From assembly GCA_024679065.1 (NCBI GenBank), contig JAGIQG010000009.1, positions 89,590,001 to 89,654,000 of the forward strand: a DNA stretch of 64,000 nt, in the 5' to 3' direction. The first letter of the stretch is position 1, and every line of letters begins with the position of its first letter. The stretch comes from Sphyrna mokarran. Taxonomy: Eukaryota. Made by a program: the position numbers and the translations under genes. The notes beneath the pieces are model-generated. The model had not been told where the DNA came from. It was given only the letters and a program-made list of their open reading frames with translations, and ran no database searches. Of the stretch, positions 1 to 64,000 are shown one piece after another.

Positions 1-1780
1 AAAAAGTCTCACAACTTCTTACTGATTATAGAAGACAGAGGGTAGTGATGGAAGGGTGTGTTTCTGAATGGAAGTCTGTAACTTGTGGTGCTCTGCAGAG
101 ATCATTGCTGGGCCCTCTGCTGTTTGTAATATATACAAGTGGCTTGGAAGAAAATGTAGCTGGTTTGATTAGCAAGTTTGCGGATGATACTAAGATTGGT
201 GAAGTAGCAGATAGTGATGAAGATTGTCAGAGAATACAGCAGAATATAGATAAACTGGAAAATTGGGTGGCAAAATGGCAGATAGAATTTAATCCGGACA
301 AATGTGAGATGATGCATTTTGGTAGATTCAATTCAGATAGAACATAGAACATTACAGCACAGAACAGGCCCTTCGGCCTTCGATGTTGTGCCGACCAATA
401 TAAAAAGCAATGACCCTCCAAACTAAACCATTCCCTTCTCTTCCATATACTTATCAACTAACCTCTTAAACACCACCAAACTTGGCGCATCTACAACTGC
501 CGCAGGCAGGGCATTCCACTCCCTAACCACCCTCTGGGTAAAGAACCTACCTCTGATATCCGTCCTATAACTATCACCCCTTAATTTAAAGCTGTGTCCC
601 CTCGTGCTAGCTTTCTCCATCCTAGGAAAAAGGCTATCACTGTCCACCCTATCTAAACCTCTAATCATCTTATATGTTTCGATTAGGTCCCCTCTTAGCC
701 GCCTCCTTTCTAACGAAAACAACCTCAAATCCCTCAGCCTCTCTTCATAAGACCTGCCCTCCATACCAGGCAACATCCTGGTAAACCTCCTCTGTACCCT
801 CTCCAATGCCTCCACATCTTTCTTATAATGTGGGGACCAGAACTGCACACAATACTCCAAGTGCGGCCGCACTAGAGTTTTGTACAGTTGCAACATGACG
901 TTGCGGCTCCGAAATTCAATCCCCCTACCAATAAAAGCTAAGACTCCATATGCCTTCTTAACAACCTTATCGACTTGACTGCCTACTTTCAGGGATCTAT
1001 GCACATATACACCAAGATCCCTCTGTTCATCAACACTATTAAGAATCCTACCATTAGCCCTATACTCTACACATTTATTATTCCTGCCAAAGTGCATTAC
1101 CTCACACTTTTCCACATTAAACTCCATTTGCCACCTCTCGGCCCAGCTCTGCAACTTGTCCAAGTCTCTCTGCAAACTATAACACCCCTCTTCACTATCT
1201 ACCACTCCACCGACTTTAGTGTCATCTGCAAATTTACTAATCCATCCTTCAATACCCTCATCCAGATCATTTATAAAAATTACAAACAGCAGGGGCCCCA
1301 AAACAGACCCCTGAGGTACACCACTTGTCACCGAACTCCACGATGAATATCTCCCATCAACCACCACCCTCTGTCTTCTATCTGCTAGCCAATTCCTAAC
1401 CCAATTAGCTAAATCACCCTCTATCCCATACATCTGCATTTTCTGCAGAAGTCTTCCATGGGCCACCTTATCAAACGCCTTACTAAAGTCCATATATACC
1501 ACATCAACCGCCTTACCCCCATCCACCTCTTTAGTCACTTTTTCAAAAAAAAAAGATGGGAGCTATAAATTAAATGGGAGCCATAAAATCAGTATGGACA
1601 CAGATTTCTGGGAAGAGTACAACTCCACAGATCTTAAAAGTGGCAGCACAGGTGGAAAAGGTGGTGAAGAAAGCATACGGCATGCCTGCCTTCATTGGAT
1701 GGGGCAGAAAGTATAAAAGTTGGCAAATTATATTACAGTTGTATAAAACATTGATTCAGCCACATTTGGAATACTAGTTA
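1..1780 (+). mobile_element. Old CR1-type LINE ORF2 (RT) fragment, interrupted by a younger CR1 at 339-1553
   Basis: ORFs 45-347 ([29 protein letters not shown]) and 1574-1777 (VVKKAYGM..LYKTLIQPHLEY) are collinear CR1 RT segments; AGAT is duplicated at 335-338 and 1554-1557 around the nested insert. Confidence 0.85.
339..1553 (-). mobile_element. Young 5'-truncated CR1 LINE with uninterrupted 371-aa RT C-terminal ORF (423-1538)
   Basis: [29 protein letters not shown] and LERVQRRFTRM motifs; 3' tail of (GTTCTAT)n repeats read as agaacat on the + strand. Confidence 0.95.
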
Positions 1781-2580
1781 GGAGAGTGGGCCAAAATGTG
1801 GCAATGGAGTTTAATGTGGATAAGTGAGAGGTCATGCATTTTGATTACAAAAATGGGAAGGCGACTTTTTACCTAAATAGGGAGAGACTGAGAGGTGTTC
1901 TTGTGCAGAGGGATCTGGATGTCCTCATTCATGAGGCATACATAACTGGTATGCAGGTACAGTAGATAATAAAGAAAGAGAATGGAATGTTGGCATTTAT
2001 AGCTAAAGGATTAGAACATAAAGGTAAGGAAGTATCACTTCAACGATACAAGGTTATACCTGGAGAATTCTGCATATTTTGGTCCCTGTTTTTGAAGAAA
2101 GATGTGGTGGCATTGGAGGCTGTTCAGAAGAGGTCCACTAGATTCATTCCAGAGTTGAGGTGTTTGTTGTATGAAGAGAGATTGAACAGTTTAGACCAAT
2201 ACTCTCTGGAGTTTAGATGAGGGGAGATCAAATTGAGGTATTCAACATGATAAAAAGTATGGATAAAGTAGATGTGGAGTTGATGCTTCCACTGGTGAGG
2301 TGTTCTAGGACAAAGAACAAAGAGAATAAACAAAACTGCAGCACAGGAAAAGGCTCTTCAGCCCTCCAAGCATGTACTGACTTCTGGTCATAGTTGAAAG
2401 AGGTCATGGTCTTAGGATAAGGGACAGCAAATTTAAAACAGGATTGAGGAAAAACTACTTCTATCAAAGGATTGTGAATTGGTAGAATTCATTACCTCAA
2501 AATGTTAATTTGAGCTGTTAGATTTTTAATTGGTAATGGGCTGAAGGATTATGGGGAGAAGGCAGGAAAATGAAATTAAA
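1781..2580 (+). mobile_element. Degenerate CR1 LINE 3' fragment
   Basis: ORF 1987-2220 (MLAFIAKGLEHKGKEV..ALEAVQKRSTRFIPEL..YEERL) with stops and frameshifts. Confidence 0.75.
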
Positions 2581-3189
2581 CAAAGAACAATACAGCACAG
2601 GAAACAGGCCCTTCGGCCCAATGAACACACGCTGCTATTTTAACATTGTGCGTGCCCCCCTCTACCTATGACCTTTGTCTATGGCTATTGGGGAAGATTG
2701 AGGGAAGACTAATTTAGGAACAATTTGTTACACCAATCAGCCTAAGACCACGTTTTTGGGATGTGGGAGGAAACTGGAGCACCTGGAGAAAACCCACACA
2801 ATCACAGGGAGAATGTGCAAACTCCCACAGACACAGGCCCAAATCCATGTATCTGCACAGCAAACAGTTATTGTCACTGAGCTGTCATGTTGCCCATCAG
2901 TTGGTCCAGTTTAAGCGACACTAATGACGTGAAGCACTAGGCAACACTCGAAGCAATATCCAAGAGCAGCCCTTGCAATGACCCACTGTGTGTAATCCCC
3001 TCTGGGTCAACAAGGTGGACCGAATCACCAGTAAAATAAAAGAAAGTAATAAACATGCACAACTTAGACAGACATTTATGGAATCCCCAGAAGCACAGAA
3101 ATAAAACAAGTAAAACAAGGTTGAGGAGCGTATCAGCCATGATTGAGTGGCCTAATTCTGCTCCTATATCTTACGAACTTATGATCACA

Positions 3190-3640
3190 AGAAGGGTGTG
3201 GAAGCTTTGGGGAGACTGCAAAAAAGATTCATCAGGTCATTGCCTGGTATGTAGGGTGTTAGCTATAATGAGAGATTGAATAAACTGGGATTGTTCTTCC
3301 TAGAATGACAGAGGCTGAGGAGCAACTTGATAGAAGTTTATGAGAGATATAGATAGGATAAACAGTTGGAAGCTTTTTCCCTTGACAGAAATGACAATTA
3401 CAAGGGAGAGAAATATTCAGTGGAAATGTATGGGGAAAGTTTTTTTTTTCCACAGAGAGTGGTGGGGGCCTGGAATGCATTGCCGAATGAGACAGTTACA
3501 TTAGCCACATTTAAGACGTATATTAATAGGTATATAAACAAACGGAATACAGTGATGTGTGTGGTCGGTTTAGATAGGTACATGTAATCGGCGCAGACCT
3601 GGAGCACTGAAGGGCGCCTGTTCCTGTGTTGTACTGTTCT
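3190..3640 (+). mobile_element. Degenerate CR1 3' end
   Basis: FFPQRVVGAWNALP motif (ORF 3366-3587) followed by a CR1-type 3' UTR. Confidence 0.7.
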
Positions 3641-4549
3641 TTGTACAACAAAGAACAAAGAACAAAACAATACAGGAAACAGGCCCTTCGGCCCAATGAG
3701 CCTGTGCCGCCACTCCAATATTCCCACCTCTACCCGGTTTCGGAAATCTCTTTGCTGGCTGTAAAGTGCTTTCAGAGTTTGTGCACGTTGACATAAAAAT
3801 ACAAATTTTTCTATTCTCACTGTGAACGGGAAATTTTAAAACATTGATGGAAAGTATACTAGCCCACACTGACATTAACCAATATATCGTGCACAAGATT
3901 CTTACTATAGGTTTCTGAGCATTTCAGTGAATAGGAAAACATCATATTGACAAATTTAGTTTTGTTTCAGCTTAAAAACATGAATTTATTGAGAGTTACA
4001 AATTTATGCAGAAGTTTGATAAAACAGCAGACAAACAGGATATTCAGCTTACATCAAACTTTGAATTAACAAAAATAACAAAGCATTTGAAAATGATATA
4101 TCATTTTTCCAGGAACATGAAATGGTTTTTTTAAAAAAATATTTTGTAGGATGTGGGCATCACTGGCTAGGCCAGCATTTGTTGTCCATTCCGAACTGCC
4201 CTTGAAGTAATGTGGTCCTGGAGTCACATGTAGGCCAGAACACGTAAGGACACCAGATTTCCTTTCCTAAACAACATTAGTGAATTGTTGGAGTTCTATT
4301 TCAACAATGATTTTATGGTCATCATTAGACTTTCAATTCCAATTTATCGAATTCAAGTTCCACCATTTGGAGTCCCTGAGTTGAATTTCCTGATTCGCTT
4401 CGAAGAGTAAGTGACAGAGCTCTCAGAAGGCAGCTGAGAGAGCTGTGACCGACAGTCATGAGTGCGGATCTACAAAACCTTCATCCATGTGACCTTTCTC
4501 AAGTAAGTTGCAAACTACCTGTATAATTATCCCTCTCTTCAACTGAATA

Positions 4550-5050
4550 ATTTGAGGAAGGACGTGATGGCATTGGAGGTAATTCACAGGAGGTTCACCA
4601 GATTGACACCAGGGATGAAGGGGTTGGCGTATGAAGAGAGGGCTTATACTCACTGGAGTTCAAAAGTATGAGAGAAGATCTAATCGAGATATGTAAAATT
4701 CTAAAAGGGATTGACAGAGTAAACATAGACCAAATGTTTCCTCTCATGCGGCAATCTGAACAAGAGGTCACAAGTATAGGTTGAGAAGTGGTAGATTTAA
4801 AACTGAAACGAGGAGGAACTACTTCTTGCAGACAGTGGTGAATTTGTGGAACTCACTGCCCCATAGCATGGTGGAGTCAAAATCATTAAATAATTTCAAA
4901 AAGGAGACAGATATATTTCTGATTAAAAAATGTTTAATGGGGTATGTGGAACAGGTGGGAAGGTGGATTTGGGACCAGGGAGAAATCAGCCATGATCTGA
5001 TTGAATTGTGGAGCAGGTGTGAAGGGCTGATGAATTTGCCTACTTCGGAA
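4550..5050 (+). mobile_element. Degenerate CR1 3' fragment
   Basis: RNYFLQTVVNLWNSLP motif (ORF 4781-5053). Confidence 0.7.
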
Positions 5051-5899
5051 TAAATCACCACCACCATCAAACAGGAGAGCAGCTTACTGGTCATCTGGGA
5101 CTATGATGACTTTACCTTAACTTTCATTCAGCAATGTGCACCAAACTCTGAACTAATTGAAATAACAAAGATTTTGAGAATGTCTCAAGATCTTTCCCAG
5201 AACCTGAAATGAATCTTGGAGAGGAATGATGAATATATCATACTGTTAAGACACTGTGCCAAGAGGGAACTCAGATCTGTAGAGACTAACCCCCACTCAA
5301 GATAGTAGTCCTCCCAGACAGGAGAGTACAAATATTAAATATGTATTATTCAAACACTCATCACCTGAAGAGGATCTGTCTGTAATTCACATCACCAACT
5401 AAAACAGATTCCAATTCTACCCCATGTCCACTCCTGACAGCTGGCTCATTTTACTCTCTCTCACACACACACACTAACAGGGGAAAGTCTCTCAAAATAC
5501 TACAGACAGAGGTTTCTTTAAAATCTCCATGCTTTAATCTGGCTCCAAATTCCGATGGTCAGAAATGACACCAAACCTAAGTGACACAGGATGGAACTCG
5601 TTTCCATCATACAAACCCACTAATGTTTACAGAGATCCAGTGGCCGCATAGAAAATCAATGGGTGATTCAATTGAGGTGTCTAAACTGATTAAAAGAGTT
5701 AATAGAATAGTTGGAGAGAAACTATTCCTCTGGTGGGAGAGTCCAGAACAAGGGAGACAGAGTATTAAAATTAGAGCAAGGCTGTTCAGGGATGATGTCA
5801 GCAAACACTTCTTCACAAAAAGGGGACTGGAAATTGGAACTCTCTCCCCATAAAAAACCTGTTGAGACTGGGGGTTAATTTAAAATTTCAAAACTGGTT

Positions 5900-6710
5900 A
5901 ATAGATCAAGAAATGACTCCAGTTTCTACTTTCATAAAATTCCTCTTGATTTCCCTCTTCACTCTCATCTCCAAAAAAAATTGGTCAGTGTCATCCTCTT
6001 CAAACACCAGCTGAGCTTCCAACCCCATACCCCTTCTGTCACAGAGATCACCTACATTCACCTCTGTATTGTCGTTCATTTCCAACACCGCCACCCATTC
6101 CCGCATTAGTCCATCTGCATTGAAATCCTCATCCATGCTGTTGCTCCTTCTAGACTAGACTGGACCATTCCAATGTTCTCCTGTCCAGCTTCCCATCTTC
6201 CACCCTCCAGAAACTTCAGATCAGCTTAAAAAAACTCTGCAGTCTTTATTCTAACTCTCACATATTTCACCCCTCTGCTCACTTGACTCACATTGCTTCC
6301 TTATTCCCCAGCACCTCCAATTTAAAATTCTCATGCTCCAGTACCAATTGCTGCATGGTCTCACCTCCTCGCTATCTCCGTCATCTCTAATCCCCATCTC
6401 CCTCTAAGATCTCTGCCCTCCTCCAATTTTGACCTTCAGTACATCCCTCACTTCCTTCACTTTACCATTGACAGCTGTGTCTTCAGCCATCCAGGCTCCA
6501 CGTTCATGAATTCCCTCCTTAAATTGCACTGCACCTTTATCTCTCTCACTGCCTTAAATCCCACTTATTTGACCATATTTTATGATCATTCCACCTAAGA
6601 TCTCCTTCTTTGTTCATGGTTAATTTTAATCTGGTTCTGTCTCTACACAACAATTTAGGATATTTGACCATATTAAAGCGCTCAATAAATACAAACTGTT
6701 GTCCTCTCAC
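5900..6710 (+). mobile_element. Ancient L2-like LINE 3' remnant
   Basis: C/T-rich degenerate sequence resembling L2 ORF2 C-terminus and 3' UTR (tctagactagac..caatgttctcc..; attaaagcgctcaataaatacaaactgttgt). Confidence 0.5.
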
Positions 6711-7693
6711 ATTCCTTCAATCCTCAAGATACTGACCTGGAGTACAGACTGTGCACATTGATTGGTCTCTGTTCAAGTGGCCATTCAACATGTGTAGACC
6801 CAGACAGTGAACACTGTGAGACAATGGACACTGTCACAGCCGAGACCCATCTATCCTTCCCCTTGACTTCCCGGCTGTGCTCGCTGGTGAGCAACAGGAG
6901 TCCTGGCTCATTCTCCTCCCTCCGTAGACCAGAGATGCTGAGGGTAATTGAAGTCTCTCCATTATTACCCCAAGAATAGCTCCTCTCGAGTGCTCGTACC
7001 AATAGATCAGGAACTGAAGCCTTTCTAACCACTGAATATCTGATTATCTTCTTGGTCAGAGTGGCAGTGAGTGACTTGTACCTGATACTGCACTGAAAGG
7101 GTGCTGAGTTTATAAAGGAGCTTCTATACATATTGATGTCTTCTATTGATGATGGTTGGAGATCTGACCGAAGATTAAGTTAGCCTTCTTGAAACAATGG
7201 AAGTGATGGCAGGAGAGGTTGGAGACAAACACTACTAAGACAGACAGTATTTAAAAGGACAGCTCCCTCGTGTGAGCACTGGAGGATAAACAACACAGAC
7301 AACTCTCAGTGTAAGGGAAGCTGGTGAGCCAGCTCCAAGTCTACGTGAAGATGTCAGTGTTTGGTGAGAGGAGGAGCAGGAGGTGGTGAAACAATCCTGA
7401 CATGTCATACTGGAAGGATTTGTCTTCACTGTGGATTCACTGATGATCTAAGAGTTTCAACGGTTGCATGAAGGTTTGAGGTTAGAATTCACACTGCTGT
7501 GTACATGTTGACGGACCAAGCAATATGCTGACCATGAAAGCCTCACCACACATCTCATTTTTGAATGGCTTTTCCCCAACGTGGTCCACTGATACTTTAT
7601 GCATTGGGAGGACCGGACCGGACTGTTAAACATTGGACCTGAATAATTTCTCTGCTGTCTGAATCATCTGGTGACCCAGGCAGTTCTAAAACT

Positions 7694-8827
7694 TCAAAAG
7701 AAACTGCTTTGTAGATCTCCCTCTTCGTCTCTTGTGTGGATCTCCTGTAGATTTGATGAGTTAATAAAGTCTATGTCACATGTCTTATTCTTGAATGGTC
7801 TCTCTCCCGTGTGAAAACGTTGATGGCCACGGAGATTCGACGAGTCCGAGAATGATTTGTCACACAGGTCGCACTTAAATGGTTTCTCCCCTGTGTGAAT
7901 ACGGTGATGTACACGAAGGCTTGATGAGTGTGAGAATGATCTGTCACACAGGTCGCAATTGAATGGCTTCTCCCCTGTGTGAATGCGGTAATGTACACGA
8001 AGGGATGATGACCGTAAAAACGATTTATCGCACACCTCACACCTGAATGGCTTCTCTCCAGTGTGAATGCATTGGTGTTGCATAAGTGTTGAGGACAGCT
8101 TGAATGCTTTGTTGCACACCTCACACTTGAAAGGCTTCCCCCCTGTGTGGACTGCTTGATGGCGTAGCAGGCTTGATGACACTGTGAAGGCTTTAGCACA
8201 CACCTCACACGTGAACAGCTTCTCCCCTGTGTGAATCTGTTGATGTGAATGGAGGATTGATGAGCGTGAGAATGATTTCTCACATACCTCGCAGGTGAAT
8301 GGTTTCTCTCCTGTGTGAATGCCTTGATGTCTGCGGAGTGTCCATGACTCAGAGAATGACTTGTCACACACCTCACAAGTGAATGGCTTCTCCCCTGTGT
8401 GAATTCTCTGGTGCTTGATGAGATAAGCGGAACGGGTAAAAGCCTTATCACAAATCTCACACTGGAATGGTCTCGCTCCTATGTGAAAACATAAGTGCCC
8501 GCAGAGGTTTGAGGAGTCTGAGAATGATTTGTCACACAGGTCACACCTGAATGGCTTCAGCCCTGTGTGTACGTGTTGTTGTTGCATGAGCGCTGATGAT
8601 TGTGTGGACTCTTCAACAGCATGGGAGGTTCGATGGCACTGTGATGGTTTCAGAACACACCTCACCGCCAAACTTTCAGAAAGATTGTTCCTGATAAAAG
8701 ATTGCACACCACTGACCAGTTTCAGATCGGATGATGTGTCAAAGCTCACCTGATCCAACTGATATGCAGATGATGATTTCACTGTCCCACCTTCTCTGTG
8801 TTGACCGATGCTGTGAAGGGACTGCAT
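7694..8827 (-). CDS. C2H2 zinc-finger protein (ZNF-A), 377 aa, 9 complete fingers, no KRAB/SCAN/BTB seen
   Basis: Open ORF with nine CxxC-x12-HxxxH units and TGEKPF linkers; an in-frame TAA lies a few codons upstream of the ATG at 8827; splice acceptor (ttttcctgttttacag) ends at 8920, so the CDS lies in one exon. Confidence 0.85.
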   Translation of the reverse strand: MQSLHSIGQHREGGTVKSSSAYQLDQVSFDTSSDLKLVSGVQSFIRNNLSESLAVRCVLKPSQCHRTSHAVEESTQSSALMQQQHVHTGLKPFRCDLCDKSFSDSSNLCGHLCFHIGARPFQCEICDKAFTRSAYLIKHQRIHTGEKPFTCEVCDKSFSESWTLRRHQGIHTGEKPFTCEVCEKSFSRSSILHSHQQIHTGEKLFTCEVCAKAFTVSSSLLRHQAVHTGGKPFKCEVCNKAFKLSSTLMQHQCIHTGEKPFRCEVCDKSFLRSSSLRVHYRIHTGEKPFNCDLCDRSFSHSSSLRVHHRIHTGEKPFKCDLCDKSFSDSSNLRGHQRFHTGERPFKNKTCDIDFINSSNLQEIHTRDEEGDLQSSFF

Positions 8828-9682
8828 GTCTTCCCACAGTTATACTTGGGGCGATGGTCAGGATCTGTCTGTGGTGTTTATCCTCTCTGTATTCTCCTGT
8901 GTAGTATGGTGCAATACTTCTGTAAAACAGGAAAAGGAAACATGATTTCCTCCGATTCCCTCTCCTCCTTCGATGAAGGTGCTGACTCCTCAGTTGGAGG
9001 CTGTTCCACAGTGAGTGTCAATCCGCTATTTCCTCGTGTTGAGGATCAGATGCAACTTCCTCACTGGCACACGCCCTCTGTTTACAGTAGGGACACTGGA
9101 TAGTGACCAGGCACAGACAACATGGCTACTTTCCTTCCTTCACCCTAGTCCCACATTTTCCCAGGCAATGGAAAAGACAATCAAGTTGAGTGTAAAACAG
9201 GCAATTGATTCATTATGAGTTTGTGTCATGCTGCTGGAGACCAATTTTATATTTAGAGAATGTGTTTAACATAAAAAACTAATGAGCAAAGTTGATTAAT
9301 AGATATTTCAAAATATTTCTGCTTGAGTTCCCAAATTATTTTAGAAACCACACTGAACAGGAAGTAAGGAAAATATTGTTTCAGTGTAGCTAATTGAAGA
9401 GTTCTGGTTTATCCTGGGAAATTAGATACCTGGCACTCACTCAGGCTGCATATCCCAAATTCAGACACAGCATTGGGTAAAACTATCAAATCCAAACCCA
9501 GGCTTTTGGGAAAGGCCGAAACTTCAGGTAAATTCTTTAAAGAAGGCATTAAAAGACATTTCAATAAACGTATCTCTGCTCTTCCCATCTAATTACACCT
9601 CACTTTTTCATATTCAGAAATGACCATCAACAAAACTCAACCTATTAGTCAAAGTTATTATAAATTCTGCTCCTTCACTCAC

Positions 9683-9800
9683 CATCTCCTCACTTGGTTT
9701 TCAGTCCCTACAGGAAGTGAAGCAGCTGTGAAAGAGGAAGAGGAGGGAATGGGCAGAGTGGGTGGGCTCTCTGATTGACGTCTCTCACAGCAAATCCTAA
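9683..9800 (-). promoter_or_regulatory. Probable promoter / non-coding first exon of ZNF-A
   Basis: GTGAGT donor at 9682-9677; TGACGTC, CAATCAG and CACCC motifs upstream; paralogous block with the same donor at 24345-24460 upstream of ZNF-C. Confidence 0.5.
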
Positions 9801-11589
9801 TATTTCTGGACTAACAGGAGTTTCCGGAAGCTTGGGAAACTGACCGGTGAAACAGAGGCGACTTTGAGCAGCAGATCAGATGGGGATTTAAACTTGTCAT
9901 TGTCCCATCTGAATAAAACCCCTCTTATTGCAGCTGCTGTGTATACATCAATGTATTCACACAGGGGAGAAACCATACACTTGTGGGCTGAAGGGCCTGT
10001 TTGTGCTGTAGTGTTCTATGTTCTAGTAAATCATGAGGCTCTGTGGATTTGCTCCAGTGATTTGGATGTCCAAGAAACTTCATCATAATCCTGCAATTGC
10101 TTCATGATGATTTGACTGTAACTGTCTTTGAGTGGGAAATCTGAAACAGAAATCTTCAAAATTTGGACTGATGTCAAGCAAGGCTGTGTGACAGCCTGTA
10201 AGGGGATTTTCCTGGGGAGATTCCCTCTGTTGCCATATATTGAATTGAACTGAGTTAATATAAAGCCTTGCAAGAGACAGTATGCAGTTAAAGATGCTCT
10301 TTATTTGACCAATACGCATTGGGAGAGACAGCCGGAAGATTCAAACTTCTGTCTGACATTACGTTATGTGAAAGACAGATATATCTTTTCAAAGGTTTGT
10401 TTCTCCCACCCAAACTGTTATCCAAAGTGGATGATCCAATTACATTAATAATGGTCTGGACACAGGAATTTAGGATAGTGACTTTTTAATCCCACTGTTC
10501 AAGAATTGAGTTGGATTTGTGAAGGTTTCCCTGATTAACCATGAGCTGCACTTGGAATTCCTCTCTTAGTCGGGCTGCTTTAGGCCTGAGAATTATGAAT
10601 TCATTAGTCAATGGGACCAGGAAGTTCTCCCCGCCCCTTGCCTAGCAACCTTACACAAATCTGGTAAATTCAAGGACTGCCCCTCACCACCTGCAAACCA
10701 TGGGAACAGAGAGAGTCGTTTTACTTTGCCTGCTAGCTATTCCTTATAGTAAAAGCTATATATGTCAATCCACTGCCACCACAAGCTAAATGCTTCTAAT
10801 CATTTTAAAACAATGGCAGCTTGCAGATCTAGAGTCTCTTACTGATAAAAATGAAAATATTCTATACCTTATTTCCAAGGAATGTGATCTGTCCACTTCT
10901 ATTTGTTTCCCATTATGCTTTGGGGTAGGCTGCATCTTGGACAAAGCTTACAAGACATTTAAAATCTACAATACTTATTCAAAATTCTCTACCAAAAAAT
11001 GTCTATGTAGACAATACCATCACATAATATATATGAGGTGCTTCGTGATTACTTCTTGTGAATACAAGGCACACCATGACCCCTATTCTAAACTGTCTAC
11101 TTTGTTTTAATAGCCTTCAAAACCCCCATCTACATCACCCCCATTCTATTTATAATCTACCTGACAGTGACTATTCACCTAATCAAAGATCAGCTTCCCA
11201 CTGGTGACAGTATTAAATACTGTCTTTTTGGGAAGCTCATTTACTTCAGTCACCTCAATGCCAGAACTAAACTGATTGCCATAGTTAGACATGATCTACA
11301 GTTTGTAAATGGCTGCACTGCCATTGCCTGCTCTGCGACAGATTTCAAATATCTCTCCATCTCTTCAATGATGGAAACAAGCTTCATTCTGTGCACCTAA
11401 GGATTGGTATCATTTCTGACCATCAGAATTGGAAGTCAAACCAAAGCACAGGGATTTTAAACAAACTTTTGTCTGTAGTATTCTGAGAGAGTTTCCCCTG
11501 ATCTGAGTGTGTTATTAAAGTGAACCAGCTTTCAGTAGGTGTAGAATCAAACCCTGCTTTAATTGGTGATATGAATTAATAAACATATT

Positions 11590-12365
11590 CTTTCCAGGTG
11601 ATAGGTGTTTGACTGATACCATGGGTAATGTTTATACTCTCCTGTCTGGGAGGACTACTATCCTGAGTATAATAAAGGGGTAGGGGTTAGTCTCTACAGA
11701 TCTGAGTTCCCTCAGCCCATCATGACATTGTTTTAACAGTTTATGTTCACCTTACACTCTTCCACGATTCATTTCATGTTCTGGGAAAGATCTTGAGACA
11801 CTTACAATTTCTTTGTTATTTTGATTGATTCAGAGTTTGGTGCAAATTGCTAAATGAAGGTTAAGGTGAAGTCATCATTGTCCGAAATGACCATAAGCTG
11901 CTGTCCTGTTTGAGGATGGTGGTGATTTAACCTGAGGATCAGCACACTTCAGGCAAGGAGCTAGGTTGTGAAAGCGGGCCTTTATAAATAACCACAGTTG
12001 GTATGGGAATTGTTGGCATCACTTCTTATAACTAACTACACTGTTTTGTTGTTTGTTCAGTTGTTTTAAGAACATTCTGTGCAGATTTATAACTCACAAA
12101 TCCAGATGGTTAATTTTTAGTATGTTTATTACTTTGATAAAAACTGAATATTGTGTTCATTTTCAATTATTTTATCAAATTTGTATGCAGATTTATAATT
12201 GACAATAAATTCATTTTTTAAATTTATTCAAAACCATCTGATTTGTGAGCATGGTGTGTTTCTATTCACTGAGACATTCTGGAGTCTACAGTGAAAATCC
12301 TTTCACAATATATTCGTCAAAGTCACTGTATACCTTCTCCATCAATGTATTTATACTTTCCAGTT
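11590..12365 (+). repeat. Inverted paralogous copy of the ZNF 3'-flank module
   Basis: Reverse-complement similarity to 5050-5370 and 3830-4070 (e.g. gattcatttcatgttctgggaaagatcttgagaca); same-strand similarity to 27700-27950 behind ZNF-C. Confidence 0.75.
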
Positions 12366-12370
12366 CACGT

Positions 12371-13177
12371 TGTCAGAATTCAGGTCAGAAACTCAGTTCA
12401 GGTCAGAAACTCACACAATATTTTATGAAGCCAGACTGAATCATAAATTTAGATTTTGAATTTGCTGAGGATAGGCATGATATGTATGATTCAAAATACC
12501 CACTAGAGAGCTTTTATCAAAGAAAGTTTATTTAAGAATATAGTTAACATGTATAATAAGAAAATTAGAACATTATTAATTACAAACAAGAACCAGAACA
12601 ACCTTTAATGTATAACCCTTTACAAATATATCCAATCAAAACCAAAACCTTCCATAGACAAAAATCTTTAAACAAGTTCAACATAGCAAAGATAATGATT
12701 GAGTCCTTTGGTTGAAGACTGCAGTCCTCCGGATTCAGTCAGAACTAATAGAAGTCAAAATAGCTTCTCAGAACCCCAGGGAGAGACTTTCTGGTCAAGC
12801 AACCAACTACAGAATCTTTACTGCAGGAAGGTAAGGCCTTTTTTTCAGATAATCAGCAGAATTTCCAAAACAACAGGAGAGAGGTAAAACATTTCTTTTT
12901 AGTTTGCTGTCTCTTTGAAATTAAAATGTAGCTCAGGACTGAAAATGAAAGATTTTTTGTCAGCTGGCCAGACCCCATGACCTTCCACCTAACAATGCAG
13001 GGCCATAAAACCAATCTTGGATTAAACAAAAACAACCCCATTTAAACTACTGAAATAGTAATAAAAGGACATCTCCAGTCAGCCCGGCAACAATGAGAAG
13101 AACACATTGAAAAAGTTTGTTTATAACTGCAGAGTACGATTTTTTAAAAAATCTCTTAAAGGTTTACTAATGTCACA
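12371..13177. mobile_element. Solo LTR-like element
   Basis: Begins TGTCAG and ends TGTCACA; collinear similarity to 18116-19068 (cccactagagagcttttatcaaa ~ cccactatgaagcttttattaaa; cttaaagg..tgtca end). Confidence 0.55.
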
Positions 13178-13399
13178 ATATGAAGCAGAATTTCTCATTA
13201 ACAAAGATTTGCACTCCAAATCAACTTTGACAAACTCACTGTTTGAAAACACTTTTCAACCAATGAAGTGTGGGAAACATGGTAGTCAATATAGGTACAG
13301 CAAGCTCTCACAAACACCTATGTAATACCAGATATTTATTTGGAGATGTTGATTGCAGGCCCCATATTGTTTAAGTTATCAAGGGTATGTTCATTGCTC

Positions 13400-13860
13400 T
13401 TCTATAATGTGATGATTTTTAACATTCTCCTTGGAAGGCAGATGTGGCCTTGGATTAATTTTATAGAAAGTTGGTGCCGCTGACAGTGCAGCACTCCCTC
13501 AGTACTGCACTGGACCGCCAGTCTCAATGCTCTCGGGCGGAATTCTCCAGCTGTTTATGCTTGCTGATTCTCTGGTCCTGCTGGCAGCACACCCCATTCC
13601 ACGGGTTTTGCAGCGGAATGGGATAATATCAATGTGAGATACCACTGTCAGTGGTAGCACCAGAGAATCCTTTGACCAACAAACCGCACATCTCCTCAAG
13701 CCTCGAGAAACATGCGGCTGGGAGGCTGGGAATTCCCCTGCCTTGTCTCTGCAGTGAAATTTAAACTTCTGATCACAAAACATAGTTGTGGGTTCAAGTC
13801 CAACTCCAGATGGATTATTCCATGAAAATGGATTAAATTTGCTGCCAAAGCCACACAAAT
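13400..13860 (-). mobile_element. Deu-domain SINE remnant with nested MITE-like insert (~13535-13742)
   Basis: gacagtgcagcactccctcagtactgcactgg is the Deu-SINE core; the insert has imperfect terminal inverted repeats gggcggaattctccagc / gctgggaattcccctgcc. Confidence 0.5.
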
Positions 13861-14469
13861 AATTTCTCAGACTCTGAGCTCCCTGTACACCATCTATTGA
13901 AATACAAACATGTAAAATAAGTGAAGAAATTATATTGCAGATACTTACACACTGCATTGATCATGAAGTCAATCAGATCACAATGTACCAACCTTAAATA
14001 AAACTGCTAAAATTGGTCACAGACTATTTCTGAAAATGTTTGCTTTAGTGAAACCACTTGACAAATATGCAACAACTGCAAATGCACACAGTGGTCAAGA
14101 GTTTGCACGAGTTTGTGTTGGTTTTGACAGTGTAATCAACTGAAATTGACTATGTCAGGAATTTTAAATGCCATTTATGTCAACTTTAAACTTAACTTTT
14201 ATGAACATTAAAAATGGTTTGTTAAACATCATCCAGGAAATGATCAAGGCCCCAGATGGGAATAATGAGTGTGGTGAGTTTCTGCTGATTGTGCCTGTTT
14301 GAGGTGGCTCTTCAAATTACACTCAGGGGTTTGGGCATTTAGACACCAATAGTCAAAGTTGTATTCATGACTCCAATCTACATGCTGTGACCAGCAATTA
14401 TTTCAGTAAACTACTGGCCAACAGATAATAGTTTATTTCATCTGAGTCAATAGAAAACACACCCCATTC

Positions 14470-14740
14470 CACGTAGCACAGTAGTTAGCACTGCTGCTTT
14501 ACAGTTCCAGAGACCTGGCTTCGATTCCCAGTTTGGGTCACTGTCTGCATGGAGCTTGTACGTTTTCTTCATATATGCATGGGTTTCCTCCGGGTGTTCC
14601 AGTTTCCCGAGATGCGTAGATTAGAGAGATGAGTGGGTAAATATGTAGGAATATGGGGGTAGAGCCTGAGTGGGATTGTAGTCGGTACAGACTTGATGGG
14701 CTGAATGGCCTCTTTCTGTACTGTAGGGATTCTATGATTG
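14470..14740 (+). mobile_element. tRNA-derived HE1-type SINE
   Basis: agcacagtagttagcactgctgc (A-box region), ttcgattccc (B-box), gtttcctccgggtg core and CR1-like tail. Confidence 0.75.
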
Positions 14741-15999
14741 TAAATAATTATTTCACATTGTCATTACATTAATAATGAAACTATTACTAAAAATTTTTAT
14801 TTGTTTTCTCATATATGGGAAGATTAAAAATGTGAACTTTCTTTCTATGATTCTCAAGTTTATAATGCTGGAACAGAGAGGACCAGGAAAGATAGTTGGA
14901 GATGACAAGGAGAGAATTGAAAAGGGCAGATAGAAGGAAAGACAAAGAGACACAATGATGTAGGAAAATGGATGAGATGAAAAAGGGAAGAAGAAAGAGT
15001 GGAGTAAAGATATATCAAAGAGAAAAATAGCAATGATGGGCATGAGAAGAAGGAGAGTTAAGTGGAGAAAGGAGGTGGAAACCAGAGGAGAGCAAGTTAA
15101 TCTCTCAATCTCTGAGGATTCAATATTTTCTCCCTTCACTGTTCCTCCCTCTGCCGCACTTGTTTGGTGCCACTCCCTCCTGTGTCCCTCTCTCCTGTCC
15201 ATATGCTGATCCCACTTCTTTTCACGCTGTGGGTCTTCCTCTTCTGATCTGCTGTCAAACACATCCCAGGCTACACATATCACACTGATGTTGTCAGCTT
15301 GAAAGCCTCCAAGGATGAAGAATGAATGCCAATCCCACACAAGAAATCTCTGTTAAACATTTACCAGGAGAACTGAGACAGCAGCTGTAATAAGTGAGGT
15401 TTTATTCAGATGGTTCAATAGGTTAAATTCCCACCTGATCTGCTGCTCAAAGTCGCTTCTGTTTCATTGGTCAGTTTCCCAAGCTTCAGGAAACTCATGT
15501 TACTCCAGAAATATTTGCAGCAATTTAATTACTGCTTCAAACTTTATTTACAAATGCTGACATCAGAGTTTACATTAATGTGGAATGTACAGTGTATAAA
15601 GGGATTGATCCAAACATCTCCCTGGTCAAAAAAAGGACTATCATTTACAAGTTATAGAGTCAAATTTCAGAAATTTACCACCTCTCCTGTTCGAGGTTAT
15701 AAGATCCTGTCCAAGACCAATGAGAATGCTATTCTGTGAGCCTCACCCGTCCCAATTCTGAGGTGGGCAAGGCAGCAAAATTCTGGCCATAGTGTTTTAC
15801 AGCACAAAAAAGAGGCCTTTTGCCCAACCTGTCGACACCAGCCACCAAGCACCTATCTAATTAATTACTCACATAGTCCATAAAGAAAATTTTCATATGA
15901 GTAAAAATGTATTTGTTACTCTAAGTCTGTTCCAATTTCCTCTCTTCATACACACATTTGCAAACATAACCTTTAAAGTGTTCAGATCTTCTTCTGGTA

Positions 16000-17850
16000 C
16001 AATTATGAATTGTTGGCTGTTCATCTGGTGTCTGCTTGTTCCTTAAGTAATGCTGACTGTCTGGGGAATGTTGTTGCTTTGGTGAGTGTTGTCACTAAGG
16101 TAATTGTTGTTGCTGATCCATTGAATTTATTGGGTGGAGGTTGCCCTCTAAGACTCGTCATTCAGTTCCTTGCTCAGCCTTATCAAAGTGAAATTTGTTT
16201 TCCTATTGTTTGACTTTGATCTCGTTGCTCATTACTGTTACTACTTCTGGCCTTAGTGGTTTTAGCTGTTGGAAAAGAAGTCTGGATCTAGCGTGACATT
16301 TATCACTGAATTAGACACATTTCAATGCTTTCAATCGATATGCTTCTCCACTTTAATATTACCCTCTACACATTGGTGCTAGGTCTGATTTTTTTATACA
16401 CCTTTTTGCAATTTTTATTGCTCCTCAGATTTTTCGTTTGACTGGGGTTAGTGTAGACATTATGTGTAGTGCTGAATTTCCCAATCATTCATCAAATGTC
16501 CTTCACTTGTGAATTGAGGGCCATTGTTACTCATCACAATGTCAGGAATGACAACTAAAGTATGTTTTAAAGTGTTCTACAATCTCATTAGTCAACATTG
16601 ATTTCAGCTGGTCTAATTCCAAGAAGTCTGAATAGTAGTCAACTGTGATGAGATGATCACTTCCAGTGACTGAAGAGGTCTACTCCCAGCTTCATTCATT
16701 GTCTGTCAGAGATTCATGGGCAACTATTTATATTGCTTAGCTTGATCTTTGTTACAAGCACCACACCGGCCTATGTGGTCTTTAATCTCATTTCTTACGT
16801 TTGACCAGTACAACCCTTTTTTTCCTTCCTCAGACTAGACTCGATTCCTTGATGGTTTGTGTGGATATGCTTCAGCATCTCTTTTTTCTCATCTCTTTAG
16901 GGATAATGACCTCAGTTCCTTTGCCCAAGTTGCCATCTTGGGTGATTACTTTATTTCAGTTTGCCCAAAACTCTCTTGCAGCAACAGATCTGTCCTTGAA
17001 GGTTTCAGGCCATCCTTTCATCACAATTTCCTGTAAATATTTGAAGAGTTGTATCTCACTGATGTAATTTGCTTGATCCAAGCAAGATACTTGTATGTCA
17101 GATTCAGCAGCTGGAACTCTACCATCTCACCTGCGCCAGAACTGGAGCGAGTGAGGTTCACAGAATGAAATCTCCGTTGGCCTCAGACAGGATTTTACGA
17201 TCTCACCCATGCAACACCATAAAATCCTGCTAGGTGTTTCTGCTGGGTTGATGATTCCAGAGTATGTTGTACTATTGCTTCTTGTTGAATCTGGAAGATT
17301 TCATGCTCTGTACCAGCATCATCACTTCCTCCAAAGAGAGGGCAGCTCTCCACAGCAAGTTGGTGGTGTATATCTGCTTCCCTTGCTGTTATTTCTCTTT
17401 CAAATGATATTCCTGCAAATGAAGTCACGTCCTTTGGAGCAGTTAGAAGCAGTTTGAGAAAGATACTTTGAAGTGACTTGCGGTCAAACTCTACCAAGGC
17501 TTTTTCTCTCTCAATCAAGTACTTGTTGAAATGCTTTCAATTAAAAATAATATCCAGGCAATGCAGAGCATTGTTCAGTTTGTGTTAATCCTCTGGATAG
17601 AAACACAACTGATTGTCCTTACTGCATGGGGATTGCTCCAAGTCCTGTTTCACTGGCATCTCACTGCAGGGTGTCTTCATCGTTGACATCACAGCACCTC
17701 AGCACTGGTGTTGTCATCATTAGTTGTTTGATACAAGTAAAAGCTTTTTCTTGTTCTGTGTCCCATTAGCACTGAACATACTTTGCAGTGAGCTTATGTA
17801 GAGATTCACACTCTGATGACAAATTGCGTAAAAACTGGGTTAGGTTGTTT
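16000..17850 (-). mobile_element. Decayed Gypsy-type LTR retrotransposon pol (RNase H and integrase) remnant
   Basis: Minus strand gives TLQ*DASETGLGA (RNase H-like, ~17630-17680) and TVDYYSDFLELD (integrase, ~16610-16650), with many stops. Confidence 0.65.
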
Positions 17851-18115
17851 GCATGTGGGTTCAGTTATGTTCCAGGAGGGCCAACAAATACCTTATTACA
17901 GGGTATCTTCCCTGTGCCAATGCATTAATGAACTAGGAGATAATGCTGTTTTGTCATACAGCTCACGCCTGAATGGTTTCTCTCCTGTATGAATTTACTG
18001 GTGCCTCAGGAGATTTGGGGAAGGGAAATGCCATAACACAAATGTCGTGCCCTAAGAGTTTCTCTTGTGAGAATCCTCTAGTGGCCCAGAAGGATTAAAG
18101 TGTTTCACAAACCTC

Positions 18116-19068
18116 TGTTAGGGACCAGACCAGAAAGTCCAAGTTATATTATGAAGTTAACCTAGATCCTAGCTTTTTTTTAATTTTGGCATTCAGGTTA
18201 CCATAAGGTACTTTGCTCCTGATATGTCCTGATTAACCCACTATGAAGCTTTTATTAAAATAGACTTTACATGACAACACAGTTAAAATATAAATAACTT
18301 TTACCAAATGAATTACTTGAACATGACAAGATGTTAACAAGTTCTTAACAGCTAGTTATCTCTGTAGTTCCAATGTAAGCAATATCCCCACTTATATAAA
18401 TTCCTCTTCAGAATCAGCAAGCGCAGAAAACATAGAAACTTACACAGGGCTTAGATTGCCAGCATTTTAACACCTCTGAACAGAGATACAGAATGACATC
18501 TGTCTTCTGACTCCTATATAGCTATGATGTAGAGATGCCGGCGTTGAACTGGGGTAAACTCAGTAAGAGGTCTGGCAACATCAATTTTAAATCTAACCGA
18601 TTTACTATCAAATAAATTTAAAATTGGTGTCGGCAGACCTCCTATATAGCCTCCAGAGAAAGATCTATCTTCAATAGCAGAATTTCAGAGAAAGAGATTT
18701 ATTTTCTGGCAGGTCCCAGTCTCCTAATCTGGAGAAAGAAAGAAATACACCTCTCTAACAATTTCCAGCAGCATCTGACTTGGTTTCTGTCTGTGTGCCT
18801 AGTCCCACTTCTTCACCTGATTTTTCCTGTCAATCAACCAAATGAACCCCCACTCTGAAAAATCCCAGGAGAAAATATTAAAACAACAATTGCATTAGCC
18901 TTGATTAAAACAAACATTCTAGCAATTGGGATCAATATGCTGCTGCAGTAACAACAGGGGTTGCCAGTTAGAGACAAATCACAACTAATTAATAGAACTC
19001 ACTGCTAAAAAAATCCTGCACAAGAAACACAACATAAATATATTTCTTAAAGGCACAGTATTGTCATA
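18116..19068. mobile_element. Solo LTR-like element inserted inside a zinc-finger codon run
   Basis: TGTTAG...TGTCATA ends; the flanks (ttcacaaacctc | cttgacacttgaaagg) rejoin as a FKCEVCE-type finger; homologous to 12371-13177. Confidence 0.6.
18523..18638 (-). mobile_element. Collapsed Penelope-like mini-element (pLTR tail plus short inverted arm)
   Basis: gatgtagagatgccggcgttg tail shared with the other Penelope copies; TSD CTCCTATATAGC at 18511-18522 and 18639-18650. Confidence 0.8.
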
Positions 19069-21229
19069 CTTGACACTTGAAAGGTTATTCTACTGTGTGG
19101 CTCAACGAATGGAACAGGAGGTTCAATGACCTCAAGAATGATTTCACACATTCTACGTGTAAATGTGTTGATGTACACAGAAGCTCAATGAGTCAGAGAA
19201 TGATTTATTGCTGACCTTGCTCCTAAATGTTCAGTGCCTTGTGTGAATGCGTTGGTGCTTACGGAAGGTTGATAAATCCGAGAATGATTTGCTGCACAAA
19301 TTGCATGTGAATGGTTTCTGCCCTGTGTGAATTCGTTGGTGTCTGCAGAGCTGTGATGAATCTGAGAATGATTTTTCACACATCTCACACATGAATGGTT
19401 TCTCCCCAGTGTGAATCCTTTCATGTTTACGGAGATCTGAATGTGACAAGAATGATTTGTTACACATTTCACATGTGAATGGTTTTTCCCCAGTGTGAAT
19501 CCGTTGATGCACTAGGAGATTTGAAGAGAATGAGAATAATTTGTCACACATCTCACACCTGAATGGTTTCTCTCCTGTGTGAGTGCGTTGGTGTTTGCGG
19601 AGGTTCCCTGACTGCAAGAATGATTTGTCACACACTTCACACGTGAAGGATTTCTCCCCTGTATGAATTTTTTCATGTTTGCGAAAAGTTGATAAATCCG
19701 AGAATGATTTGATGCACATCTTACAAGTAAATGGTTTCTCCCCTGTGTGAACGCGTTGATGTCTGCGGAGCTGTGATGAATCTGAGAATGATTTGTCACA
19801 CATCTCACATATGAATGGTTTCTCCCCGGTGTGAATTCGTTCGTGTTTACGGAGATCTGAAGATGATGAGAATGATTTATTGCACACCTTGCATATGAAT
19901 GGCTTCTCCCCAGTGTGAATACGTTGGTGCATGAGGAGAGCTGATGAGGATAAGAATGATTTATTGCACACCTCACACCTGAATGGTTTTTCTCCTGTGT
20001 GAATTCGTTGGTGTCTGCTGAGGTTTGCTGACATCGAGAATGATTTCTTACATACCTCGCAGCTGAATGGTTTCTCCCCTGTGTGAATTTGTTGGTGTGT
20101 GATAAGCTGTCAACTGTGAGAATGATTTATCACATGTCTCGCACATAAATGGTCTCTCTCCAGTGTGAATGCGTTGATGTACACAGAGGTTTTGAAATCG
20201 CAAGAATGGTCTGTCACACACCTCACATGTGAACAGTTTTGCCCCTATGTGAGTGTATTGGTGTCTACAGAAGGTTGATAAATCGAGAAATGATTTGATG
20301 CACATTTTGCACATGAGCGGTTCCTTCATGTGAATGCATTGTTGTTTGCGGAGCTGTGATGAATCTAAGAAAGTTTTGAACATGAATTACTCTGAAATGT
20401 TTTCTCCCTGGTGTGAATTTCTCTGATGCCTCAGCAGCCTTGTGGACATCATAAAATCTTTGTAATAAACTTCACACTTAAATTGTTTTCATTCCATATG
20501 GCTAACTGGATGTCTTTCCATAGTGTGCAGTTATTCCTTTGGTGATGGTCAGGATCTATTTGCGGTGTCAATCTGCTCCGTATTCTCTGGTGTAGTACGA
20601 TGCAATCCTTCTGTAAAACAGGAAAAAGAAATATGAATTTCTGCAACTCCTCCTCATTGGCTGAAGGGACTGACAACTCAGTGAGGATTGTTCCACAGAG
20701 TGTACCATTGAGATTCCCCGCAATGAGGACAAAAAGTGGTAGCTGGAGTGTAAAATGGGTTATCACTTCACTGTGACTCGAATTGTGCTGGTGAAGTTCA
20801 TTTTTACCCTCAAAGTATGTGTTAATGTAAAAAAAGAGAAACGTTAATTAAATAGAAATTTTGAAATTTCTCCCCTTGTATTCCCAAATTATTTAAAGGA
20901 AACAAGATTGGACAGGAAGTGCTAGAAACTTACGAAAACGTTGCTTCAGTGTACCTGATTGAAGAGTTTTGGTTTATCCTGCGAAATTGAATACACTGCA
21001 CTCATTCAGACTGCACATCCCAAATTCAAACACAATCCTGGGCAAAGCTATCAAATCCAAGCCCAGCGTTTTGGGAAAGGCCGAGGCCTTCAGGTAAAAT
21101 CTTTAAAGAAGATATTAAAAGACATTTCAATAAGTTATGTTCCTGCCTCTCCCAGATAATTACACCTCACCTTCTCAAATTCACTAATGATCATCAACAA
21201 AACTCAGCCTGTAAATCAGAACGGAAATA

Positions 21230-21640
21230 CTTCCAATAAACACATTCAATATCCAACACACAGCTCCAATCAAACAGCTCAGCGCTCTGATTGACAGTTT
21301 TGCTAGCCAATCGGAAGATAGGTTACTTTACAATCCTGCCCACAGCCGCCGGTTCAGTCTCTCACGTCTGGTTCTGCGCAAACGCTGTGAGGACATACTG
21401 ATCAATGTGTCCCCGAGCCTGCGCAATGCGCCAGCCCGCGATGCCTGATGGGAGTTGTAGTTCTGCCGCGTTCAGCGGCGGTTAGCTCCCAGCGTTCGGC
21501 AGTTGGAATGTGAGGAAGCGCGAGCTCCGAGCGGTTGAACCGAATTGAAAAGCAGAGACTGAGCCTTGGTAGGAACCAGAGCGATGGCGGTGGGAAGATT
21601 CGCCATTGCAAGAGATTCTCTGTGTACAACTGAAGAGGGT
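21230..21640. promoter_or_regulatory. CpG-rich promoter with ZNF143/THAP11 motif, NRF1-like TGCGCA sites and CCAAT boxes
   Basis: tgggagttgtagt at 21449-21461 (reverse complement ACTACAACTCCCA); TGCGCA at ~21375 and ~21420; CCAAT at ~21232, 21267 and 21307; CpG density high relative to the flanks. Confidence 0.75.
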
Positions 21641-22289
21641 AAAGTCACACAAGTTACAGCAGTCCCACTGACTTTTTTTCATTCATGGGACATGGGCGTT
21701 GCTGAGCTGTCCAGCATTTACTGCCCTTCCCTCGTTGCCCTTGAAAGGGTGGTGAGCTGCCTTTTTGAATGGCTGCAGTCCATGTGCTGTGGGTTGACTC
21801 ACAATGCTGTTCAGGAGGGAATTCGAGGATTTTGACCCATCGACTGCAAAGGAACGGAGATATGTTTCCAAGTCATAATGGTGAGTGGCTTGGAGGGGAA
21901 CTTGCAGATGGGGTGTTCCCATTTATTTGCTGCCCTTGTCCTTCTAGATGGAAGTGGTCATGGGTTTGGAAGGTGCTGTCCAAGAATCTTTGGTGAATTG
22001 CTGCAGTGCATCTTGTAGATAGTACACACTGCTGCTACTGAATGTTAGTGGTTCAGAGACTGAATATTTGTAGATGTGGTGCCAACCAAGCAGGCTGCTT
22101 TGTCCTGATTGGCGTCTTGAAAGTTATTGGAGCTGCACCCATTCAGACAAGTATTCCATCACATTCCTGATTTATGTCTTGTAGATAGTGGATTGGGTCT
22201 GGGGAGTCAACACAGGAGACAATACTGAAAAGTTGCAGGAGGAGGATAGTGTGGCCTGCCATGTCAAAGGCTGCAAAGATGTTCATAGC

Positions 22290-22730
22290 ATCCCAACAGT
22301 GCAATAAGAAGCCATTTGGCCCATTGAACCTGCACCGACCCTCTGATAATAATCCTACTCCCATAGCATTTACTTTGCTAATCCTCCAACACCTCTTTGG
22401 ACCCTAAGGGATAATTTAGCTTGGCCATTCCACCTAACCTCAAATTTCACCTAACAGTTTTAAAATGTATTTATTGGCGTCATAAATATGTTTACATTAA
22501 CACTGCAATGAAATTACTGTGAAAATCCTGAGTTGCCACACTATGGTGCCGGATACACTGAGGAAGAATGTAGCATGACTGCTGCACCTAAACAGCACAT
22601 CTTTCAGACTGTGGGAGGAGACTGGAGCACCCGAAGGGAAGACACTGGGAGAACGTGCAGATAGTGGCCCAAGCTGAGATTTGAACCTAGGTCCCTGGTG
22701 CTGTGAGGCAGTAGTGTTAACCACTGTGCT
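22290..22730 (-). mobile_element. HE1-type SINE
   Basis: Reverse-complement head (ccctggtgctgtgaggcagtagtgttaaccactgtgctgcc) and core (gtgggaggagactggagcacccg). Confidence 0.7.
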
Positions 22731-25441
22731 GCCTCTTCTCTTTCCGCAGAAGTTTCCTGACCTGGGGATTTCCAGCATTTTCTGAATCTCTATCAAATTT
22801 CCAACATTCTTGGGATTTCGTCCCATTGGATTCCAAGATCTGTTTGTATGCACTTTAGGGAAATGTAGATCATGGGCTGATATGATGAAGCTTTGAAAAT
22901 AGCAACAGTTTGTCTTCATGACTTCATGTGGACAGGTTATTTCAACTGGAGAGGTTAAGGAGGACCAAAGGTAGTATTTACATGATGTGCAAGACAGAAC
23001 TACAGGTTCATCAATCATTAAGTAGGCATGAAGGGCCCAATTGCCGACTCCTGCATCTAGTTCTTATATGTTTCTATTAAAAGTAACAAGGCAGCTCAAC
23101 AAGCACGTTTTATAAAAAACGTCAAACAATAACACTGGGTTTCATTTTTGGAGCAATATTAAAAAGCAGAGAAGTGATGTTGAACTTGTGTAGACCACAC
23201 TTGGAGATCTGTGTACAGTTCAGATCAACATATTGAAAAAGAGCAGAAAGATACTGGAGAAGGTAAAAAACGTCGATGATATTGAGAATGGAGAGATTGG
23301 AACTAACAGAAGAGACTGAACAGGCTTTTATTCCTTTCCCAAGGAAGGAAAATGCCGAGGGGGTATACTGTTGAAATCTTTAAAATAAGGAATTATAAAA
23401 TTAAGAATTTGAGGTTAAATGGAGAGAAGATGTTCTCAGTTGTGTGGGGGAATCCAAAACTGGGGTCTGGAAATACAAGATGATCAACAATAAATCCAAT
23501 GAGGATTCAGGGTAAACTTATTTCCCAAGAAAATGATTAAAATGTGGAACTTAGTTCCTCAGGGAATGGTTGAGGCAAATAGTTTCGATATATTTGATGA
23601 GAATCCAGATAAGTAAATGTTGGAGAAAGGAATAGAAGGATCTGTTGAATTAAAATAGGGAGGGAAAAAACTCTTGGAGCATAAATACTGGTAGAAAACA
23701 GGCCAAATGGTCTGTTTCTGAACTTTAGAAACTAGAATCAAAACAAAAAACTGCGAAAAATACTCAGGTCAGGCAGAATCTGTGGAAATAAAGAACTATT
23801 CCCGTTTAAAGTCAAAGCATCCTTGGATGGTTAATAAAATTTTCCATTCTATCCACAATTCCCACCACTCTGTGAATCGAACTCTTAATCACCAAGTCAG
23901 AATCACTGCATGGCTCTCCAAGGACTAGCACAATCTCTTCTCCCAAACTTTTCTCTGCCCCTCACTTCTGTGTCCCTTTGCTGTTACCTCCTGTCTCTCT
24001 TTCCCTTCTCTTCTGTCCATGTGCTAATCCCATCACTGCACATCATTGCTGCCTTGGATACTGCAGGTCTTCCTCTTCTGATCTGCTGTCAAACACATCT
24101 GAGGTTACATATCTCATGTCAGTTTAAAAGCCTCCGAGAATGAAGAATGCTATTTTCATACTAGAAATCTGTCAAACATTTACCAGGGGAACTGAGACAG
24201 CAGCTGCAACAAGTGAGGTTTTATTCAGATGGGACAATGACAAGTTTAAATCCCACCTGATCTGCTGCTCAAAGTCACCTCTGTTTCATTGGCCAGTTTC
24301 CCAAGCTTCAGGAAACTCCTGTTATTCCAGAAATATTTGGATTGACTGTGAGAGAACATCAATCAGAGAGCCCACCCACTCTGTCCATTCTCTCCTCTTC
24401 CTCTTTCACAGCTGCTTCACATCCTATAAGGACTAAAAACCAAGTGAGGAGAAGGTGAGTGAAGGAGCAGAATTTATAATAATTACATTGCATAATATCC
24501 ACACTAATGTTCAGGTAGTCTGACCATCCTGTGGGGAATCGGGTGTGGAAATGCCAGTTATGCTGTGTGAGAAGATCCAGCTGAGAAACTTGTTTACTCG
24601 ATGCTTTGTGTTGAGCTGTTTGATTGGAGCTGCGTGTTGGATATTGAATGTGTTTATTAGAAATATTTCCCTTCTGATTTACAGGCTGAGTTTTGTTGAC
24701 AGATCATTACTGGATGTAGAGGATGAGGTATAAATTATTTGGGAGGGACAGGGACACGTTTATTGAAATGTCTTTTAATAGCTTTTTTAAAGATTTACCT
24801 GAAGGTTTCGGCCTTTCCCAAAAGCCTGAACTTGCATTTGATAGCTTTGCCCAGTGCTGTGTCTGATAGTTGAATTTGGGATGTGCAGTTTGAGTGTGTG
24901 CAGTGTATCTAATTTCCCAGGATAAACCAGAATCTTTCAGTCAGTTACACTGAACCAATACTTTTCTTTGCTTCTAGCACTTCATATCCAGTGTTTTCAA
25001 ATAATTTTGGAAAATTAAGGGGGAAGTTTCAAAATCTCCGTTTGATTAACGTTTCTCTTGAATGTTTTTATATGAAACCCATAATCAAAGAGTAAAACTG
25101 ATTTTTGCCAGCATGACTCGAGCTCAAAGTGAATTGATAGTTCATTTTACACTGCACCTGACTGTCTTTTCCATTGCATGCACAGTGTCTGGGTAGATGG
25201 GGTCAGTGTGGAGGAAAAAAAAAGCAATGTCGTTGCTCCTTGTCACTGTCCAATGTCCCTGTTGGAAATAGATACTGGGTGACAATCAAGTGAGGAAAAA
25301 TAAAGGGATTGTATCTCCTCCTCACACGGGGGAATAGCAGACTGGCACTCACTGGAATAATCTTTAACTGAGGAGCCAGCCCCTTCAGCAAAGGACAAGA
25401 GAGAGTTGGAGGAAGTCATGTTTTCTTTTCCTGTTTTACAG

Positions 25442-27580
<2,139 letters not shown>

Positions 27581-28351
27581 TCCTGTATTACAGCCTTTAC
27601 ACAGTTGTTGAACTCAGTGAAGTCTCATGGAATATAATTCTTCCAGTATGACATATGCCAGGATTGTTTCACTTCTCCTCTCTCACCAAGCAGGTGGCGA
27701 GTCTCTATAGACCTGAGTTCCCTCAACCCATTATACCTTGATGTAAAAATGGTGTGATATGTTTACCTTAATTTCTTCCAAGATTCATTTCACGTTCTGG
27801 GAAAGATCTTGAATAATTTTCAAATACTTTATAATTTTGGTTGATTCAAAGTTTGTTGTAATGTTTTTCTACTGTTCTATTAATGTGTAGATTTATAACT
27901 CATAATACATTCACTTTTTAGCTTAAGTCAGACCACCTGGTTTGTCACTTCATCTGTCCTTCTTCCATTCCCATCTACATTAACAACTGTGTCACCTCAC
28001 TTAGTGTCATCAGTAAACAACGTCAGACTATTTGTTCATCAAAGTCATTGATCAGTATAATGAAAAGCTGAGTCTCTGGTACACATCCCAAGGAAACATT
28101 ATTAAGCACATCTTGAAAATGAAAGAACAATCACCTTATCCCGTATCTCTGTTTCACAAACAAATCATCAACCTGTATCACAAGGCTTTCTCCAATTCTA
28201 GGCATGTTCATCTTGGTGAATAATCTCCTGTGCAGGACATTATCAAATGCCTTTGGAAGTCCATGTAGACAAACCTCCAGAGACCTTGTCCAGCATGTTA
28301 TTGATCTCCTCGAACTGTTTATATTGATCATGCCAGTTACAGTGTCTTGCT

Positions 28352-28418
28352 GTTCAAGAATGTAATAAACTGAGTAATCACCCAGTTCAAGAATGTAATA
28401 AACTGAGTAATCACCCAG
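28352..28418. repeat. Perfect ~33-bp tandem duplication
   Basis: gttcaagaatgtaataaactgagtaatcaccca occurs twice head-to-tail. Confidence 0.85.
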
Positions 28419-29367
28419 TGAACACAATGAACAGAAGAAATTCAGCCTTTATTTCTGCTGTCTCATTTAAATACAATCAGGGCTAATCTTTTACCTCAAT
28501 CCCACCTTCCACATCATGCCCATATTCCTTATTCACTTTATATCCAAAAATCCATCAATCTCCATCTTGAATATATTCAATGACTGGACGTTACAGCCTC
28601 TTGGTGTTGTGAGGCAGCAGTGCTAACTACTGTGCCACCTTAATTTTACATGTTATCAGTTGATATTTCAAAGTAGTGACTATGATTTGGTTGTAGAATA
28701 AACTGAAGACAGGAGTTAAAGGGACAATATTTGCCTGGAAAGGGGAGGTTATGTTACCAGTGTGTTGGGAGAAACCTTGCATTGGTTTGTGTAAATGTAA
28801 ACCACTTATTCTTGTTGTCAGATTCCTTTGCAATAAAGACCAATAGGCCATTTCTTTTCTGAATTATTCACTTACCTGCATGTTTTGTTTTCCAATCGAT
28901 ATTCAAAAGTTTCACATCTTTTAAAAAAAAATCTGCTTTGCTGTTCAGCACACAGTTGTTATTACAAAATGCATCTGTCCTTAGGTTAAACAGTTGTGCT
29001 TGCCAAATGTGGGTCTATGTTAAACATGCCCTTTCACATCTCATGAGATAATTTGCATATTGCAATTGATCCCTGCAGATATTGAATAGTTAAATACTTG
29101 ATAATTATAGAGAAGTGAAAGTTATTCCATCCCCTTACAGCCTACACCTTGATACTCTTTTGACCTGATGTTTCAATAAATGTTTTAATTATTAAATCAA
29201 TGCAACTCTATGTGCACAATTTAGAATGATAAACACTTATCTATGGGCTTTGATAAGAATTATTTATTGATTTCTTCATGGAATGTGGGCATTGATGGCA
29301 ATGCAAGCAAGTTACGCAACTCCAGCTGTGCTTGGAAAGCTGATGGTGAGCTGTCTTCATGAATCCT

Positions 29368-29596
29368 GATGTAGAGATGCCGGCGTTGGACTGGGGTAAA
29401 CTCAGTAAAGTTTTACAACACCAATTTTAAATCCAACCAATTTATTTGATAGTAAATTCGTGAGCTTTCGACTTTATAGCCTTCGTCAGGCAAACCAGAA
29501 CACTGCATTTGCCTGACGAAGGCTATAAAGTCGAAAGCTCGCGAATTTACTATCAAATAAATTGGTTGGATTTAAAATTGATGCTGTAAAACTTTA
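29368..29596. mobile_element. Penelope-like mini-element: two head-to-head pLTR copies plus tail
   Basis: About 90-bp inverted arms; TSD CTTCATGAATCCT at 29355-29367 and 29597-29609. Confidence 0.9.
29507..29546 (+). ncRNA. Minimal type I hammerhead ribozyme (inverted copy at ~29456-29494)
   Basis: AUUUGC-CUGACGA-A-GGCU(AUAA)AGUC-GAAA-GCU-C-GCGAAU: 6-bp stem I, 4-bp stem II, palindromic AGCU stem III, CUC cleavage triplet. Confidence 0.8.
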
Positions 29597-30547
29597 CTTC
29601 ATGAATCCTTGCAGTCTGTCTCGTAAATGTTGTGCAAGCATCAGTGAACATTACCCACTTTTGACCTTGTGATGCAAGGAAGATCATTGAAAATGGTTGG
29701 GTCTAGGTCACGACTCTGAGGAACTCCAACCACCACAACTATCTTCTTTTGTGCCAATTATGACTCCAACCAGCAGAGAGTTACCCCCCTGATGCCCATA
29801 GACTCCAGTTTTGCTGGGGCTCCTTGAGGCCCCTTTATATGAAGAGCAATCACTCTCATCTCTGAAATTCTGCTGTTTTGTCCATGTTTGAACCAAGGCT
29901 GCAATGAGTTCAGGAGCTGAGTGACCCTTGAGAAGCCCAAACCAAGCATCATGTTGTTGCTGTGCTTCTCTTAGGTAACCAAATAAACTTAAAGCAACAA
30001 ATTGAGGATAAATTGAAAAGCAGCCCCTTGAAGAGATATTGCATCAAAATAACAGAATCTCAAAAAAACTTAAAACATCAAAATAAAATGAAGGGGTCAA
30101 TAAGACATGACACGGAAGATCTTGATGCTGTGAGCAGACACTGCATACTCCCTTCCCAGGGAGAGGGGCAGGTAGTTCGAATGGATAACCCCTATAACCG
30201 CCCATTGTTTGGACTGATGAATGGCTAGCTGGCTTGATCCCAGAGCAAGTCCATGAGGATGTTCCCCTCTCTTCCTGAATCCTTCTCTGCACCAACTGTC
30301 TGAAAATCAGGAGCGTGGGACTGAAGTGCAACCAAAAAATAAAGTAACAGATTTTTCAGAAAACTGCAAAGCGGGGGGCTAGGTTGGATTTGTCCTGCTT
30401 TTTATGGACCTGGTCAATTTTCCACATTCTTCCATATCCTGGGTAGATGCCAGTGCTGTAACTGTACTGGAACAGCCTGGCTAGGGACATGTTTAGTTTT
30501 GGAGCACAAGGCTTTAGTACTATTGCTGGAATATTGTCAAGCTCATT

Positions 30548-30810
30548 AGAATAGAATAGAATCCATGCAGTGCAGAAAGAGGCCATTTGGCCCATGGAGT
30601 CTGCACTGACCACAATCCCGCTCAGGCCCTACCCCCATATCCCTACATATTTATCCGCTAATCCCTCTAACCTACGCATCTCAGGACACTAAGGGGCAAT
30701 TTTAGCATGGCCAATCAGCCTATCCAGCACATCTTTGGACTGCGGGAAGAAACCGGAGCGCCTGGATGAAACCCATGCAGACACAAGGAGAATATGCAAA
30801 CTCCACAGAG
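30548..30810 (-). mobile_element. HE1-type SINE fragment
   Basis: Tail agaatagaatagaatcc..gaggccatttggccc and core taaggggcaattttagcatggccaatc..gcaaactccaca. Confidence 0.7.
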
Positions 30811-33800
30811 ATTTTGCAGTGTCTGTGCCTTCAGCTATTTCTTGATATGGAATGAATGAAATTAGCATCTATGCTGCTTGGAACCTTATGAGGAAGCCAC
30901 GGTGAATCATCCAATTAACACTTCTAACTGAAAATGGTTGTAAATGTCTTTTACACTGATGGGCCGGGTTCCTCCATCATCAAGGTTGCGGAATGTTTGT
31001 TTCATCTATCACTCTCTCTATAGCAGGAAGTAGCTCCCTCCAGATAGATACACAAGTCCAGAACAAAGAATACTCTGAGAAACAAGTTCCATCTGTATTT
31101 CTTCTTTAATGGGTTTTAATTGTGATGCAGTTTTATAATATTTGGACCATTATTGCTTGTAAGAGATTGATAAATATAGTTATGGCTACTTATTGATTGG
31201 TACCAAACCAAAAAAGAAACAGGTCAGAATTCTTTTGTTCTGCCCTGTCACCGCTTTCAGTGAGAACAGAAAATTTGGTACTCAGTCAAATCTCCATTCA
31301 TTGCAGCAGGACTGGAGAGTCTCAGCTGCAAGTGAGGTCAGAGAATTCCAGTCAAGAATTCATATCCATTCAGAAACTGAATTGGATGCTTGGTGAACTA
31401 ATTACATACCAATTGCTTTCATAACTACTTGCTGTACCTGCATCTGTTGGAATTTACTCTGCAGGTTTACTCTCAGCCAGTTTGGCCACATTATGACCAC
31501 ACCTTTATCAAGTCCTGGAGTGGGACTCGAACTCAGAACTTCTGGCTCAGGATCAGGGAAACTATCCACTGCACCTCACAATCTCCCCAGTGCATTTATC
31601 CGGATGCATATTATTTTAGCCACAGCCAAGTTTCTAATATAACTTGAAATGTTTGTGGTGAACTAGAATTGCTGCCAATAGTCTGATTCAATCTGAAAAT
31701 GTTTCTTGGGTTCCTCAAGGGATAAGACATTCTGTAGGGAAATATAATTAGTTTTTGTATGAGGATAGTATGTGGGCATAGATGCCATTGTGTTACCTTA
31801 TGGCTCATGCCACTTGTCAGATGTGGCTGCTCTGCAATTCAAACTTGACAAAATCCTAGTATTAATCTGTGATGTTGAAACATCAAAATCAGAAATGGGA
31901 GAAGTATTTTATGACCACATACGTAAAGTACATCATTGGCTGCTGAGCACTTTGAGATGTCCTGGTGGTCACGCTGTGCTGCGTAAATGCAAGTGTCTTT
32001 CTTTTAATATTCAGAGAAATGTTCTCCCACCACATGACTATGCTACACTTCTTTCAAAATATACTTCATTCATAACATCTAGAAAGATCCCATAGTGTCA
32101 CATTTGATCAATTTTATTTAGATTAGGAGGAGGTGCCATATTTCATGTCAAACATTCTCTGATACAGACATTCTGAGGAACTTTAGACAACTTGAAAGAG
32201 CAGATGGTGAAATTTGAATTCCATAAATATCTGGAATTAAAAGTTGATATTGTCATAAAAATCCCATTTATTTCATCAATGCCCTTTAGAGAAGGGTAAA
32301 CTTACGTGGTCTAAACCACATATGATATTGAATGACAGAGCAGACTTGATAAGCTAAGTGGCTCACTTCTGCCATTATGTCTTTTGATCTTATGGAATCC
32401 AGGTCCACAGTAATGTGGTCAACTCTGAAATGCATCCGAAACGACTGAACAAACTACTCAGTTCAAGGACAATTAGAGATCTGCACAGCCTATGAATAAA
32501 TAAACAAAAAAAAAGTCCCTTTAAGTCTGGGATAAATCTATGACAGATGTCATACAGGGCAATCCATCAAGAATCAGGCTGGGCAGGATTTCACTACCAG
32601 TCCACACCAGTTCTTGGGATATGGAGTCCAGATGATAGGTCAAGGCTGAGCCTGTGTCTAATTACGTCATCTTGCGAGATATCCTGGCTGGAATTTTCCA
32701 ACCTCGCCTGCAGCTGGAACTCTCTAGTCCCACTGCAGTGAATGGAGATTTGACTGGATGCCAAAATTTTCCATTCTCACTGGTAAACGGTAATGATGTA
32801 TGAAACCTGTTTCTCTTTGGTTTTCACCAATAAGCAGCCATTTATTATCAAATTTCTTACAACAACAGCATTTGCTGATATAGATCACAACTGTCAGTTA
32901 TTAGTCAGCAGCCTCAGCCTGTTTCTATACACAGGGTCTGTGCAAATATGCAGTCTACAATTTAAACCTAGTTAAACTATGGCTATCCTAAAAGCCCAGG
33001 TAACTTGAAGATTTAAAATATATATATTGTCAAAGGCAGAAATGAATCTTTACAACATATCGGCAAATTAGTCTGTAACAAGAATTAATTGACTAATCCA
33101 TGATGTTTTTATCCAATAGCTCAGAAACCCAACTCTTCTCACATCAGATGACATTGATTTCATACCCGTTCATAACAGGATACATCTGTCCAAAACTGTT
33201 TCGTATACAACAGTTTAGATTATATTTGGTACACATCCTTTCACCATGTGGTAATTTGCATACAGCAAATTATACTCATACATGCATTTTTGCTAAATAC
33301 TTGTTACTAAGAATTAAGAAGCAGCAGCTTATTTTTGCAGTATCTCATCTACAAGTTCTGTTTAAACCAGAGCACAGGACAAAAGGAGAGATTTCATTGA
33401 GTGTTTTTCCAAATGGTGAAGTTATTTAAATTTCTCCTGCTTGAGCAATTATTGACAAGAGGCAAACAATTTGAAATGATCACGGTGATTGGGAGAGAGG
33501 TTAGGTGAATTTCTTTAGTTGTTTGAACAGTGTCTATATTTCAAAAGTGTACTTCATTAGTCAAAAAAGCACTGTGGACCTTCAGGCACTGACCTTTCTT
33601 TTCGGGATTCCAGCGTTTCCAATTTTTCTTTTCGTCTTGTTTTTTACTATTTATGCTCTTTTTTAATTAAAAAAAATTGCTGGCTAAAACTGCTCTACCT
33701 GTGAATTCTCACAGGGAGTGGAGATGCAAAGAGAATCATTTATTTTAAAGGGGAAATCAGACCAGTATTTGAGACAGTGGCAGAGATTGGTTAGTCAGAT

Positions 33801-34504
33801 GACAAGGTTCACAGAAGCTGTCAATGGTGGGTCAGAGTTCAGACACTAAGACCTGGATTTCTGCTACCACGACAGGTTTCCCGAGTGGGGAGATTTCCGA
33901 ACACCTCCAAGCCCCACGATGCATCAGTTTAAGACCCTGACTTCAAATTCAAGTTCAATCTCTGTCACTTACATCTATAGTACAACTATCTCCCATTCTC
34001 CAGCTGTCACCCCATTTGTTACTATGTCAAACAGATCCACTGTCTCGCTCAGCAGCCGGCAAGATCCTAAAGCTTGTTGCTCACCAGACCTCTTTCCCCT
34101 GATAACATTCATTCCTGCCCTTGCTGCCAAGAATATTAAACTTTCACAATCAATGCCCCACTTCTGGAATCTCCTACTCTGTCTGCCAGCATACTGATCA
34201 TCCAGTGGGCCAGAACTATTGTAATTTTGATTGATGAGCTGAAGGGGAGTGAATTCTGCAGCAGATCAGGGACCTTCAAGAGAACACAAGGCTCCCAGGA
34301 GATTCTTGGTAACCCATCACTGCAGGACCAGGGGAGACAAGTTTAGAGAACAATTGATTGATACTGCTCTCTGGAAAGGGTCATAGACAGCAGTTAGTGA
34401 GACAAATTGGAACACAAAACAGAGCTGAAGAGCTTTTATGTTCCCCTTGTGGTTTTTAATAGACAAGTTTATCTCAGTGAAGGGAAGGAGCAGTAATGTT
34501 TTGG

Positions 34505-34750
34505 GCCTATCCACATAACCCCTTTACCCTATTTACCCTAGCTAGTCCCCCTGACACTAAATGGCAATTTAGCATGGCGAATCCACCTAACTTGCACATC
34601 TTTAAACTGGAGGAGGAAACTGGAGCACCCGGATGAAACCCACGCAGACACTGGGAGAATGTGCCAACTCCAACAGACAGTGACCCAAGCTGGGAATCGA
34701 ACCCGGGTCCCTGGCACTATGAGGCAGCAGTGCTAATCACTGTGCCACCC
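34505..34750 (-). mobile_element. HE1-type SINE
   Basis: gggaatcgaacccgggtccctggcactatgaggcagcagtgctaatcactgtgccacc (reverse-complement tRNA-like head). Confidence 0.8.
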
Positions 34751-35125
34751 CAATATTGATGGATCTCCAATGCAGTAACCAAGGCTGATCAATTCCAGAT
34801 TGGAGTTATTCACTTCATTGCTGGAACTTGTGTCTTTTAGACACCATTGGATTTTATGACCTCTTTTGTCCCTTAACCTTAAAATCCCAGCCAAGTTCAA
34901 CATCCCTTCCCATTATCTGCCCCTTGCCTGCTCTGATTCCCATAGAGGGTGGGCAGTAAAATTCTGATTTGTATCATGGATTTCCACTCTCACCGAGTGA
35001 GAACTCATGACAAATGTCAAGGTGCAAAAGCAGTGAGTTTCTGATAAAACGCAATTCTGTCTCTCCCCAAGTCCACAGATCCTGGTTTGATGATGTTGTT
35101 AAACTCCAGTGAGTGACTCCATATC

Positions 35126-35160
35126 TCAGGCCTGGGAAGATGATTCCCCACTACCAGCAC
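35126..35160 (-). CDS. MHC class I exon 7, cytoplasmic (RAGSGESSSQA*)
   Basis: Acceptor ttttcatttcatag; Ser-rich tail; TGA stop. Confidence 0.7.
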
Positions 35161-35242
35161 CTATGAAATGAAAAGTTTCTGTTAAATGTTTTACAACATG
35201 GGGAATGTCCTCTACAAAGATATACAGAGAGAGGTAGAGGCA

Positions 35243-35310
<68 letters not shown>

Positions 35311-38300
35311 AAGACACACAACACATCGAAAAAGAAAGACGCCAATGGAGACAGATAGACACATTTCATCAAGGATAGACAGCACACTCTTACCAAGAGA
35401 GTCTGGCACTGTCTTACCAAGGCAGACAGGGGGATACTGACAGTGAGAAACAGTAATGCATCAGAACAGACAGACGCACAGCTTCATGTTTGTCTTGTTT
35501 ATTTACTTACGATTTGCTGAACTATAAGCAATTTTTTTCTCTACTCCTACAAGGGACAGAAACACAAACAAATCTTTCATTACAAACAGCTCCTTCATCC
35601 TGTCCAGTCCCTTCATTCATTCATTACTGCTCATCACCACAGCCCCACTCCCCCAATCCACAAACTCACCAGGCAAAGTTTCTAAATTATTTGAAGCTAA
35701 CATAACTGAGAGTTTCCTACCTGCTCTCTTCCACACAATTGCACAAATGACAATGGTAATCACTGCAACAACAGCAACAATAATTCCAACATCCAAACCA
35801 AAATATGTTTCTCGTCTAGTTTCTGGAATAACTCTGAACTTCCCATCTGTGAGGAGAATGAGAAAATAATCAATGAATAAACACACCCACTATTCATTCA
35901 CAAACTATTGTATTAAAGCTGCATCTGATATTGAGTTAGAATCTGTGATGTGATGGACAGTCTGACCAAAAAACACAAACATATGAATTAGAAGTAGGAT
36001 TAGGCTTCTCGGCCCCTTAAGTCTCCTCTGCCATTCAGTAAGAACTTGGCTGGTCTGACTCTGGCTTTAACTCCATATTCACGCCTACTCCTATACATCC
36101 CTACTGTTTCCAGTAGCTTAGCAATCCTCTGTCTGTTTGTTCCAACTGCACCATGAGCTCTTATTTTGTATAGTAGCCTTTGATGTGGCACCTTGTTAAA
36201 TTCCTTTTGGAAGTCTAAATGCAGCACATCCATAGGTTCCCCTTTATCCACATTGTTTGTTACTTCTTCAAAAGCTCCTAATAAACGAGTCAAGCTTGTT
36301 CCTTCTTTAACAATTCCATGTTGATTCTGCCTGATTGCATTAAGATTTTCTAACTTCCCTGCTATAACATGCTTATTAATAGAATCCAGCATTTTCTTGA
36401 TCTAACTGGCCTACAGCTTCCTGCATTCTGTCTCTTTTCTTTCTTGAATAGAGGAGTTCACATTCAGTATTTTCCCATCTAAAGGGACCTTTCTGGAATT
36501 CTTGGAATTTTGGAAAATTAGGTAGAATGGCTCAGTGTGTCTGGGATGACACTCCTGTGAAACTCTTTGGGATGTTTATCTATATCAAAGTGCTAAATAA
36601 ATTGAGCATGTTGTTCACTTGCAGATATTGGAACTATGTGTCGTTCAAAAGTCCTTTCAAATCACCTACACAAAAGTGATTGATCCTCAAATAGACTCAG
36701 AATAGCCTTGTGGAAATATAGTGATGGGAAGTAAGAGATTTCTAGATAAAGAGAAGGTGAGATTATTGATCACAGATACTATTCCAATTCTGGAAAGGGC
36801 AATGCACTGGCAGATTCAAAGGCAGTGTAACTGGAGAGAATTAAGGGAGTGATTTCATAGCTGGGTATAAACTTTGATCAACAAATGGTGGGGAGGAGAT
36901 TGAGGAGAGATTTTAAAGCAGATTACAGAAAGAAACCAGAACTATAGAGTGCTGATGAGGGACCTATCTAAATACAGACTGGGATAGTGTGAAGAAAAAG
37001 GTGGAATGAGGAGAATTTCCTTAAATTTATACAGGAGAACTGCCTTGACTAGCAAGACAGAAATCAATATTGGAGTTCTTGATAATGAAGTTGGACAAAA
37101 TACGGCACCATTTAGAAAACAGTAATCAAAACATTAGGTTGCTTCCAATTTCCACCCCCCTCTCATCTCCAACATTTCCCTTCTCTTCCTTGACCTCTGA
37201 CCAGCAATATTCATTGCAGTCCCACCAGATCCCAATTACAGCTTTTCCGTAAGGATTCTATCCCATTCCCCCCTCATCTTTCAATTAGGTATATTATAGT
37301 CCTCAGAACTCAACAACTTTCAACTGTGATCTTTCCCGTCATCTTGACTTTTTAAAAACTATATCCCAAACACTTTTTGTCTCAATGGAAAAACTCCCCT
37401 TTCTCTCACCCACTGGACCATCTGTCACTTGTTCTTTATTTTTGCTTTCACTGAGCATTTATTTTCCCATTAACAATTCTGACATCTGCTACTACTACTA
37501 GCACTTTTTTCTGCTGTTAATGTTTCTCTGTCTTGTGACTACACGTCTTTGTTGGTATTGTTCCTCGCTCCCACCAATCACTGACTCATTACTCTGTTCC
37601 AGCTGATCCATCCCCTCTTATACATTATATAATCCATCACATTTCTCCCTCTCTTTCGCTCTGAAGAAGATTCATATTCTCCACAGACGATGTCGGGCCT
37701 GCTGAGCTTTTCCCACATATTCTGTTTTTGTTCTAGATTCTAGGGTTTGCAATATCTTGCTTTTTAGGTTTGGAGTGGAGATGGAAAAGAACAAGCAAAA
37801 ATGAAAATAATCACCCAGAGAAGAGCTAATTTGAAAATTAGTCAGATTGAAAAGGGATCTGACCCAGGTAAATTAGTTTTCTAAACATTAAAAGTAGGCA
37901 AGGAGGGATTGGGCTGGTTAGGGACTACAAACTAAACCATCATCGGGAAATATAGAGCCTGGCTGAGGTATCAATGAGTATTTTGCATTTGTTTTCATTA
38001 AAGAGGAGGCTGCCAATGACACAGTAAAGGAGAAGGTTGGCAAGACAAAGTACCAGACATTGAAGTTCTCTCTAGAGCAAGTCTACCATCAGTCCACACA
38101 CTGATGAGAGCACAGACCCGGTGGGCAAGTCATGTCATCTGTATGTCAGACGAGCGCAAACCCAAGCAGTTCCTTTTTGGGGAACTCTCTGCTGGAAGAC
38201 TCTCGCATGGAGGGCAGAAGAAACATTTTAAAGACCCACTCAAGGCCTCCCTGAAGTCACTTGACATTGATATGACCACCTGGGAAATGCTAGCATAAAA

Positions 38301-41300
38301 CCACTTTACCTGGTGCTGCCTCATCCACAGAGGCTGTCAAGCTCATGAAGAAAGGTGTATTGCTGAAACACAACTTAAGTGCGAGCTGCACAAGTCCAAA
38401 GCCAGCAGCGCAACAACTACAGCATCTACACAAGTCTATCCAGCATGTGCCAGGACATTCCATGCTCGAATTGGCCTGATCAGTCATGTTCAGACACACC
38501 GCAACCAGTCTCAAAATGACTAATGGTGTTGAGGTCCTCATTGATGACGATGGATGAACAACAAAGGAGGAGGTTGTAGAGAAATTGAATAGGATAGAAG
38601 TAGATCAAGAGATGGAGCTGTAGTCAAGCTTCAATAGCACTAAAGTGGAAAAGTCACCAGAGCAAGATGGAGTGCATCTGAGCTTATTTGAGGAAATGAA
38701 GGCTGGAGATATCAGAGGTCTAGTCACTAGCTGCCAATCCTCCTTCATTATGCCAGAGGATGGCAGCATCACAGAAGAAGAGGGATAAACCTGGAAACTA
38801 TAAACCAGTCAGTTTGGAGAGGCAGTGATGCAGTGGTATTGTCACTAGACTAGTAATCCAGAGACCCAGAGGAACTTGGATGGCCTAGCATGCCTATTGA
38901 AACACAATCACTGACAGACACTGTCCCTGCATTCACTGTTCTTCTTACCCCAGTCTCTGGTCACCACTTCTGTTTCACTCTGTTCATACTGACAGGAATA
39001 GGTGGCTCCATCTTTAGGGGTGATCTGAGCCCATCTCCGCAATTGGTAGGTCCGATCGTGATTGGGCAGGACGCCAGTGGAATACGTGTCCATGATTGGC
39101 TCACCATTTCTCAGCAGAGTGACTTCAATATCAGGAGGGTAAAATCCTGAGACCAAACACAACATTTGGGCTGGTTTGGTGTGTGATGTCTTGTCCATAG
39201 AAAGAAATACTTGTGGAACAACTGAGAGAGTAAAACAGATCAGAGCCTAGTCAATGAGAGACCAAGAATAGTACATACCTTAAACTGGAGATTAGACTCC
39301 TGACTCCACGAAATTGTACAAACCCCTTTAAACTGGAGAATTTATATGCCACTTTAGATCAGTGATTAAATAACTGACTCTTAGTCTCCCCCCCTTACTC
39401 TCAACCCTCCCCACATCTTTCAATACCCCTCCCCTCCACCACCTCGCTCTCAATCCCACCACCACTCCAATCTCTCAACCCTCCTTCCCCCCACATTTCA
39501 ACCCCTTCTCCCTGTTACTCAGTACCGTATCTTTTAAGTCCCTCCCCTCCTCACTCACTGGGTTTCAGATCTTGCTCTCCCTGCTCCAGGTACTTTTTCA
39601 GCCACTCGATGCAGGTTGCCTCCAGGTAAGCCTTCCTCTGCTGATTTCTGGCCTTGTCCTGATCCCACTTGTTCTTGGTGATCACTCCCCAGGCTACTGG
39701 GGTGACCCATACCATGTGATCCTTGTCGAAGCTGATGTAATCATTCCCATCCCAGCCTTCCTGGTGAAATCCACTGATTTGTCCATCATCCCTGAGCTCA
39801 CAGCCGTGCGTCACCTGGACCGTGTGGATCCCTGTCAATCAAACACACACAGCCAATCAGAGCCAAGTCCATGCGCATTTATCTGTCAATCAGTAGAGAG
39901 AGGGCAGGGAGAGGATGTTACTTCTCAAGTTCTTTCAATCTCAAACCATTCCCAATGATTGGAAGGTAGCAAACCCTGCTGTTTAATAAATGAGGATGAG
40001 AGAAACTAGGAAACCATAGCATAACATTAACAAGAAATAAATGTTGAAATTTATTGTTAGGGACATGGTAACAGGCAACTTAGAGAACTTTAATATGATT
40101 AAATAGCATTACTGTGGATTAATGAAAGATAAATCATGCTTTTCAAATCTGTTAGAGGTTTCTAAAGATGTAATGAAAAAAGGGGAACCAGTGGATGTGG
40201 TGTACTTGAATTTTCAAAATGATTTCGATAATGTACATGCGCATGTACAAAATTATGAATTAGGAGCAGGAAGTAAGCCCTTTGAAACTGCTCCACCATT
40301 CAATAATATCCATAGCTGATATGATTGTAACCTGAATTTCACCTGCTGTCTACCTCCCTCCCCCCTGATAGTCTTTCACCCCTTTGCTTATCAATAATCT
40401 ATTCAGCTCTGCCTACAAACATTCAAAATTTCTGCTTCCACTGCCTTTTTGAGATACAGAGTTTCAAAGACTCACAACCCTCTAAGGGGGAGAAGGAGCC
40501 AGACAAGAAGTTATTAATCAAATTAGGATAGATGGGTTTGAGGATTGGTTAATAAACAGAAAACAGAGTTGGAACAAATATATCGTGTTCAAATTGGGAA
40601 TCTATGGCCAGCAGGACTTTAGGCTTCTGCTAGTTAGCCCCAAGAGCCCAAATATGCAAAGCAGCTACAAGGGGTAGCAACAAGTTGGGTGAATAGGCAA
40701 GAACATGACAGATGGAATACAGTGTGCAGAAGTGTGAAGTCACGCACTTTAGTCCAAAACACAAAATTATATTTTTTTAAGAATGGCAAGAGCTGAGAAA
40801 TGTTTGATTTAGCAGGGATTTGGATATCTATGAATATAGAATCATAAAATAGTTACAGCACATGAGAAGGCCATTTGTCCCACTGTGTCTGTGTCAGCTG
40901 TGGCAAAAATAATTTACTCATATCACTTCCCTCTAAGACCTTTTTCCCATAGCTCAGAATTTTCTCTTTAGATAATTGTCTAATTCCCTCTTAAATCCTG
41001 TTGTGCCTCCACCACACTATCAAACAATACATTACAGATCCTAACCACTCACTGTGTGAATCTGCCTCCACCACACTCACACTCTGTCCCAGATTCTAAC
41101 CACTAGCTGTGTGAATCTGCATCCAGCACACACTGATACAGTGCATTCCAGATCCTAACCACTCTTCGTGTGAAATGTTTTTCCTCCATTTCCATTGCTT
41201 CTTTTCCCAATTATAATAAATCTATTCTTCCAACAATGGGAAAAGTTTCTCCCTACCTCCTCATGAACTACATCTGGTAAGTTAGCATGTGTACAGCAAT

Positions 41301-44300
41301 TAAGAAAGCAAATGATATGTTGGCCTTTGTTAAAAAGGGGTTGAAGTATATGATTAAAGAAGCCTTATTGCAATGACATAGCTGACACCTGGGAGGCTGT
41401 GTACAGTTTTGGTCTCCTGTGGCACTGTGGGAGGCATGGTGGCACAGTGATTAGCACTGCTGCCTCACAACATCAGGGACAAGTGTTTGATTCCCAGCTT
41501 GGGTCACTGTCTATGTGGAGTCCGCACATTCTTCCTGTGTCTGTGTGGGTTTCCTCCAGGTGCTCTGATTTCCTCCCACAGTTCAAAAGACATTCTGGTT
41601 AGGTTCTTTGGCCATGCTAAATTCTGCCTCAGTGTCCCTGAACAGGTGCCAGAGTGTGATGACTTGGGGATTTTTCACAGTCATTAGTGTTATTGTAGGC
41701 CTACTTGTGACAATAATAAACTTTATCCAAAAAGGGATATACATGTCCTGAAGTGTACAAAGATTCACTAGACTGGTCCCTGAGATCAGATAAGTATGCT
41801 CTGAGGAGAAATTGAGTAGACTACACCTGATGTCTTAATGAAAGGTGACTTCATTGAAACATGTAAAATTTGGGAAGTGTGAATGTTCAAAGAGACCCAT
41901 GTATCCTTTCCATGGGTCACTAAAAGTTAGCATGCAGATGCAGCAAGCAATTAAAGTGAATTTTATGATGGCCTTAATTACATGATGATTAAAGTATAGA
42001 AGTAAAGATCTCTTAATACAGCTTTACAGGGTCTTGGTATGACCTCAGCTGGAGCACTGTGCAAGTTTGGGTCACCTTACCTAAGAAAGGTTATTCAGAA
42101 AGAATACAACTGAGGTTCATCAGACAGATCCCTGGGATTGCAGGATTGTCGAATAGAGAGAGATTGAGGAGACTGGGTCTGTATTCACTGGAGTTAAAAC
42201 TGAGAGATGACCTTACTGAAACGTGCAAAATCTTTTGGGGGGAAGGGAGGACTGAGAAGGAAGGGGGATGCCGAGAAGGAAGGGGGGGCTGAGAAGGAAG
42301 TGAGGGGCTGAGAAGGGAGGAGGGGTGCTGAGAAGGAAGAGGGAGATGAGAAGAACGGGGTGGGGGCCAAGAAACAAGGGAGGGGGAACGAGAAGGAAGG
42401 GGGGGCGAGAAGGAAGGGGAGGACAAGAAAAAAGAGGGGGCGGTTGCTGATGACACGGTAGATGTGAATAAGATGTTTTCTCTGGCTGGTGAGTTTAGTA
42501 TCAGAGAAAAAAATCTTAGACAGATTATTGAGAACTGAGGGGAGGAGAAGCAATTGCTTCATGTGATGGGGGTGAATCTTTGGAATTGCCCTACCCAAGA
42601 GGTCCATGATAAAGTTCAGGAGTCTAATTACATCAAATGAGATGGAGATAACCTCTGTTCCTAATTCGTAAAGGACTTGACAGGATTGTGACTGTAATAA
42701 ATAAACTTAATACAAGGATGGAGACTTGAGAAGTCACGTACTCCGGCTAGGGAACAGAGAACACGGGGACAAAAACAGAAAATGTTCGAAAACCTCAGCA
42801 GGTCTGACAGCATCTTTGGAGCTAGGGAGCAGAACCAATATTTCAAATCTGAATGACCCTTCGTCAGAAAACACGGAGACACACTTAGGATAAGATCTGC
42901 TGTTTAGAATGGAATTGAAGAGAAATTTCTTCACTCAAAGGATTTGTGAATCTTCGGAATTCTGTGCCCTGGATGTTCAGACCCTGGCAGTATTAATAAC
43001 AGATTAATAGATCTTGGGATACTAAGAGAATTAAGTGATGTTGGGCTGTGAGGCTGAGCTGGAGGATTAGCTAGGAACCTACTGAATAATGGAGAAGGCT
43101 CAACTTTATAATGTTCAAAATTATTGTAAGATACAGGGAGGTTAGGAACAGGGAGAGAGAGTGAAAGAGAGAGAGATATTGGTGGTGGTAGGGTTGGGTG
43201 GGTGGCACCGATAAACATTGGGGAGATAGAGTGACGCAGGGTGGAAGTTGGAGAGAGTGAAAGCTCACCGCCACTCTGGTTGGTGCGATTTAAGGCTGTC
43301 TGAATATTGGTCTGTCCAACGTGCTCGGAGCTCCTTAGGAACTGTGTCTGCTGCTCCCAGTATTCAGCGCTCTGACACTGTTCCATCCATTGCTGCCGTG
43401 GAACTAGTTTCCGAAGATCACTGTCGTAGTAATCAATCGGGATCTCGTCTACATAGCCAACAGCTACAAATTCGGGAAGGCCAGGAATTGGAGTCATCGC
43501 AGTGTAGAAATACCGGAGTGTGTGAGAGACTGAAACAGAGAGAGACAAATGATAGAATATGAACCCCACAAATGGCAAGAGACAGACATCAGAGCCCCTG
43601 TAAATAAACCCCAACACAACACAGAGCCCCAATTTCTTCAAATTAACTTATTTTTCAGCTGCAACTTCTTTGGTGGCATGTGACTCTACAGCAGATGCCA
43701 GACTGTTGTGTTGGGATGTATTTACAGGGGCACCAGTTCCAAAGCACTGTGTTGACTCTTAACTGCCCTCTGAGCCACTGAATTAAGGACAATTTGGAAT
43801 TGAATGTAGTGTTACAATTAATGATAGCCCAGACAGGGCCATATCAACCAATTAATAAAAAAAAATTACATTGAGTTGGTATGTATTTCGATGAGTTTAG
43901 AAGATAATAGGCATGTCCACTATGAGTCTCACCAGCTTTTACAAATACACTAGAGAAAAGCATTATTCCTGGTTGTATCACAGCTTGGTATGACTCCTGT
44001 TCTGTCCAAGATTGCAATAAACTACGAAGAGTTGTGAACAAAACCCAATCCATCATGAAAACCTGCCTCCCATCCATTGACACTGCCTACAATTCCTGTA
44101 GCCTCAGAAAACAACCAGCATAATCAAGCATGCACTCTGGCAATTCTCTTTTCCACCTTCTGTCTTTGGGAAAAAGAAACAAAAGTTTGAGGACAGGTAC
44201 CAATCAACTCAAGAACAGCTTCTTTCCTGCTGCCATCAGACTTTTGAATGGACCCACCTCGCATTAAGTTGATCTTTATCTACATTCTGGCTACGAACTG

Positions 44301-44546
44301 TAACATTGTATTCTGCACTCTCTTCTTTCCTTCCTTATGTATAGTATACCTTGTCTGTGTAGTCCAAGAAACAATACTTTTCACTGTATGCTATTATATG
44401 ATAATAATAATTCAAATCAGTTCAGAAATCATTACTCGCTGAAGGGTTAATACCCCAGTGCACAGACGCTATGACTCCCTCTGACTCCATTACTCACCTG
44501 CTGTGACCCCTCCACAAAAAAGGAGCAGCGTTAACAGTCCAATCAT
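35126..44546 (-). CDS. MHC class I heavy chain gene, 7 exons, about 350 aa (U-type; lineage not determined)
   Basis: join(44546-44498, 43529-43269, 39831-39559, 39221-38949, 35846-35721, 35546-35511, 35160-35126) = 1053 nt; all introns GT-AG phase 1; open frame through leader, a1, a2, a3, TM and two cytoplasmic exons. Confidence 0.93.
35241..35305. repeat. (CT)n-(CA)n compound microsatellite in MHC intron 6
   Basis: Direct reading. Confidence 0.95.
35511..35546 (-). CDS. MHC class I exon 6, cytoplasmic (GVEKKIAYSSAN)
   Basis: 36-nt phase-1 exon, pyrimidine-rich acceptor and GTAAGT donor; contains a Tyr as in class I exon 6. Confidence 0.7.
35721..35846 (-). CDS. MHC class I exon 5, connecting peptide and TM
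   Basis: DGKFRV..VGIIVAVVAVITIVICAIVWKRA; AG/GT flanks. Confidence 0.88.
35985..36520 (-). mobile_element. Degenerate CR1 RT fragment
   Basis: ORF 36000-36392: QHGIVKEGTSLTRLL..FEEVT..VDKGEPMDVLHLDFQKEFNKVPHQRLL. Confidence 0.75.
38039..38562 (+). mobile_element. 5'-truncated RTE-clade LINE in MHC intron 4
   Basis: WQDKVPDIEVLSRASLPSVHT..RAQTRWASHVICMSDERKPKQFLFGEL..HGGQKKHFKD; imperfect TSD aaaggag(a/g)aggtt at 38026-38038 and 38563-38575. Confidence 0.8.
38949..39221 (-). CDS. MHC class I exon 4, alpha3 (Ig C1)
   Basis: LCLVSGFYPPDIEV..GVLPNHDRTYQL..YSCQYEQ..RDW. Confidence 0.93.
39559..39831 (-). CDS. MHC class I exon 3, alpha2
   Basis: GIHTVQVTHGCEL..WDGNDYISFD..ITKNKWD..AYLEATCIEWLKKYL; T143, K146, W147, Y159, W167, Y171 and both Cys present. 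Confidence 0.95.
41432..41722 (+). mobile_element. HE1-type SINE nested in a CR1 remnant
   Basis: ggcatggtggcacagtgattagcactgctgcctcac head; gtttcctccaggtgctc core; acaataataaac end. Confidence 0.75.
43269..43529 (-). CDS. MHC class I exon 2, alpha1
   Basis: VSHTLRYFYTAM..PEFVAVGYVD..YDSD..EYWEQQT..LNRTNQSG; Y7, Y59, R84 and N86 glycan site present. Confidence 0.95.
43900..44410 (+). mobile_element. Rex1/Babar-like LINE 3' fragment in MHC intron 1
   Basis: agcattattcctggttgtatcacagcttggtatg..; ctcaagaacagcttctttcctgctgccatcagacttttgaat; ends ataataataa. Confidence 0.55.
44498..44546 (-). CDS. MHC class I exon 1, leader MIGLLTLLLFCGGVTA
   Basis: Hydrophobic signal peptide; donor GTGAGT. Confidence 0.9.
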
Positions 44547-44687
44547 TTTTACTTCCTTGAACAGTTTGTGAGGAATCCTTATGGCTCTGCGTTGTGCCCA
44601 GTTCAGACTAGATAATTCCTTTGAGCTGTGCCCTGTCTAATGGTAGTCTAACAGGTACACAAACAGCTTTAAGAACTGCTCCACAGA

Positions 44688-44710
44688 TTAGGTCAACAGT
44701 TACAGGAAAC
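44688..44710 (-). promoter_or_regulatory. Putative X1/X2-box-like element of the class I promoter
   Basis: Minus strand GTTTCCTGTAAC (RFX-like) followed by TGACCTAA (CRE-like), ~150 bp upstream of the ATG. Confidence 0.35.
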
Positions 44711-44837
44711 CACAAAGATTATCAGCAGCAACTCCAGTGTGCTCAGCCTAAATGTAAACAAGTTGATGAATGGTGCAGAGATTAATGGTGCAGGAAGGTT
44801 TGAAAACTCAATTGACTGGGATGTTCCAATTGATTAG

Positions 44838-45094
44838 TAAGAGGTCTGACAATACCAATTTTAAGTCCAACTGATTTATTTGATAGTAAACTTGCAAGCT
44901 TTCGGCCTTTGTAGCCTTCGTCAGGCGAATGAGGTGTTCTGGTCTGCCAGAACACCTCATTCGCCTGACGAAGGCTACAAAGACCGAAAGCTTGCAAGTT
45001 TACTGTCAAATAAATCGGTTGGATTTAAAATTGGTGTTGTCAGACCTCTTACTGAGTTTACCTCAGTCCAACGCCAGTATCTCTACATCATGAC
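44838..45094. mobile_element. Penelope-like hairpin mini-element with two hammerhead motifs (44890-44930 minus; 44959-44999 plus)
   Basis: About 105-bp inverted arms around tctg, then the tail ...ctctacatcatgac; flanked by TCCAATTGATTAG at 44825-44837 and 45095-45107. Confidence 0.9.
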
Positions 45095-46561
45095 TCCAAT
45101 TGATTAGTAGTCATGATATACAGATGCCGGCGTTGGATTGGGGTGGTAAGAACTCAGTAAGAATTTAGCAACACCAATTTATAATCCAACCGATTTATTT
45201 GATAGTAAAAACGCGAGCTTTCAACACTCTGTGTCTTCCTCAGGCAAATGCAGTGTTCTGGTCTGCAATAGCACACATCAGCACAGACAGTCAGAGATTG
45301 CTGATTAGAATGCGAATCCTTACATCTAACCTGCTATTGAAGTGTTAAAGTGGCGAACAATGTGTGTGAAGGGAATCCTGAGCATTGTTGGAGAATTGTG
45401 TGTTTTCTCCAGACAGCACAGTAAGTGAGGTTTTTTGCTAACCCAGGCAAGTTACGGGGGTTACAGATAGTGTGTCATGAAGCCAAGATCCCTGTTAAGA
45501 GCGTCCTCATGTGTGCGGAGCTTGGCTATCAGTCTCTGCTCAGCGACTCTGCGCTGTCGTGTATCACGAAAGCCCCCTTGAAGAACATTTACCCGCAGGT
45601 CGGAGGCCGAATGCCCATGACTGCTGAAGTGTTCGCCCACAGGAAGGGAACTGTTTTGCCTGGTGATTGCTGAGCGATGCTCATTCATCCGCTGTCGTAG
45701 TGTCTGCATGGTCTCCCCAATATACCATGCTTCGGGACATCCTTTCTTGCAACGTATTAGGTAGACAACGTTGGCCGAGTTGCAAGTGTATGTACCGTGT
45801 ACCTGGTGAATGGTATCCTCACGTTTGATGATGTCGTCCATGTCTATGATCCGGCATGTCTTGCAGAGGTTGCTGTGGCAGGGTTGTGTGGTATTGTGGT
45901 CACTGTTCTCCTGAAGGTTGGGTAGTTTGCTGCGAACAATGATCTGTTTGAGGTTGTGCGGTTGTCTGAAAGCAAGAAGTGGGGGGGTGGGGATGGCCCT
46001 AGCGAGATGTTCATCGTCATCAATGATATGTTGAAGATTCCGGAGAAGATGTCGTAGCTTCTCCGCTCCGGGGAAGTACTGGACAACAAAGGGTACTCTG
46101 TCCACCGTGTCCCGTGTTCGTCTTCTGAGGAGGTCAGTGCGGTTTATCGTTGTGGCACGTCGGAACTGTCGATCGATGAGTCGAGCGCCATATCCTGTTC
46201 TCACGAGGGCATCCTTCAGCGTCTGGAGGTGTCTGTCACGATCCTCCTCATCTGAGCAAATTCTGTGTATGCGGAGGGCTTGTCCATAGGGAATGGCTTC
46301 TTTAACGTGTCTAGGGTGGAAGCTGGAGAAGTGGAGCATTGTGAGGTTGTCTGTCGGTTTGCGGTACAGTGAGGTGCTGAGGTGACCGTCCTTGATGGAG
46401 ATGCGTGTTGCAGACCAGAACACTGCATTTGCCTGAGGGAGACACAGAATGTTGAAAGCTCGCGTTTTTACTATCAAATAAATCGGTTGGATTATAAATT
46501 GGTGTTGCTAAATTCTTACTGAGTTCTTACCACCCCAATCCAACGCCGGCATCTGTATATC

Positions 46562-49241
46562 ATGACTACTATCGACACCGCATACTGCCGGATCCAAGTG
46601 GAGAGGATCTCCAAGAGGATTGCACATATCGACACAGACATCAAGTTTCTACAGAGATGCAAGAAGGCAGACAGGATACCAAAGGGACTACAGATCACGA
46701 ACCCACTCAGGTCAACCTATAACACAGACTACGCTGAGAGGCTTTGCTGTCGCACCTCTCTCACACTCCTCAATCACCTCATACACCAGCTCTATAGCAA
46801 ACGCCACACCCTGGAAAGTAAAATGGAATACATATTCTCAACTTGCGCTCAGGACGCAGATCAGTTGTGAAACTTTGCCAAGCAGATGAGACAAAGAAAC
46901 TACACCATTTACATGCACACCAAGAACAGGAAACTTGAAAAACTTGGCATCGCCACCAGCAACAACCAAGCCTCCCTTGGCACCACAGTAGAAAACAACA
47001 CTACCGCAGGGAGGTCCATTGTTAACCTGTCGGACTACACACTTCAATCAGAGGAAATCGAAGTTCTCAGCCGAGGGCTCAATTTCTGTCCCACCACCAA
47101 AATGGACCCCATCAGTCTCGCAGCAGATACAGAGGAATTCATCAGGCGAATGAGGCTGCGTGAGTTCTTCCACAAACCCCAAGAGGCTAATAGTGGACTC
47201 AATGAGACAGCTAATGAACCAGAACAGCCGACAGAGGGATCCGCAGTGCAGCAACCGAAGAGGAATGAATCCAATTGGACTCCTCCGGAAGGCCGCTGCC
47301 CCCGACTGGACATGTATGCCCAAGCCATCAGGAGGTGCGTGAACACCAGATTTATCAACCGCACTTACAAGACAGTCCCGAACATCACCCAAGTACAAAG
47401 CAAGGCCATCCGTGCTCTCAAGACCAACCGCAACATTGTCATCAAACCAGCAGACAAAGGAGGCGCCACCGTCATACTGAACAGAACGGACTACTGTGAA
47501 GAAGTGTACCGACAACTAAACAATGAGAAACACTACAGACAGTTACCAGCAGATCCAACCAAAGAACACACTCGTCAACTCAACACTCTGATCAAAACCT
47601 TTGATCCGGACCTTCAGAACACCCTCCGGGCTCTCATTCCACGTACTCCCCGCATTGGAGATCTCTACTGCCTCCCAAAGATACACAAGGCAAACATACC
47701 CGGCCGTCCCATCGTATCGGGCAATGGGACCCTGTGTGAGAACCTCTCCGGCTATATCGAGGGCATCCTGAAACCCATCGTACAAAGAACCCCCAGCTTT
47801 TGTCTTGACACTACGGACTTCCTACAGAAACTCAGCACACATGGAGCAGTTGAACCAGGGACACTCCTTGTCACAATGGATGTCTCGGCGCTCTACACCA
47901 ACATCCCCCACGACGATGGTATTGCTGCAACTGCCTCAGTACTCAATGCCAACAACTGCCAGTTTCCGGATGCAATTTTACAACTCATCCGCTTCATCTT
48001 GGACCACAATGTCTTCACCTTCAACAATCAGCTTTTCATCCAGACACACGGAACAGCCATGGGGACCAAATTCGCACCTCAGTATGCCAACATCTTCATG
48101 CACAGGTTCGAACAAGACTTCTTCACCACACAAGATCTCCAACCAAGGTTATATACTAGATACATTGATGACATCTTTTTCCTTTGGACTCATGGTGAAC
48201 AATCATTGAAACAACTGTATGATGATATCAACAAGTTCCATCCCACCATCAGACTCACCATGGACTATTCTCCAGAATCAGTTGCATTCTTGGACACACG
48301 CATCTCCATCAAGGACGGTCACCTCAGCACCTCACTGTACCGCAAACCGACAGACAACCTCACAATGCTCCACTTCTCCAGCTTCCACCCTAGACACGTT
48401 AAAGAAGCCATTCCCTATGGACAAGCCCTCCGTATACACAGAATTTGCTCAGATGAGGAGGATCGTGACAGACACCTCCAGACGCTGAAGGATGCCCTCG
48501 TGAGAACAGGATATGGCGCTCGACTCATCGATCGACAGTTCCGACGTGCCACAACGATAAACCGCACTGACCTCCTCAGAAGACGACACGGGACACGGTG
48601 GACAGAGTACCCTTTGTTGTCCAGTACTCCCCGGAGCGGAGAAGCTACGACATCTTCTCCGGAATCTTCAACATATCATTGATGACGATGAACATCTCGC
48701 TAGGGCCATCCCCACCCCCCCACTTCTTGCTTTCAGACAACCGCACAACCTCAAACAGATCATTGTTTGCAGCAAACTACCCAACCTTCAGGAGAACAGT
48801 GACCACAATACCACACAACCCTGCCACAGCAACCTCTGCAAGACATGCCAGATCATAGACATGGACGACATCATCAAACGTGAGGATACCATTCACCAGG
48901 TACACGGTACATACTCTTGCAACTCGGCCAACGTTGTCTACCTAATACGTTGCAAGAAAGGATGTCCCGAAGCATGGTATATTGGGGAGACCATGCAGAC
49001 ACTACGACAGCGGATGAATGAGCATCGTTCAGCAATCACCAGGCAAAACAGTTCCCTTCCTGTGGGCGAACACTTCAGCAGTCATGGGCATTCGGCCTCC
49101 GACCTGCGGGTAAATGTTCTTCAAGGGGGCTTTCGTGATACACGACAGCGCAGAGTCGCTGAACAGAGACTGATAGCCAAGCTCCGCACACATGAGGACG
49201 GTCTTAACAGGGATCTTGGCTTCATGACACACTATCTGTAA
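46562..49241 (+). pseudogene. Penelope RT + GIY-YIG ORF (about 893 aa if repaired): one TGA and two 1-nt deletions
   Basis: IVIKPADKGG, LYCLPKIHK, GTAMGTKFAPQYANIFM, RYIDDIFF; Cys linker PCHSNLCKTC; NVVYLIRCKKGCPEAWYIGET; stop at 46868-46870; deletions near 48585 and 48628 relative to the in-frame inverted arm. Confidence 0.92.
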
Positions 49242-49453
49242 CCCCCGTAACTTGCCTGGGTTAGCAAAAAACCTCACTTACTGTGCTGTCTGGAGAAAAC
49301 ACACAATTCTCTAACAATGCTCAGGATTCCCTTCACACACATTGTTAGCCACTTTAACACTTGAATAGCAGGTTAGATGTAAGGATTCGCATTCTAATCA
49401 GCAATCTCTGACTGTCTGTGCTGATGTGTGCTATTGCAGACCAGAACACTGCA

Positions 49454-49492
49454 TTTGCCTGAGGAAGACACAGAGTGTTGAAAGCTCGCGTT
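49454..49492 (+). ncRNA. Hammerhead ribozyme motif in the 3' pLTR (copies at 45210-45248 minus and ~46428-46466 plus)
   Basis: UUUGC-CUGAGGA-A-GACAC(AGA)GUGUU-GAAA-GCU-C-GCG; stem I is short (3 bp); the 46.4-kb copy has CUGAGGG. Confidence 0.65.
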
Positions 49493-50317
49493 TTTACTAT
49501 CAAATAAATCGGTTGGATTATAAATTGGTGTTGCTAAATTCTTACTGAGTTCCAATTGATTAGAGCAGTGCTGATTATCTTAGGGATTGACAATGTCTCA
49601 GTACAAATACAAGCTGTGTGGGTAGGACGGGAGACACAGCTCCCATCTTTCACACTGGTAATTGTGAGGTGGGAATGGGATATGGTTGACAGGAGTGAAG
49701 GAGAGTGAGCACCTTCCATGACAGAGCAGAAATTGGAATCCTTATTCCTGGCTCAATTTGCTCTCAATCTGAAGGTGATGTTGGGAGTGAATTGTAAGTG
49801 TTGTTGTGTTGTAATGAAGTGCATGCTTTAAATTGACAATTCAACATAGCCATTGCTAAATTAGGGAATCATTGTTCAACTATATACACCAGTTCACTCT
49901 GATCATCAGGGAGGAACTGGGAGAGTTCTGGGAAATAAATCTGATGTCAGGATAGATGAGCTTTATTCACTTTCCCTCAGCATGCAGTTTTTGGAATTAA
50001 TATAGTTGTCCATCCACAAAGGATTGGGCTGGGGTACACATTGTGAGGGAAATGGGTGAATATGTTTGAGCTGCAGAGCCTCAGGAAAGTCAGTTCTCAG
50101 CTGTGGAAGGACCGAGACTGGAATAGTGTCAGTCTACAAGGATGCTGAGAGCTGAGATGGGATGAGGGAGAAGGGGAGGAGGATTAGAGTGTGAAGAAAG
50201 AGAAGTGGGGTATTGTTGTCTGGTATCTAACACAGAGGCCTGAAGCTTGTATAGTTAAATGGTTATTAGTAAACCATAATTATATAAATAGTTCTGAGGT
50301 ACAGTTCTCATTATGAA

Positions 50318-50660
50318 TGGCATAGTAGCACAGTAGTTAGTACTGTTGCCTCACAGCACCAGGGACCTGGGTTCAATTCCGGCCTTGGGTGACTGTCTGG
50401 GTAAAGTTTGCACATTCTCTCTATGATTGCATGGGTCTGGTGCTCCAGTTTTTCCCAGTCAAAAGATGCACAGGTTAGGTGGATTGGCCATGCTAAATTG
50501 CCCTTTAGTTTCCCAAGATGTGTAGGTTAGTTGATTTATCATGGTAACTATGCAGGGATAGGTCAGGGGAGAGGGGCTGGGTAAATTACTCTGTCAGAGA
50601 GTTGGTGCCAACTCAATGGGCTGAATGGCCTCTTCTGCATTGTAAGGGTGCTATGATTTG
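50318..50660 (+). mobile_element. HE1-type SINE
   Basis: ggcatagtagcacagtagttagtactgttgcctcacagcaccagggacctgggttcaattcc head. Confidence 0.8.
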
Positions 50661-51254
50661 GTGCTACCTTGTGCTGGTTCCTAGAAGACTTTACTGTTAT
50701 ATTCAGTCCACTATTATGTGAATCTGGACATCAGAAAATAGGTGGTACTACCTCTGTAGTCCCACATTAACCATTACTCTCCGAAATACCTTTGTACCAA
50801 TCTTCTCCTTCCAAGATTTTATCCAACTATATTTACAATATGCTCTTCATGCTTCCACCCTAAAGTCTCTGATTTTACAATTCAGATAATCTGGAAGCTT
50901 TATGACTTGTTCTTTTCACATTCAGAGTCGGTGTAGTCGCAGTTACTTCAGCCTGAGTTTGCATGTTTGGAGTTCCTATTGTAGTAGTTGTTGTTTCAGA
51001 TACTTGGGTCTCTACAAATGATTTAATTCTTATGCTTTTCTGTGTTCTATGTTTCCTTATCAACCATCATTTTCCTTGGTCAGATATCAACGGTTATCTT
51101 GTTCCTGCCAGAGGAAATATTCGTGACATTCATTCATTCATTGGACTCAGGTGTGGTCCTCCATAATCTTCCTGGAAGTTGATGATGCAAAAAATTATCA
51201 CAGAATCATAGAATACAGTGCAGGAGGCCTTGTTCACCCCTTCCCACGAGTTAT

Positions 51255-51659
51255 CCTCTCCCCCTTCCTCTCCTCTTCCCCTCCCCTTGTTCCCCCCTCT
51301 CCCGTCACTCTCTCGTTCCCCCTCTCCCATCACCCCCTTGTTCCCCCCCTCTCCCACCCCCCTTGTTCCCCCTTCTCCCCATCCCCCTCATTCCCCCCTT
51401 CCCACACCCCCTCGTTCCCCCTCTCCCGCACTCTCTTGTTCCCCCCTCTCCCCGCACTCTCTTGTTCCCCCTCTCCCCTTATCCCCTAGTTCCCCCCTCC
51501 CCTCACCCCCTTGTTCCCCTGTCCCCTCACCCCCTGTTCCCCCTGTCCCCTCACCCCCTCGTTCCCCTCTCTCCCCTCACCCCCTCATTCCCCTCTGTTC
51601 CCTCACCTGCTTGTTCCCCCCCTCCCCTTACTCACCCCCTCGTTTCCTCCTCTCCCCTC
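51255..51659. repeat. Polypyrimidine C-rich low-complexity tract (left part)
   Basis: Repeats of ccccttgttcccc / cccctctccc; continues at 62307-63390 on the other side of the ERV. Confidence 0.9.
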
Positions 51660-53530
51660 TGTTGGTGCAAGTGGGCAGACACGACTGCTATGGACTCAGA
51701 GTCAGGTTCAACAGTGGTACAGCTTTATTTTAATGTCGACGGAGGTGCAGTCAGGATATACAAACTGAACTCTCCCGAAAGCACTCTAAAGGCCTCCGCA
51801 ATGGGCTAAAGTTGTACTCAAACTTTGGTACATTGTATGATTCAAATGTTAATGTTATGTTTACAGTATTTAGAACATAGAACATAGAACATTACAGCGC
51901 AGAACAGGCCCTTCGGCCCTCGACCAATTAAGAAAAAGCAATGACCCTCTAACCTAAACCATTCCCTTTTCATCCATAAACCTATCCACGGACCTCTTAA
52001 ACGTCCCCAAACTTGGCGCATCTACAACTGCAGCAGGCAGGGCATTCCATACCCTTACCACCCTCTTGGTAAAGAACCTACCTCTGACATCCGTCCTATA
52101 ACTACCACCCCTTAATTTAAAGCTATGTCCCCTCGTGCTAGCTTTCTCCATCCTAGGAAAAAGGCTATCACTGTCCACCCTATCTAAACCTCTAATCATC
52201 TTATATGTTTCAATAAGGTCTCCTCTTAGCCGCCTTCTTTCTAACGAAAACAATCTCAAATCCCTCAGCCTCTCCTCATAAGACCTGCCTTCCATACCAG
52301 GCAACATCCTGGTAAACCTCCTCTGTACCCTCTCCAATGCCTCCACATCTTTCTTATAATGTGGGGACCAGAACTGCACACAATACTCCAAGTGCAGCCG
52401 CACTAGAGTTTTGTACAGTTGCAACATGACGTTGCGGCTCCGAAATTCAATCCCCCTACCAATAAAAGCTAAGACTCCGTATGCCTTCTTAACAACCTTA
52501 TCGACTTGATTGCCAACTTTCAGGGATCTATGCACACATACACCAAGATCCCTCTGTTCATCAACACTATTAAGAGTCCTACCATTAGCCCTATACTCTA
52601 CACATTTGTTATTCCTGCCAAAGTGCATTATCTCACACTTTTCCACATTAAACTCCATTTGTCACCTCTCGGCCCAGCTCTGCAACTTGTCCAAGTCTCT
52701 CTGCAAACTATAACACCCCTCTTCACTATCTACCACTCCTCCGACTTTGGTGTCATCCGCAAATTTACTAATCCATCCTTCTATGTCCTCATCCAGATCG
52801 TTTATAAAAATTACAAACAGCAGTGGCCCCAAAACAGATCCCTGAGGCACACCACTTTTAACTGAACTCCATGATAAATAGTTTCCATCAACCACCGCCC
52901 TCTGTCTTCTATCAGCTAGCCAATTCCTGATTCAATTAGCTAAATCACCCTCAATCCCATACATCTGCATTTTCTGCAGAAGCCTTCCATGGGGAACCTT
53001 ATACTATGCCTTACTAAAGTCCATATATACCACGTCAACTGCCTTACCCCCATCCACCTCTTTGGTCACTTTTTCGAAAAACTCCATTTGATTCTGACCA
53101 TTCTGTTTTGATGTTTTCAAGTGTCGTATCGATGTTTTAAATACGGTAATTGTTTCTGTCTGATGGGTTTATCAATGGTTTAGAATCTCTGGAGTTTCTT
53201 GAACAATGGGTGTTTGGCTGATCTCAGGAAGTTTGTGAGGCCAGGAAGGCTTCCTTAGTTATGTTAATCCTTAGGTGTCTCCACAGAGATTTACTTGATT
53301 AGGTCAGAGGTGCTGATTTGATTAGATGGGGGTTTACTTTTAATTTAGTTTCTGTTGGTGCCATCCTGTCCGGTTCCCTTTGTGTGTTAGCCCTTGTTTG
53401 CATTTCAAAAACATGTCTTTTGCCTTCTTGTCTGGATCTGTTGTGATCTTTAGTGGGGAGGTTCTGAGTGCAGCTTTAGTCTGCTTCCATATTGTGTACC
53501 CAATTTCAGAAGATTTGTTGTCCAATAACA
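51660..53530 (-). repeat. ERV 3' LTR (about 650 bp, interrupted by CR1)
   Basis: Collinear with 61673-62306; AATAAA on the minus strand at ~51724-51729; purine tract GACAGGCGGGAAC immediately upstream (53531-53543). Confidence 0.92.
51872..53085 (-). mobile_element. Young 5'-truncated CR1 inserted in the 3' LTR
   Basis: Highly similar to 339-1553; ORFs 51954-52658 and 52662-52895; attt flanks both sides. Confidence 0.95.
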
Positions 53531-55040
53531 GTTCCCGCCTGTCGGTCGGGAGCAGACTTGTTCTGCCTCCTCAGACTGATTTCTTTAACAAATTTTGTGT
53601 CCGGTGCTCCCTGTGTTTGCACACTGCAGTCGTGCAGTTTAGGGGAGGCTCGAGTTTTGTCAAATTAGGTATATGCAGGAGAAGTCCTCCTAATTTGCCC
53701 CACTTTGCCAATCATTCTGATTAGTTTCCTCCGTGTTTTAATTTTCTTGTGCTGGTGGTAAATTTAGCATGTCACTATTCCCCAAGATATTGCGAGTATG
53801 AGTTGGATGGTGACAGTATGTGTGAGATTGGCCGGATCCAGGGGTGAATGTCCACATTTAAGCCCCAGTCCCATACCCTCTATGTCCATATTTGGCTGTG
53901 TAGGGCTGACTCTGTGTCGTGCTCTAGGGTTTTAATGTGGATTTATAACTGGTAGTACAGCTGAACGGAGTGTCCCACTTTGAGATGGAGCTCTCTCAGT
54001 ACTTCTGCTAGGTGTGGGATGGGAGCCTGTTCTTGCTTTCAGTAATATTTGAGCTCATCTCTCAGTGGTCTGTGGATTAAGTGTCAGGGTTTGCCTCCTT
54101 CAAATGTTGGTGATGTGGATCTGGCCAATAGTGACTGGTCTGTGAGGGGTGAAGCAAAAGTTTGGGCTGGGGATTGGACATGCCAGTCCGTTGTATAACA
54201 AAGGATGTTTTTGCTGTGGCTACGCAATACCTGCCTCGTCCTCCATATCCTTTGTCTGGGCAAAGTGTGGGTCTGTCGGTATGATTTCTAGAGTATAGGG
54301 CTATGTTTGATTAAACCCACATTCAGCTGCCTCTCCTTGCCTCAGTGGGTGAGGGCAAATAGTTATCTCTCTCCTTTGTTTGCATCCTGAGAGGAAGGTA
54401 CTGAACATCATGCATGAATTGAAATGGCTATGACTTCAGTTAGGTGGTAGCGGACAGAGGTATTGCTCCTAACAACACCGATGTTCTCAATCTGGAAGAT
54501 AGGGAATGGTCCTGAACCTGGTGTGACCATTGGTATCAATTGGATCATCCCTACTCCCATGTCCTTGCTAACCTCGCAGTCGAGAATCACTGGATACATC
54601 TGGGTCATTTCTTTCAAGGTCTGAGTTTCCACCACCCCTTCTGATCTGCGAGTTGTGCCAGCTGGATGCTGTCAATCCAATCGGGCGCCTCCCTCCTGTG
54701 TACCTCGTCCAAATTAAGTTGGAAATGGGTTATCATCCACTGACCATACGCATGGCACAGCTGTCCCTGTTGTACCCGCGTTGTGTTCTCTCTCTCTCTA
54801 TCTATGAGGCAGTTAATGGTACAGGCGTGCGTTTCCAATATTGTGATCCCATCTAGTTGGATATGGGCGCCCCTCTCCCCTAAAAGAGCTCAGCCTGTTG
54901 ATCTAGTGACTGCTGCAGGATATCTTTCATCAGCCCCTTTAATTGTTTGATCTTATTATTGATGCTCTGTACGCCAATAGAGTTGAGCATGGTGGACCCG
55001 GTATTTATTCCTGTCAGGACGTCATTGACTATAGCCCTTT

Positions 55041-55044
<4 letters not shown>

Positions 55045-55077
<33 letters not shown>
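55045..55077. repeat. (TG)n microsatellite just before the env cleavage site
   Basis: Direct reading. Confidence 0.95.
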
Positions 55078-55078
<1 letters not shown>

Positions 55079-55125
55079 GCCTCTATAGTGTGTTGCTCCT
55101 ATCGCATCTATATCCCCTTTATGGT

Positions 55126-56495
55126 TTCTTTCTTTGGACTCATGGTGAACAATCATTGAAACAACGATATGATGATATCAACAAGTTCCATCCCACCATC
55201 AGACTCATCATGGACTATTCTCCTGAATCGGTTGCATTCTTGGACATATGCATCTCCATCAAGGATTGTCACCTCAGCACCTCACTGTACCACAAGCCCA
55301 CAGACAACCTCACAATGTTCCATTTCTCCAGCTTCCACCCTAAACATGTTAAAGAAGCCATCCCCTATGGACAAGCTCTCCGTATACACAGAATTTGCTC
55401 AGATAAGGAGGATTGTGACAGACACCTTCAGACGCTGAAAGATGACCTCATGAGAACAGGATATGGTGCTCGACTCATCGATCGACAATTCCGATGCGCC
55501 ACAGCGATAAACCGCAACGACTTCAAAAATCAAATACGGGACATGGTGGACAGAGTACCCTTCATTGTCCAGTACTTGCCCGGAGCAGAGAAGCTACGAC
55601 ATCTTCTCCAGAGTCTCCAACACATCATTGATGGAGATGAAAATCTCGCCAGGGTCACCCCCCCCCCACTTCTTGCCTTCAGACAACTATGCAACCTCAA
55701 ACAGACCATTGTTCTCAGCAAACTACCCAACCTTCAGGAGAACAGTGACCACAATACCACACAACCCTGCCACAGCAACCTCTGCATGACATGCCGGATC
55801 ATCGACATGGGATGACATCATCACACGTGAGAATACCATCCACCAGGTACACGGTACATACTCTTGCACTCGGCCAACGTTGTCTATCTAATACATTGCA
55901 AGAAAGGATGTCCCGAAGCATGGTACATTGGGGAGACCACGAGGACACTACAACAGCGGATGAATGAACATCGCTCGACAATCACCAGGCAAGACCGTTC
56001 CCTTCCTATTGGCGAACACTTCAGCGGTCATAGGCATTCGGCCTCCGACCTTTGGGTAAGCATTCTCCAAGGTGGCCTTCACGACACACGACAGCACAGA
56101 GTCGCTGAACACAGACTGATAGCCAAGTTCTGCACATATGAGGACAGTCTCAACAGGGATTTGGGTTCATGTCACACTATCTGTAACCCCCATGACTTGC
56201 CTGGGTTTGCAAAACCTCACTTACTATACAGTCTGGAGACAATACAATCTCTTTAACCTGTGCTCAGTGCTCCTTCCACTCACATTGTTAGCCACTTTAA
56301 GACTTGAATAGCAGGTTAGGTGTAAAGATTCGCATTCTAATCAGTAATCTGTAAACAGTCTGTGCTGTTACATGTGCTCTCTGAGACCAGAACACCTCAT
56401 TCACCTGATGAAGAGGTCGAAACACCTCAAAAGCTTGTGAGTTTACAATCAAATAAATTGGTTGGACTTAAACTTGGTGTTGTCAGACTTCTTAC
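55126..56495 (+). mobile_element. 5'-truncated, decayed Penelope-like copy inserted in env, with hammerhead-like motif at 56399-56442
   Basis: Homologous to 48175-49550 (FFLWTHGEQSLKQ..YIGET); AUUCAC-CUGAUGA-A-GAGGU..ACCUC-AAAA-GCU-U-GUGAGU (G12 lost). Confidence 0.9.
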
Positions 56496-56905
56496 TATGT
56501 GGATCTGTAGCCACACAGATAAGGAGTACATATTGGAATACATCCTACAGTTCTCAGAATATGGTGCAGCCGGCACGCACAACACCTCGGATGTATTAAA
56601 CATTATTTCATGGAATTGTTAATAGGTGGTGTGCCCCTGGAAGACGACACTCGTCACCAAGGTCGCAGTGAGGATCGTCCTCCAGACAGTCAGCATTATC
56701 CTGGAGAAGGGGTGGGGAGGGTACACAAAGCACGATGGCTGCCAGATATTAGGATCTCAGTATTAACTATATTTTAACTAACTTACTTAAGCATGCACAG
56801 ACATCTATATACATTTATCAGAGCCATGATTGACATGTGGCTCTCCTCCGTGCTGGAAATGAAGGTTGTTAGCTCGACTTCCGCTGTGTAGATAAAGGTG
56901 GTTAA

Positions 56906-59218
56906 TTAGGGGTCGATGTGTGGCCTGTTTTGTATTGTCGAATTATCTGTCTGTCCTGTTCCCCCCCCCCCCAAACCCCTGGGGTGGTATGTCTTTAACT
57001 GTGACCAGTGTTTCCAGCAGCCTTTGCCTTCGACATCAACACAGGTACATGTGTGGCTGGTGAGGATAATCTCATGGGATCCTATCCATTCTCGTAAAAA
57101 TCCTGTTTGGTCGGGAGCAACTCGGATTAGGACTTTGTCGCCTTCTCGGGTGTGACTGATATCCTGCACTTTGGTAGTGTGACTGATATCCTGCTTCCTA
57201 GCCTGGTCCCTTATAGCTTGTTGGTCTCTGGCCGCATGGTGTAGCTCTCTGAGTTGGTGGTCTAACTGTTGCACATACCTTTTCGTTTTATCCCGAAGGG
57301 GTGCTATCTCTTCTCCTCCGACAGCTATGTTTTCTGGGAGCCTCATTGCCCTCCCCATCGTTAGTTTGAATAGTGTAAGTCCTATGGTGTGACCTGGGGT
57401 GGCCTGTAGGCGCATCAAGATGCAGGGAAAGACATCTACTCACCCCTGACCCCTGTCTCGGCGATTGACTTTGCAATCGCATTTTTAAGTGTGTGGTTCA
57501 TTCGCTCGACCATTCCAGAACTCTGGGGGCGGTATGGGATATGGAATCGCTGTCGGATTCCCAGGGTTTTGCAAGCTTGTTTCATTATTTTGCCTGCAAA
57601 GTGTGTCTCCGGGTTAGAGTCCAGTTGTAGTGGGACTCCCCATCTCAGGATGCTCTCGTATGCTAAGATGCGGTCTACATAGGTGGCTTCGCAATCCCGA
57701 GTTGGGAATGCTTCTACCCACCGGGTGAATTGATCAATTAAGACTAAACAATATTTCTTCCCTCGTCTAGTGGGTAGAAGGTCTATGAAGTCGATCTGGA
57801 TGTTTTCCCAGGGTCCCTTTTGTCTGGGTTGGTGGGCCAGTTTGACTTTCAGGGGTCAGCCAGAGTTGTGTTGGGCATGTATGATACAATGCTGGCAGTG
57901 TTTGGCCACATCCCGGCCCATTCCTGGCCACCAACAATTGCCTGACAGTCAGGCCAGGGTCCTATCCCAAGCAGCGTGGTCTGGCTTTTGGTGGAGTTGG
58001 AGTAGTTCGGTGTGTATAAATGAGGAGGCGGCTTCTTGGTGCCCTCTGCGCCACACTCCATCTTTGTCCCTGGACGCCCCTGCCTGTTCCCACTGTGACG
58101 TTGTGGTAGCTGTTATGTGTGGGAGGGCTTCCCCAGCTGCAGCCTTGGTGGCAGTGTCTGCTAATTGATTCTCCTTCTGTTCTGCAGTCCTCACCCTCTG
58201 CTGAGCTTTTATCTTAATTATGGCTGTTTCTGAGGGCAGCCTGGCTGTTGCTACCAGGTCTTGGATTATATTCTTTTGCTTTATGCAGCCCCCTCCGCGG
58301 TGATGAACCCGTGCCTTTTCCAGGCCACCATGTAATCGTGGACCACCCTGATCGCATATTGGCTATCGGTATACATGTTTACTCATTTTTCCCTTCCCAC
58401 TTTTAGGGCTTCTGTGAGGACTATGAGTTTGGCCACTTGGGCGGAGGTATCCCCATCATGGTGTCCTTTGCTATCAGTGTCCCCTCTTGGTCTACTACTG
58501 CCCAGCCTGTACAGTAATGTCCCTCTACTTGTCTTCGGGACCCGTCTATATACAGTGTGAGGTCGGGGTTATCTAGAGGTTGGTCATTAATCCCTTCCTC
58601 TGGGTTAATCGGGCAGCGGTGCGGACTTCCCTCTGAAAGGAGTCCCTCTGCCAGGTTCTTCCTGGTCTCCCGCACTATCTGGACCGACTGATCCTAGGGG
58701 AGGAGCACCGCTTCCCAATTGGCTGTTTGGGCGTCCGAAACAGTCCGGAGTCGGCATGTATTCAGGAGCTCGACAATAGTGTGTTTTGTGTGTAAAATGA
58801 TTTGTTCTGACAGTGATTGGTTCGCATATGCTGACTGCCCAGGGGGCGCAATCTGGAGTCGTCACACACTTGTGCAGTCCCTTGACTACCGGGGACTGTT
58901 GGGTGGAGTAATATGTTATCAGCCGCATGGTAACCCCCGTATTCTTGGGTTACCATGGAGCTATAAAATCCCTCTTCTGAGTCATAAAAGAGGTGGAACG
59001 GTTTAGTTATGTTAGGCAGGCATAGGGCTGGGACTGCTAATAGTTCTGATTTTAAGTGGGTGTATGTTGCCTCTTGTTCGGGTCCCCACTCAGTCATTTC
59101 TGTCCCTGGCTTTCCCCACTTTGACCAGCCGCTGAATTGGTTCGGCAAGGGATGTGAACTGGTCAATGAAATTCCAGCAGTAGTTAAAGAGTCCCATAAC
59201 TCTGTGCACCCCTTTGAA
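56906..59218 (-). pseudogene. ERV pol remnant: RT thumb, connection, RNase H, integrase (protease and RT core deleted)
   Basis: VMGLFNYCWNFID, EWGPEQEA..PALCLPNITKPFHLF, LYIDGSR, MYTDSQYA, ENQLADTATKAAA, GPWENIQIDFI..LIDQFTRWVEAFPT, HIPYRPQSSGMVERMNHTLK. Confidence 0.88.
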
Positions 59219-59914
59219 GTTAAACCAAAGTGTAAAGCATCGTGTAATAAATACTCCACAAAACAAACAGACTTTTAATTGCTCTTAACTTAATGCAACA
59301 ACAATCACATTCGATAAGCAACCAGACCACACAAACACATTGAAATACAAAACTACTCAAATTATTAACTCAACCTTAGATTTCTCTAATCAATTTTCCA
59401 TCTTGCCAATTAATTTATAATATTTTCCTGGTAAGTTGAGAAAATATAATTCCTTTCTCTCAAAATTCTGTAACACACTGCAAACTTCTTCCTTTTTTTA
59501 AAAAAAGGACCACTTGTGTGATTATATACAGTGTTAAGATTCTTTAAAACATTCATTCCCTCCCAATCAACAATATCTCCTGGTAATTCCATGTCTTCCT
59601 TGCAACTAATAGTCACTGAATTCATTAGACCAGAGGCAAATTCTAAACTTACTGTGGGATCAGATGCCTCTGGAAAAAGAAGTGGGGGGGGTGGGGGGGG
59701 TCCCCAGTCAATGCCACAACCCAATCCATAAACACTATTTCCCTCAGACTCAACTGTCCCAAACCAGACAACATCTTTATCTGCATGACAACTTGAGAAT
59801 TTACTTGATTAATCTCCTGCTAGAACTTGAAGTAATCAGAACTTGGATTCTTTTCACTAACTTGATATACTTTAAACTGACTCATTATGTCCAAATTTGC
59901 CACAATTCAAGCAT

Positions 59915-60730
59915 GCACGGGCGGGATGGGAGCTGAACTTGGCAGTCTTTTATAACGCAGGTTTCCCATACCTGTAGCAGCTTTGGATCTTGCTTTGTTG
60001 GTCGTCTACAGTAATAGCCCAGTTCTCTAGCTCGTCAAAGGTGTTAAAGTTCACCAACCCGGTCTTTAGAACGCTTGGTTTGCTGGGTTGGAGGATCGGG
60101 AGTTTGTCTAGCAGTTTCGTTGTGTCCCCCGAAGTCAGAGATACATAGGTTATTTTTATCCGAGCCTGGGCAGATCATCCTCGCCGACTCCCCCTTGCTC
60201 CCTGGGGACACACTCATTTTGATGGGAGCTGCCATGGGACTGGGCGGGGGCGGGGAGGGGGGAGGTGATGGTGCGGGGGTGGTGGGGCTTGGATGTCGGT
60301 GGTGAATGGGATGCTCCCCCCTGTCAGGCATAGTGGACCCGTCTCATCCACTGGACATTCCCAATTGGAGCACTCGGAGGTTCGTGTGAGAAGTCAGATA
60401 GCACTGGCAGCACGGAGTTAGGGCCATCACAGCGGCATGTTGTCACTACGTGACTTGTTCCTGCTTGCCTTGTACGTACTTGTGAACTTGTCCTGCAAGG
60501 GTGACATGAGTCTTTAATATTAAGATCCAGGCCTTATCGTCCTTGTTCCTTTTCTCCTTTGCCCACCACTCCTGCTGTGTTTCAAGCGGGTCATGGGGCT
60601 TTCACTCTGCCTTCATCATGTTTTTAATTGGATTCTTGTTTTTATCTGCTAGATGGTGGGTAAGGGACCCTTCTGGTTCCCATTCGAAGGTGGTAATATT
60701 GCTATCTATGTCTGGTTTCTTAACTAGGAC
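59915..60730 (-). pseudogene. ERV gag remnant with Pro-rich stretch and degenerate zinc knuckle
   Basis: PAPSPPPSPPPPSP; ITYVSLTSGDTTKLLDKLP; CYRYGKP..KDC near 59940-59985; much shorter than a full gag. Confidence 0.6.
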
Positions 60731-61652
60731 CAGTGGTACACTAATCCTGCTCTAATGCTTTCACAGATACTTGTGTGTGTATCTGATTGGGTTACGATTT
60801 TGTGTATGTTTAAACCTTCAGTGGCAACACGCAGAACCCAGCCTATGTGTAGCGGGGAGATTACCGCTCTCAGAGGCAGGTGATCTCTGTACAGCCTCTC
60901 CGCAGAGGCTGCAGCATACGGAGTGACTATCGACTACAGGGGCCGGGGCCTCTTCTCCTAACCACTCTTAGCGCTAAGTCGACTTTCAGAGGGCAGCCGT
61001 TTCCCTATCTCCTTGGGAGTCACCTGGATCTGGGTGCGGACTGGCGAGTAGTAGACCGCGGGTCAGAATCCCCCCAGTGTGTAGTCGTTTTCTTGCGCTA
61101 CCAGAGATCTCCTGCTTGTAGTGTTTGAGGCACTCACAGAGGCTCCAGACTTAGTAGCGCCTGGACATGTAGCAAACTCCTCGTGGAATTTGCCCCCAGT
61201 GGCCCGATCTTTCGCTCCTGCAGAGGTCCTTCCCGACTTGCAGCGCCCGGACTTCTACTGAACTCCGAGAGTCCGATCCCAGTGGCCGGAAATCTTGGAT
61301 GTCCTCCTTAACCACTATTCCCAGGGTGATGTCCCTACTCTATAACTGCTAGCATGTATTCTGTTGAGTTCCCAGTGGGCAGTCAGTCTGTGGTCGGGCT
61401 TGTTGTCGGGGGCCAGCGGAATGTAAAAATAACACAATCAATCACAGTTCAAGATCCCAGTCCCCCGCCCAAAAGGAAACTTAAACCCACTTTACTGCTG
61501 TACAGCTATTGAACAGACCCTGTTCACAAGTTCAGATCGCGGCAGCCATCAAACACAGCTCTGACACTGGGATACTGGTATTCCACGGATTTGATGAAAT
61601 CAGTAAAGATATTCACCCAGTGCCAGGAGACGGCGTTCCAGTGACGGTGGCG

Positions 61653-61670
61653 ATCCTGGACAAGCCCCCA
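61653..61670 (-). promoter_or_regulatory. Primer-binding site, tRNA-Pro type
   Basis: TGGGGGCTTGTCCAGGAT versus canonical tRNA-Pro PBS TGGGGGCTCGTCCGGGAT (16/18, both mismatches CpG transitions), 2 nt from the 5' LTR. Confidence 0.9.
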
Positions 61671-61672
61671 AT

Positions 61673-62306
61673 TGCTAGTGCGAGTGGGTGGACACGACCA
61701 CTACGGACTCAGGGTCAACAGCGATACAGCTTTATTTTAACGTCGATGGAGGTGCAGTCAGGATATACGAACTGAACTGTCCCGAAAGCACTCTAAAGGC
61801 CTCCGCAATGGGCTACAGTTGTACTCAAACTTCGACACATTGTATGATTCAAATGTTAATGTTTTGTTTACAGTATTTGACTCTGACCATTCTGTTTTGA
61901 TGTTTTCAAGTTTTAAATATGGTAATCGTTTCTGTCTGATGGGTTTATCAATGGTTTAGAATCTCTGGAGTTTCTTGAACAATGGGTGTTTGGCTGATCT
62001 CAGGAAGTTTGTGAGGCCAGGAAGGCTTCCTTAGTTATGTTAATCCTTAGGTGTCTCCACAGAGATTTACTTGATTAGGTCAGAGGTGCTGATTTGATTA
62101 GATGGGGGTTTACTTTTAATTTAGTTTCTGTTGGTGCCATCCTGTCCGGTTCCCTTTGTGTGTTAGCCCTTGTTTGCATTTTAAAAACATGTCTTTTGCC
62201 TTCTTGTCTGGATCTGTTGTGATCTTTAGTGGGGAGGTTCTGAGTGCAGCTTTAGTCTGCTTCCATATTGTGTACCCAATTTCAGAAAATTTGTTGTCCG
62301 ATAACA
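61673..62306 (-). repeat. ERV 5' LTR (634 bp)
   Basis: TG...CA termini; collinear with the 3' LTR. Confidence 0.92.
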
Positions 62307-63390
62307 CCTCGTTCTCTCCCACCTCCTTGTTGCCCCCTTTCCCCTCATCTCACTCCCTCGTTTCCCTCTCTTCCCCCACACCTCGTTCCCCCCTCTCCCC
62401 CCACCCACTCGTTCCCCCCTCTCCTCCCACCTCCTCATTCCCCCCTCTCCCCCCACCCCCTCATCCCCCCTCTCCCCCACCCCCTCGTTCCCCCCTTCTC
62501 CCCCTCTCCCCCACCCCCTTGTTCCCCCTCTCCCCCCACACCCTCATTCTCCCTCACACTTTCGTTCTCCCCCCTCACCCCCTCATTCCCCCCAGCCCAC
62601 ATTTCCCCCCTCACCCCTTCGTTCCCCACCCCCTAGTACACCCCCTCAATCCCTCATACTCCCCATCACCCCCTCGTATCCCCTCAAATGCCCTCATCCC
62701 CTCGTTCCTCTGCATTACCTCACCCCTCGTTCCCCCCTCAGCTCCCCTCGTTCCCTCCTCAGCCCCTTCACCCCCCATTACACCCTCACCCTTCCATTCC
62801 CCCCTCAAGCCCTCACTGCCTTCTTTCCCCCATCCCCTTGTTCCCCCCTCTTCCTTCACCCCCTCATACCACCCTCTCCCCTCACCTCCTTGTTTCTCCC
62901 TCTTCTCTCTCCCTCTCCCTCTCGTTTCCCCTCTCCCCTTGTTCCCTCCCTCCCCGTCCTCCCCTCTCCCCTCGTTCCCTCCCTCTCCCCCCTTCCCCTT
63001 GTTCCCTCCTCTCCCCTCTCCCCCTCATTTGCCGCTCTCCTCTCTCCTCCTCTTCGCTCGTTCTCCCTCCCCTCTCCCCCCTTCTCCTCCTCTCGTTTCA
63101 CCCTTCCGCTCTCCTCTCCCCTTGTTCCCCTCTCCCTGTTTGTTCCCCCCCCCTCTCCCCTGTCCCTGTTCCCCCTCTCCCCCTCCCCCTCCCCTCTCCT
63201 TCTCCTCTCCCCTTGTTCCCCCTCCCCTCTCCTCTGTGTTCCCCTCTCCCCTTGTTCCCTCTCTCCCCTCCTCTTTTCCCTTGTTCCCCCTCTCCCCTCT
63301 CCTTTCCCTTTGTTCATCCCTCTCCCCCTCCCCTCCTCTCATTGCCCCCTCTCTCCTCCCCTCTCTTCCCCTCCCCTCTCCAATTCCCAT
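62307..63390. repeat. Polypyrimidine C-rich low-complexity tract (right part)
   Basis: Direct reading; the G-rich minus strand has many G-runs. Confidence 0.9.
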
Positions 63391-64000
63391 CCCTAGCAAC
63401 GTAAAGCGTGAGCCTCACATCCATTTTGTTTTGCACAACGTTTGATGAACTGAAAAAAAAAGTTGGTTGTGCAGCTTGTGAGCTGCATGCTAGTTTTGTC
63501 TATCTGCAGCAGAGCTTTGTCCTTCTTCATTTGGTTTTACTGTTGGCCAGGTCTGTCTCTGGTGAAGTTTAACTACTTTCAGTTCTATAACTCTGTTACC
63601 TGCTTAGAAGACGCTTCACCTTTTCATTTCAGTGCCTCCTCTTTTCATAGTCATGGACTCATACAGCATAGAAATAAGCCCTTCAGCCCATTATGTCTAT
63701 GCCAACCATCAAATACCAATTAATATTTGTCCCATTTACCAGCATTTGGTCCATCACCTACTATGTCTTGGAGATTTAAGTGCTTGTCCAGTTGCTGCTT
63801 AAATGTTATGACAGTACTCGCCTCTACCACTCTCAAGCAGCAAGTTCCAAATTTCCATCATCCTCTGGGTGAAAAACATTTTCCTCAGATTTCCTTTAAA
63901 CTACTGATTCCTCACCACAAACCTATGACCTACTGTGATTTAGATTCTTATGAGCTACTATGCCTCTCATAATTTTGTATACCTATATTATATCCTCCCT

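Follow-up and report, generated by a model that had tools for sequence, protein, structure and literature searches.

An abundant Penelope-like element lineage of Sphyrna mokarran carrying minimal type I hammerhead motifs in its pLTRs

Introduction

A stretch of 64,000 nt from Sphyrna mokarran (assembly GCA_024679065.1, contig JAGIQG010000009.1, positions 89,590,001 to 89,654,000 of the forward strand), here called the window, contains repeated copies of the motif CUGAnGA-A-stem II-GAAA-GCU-H. This raised the question of whether these copies are hammerhead ribozymes, which element carries them, and whether a hairpin located upstream of the core belongs to the structure. It is very likely that they represent minimal type I hammerheads in the pLTRs of an abundant lineage of Penelope-like elements (PLEs), with a probably weak self-cleavage that would involve AGCU-paired dimers or the help of a protein. 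The motif class itself has already been described, and a host and a large family are added here. In the part of the literature that was covered, no description of this PLE family or of the hairpin was found.

The Motif Copies and Their Host Element

All eight motifs claimed in the initial annotation were found in the window (Table 1), where a relaxed hammerhead pattern gave 8 matches, compared to a mean of 0.22 and a maximum of 2 in 100 shuffled sequences. The core, consisting of CUGANGA, GAAA and the UH triplet, is intact in six of the eight copies, and the two core substitutions that had been announced were identified as A9G and G12A. Hammerhead models had been proposed as a check; in an Rfam scan of the window, none of them matched at E<=1, and the only matches were microRNA models on the palindromes.

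The eight motifs represent only four insertions of one PLE lineage, namely the fold-back palindromes at 29.5 and 44.9 kb, an element with three pLTRs, to which the copies at 45.2, 46.4 and 49.5 kb belong, and an older fragment at 56.4 kb. The motifs sit in the pLTR of an element encoding RT and GIY-YIG, since RVT_1 as well as GIY-YIG, the latter C-terminal, were detected on the 46-49 kb element, the protein of which also contains the DKG and CX4CXXC linker motifs. Its 5' pLTR begins about 25 nt ahead of the core, and the ORF starting from the ATG at 46562 is interrupted by a stop codon near 46868 and changes frame near 48.6 kb. Among the PLE clade criteria of PMC8557442, the element shows the one for Neptune, a CX2-5CXXC linker before a C-terminal GIY-YIG. 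Neptune elements also resemble it in having a partial tandem in which one copy is inverted and 5'-truncated. Assigned by motif, the linker would thus be of the Neptune type; however, Nematis has the same linker, whereas Poseidon has none.

Genome-wide, 52,563 exact matches to the core plus AATAAA were counted, compared to 7 for the control. The lineage is very abundant and recently amplifying.

Table 1: Hammerhead copies and PLE insertions in the window.
Feature	Position	Strand	Remarks
Short fold-back (palindromic) non-autonomous pLTR insertion	29367..29596	.	12-bp duplication at 29355 and 29597
Minimal hammerhead, C3 29489	29456..29495	-	first stem I pair broken
Minimal hammerhead, C3 29513	29507..29546	+	stem I 6 bp, stem II 4 bp
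Second fold-back pLTR insertion	44838..45095	.	between copies 1 and 2 of 12-bp target duplication
Minimal hammerhead, C3 44924	44890..44930	-	GCAG/CCUCA upstream, unpaired
Minimal hammerhead, C3 44965	44959..44999	+	C.A mismatch in stem I
Inverted 5'-truncated PLE 3' end (tail, pLTR, endonuclease region)	45108..46408	-	
Minimal hammerhead, C3 45243	45209..45249	-	youngest subfamily, stem I 3 bp
Near full-length PLE	46408..49552	+	5' pLTR, ORF, RT, CX4CXXC linker, GIY-YIG, 3' pLTR
Minimal hammerhead, C3 46433, A9G	46427..46467	+	
UGCAG-ACCAGAACA-CUGCA upstream hairpin, 5 bp in group A only	49435..49453	+	inside 5'-truncation pile-up zone
Minimal hammerhead, C3 49459	49453..49493	+	predicted cut after 49487; AATAAA 17 nt beyond
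Older 5'-truncated PLE copy	55126..56496	+	86% identity to 46-49 kb element
Minimal hammerhead, C3 56405, G12A	56399..56442	+	stem I 6 bp; UGAG/CUCA upstream

Conservation of the Core and the Stems

For the core, 100 copies were picked without using the core itself, of which 85 were scored and 15 were not. The core is intact in 56 of the 85. Most of its positions deviate in 0-2 copies, N7 varies freely, and G8 and G12 each deviate in 12, which probably reflects CpG decay. In stem III, the positions A15.1, G, C and U16.1 are kept in 84, 85, 83 and 85 of the 85 copies, the selection having tolerated 2 mismatches in that 7-mer.

Stem II had been described as replaced with its pairing retained. 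The quoted pairs are present in the sequence, and the covariation extends to a larger alignment of 73 copies, obtained from 78 fetched copies by leaving out 5 (junk at the junction or indels), adding the 56.4 kb copy of the window and omitting one more copy with an indel. Here, stem II is 90.9% paired with two-sided changes at all four pairs, and the whole structure is 86% paired, compared to 22-42% in slid registers. On a tree built from the flanks, from which 4 of 90 copies were dropped, the three inner pairs of stem II underwent nine internal changes, each of which ends in a paired state.

For stem I, the pairs quoted in the initial annotation are present in the 29.5 kb plus-strand copy and at 56.4 kb, whereas the other six copies deviate: in the three copies at 45-49 kb, AUUUGC/GCGUUU leaves 3 contiguous bp, both copies at 44.9 kb contain a C.A mismatch, and the first pair is lost in the 29.5 kb minus-strand copy. 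Stem I is 83% paired, with covariation at one core-proximal pair (pair 2, A-U to G-C), and is reduced to 2-3 contiguous bp in the youngest subfamilies, to which all three copies between 45 and 49 kb belong.

Counting against cleavage as dimers, the 4-bp AGCU duplex of stem III is weak, and the double-hammerhead fold was not the minimum in cofolding. Since close neighbours are mostly inverted (21 inverted and 3 same-strand pairs within 5 kb), dimers in cis are rare. Dimer cleavage is attributed to Lunse et al. in PMC6765202, and published work makes it plausible for the present copies. The description as minimal type I hammerheads in Penelope pLTRs, with a palindromic AGCU and in several subfamilies, is supported.

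The Upstream Hairpin

A covarying hairpin upstream of the core had also been proposed. In the window, UGCAG/CUGCA occurs in one element and UGAG/CUCA in one copy, in different registers with loops of 9 and 10 nt, and the shifted pair at 56.4 kb has a pairing probability of 0.03. The hairpin is missing from all four fold-back copies (29.5 and 44.9 kb). UGAG/CUCA is not a singleton, since 1,029 exact copies of it make up a subfamily; of the 4,451 counted copies with a CCUCA 3' arm, these 1,029 have UGAG and 3,422 have GGAG or GYAG. The hairpin is also broken in subfamilies of 1,000-2,300 exact copies. On the tree, the 5-bp form arose once, and what stood of the proposed covariation is a single two-sided change at the A/B split. 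Lacking repeated compensatory change and missing from the oldest (basal) group, the hairpin is not supported as a conserved tertiary or RT-recognition element. The conserved upstream parts are instead the sequence CAGAAC and a CA six bases ahead of the core.

It is unlikely that the hairpin is a real RNA element, even if only in the group A subfamilies, where it would lie at the 5' end of the transcript and, with stem I eroded, aid folding or the binding of RT. Of the 53 group A copies in which the upstream sequence is intact, 44 keep all five Watson-Crick pairs, the hairpin has about -4.7 kcal/mol alone and a probability of about 0.55 in context, 83% of the cells pair in register, with one pair being C-G vs G.U, and after appearing once it was kept in all later subfamilies. 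However, its absence from the basal group and the GGAG or GYAG arms argue against such a role, the shifted register is no better than shuffles (461 of 500), RNAalifold did not predict the hairpin, and its 5' arm changed first, without compensation. The two-base change to a perfect inverted repeat would be expected from a templated fold-back mutation.

Transcript Ends and Cleavage

Among 60 5' truncations, 33 are located at -25 to -1 and 10 at -100 to -26, corresponding to about 25 independent events after merging fold-back arms. This pile-up suggests a transcription start region. Against this reading, the 5' ends, judged by eye over 70 listed rows, are scattered between -27 and 0 rather than forming a single sharp peak, and a TATA-like box decays in the youngest subfamilies. 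The 3' ends of 100 copies form two clusters about 40 nt apart and point to an RT start in the downstream tail, in line with in vitro results on the anole element (PMC11167929); a role of the hairpin in RT recognition is not supported.

In the mechanism considered here, transcription would start about 25 to 5 nt ahead of the core, with the upstream CAGAAC...CA as the likely promoter or initiator sequence. RT would begin at one of the two tail sites about 40 nt apart and copy back over a mostly uncleaved ribozyme, often halting near the 5' end of the RNA and folding back, which would produce short palindromic insertions. The 5-bp hairpin would be a late, subfamily-specific by-product.

Another explanation of the conserved upstream sequence is that it forms a 3' splice site, closing a pLTR intron like that of D. 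virilis Penelope, which according to PMC4209133 terminates at the 5' end of helix I. AG and CAG are nearly invariant at -21/-20 and -17 to -15, with GT and CTRAY-like words upstream. However, no GT..AG joint was found in the contigs of 7 distinct runs (X1-X4, X6, X8 and X11), several of these runs being only guessed to be RNA; some contigs cross the region unspliced, and none of 100 genomic copies is spliced, although contigs show neither ends nor strand and lose rare forms. This makes a splice site very improbable.

Of 100 copies, 96 continue through the predicted cut site, so that the templates must for the most part have been uncleaved or religated. The junction sample consisted of the first 100 of 340 matches, on one contig; 95 of these provided 90 junctions that were read, 84 of them free of indels. 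Of the 84, 68% lie at the three bases directly 3' of the cut and 1% at the two bases 5' of it. Uniform simulations gave 38% and 25%, and none of 60 reached either value. However, a check placed four bases further 5' gave 72 junctions, or about 170 per base after rough filter corrections, compared to about 250 at the peak and about 70 in a downstream control. The excess is small and may be due to a filter bias.

The extensive read-through and the eroded stem I could also mean that the motif persists because of some function unrelated to cleavage, as a protein-binding fold or a promoter-proximal structure, with catalysis lost in the young subfamilies. Anole hammerhead mutants still insert in vitro (PMC11167929), and Naiads spread without a canonical hammerhead according to PMC8557442. 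However, none of the catalytic positions, nor U16.1, differs between subfamilies, only 1 of 85 copies has G at H17, the anole ribozyme cleaves with protein (PMC11167929), and the small junction excess directly 3' of the cut, if real, would point the same way. A loss of catalysis is considered unlikely, and weakly cleaving hammerheads remain the preferred reading.

Comparison to Known Systems

The closest counterparts are the minimal hammerheads of metazoan PLEs (Cervera and de la Pena 2014, PMC4209133). In that paper, they are described with the same type I topology in pLTRs, an extra nucleotide after A9 (between 9 and 10.1), G10.1-C11.1, a palindromic 15/16 region, a short stem I, and many covarying families within a genome in mostly dispersed or inverted copies. 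Both the unpaired nucleotide after A9 and the compensatory stem II variation are present here. In contrast to the same text, stem II mostly has 3-5 bp, compared to 7-8 bp in the S. mansoni families, the copy number is over 52,000, compared to the quoted 2,000-9,000, and stem I has 2-3 bp in the youngest subfamilies; the AGCU form may be contained in its supplementary alignments.

The Poseidon element PAc of Anolis (Frangieh et al. 2024, PMC11167929) also has two RT start sites, which bound a 30-40 nt tail downstream of the hammerhead, and likewise uses uncleaved RNA as the main template. However, hammerhead and tail are located upstream of the ATG here and inside the ORF in PAc. Non-LTR retrozymes (bioRxiv 10.64898/2026.07.22.740005), which have been reported in one chondrichthyan genome, are also short non-autonomous pLTR derivatives with a type I hammerhead. 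They form head-to-tail tandem arrays, whereas the short elements here are inverted fold-backs; head-to-tail units each with a hammerhead were not found, the window copies being fold-backs or pLTRs.

Conclusions

A young lineage with more than 50,000 copies in a graded series of subfamilies allows the start and stop sites of RT and the tolerated erosion of the ribozyme to be read from the genome. It is a rather remote prospect that the tens of thousands of truncated copies record the ends of the PLE RNA, with starts clustered just 5' of stem I and a smaller set of ends at the hammerhead cut, and that in the youngest subfamilies a new hairpin at the 5' terminus took over while stem I shrank to 2-3 bp. 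If true, such RNA ends would amount to evidence from the genome that a PLE ribozyme cleaves in vivo. The lineage bears on the in vivo role of PLE hammerheads.

Hammerhead motifs and their host insertions

All eight hammerhead motifs claimed in the initial annotation were found where it had placed them (shuffle expectation 0.22), and the core substitutions reported for two copies were confirmed. The eight motifs belong to four Penelope-like element (PLE) insertions, listed below together with other features of the window. Two different PLE subfamilies have integrated next to each other at a single site, as seen from one 12-bp target duplication that is present three times. The MHC class I exon lies 1.3 kb from the insertions at 44.8-49.5 kb. 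Its presence places the host among the jawed vertebrates, and the animal may be a cartilaginous fish.

Features of the window
Feature	Position	Remarks
LINE reverse-transcriptase fragments	423-1562; 51954-52661	presumably CR1/L2-like
C2H2 zinc-finger repeat clusters	7694-8839; 19231-20400; 25876-27524	84-bp period, some with stops
Short fold-back palindrome	29.4-29.6 kb	
MHC class I alpha-1 exon	43270-43524 (-)	best PDB match 6lup_A, E 1e-23
Short fold-back palindrome	44.8-45.1 kb	
12-bp target duplication	44826; 45096; 49552	
Near full-length PLE	46408-49552	inverted 5' piece at 45108-46408
Possible additional upstream stem, 3' UTR	49393-49421	ATCAGCA...TGCTGAT, by eye
Loop CAG	49442-49444	alignment columns 25-27
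Core C3-U4-G5	49459-49461	alignment columns 42-44
Older PLE fragment	55126-56496	
Retroelement ORF fragments	56906-59274 (-)	presumably pol of an LTR retroelement (ORFs resembling RNase H and integrase)

By the criteria in PMC8557442, the sequence of the 46-49 kb element points to the Neptune type. This copy is disrupted by one stop and one frameshift. Of the 41 matches listed for its pseudo-LTR (pLTR), the window's own two included, 35 show 100% identity over 173 nt, so the subfamily is young. In the 2.77-Gb genome, 52,563 matches to the core plus AATAAA were identified (control 7), and 17,499 that carry CCAGAACA upstream (control 0). The core, the palindromic AGCU and AATAAA are shared by a basal group within this lineage (loci L134, L139, L155, L109 and L131), which is devoid of the upstream hairpin.

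Covariation of the hammerhead stems

In an alignment of 73 copies, whose pairing cells are not independent, the hammerhead stems were 86% paired, compared to 22-42% in slid registers; stem I was 83% paired. The proposed covariation of stem II was borne out by two-sided changes at all four pairs, and on a tree of 86 copies built from flanking sequence, 9/9 internal changes in the inner three pairs end paired. The stem I pairing quoted earlier holds for two copies and fails for the 45-49 kb element, which has only three contiguous pairs. On the same tree, stem I pair 2 passes from A-U to G-C via a mismatch, and in the youngest subfamilies its distal pairs have eroded to U.U. The core was intact in 56 of 85 copies selected without using it, with losses concentrated at G8 and G12, which are read as CpG decay after insertion. 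An Rfam scan gave no hammerhead match. The fold features are those of the minimal PLE hammerhead in PMC4209133, and the reading as a putative ribozyme is well supported by the sequence.

The upstream conserved region

The conserved extra hairpin proposed as a novelty did not survive comparison across subfamilies. In tree order, it is absent from the basal group C, followed by TGAG/CCTCA (4 bp, register shifted), GGAG, GCAG or GTAG with CCTCA (unpaired), and last TGCAG/CTGCA (5 bp) in group A. Exact counts with the CCTCA arm were 1,029 for TGAG, 2,344 for GGAG and 1,078 for GYAG. In register, 83% of cells were paired in the 73 rows; the two-sided change is essentially the single A/B split, and one pair is broken in 30 rows. 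The shifted register paired no better than shuffles, and RNAalifold on this alignment did not predict the hairpin. Two results speak for the hairpin: within group A, it is retained in 44 of 53 intact copies, and its predicted probability is ~0.55. Subfamily order and pairing tests thus indicate conservation of the loop sequence and not of the stem; start-site sequence is the better reading of the region, the hairpin having appeared late in a single branch.

Core C3-U4-G5 and the near-invariant CAG in the loop are complementary to each other. The two were paired by RNAalifold in 71-72 of 73 rows, with covariation absent, and an inhibitory pairing would be only a lead.

Copy ends and possible cleavage

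Copy ends were taken from the first 100 matches to an anchor placed downstream. Among 60 5' truncations within 180 nt, 33 fall at -25..-1 relative to C3 (about 25 events once fold-back arms are merged), 10 at -100..-26 and 11 at 0..27; another 4 lie a single base beyond the predicted cut, which is read through in 96 copies. By eye, the ends spread across the -25..-1 zone without a peak; the window's own element begins at -25, and the turning point of both palindromes is close to -20. We infer the RNA 5' end to lie in this zone; alternatively, reverse transcriptase (RT) stalling on structure would produce such a cluster. In older subfamilies, TATATG precedes a CA at -7/-6 by 29-30 nt, the latter present in at least 90% of rows; the two may be a TATA/initiator pair. 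For D. virilis Penelope, PMC2377424 describes a known, TATA-less pLTR promoter. The 3' ends map to two sites separated by about 40 nt, the second coinciding with the ATG. RT recognition would more likely be located downstream, because these ends match the tail that PMC11167929 delimits by two RT start sites.

Near the predicted cut, 68% of junctions fall at the three bases just 3', versus 38% simulated; since a control four bases 5' of the cut is nearly as frequent when roughly corrected, this excess is only a hint of cleavage. Loci L116 and L126 (G000:C1, ~808 kb and 1.649 Mb) have an identical inversion junction, located one base beyond the predicted cut, and would represent a re-amplified composite copy or a segmental duplication. 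Dimer cleavage is cited in PMC6765202. Cofolding gave several dimers centred on AGCU, the active fold not being the minimum, and close neighbouring copies are mostly inverted. RNA contigs holding the sequence, which cannot show ends, contained no splice joint. The motif is a candidate ribozyme of this PLE family and represents a large new family within the already known class of minimal PLE hammerheads.

Follow-up and report, generated by a model that had tools for sequence, protein, structure and literature searches.

Organization of the locus

The window, a 64,000-nt stretch of the Sphyrna mokarran genome that was analyzed throughout, carries an MHC class I-like gene flanked by C2H2 zinc-finger ORFs and, upstream of this gene, two insertions (elements A and B) bracketed by three exact copies of the 13-mer TCCAATTGATTAG (Table 1). 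The preliminary description of this DNA had placed the 13-mer in three copies around a 257-bp mini-element and a 4.4-kb element, some 290 bp upstream of the class I ATG, and both statements hold: the matches are exact at all three positions, and the distance to the leader ATG (44546, minus strand) is 279-291 bp. The inserted DNA amounts to 4,726 bp in total. A search of the window allowing up to two mismatches found no match to the 13-mer beyond these three; shuffled controls at that tolerance gave a mean of 3.26, which is not a test of three exact copies, and 0/200 base shuffles of 44700-49700 yielded any 13-mer in triplicate.

Table 1. Coordinates of the features discussed (positions in the window)
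Feature	Position	Strand	Evidence
MHC class I-like gene	35511..44546	-	PF00129, PF07654; 339 codons without stop; GT-AG at each modelled splice site
Leader exon	44546-44498	-	
Alpha1 exon	43529-43269	-	
Alpha2 exon	39831-39559	-	
Alpha3 exon	39221-38949	-	
TM exon	35846-35721	-	
First cytoplasmic exon	35546-35511	-	
Proximal upstream region, retained after both insertions	44547..44824	-	95-96% identity of 44371-44837 in two other runs
Target copy 1, gene-proximal, native 13-mer	44825..44837		X2 record 15 and X3 record 30 align to exactly 44837
Element A, 257 bp, head-to-head fold-back of two pLTR copies	44838..45094		Arm alignment and motif search
A left arm, without tail	44838-44945	minus	
A right arm, 43-nt tail reaching past ORF ATG	44947-45094	plus	
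Target copy 2, between tails of A and B	45095..45107		Exact 13-mer match
Element B, 4,443 bp, putative Neptune/Nematis-type Penelope-like element, frame broken	45108-49550		
B inverted 5'-truncated arm	45108..46408	-	99.0% identity to 48296-49552
B direct unit: 5' pLTR, ORF, 3' UTR, tail-less pLTR	46408..49550	+	
Target copy 3, distal; unique right flank beyond	49551..49563		Exact 13-mer match
Control fold-back mini-element, flanked by an exact 13-bp duplication of its own, CTTCATGAATCCT; one end bearing a 38-nt tail	29355..29609		
Control deleted fold-back mini-element, duplication exact over 12 bases (over 13 with one mismatch); one end bearing a 46-nt tail	18511..18651		

The gene has the leader, alpha1-3 and TM exons of an MHC class I gene in an open frame. 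Its alpha1+2 region falls in a 99/98 clade with genes of catshark, bamboo, zebra and horn shark (76-87%), a single conserved lineage across the five shark genera in the tree, versus 60-62% (27% for alpha3) with two Triakis sequences labelled 'MHC class I antigen', which we take to be classical UAA; it does not group with classical shark class Ia (UAA). The cluster look-up yielded no lineage names, and no reference labelled UDA, UBA or UEA was returned. As judged by its sequence, this class I-like gene is conserved and intact and falls outside the classical lineage, and the reading of the locus as an MHC allele therefore loses weight.

Both the frame of the gene and 279 bp of its proximal upstream DNA are kept. 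The CCAAT/ATTGG of the 13-mer had been proposed as a Y-box, but its context, TTCCAATTG, is off the NF-Y consensus RRCCAATSR; the pentamer occurs 192 times in the window, and A and B bring 11 other matches. Crude mammalian X1/X2 box motifs, from which shark promoters may differ, had no match in the inferred pre-insertion sequence at the expected 20-22 bp upstream. That spacing is the one given for the X box of the SXY module in the available part of PMC4374748. A κB-like 10-mer at 44818-44827 shows no enrichment (20 occurrences in the window versus 15.4 expected), run X22, with no cover over 44474-44761, is uninformative on the start site, no RNA run was among those listed as carrying the locus, and no shark class I promoter study was among the matches listed in the literature search. 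The Y-box reading, the suggestion that the insertions alter expression of the gene and that of a polymorphic MHC allele all go unsupported; on the last point, the sole run with the locus showed no branch at the left junction, which is weak evidence.

Anatomy of the inserted elements

The arms of element A differ in 5/105 columns, all of them transitions and spread over both arms, and each arm carries a minimal hammerhead motif (44924(-) and 44965(+)). In element B, one ORF, from the ATG at 46562 to the stop at 49241, encodes a reverse transcriptase (RT; PF00078, E 1.3e-09), a CX4CxxC linker (CHSNLCKTC) and, at the C terminus, a GIY-YIG domain (PF01541, E 4.1e-05), the single-ORF order of EN+ Penelope-like elements (PLEs). 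It is broken at three places, by an in-frame stop at 46868-46870 and by one-base deletions near 48585 and 48627. The inverted arm of B repeats the end of the RT region, the Cys linker, the GIY-YIG domain (again PF01541), the 3' UTR and the pLTR, with a 44-nt tail at its left end; its alignment to 48296-49552, 1259 columns long, has 10 substitutions and two gaps of one base each, six of the differences lying on one arm, five on the other and one being ambiguous. A CX2-5CxxC motif between RT and endonuclease defines the Neptune/Nematis clades (PMC8557442, available part), and B can be assigned to this type from its domains. The further marks of EN+ elements, pLTRs with an inverted 5'-truncated partner and a tail at one end, are found in both A and B, and the duplicated native target is present in three copies. 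That A and B represent different subfamilies, as had been proposed, was borne out by pLTR plus tail (113/147 identical) and by hammerhead helix II, which differs.

The core CUGANGA-N-helix II-GAAA-GC-UH with helix I is present in 6/8 pLTR copies of sufficient length and absent from B's 5' pLTR copy and from an old copy at 56.4 kb, so that six copies conform, at the level of the motif, to the minimal hammerhead ribozyme definition. One unrelated match to the motif lies at 42867. An Rfam search gave 8 matches, all under the gathering score and none a hammerhead, and free folding of five pLTR arms gave z-scores that were not significant and did not favor the hammerhead shape. A scan of metagenome contigs with the pLTR pattern returned 0 stretches.

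Target copies and junctions

A and B lie in opposite orientation around the middle 13-mer, which forms the loop of an 85-nt tail-to-tail hairpin (45060-45144). Copies 2 and 3 have exactly 13 nt in common, while copy 1 matches copy 2 over 15 nt (two extra on the right) and copy 3 likewise over 15 nt (two extra on the left); for that reason the cut positions are not uniquely fixed by the sequence. All four duplication-flanked insertions of the window show an apparent 13-nt duplication (one with a mismatch) and one tailed and one tail-less end, with tails of 38-46 nt, and both control mini-elements duplicated targets unlike TCCAATTGATTAG. The stagger of A and B is apparently equal, as first described, but since 13 bp is common to both other duplication-flanked copies it is no evidence of a hotspot, and only the reuse of the position counts. 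The tally is one double among five insertions in 64 kb: the reuse is unusual, and 'hotspot' rests on this one case.

The duplication and the element overlap by 2, 1, 3, 2, 1, 2, 0 and 3 nt at the eight junctions (14 in all; P = 7e-5 to 6e-4 under a geometric null, with the overlap at A's tailed end judged against B's sequence and the eighth value read from the alignment). The three independent targets differ in sequence, and each contains a 6-8 bp palindrome, a feature of 9.7% of the 13-mers of the window (12.5% of AT-matched ones) in what is a post hoc comparison. A cruciform target was considered and rejected: the inferred empty site folds no better than controls, 55% of 2000 random window controls folding as well.

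Read support and order of insertion

Sequencing runs were compared over 43250-45400, in 4 of 24 listed runs. The X1 contig matches 44371-44864 with 0 differences, though with only 27 nt on the element side, below the 31-nt bridging rule, which makes this a partial check. The possibility of an assembly artefact is partly countered at the left junction; over the middle junction there is no listed piece, and the compared stretch ends short of the right one. In two other shark runs 44371-44837 is 95-96% identical (20/467 and 23/470 differences), and their contigs (X2 and X3) stop aligning at 44837, on the 13-mer's last base, leaving 501 and 613 nt unaligned, with no second aligned piece in A or B within the 43250-45400 reference. 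Because these contigs follow the 13-mer to its end and have neither A nor B, a composite mobile unit joined through the 13-mer was rejected; the 13-mer appears to be the native target of the orthologous site, and two successive insertions at one native target are supported. The greater arm divergence of A (5/105 versus 12/1259 in B; Fisher P = 0.007) places A first and B much later, a clock that would be spoiled if fold-back arms differed from birth, as the approximately 5% divergence of the other complete mini-element (88/93 identical) may indicate.

Discussion

The explanation that we favor, at about even chances, is that Neptune/Nematis-type proteins made two separate target-primed insertions, A and then B, reusing a site that is a good substrate. 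Its basis, namely the anatomy, the duplications, the absence from relatives and the relative ages, is observed, and from it we infer the nick positions and the priming. In each event the two strands would have received nicks 13 nt from each other, and each of the resulting 3' ends would have primed reverse transcription inside the RNA, one at an upstream start, giving the tail-less end, and the other about 40 nt further, giving the tailed end, each aided by 1-3 nt of pairing with the template. Element A would be a short product, both cDNAs having run off at the pLTR's 5' boundary; for B, one side would hold a copy of the whole unit and the other a copy of 1.3 kb. As for the reason for reuse, B may have re-cut A's distal target copy because this copy kept the AT-rich core together with ends that could pair at either of the start sites, the target most likely being simply a good substrate. 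Several points weigh against this account: the target preference is drawn from three sites, the clock has the weakness given above, read support is confined to the left junction, and the junctions are also compatible with B first, given two duplications of 15 bp shifted by 2 nt and overlaps of 4 nt.

A tentative alternative, to which we give perhaps half that credence, is that a tail already present in the genome attracts the endonuclease, which then cuts the adjoining target copy anew, so that older copies seed insertions. In either order, the second element used the copy beside the first's tail, tail to tail, and exact reuse under uniform targeting has a probability of about 3e-4 for the window. 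According to the available part of PMC11167929, the endonuclease of Drosophila virilis Penelope needed tail sequence to recognize and cut DNA, and the anole protein may make nicks inside its own pLTR. However, this is one case, in which the tailed and the tail-less side had even odds, the two other mini-elements of the window are tailed and have no second insertion, and the tails of A and B are only about 80% alike. It is possible, at the same modest level, that Neptune-type proteins home to older tails, even where these belong to a different subfamily, and cut the neighboring target duplication again in the same register, so that chains joined tail to tail build up.

That the site is not special, exact doubles arising among many insertions and being picked out by the scan, seems unlikely. 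The window has five such insertions, and, on the assumption of 2e5 copies and 3 Gb, one would expect 13 exact doubles if targeting were uniform and 133 if a tenth of positions were usable; the summed depth of the X1 contigs over the element ends exceeds that over the unique flank by a factor of about 1e5, which is not a copy number. Per window, however, the probability is 3e-4 with uniform targeting and about 7e-3 if 4.8% of positions are usable, and the palindromic cores and the overlaps at the junctions suggest that targets are not random. The reverse order, B first with a 15-bp duplication and A then 2 nt into B's tailed end with another, the nicks differing, is slightly less probable still: the 15 nt shared by copies 1/3 and by copies 1/2 allow it, the extensions giving 4-nt priming overlaps, but it conflicts with the arm divergence and with both independent duplications of the window being 13, and the shared TA follows from the UACU word at both start sites. 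An assembly artefact, a single complex event, or recombination of A-only and B-only alleles through the 13-mer is very improbable, for, even with read support confined to the left junction and such insertions known to trouble assemblies (PMC8557442, available part), the ends of either element form a complete canonical pair, the arms differ independently, unlike those of a collapsed assembly, the X1 contig matches the left junction, and a single event gives two target copies, not three.

For shark immunology the locus carries less weight than first proposed, as the gene is of a conserved non-classical type with its frame and proximal upstream DNA intact. To our knowledge, target choice and the completion of integration by Penelope-like elements are poorly known, and a single element has been reconstituted in vitro. 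Together with its two neighbors, this locus offers clean natural junctions, with a constant 13-nt duplication, short end overlaps and one reuse beside a tail, which turn target choice into a genome-wide count. If homing is true, the dependence of cutting on the tail that is reported for D. virilis Penelope would acquire a role in vivo, and there would be a way for elements to pile up at loci such as a class I-like promoter.

The insertions are of a known kind; that one spot was used twice is unusual. Among the matches listed in the literature searched by title and abstract start, most subscription papers lying outside, none described Penelope elements returning to the same site or two subfamilies sharing one target copy. 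In the available parts of PMC8557442 and PMC3846280, EN+ Neptune/Nematis elements have an inverted 5'-truncated copy at the 5' end, a tail at one end and a target duplication, and in Adineta one Penelope copy lies inside another in opposite orientation (Pen2a in Pen3). Element B resembles them in having RT followed by GIY-YIG, the CX2-5CxxC linker and pLTRs. The duplications are longer here (13 bp versus 8-10 bp in Adineta), the tails span 38-46 nt versus 30-40 in PMC8557442, those of A and B (43 and 44 nt) lying slightly above that range, and, unlike the EN+ PLEs described in those parts, the targets here are not microsatellites and two subfamilies occupy one target copy. The minimal hammerhead motifs resemble those of metazoan PLE pLTRs (PMC4209133, available part) and of solo or monomer retrozyme-like copies (bioRxiv 10.64898/2026.07.22.740005, available part) in CUGANGA, the extra base, helix II, GAAA, the palindromic GC, UH and a short helix I. 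Element A, folded back head to head and flanked by a target duplication, differs from a head-to-tail tandem retrozyme. The gene shares its class I domain structure and zinc-finger neighbors with the elasmobranch MHC-Ia-like genes that lie among zinc-finger genes (PMC10751288, available part). Finally, for Poseidon PAc of Anolis carolinensis, the available part of PMC11167929 reports two-strand cleavage and two internal start sites bounding the tail in vitro; the likeness lies in both strands being cut and extended and in AT-rich targets, the 13-mer having ATT on both strands, while PAc belongs to a different clade, the hammerhead here lies upstream of the ATG, and the junctions here overlap the target by 1-3 nt where PAc is reported to start without homology.

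Structure of the two insertions

The 13-mer TCCAATTGATTAG has three exact matches and no others in the window at up to two mismatches, and any 13-mer present three times was found in 0 of 200 base shuffles of 44700-49700; the triple repeat around two elements is thus as the preliminary description had it. Between the copies lie two elements, A of 257 bp and B of 4,443 bp, and copy 1 is 279-291 bp from the leader ATG of the minus-strand MHC class I-like gene, on its upstream side. Copies 1 and 2 share two extra bases on the right, and copies 1 and 3 two on the left.

Coordinates of the features in and around the two insertions
Feature	Position (strand)	Remark
Class I-like gene	35511-44546 (-)	leader ATG at 44546
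Copies 1, 2, 3 of the 13-mer	44825, 45095, 49551	exact
A	44838-45094	fold-back mini-element
B	45108-49550	Penelope-like element
B, pLTR-ORF-pLTR unit	46408-49550	direct
B, 5'-truncated arm	45108-46408	inverted
Control mini-element	29355-29609	duplication of 13 exact bases
Control mini-element	18511-18651	duplication of 13 bases, one mismatch
Old Penelope-like copy	55126-56496 (+)	5'-truncated, 86% to B
11-mer ATGTGGATCTG	54113, 56497	second directly after old copy
Broken pol-like ORF pieces	56906-59274 (-)	integrase- and RNase H-like by eye
LINE RT C-terminal fragments	423-1562, 51954-52661 (-)	near-identical pair, CR1-like by eye
C2H2 zinc-finger arrays	7694-8839, 19185-20386, 25876-27445 (-)	some frame-split; downstream of gene
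Hammerhead-like core match	42867 (-)	intron 2, in unrelated repeat
High-copy repeat fragment	43900-44400	intron 1; also in relatives' runs
kappaB-like 10-mer GGGATGTTCC	44818-44827	overlaps copy 1

A consists of two pLTRs head to head and, as had been proposed, belongs to a subfamily other than that of B (113/147 identical; helix II differs). B encodes RT (PF00078) followed by GIY-YIG (PF01541), in an ORF disrupted by a stop and by two deletions of a single base each. In both elements one end carries a tail of 43-44 nt and the other is tail-less. The tail is directed rightward in A and leftward in B, so that the two lie opposite each other on either side of copy 2 and fold into a hairpin. Matches to the minimal hammerhead motif, as defined in PMC4209133, occur in both arms of A and in two of the three pLTRs of B; an Rfam search did not detect these putative hammerheads. 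The direct pLTRs of A (44947), B (46408) and the 29.4-kb mini-element (29490) begin at almost the same point (CCAGAAC), some 50 nt before the hammerhead cut that is predicted. This point may be an RNA 5' end, and mini-elements may therefore be run-off from autonomous transcripts, not a self-amplifying family. Summed contig depth over 44906-44977 and 45338-45400, which is no copy number, was 4e5-1e6 in sequencing run X1 vs 35-1,023 in runs X2 and X3 at 85% likeness, which suggests lineage-specific bursts of both subfamilies. The pol-like pieces are those of an LTR or retrovirus-like element.

Reuse of the target and order of insertion

The locus is two insertions of a known type whose shared target is unusual, and no account of same-site Penelope reuse was found in the part of the literature covered. 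The preliminary description stressed the equal stagger; 13 nt is the stagger of the element family, found in all four duplication-flanked insertions of the window, with unrelated sequences at the controls, and so adds no weight for a hotspot at the 13-mer, which is unproven. For a window with five insertions of this sort, the probability of exact reuse is ~3e-4 under uniform targeting and ~7e-3 if usable positions are 4.8%. At an assumed 2e5 copies and 3 Gb, 13 to 133 exact doubles are expected by chance, so a scan may come upon one. A 6-8 bp palindrome occurs in 3/3 independent targets vs 9.7-12.5% of window 13-mers, a post hoc comparison. The likeliest explanation is that a duplicated target stays a good target. 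A metagenome contig scan with the pLTR pattern gave 0 matches. Elsewhere in the window, the ATGTGGATCTG pair is possibly a duplication around ~1 kb of unrelated DNA.

A bolder, less likely reading is that the second element homed to the target copy beside the tail of the first: whichever order is taken, the second insertion is at that copy, and the D. virilis enzyme is cited in PMC11167929 as cutting DNA in a tail-dependent way. This, however, rests on a single case in which tail side or other side is a coin toss, and two tailed neighbour mini-elements have no second insertion. A was probably the earlier insertion, since its arms differ more than those of B (5/105 vs 12/1259, P = 0.007; changes on both arms). 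An unlikely alternative has B arriving before A, each with a duplication of 15 bp and the two 2 nt out of register. The junction letters suit this reverse order well, and it keeps some probability because the other complete mini-element likewise shows ~5% between arms. Arm divergence is indistinguishable from divergence to relatives in A (P = 0.79) and well below it in B (P = 2e-5), so A probably dates from around the time of the split and is likely fixed, and plausibly only B might still segregate.

Contigs of four of the 24 listed runs were compared over 43250-45400. Single contigs of X2, from another organism, and of X3 align from ~44370 to exactly 44837 with 20/467 and 23/470 differences, and then extend by another 501 and 613 nt without any further piece placed in A or B. 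The 13-mer position is therefore native and A and B are both absent there, the continuation being known by length. A composite unit arriving from elsewhere is thus ruled out, and successive insertions at one native target are upheld. The X1 contig (44371-44864, 0 differences) extends through copy 1 and reaches 27 nt into A, below the bridging threshold of 31 nt; X1 is possibly the source sample and hence not independent. Contigs branch at variants and also drop them; as this one runs past 44837, it hints at no empty or B-only allele in X1, and the polymorphic MHC allele once envisaged is unsupported.

The class I-like gene and its upstream region

The gene model has six exons and 339 codons, with no stop and GT-AG splice sites. 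Its alpha1+2 clade (99/98) holds catshark, bamboo, zebra and horn shark genes (76-87% to it); two Triakis class I sequences, which we take to be classical, fall outside (60-62%; alpha3 27%). With the zinc-finger ORFs that surround it, the gene fits the 'MHC-Ia-like' genes described in PMC10751288; a cluster comparison and the relevant part of PMC12562908 supplied no lineage name. In X22, a different sample of the organism of X1, one contig is exact over 43268-43408 and departs from the genome at the alpha1 donor. Its further 357 nt do not align, the pattern expected of a spliced transcript; that X22 is RNA is a guess.

Distal DNA has indeed been displaced by 4,726 bp, but its description as promoter is unsupported, as is an expression-altering insertion. 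Nor is the CCAAT of the 13-mer borne out as a Y-box: its context does not fit the NF-Y consensus, CCAAT occurs 192 times in the window, with 11 further matches within A and B, and the inferred pre-insertion sequence has no X-like box 20-22 bp away (spacing from a section of PMC4374748), these motifs being mammalian and shark promoters possibly different. The kappaB-like 10-mer remains on the gene's side of the insertions, and the window shows no enrichment of matches of this kind (20 vs 15.4 expected).

Comparison with known Penelope-like elements

Over eight junctions, a total of 14 bases are common to the duplication and to the sequence with which the element itself would continue (P = 7e-5 to 6e-4 against a geometric null), one junction being counted by eye and one scored against the other subfamily. 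Such overlaps suggest priming by 1-3 paired bases, unlike the priming without homology that PMC11167929 reports for a Poseidon element. The linker motif of B, CHSNLCKTC, is of a kind that PMC8557442 gives as a feature of Neptune and Nematis, and its direct unit with an inverted truncated arm is the arrangement termed typical there.
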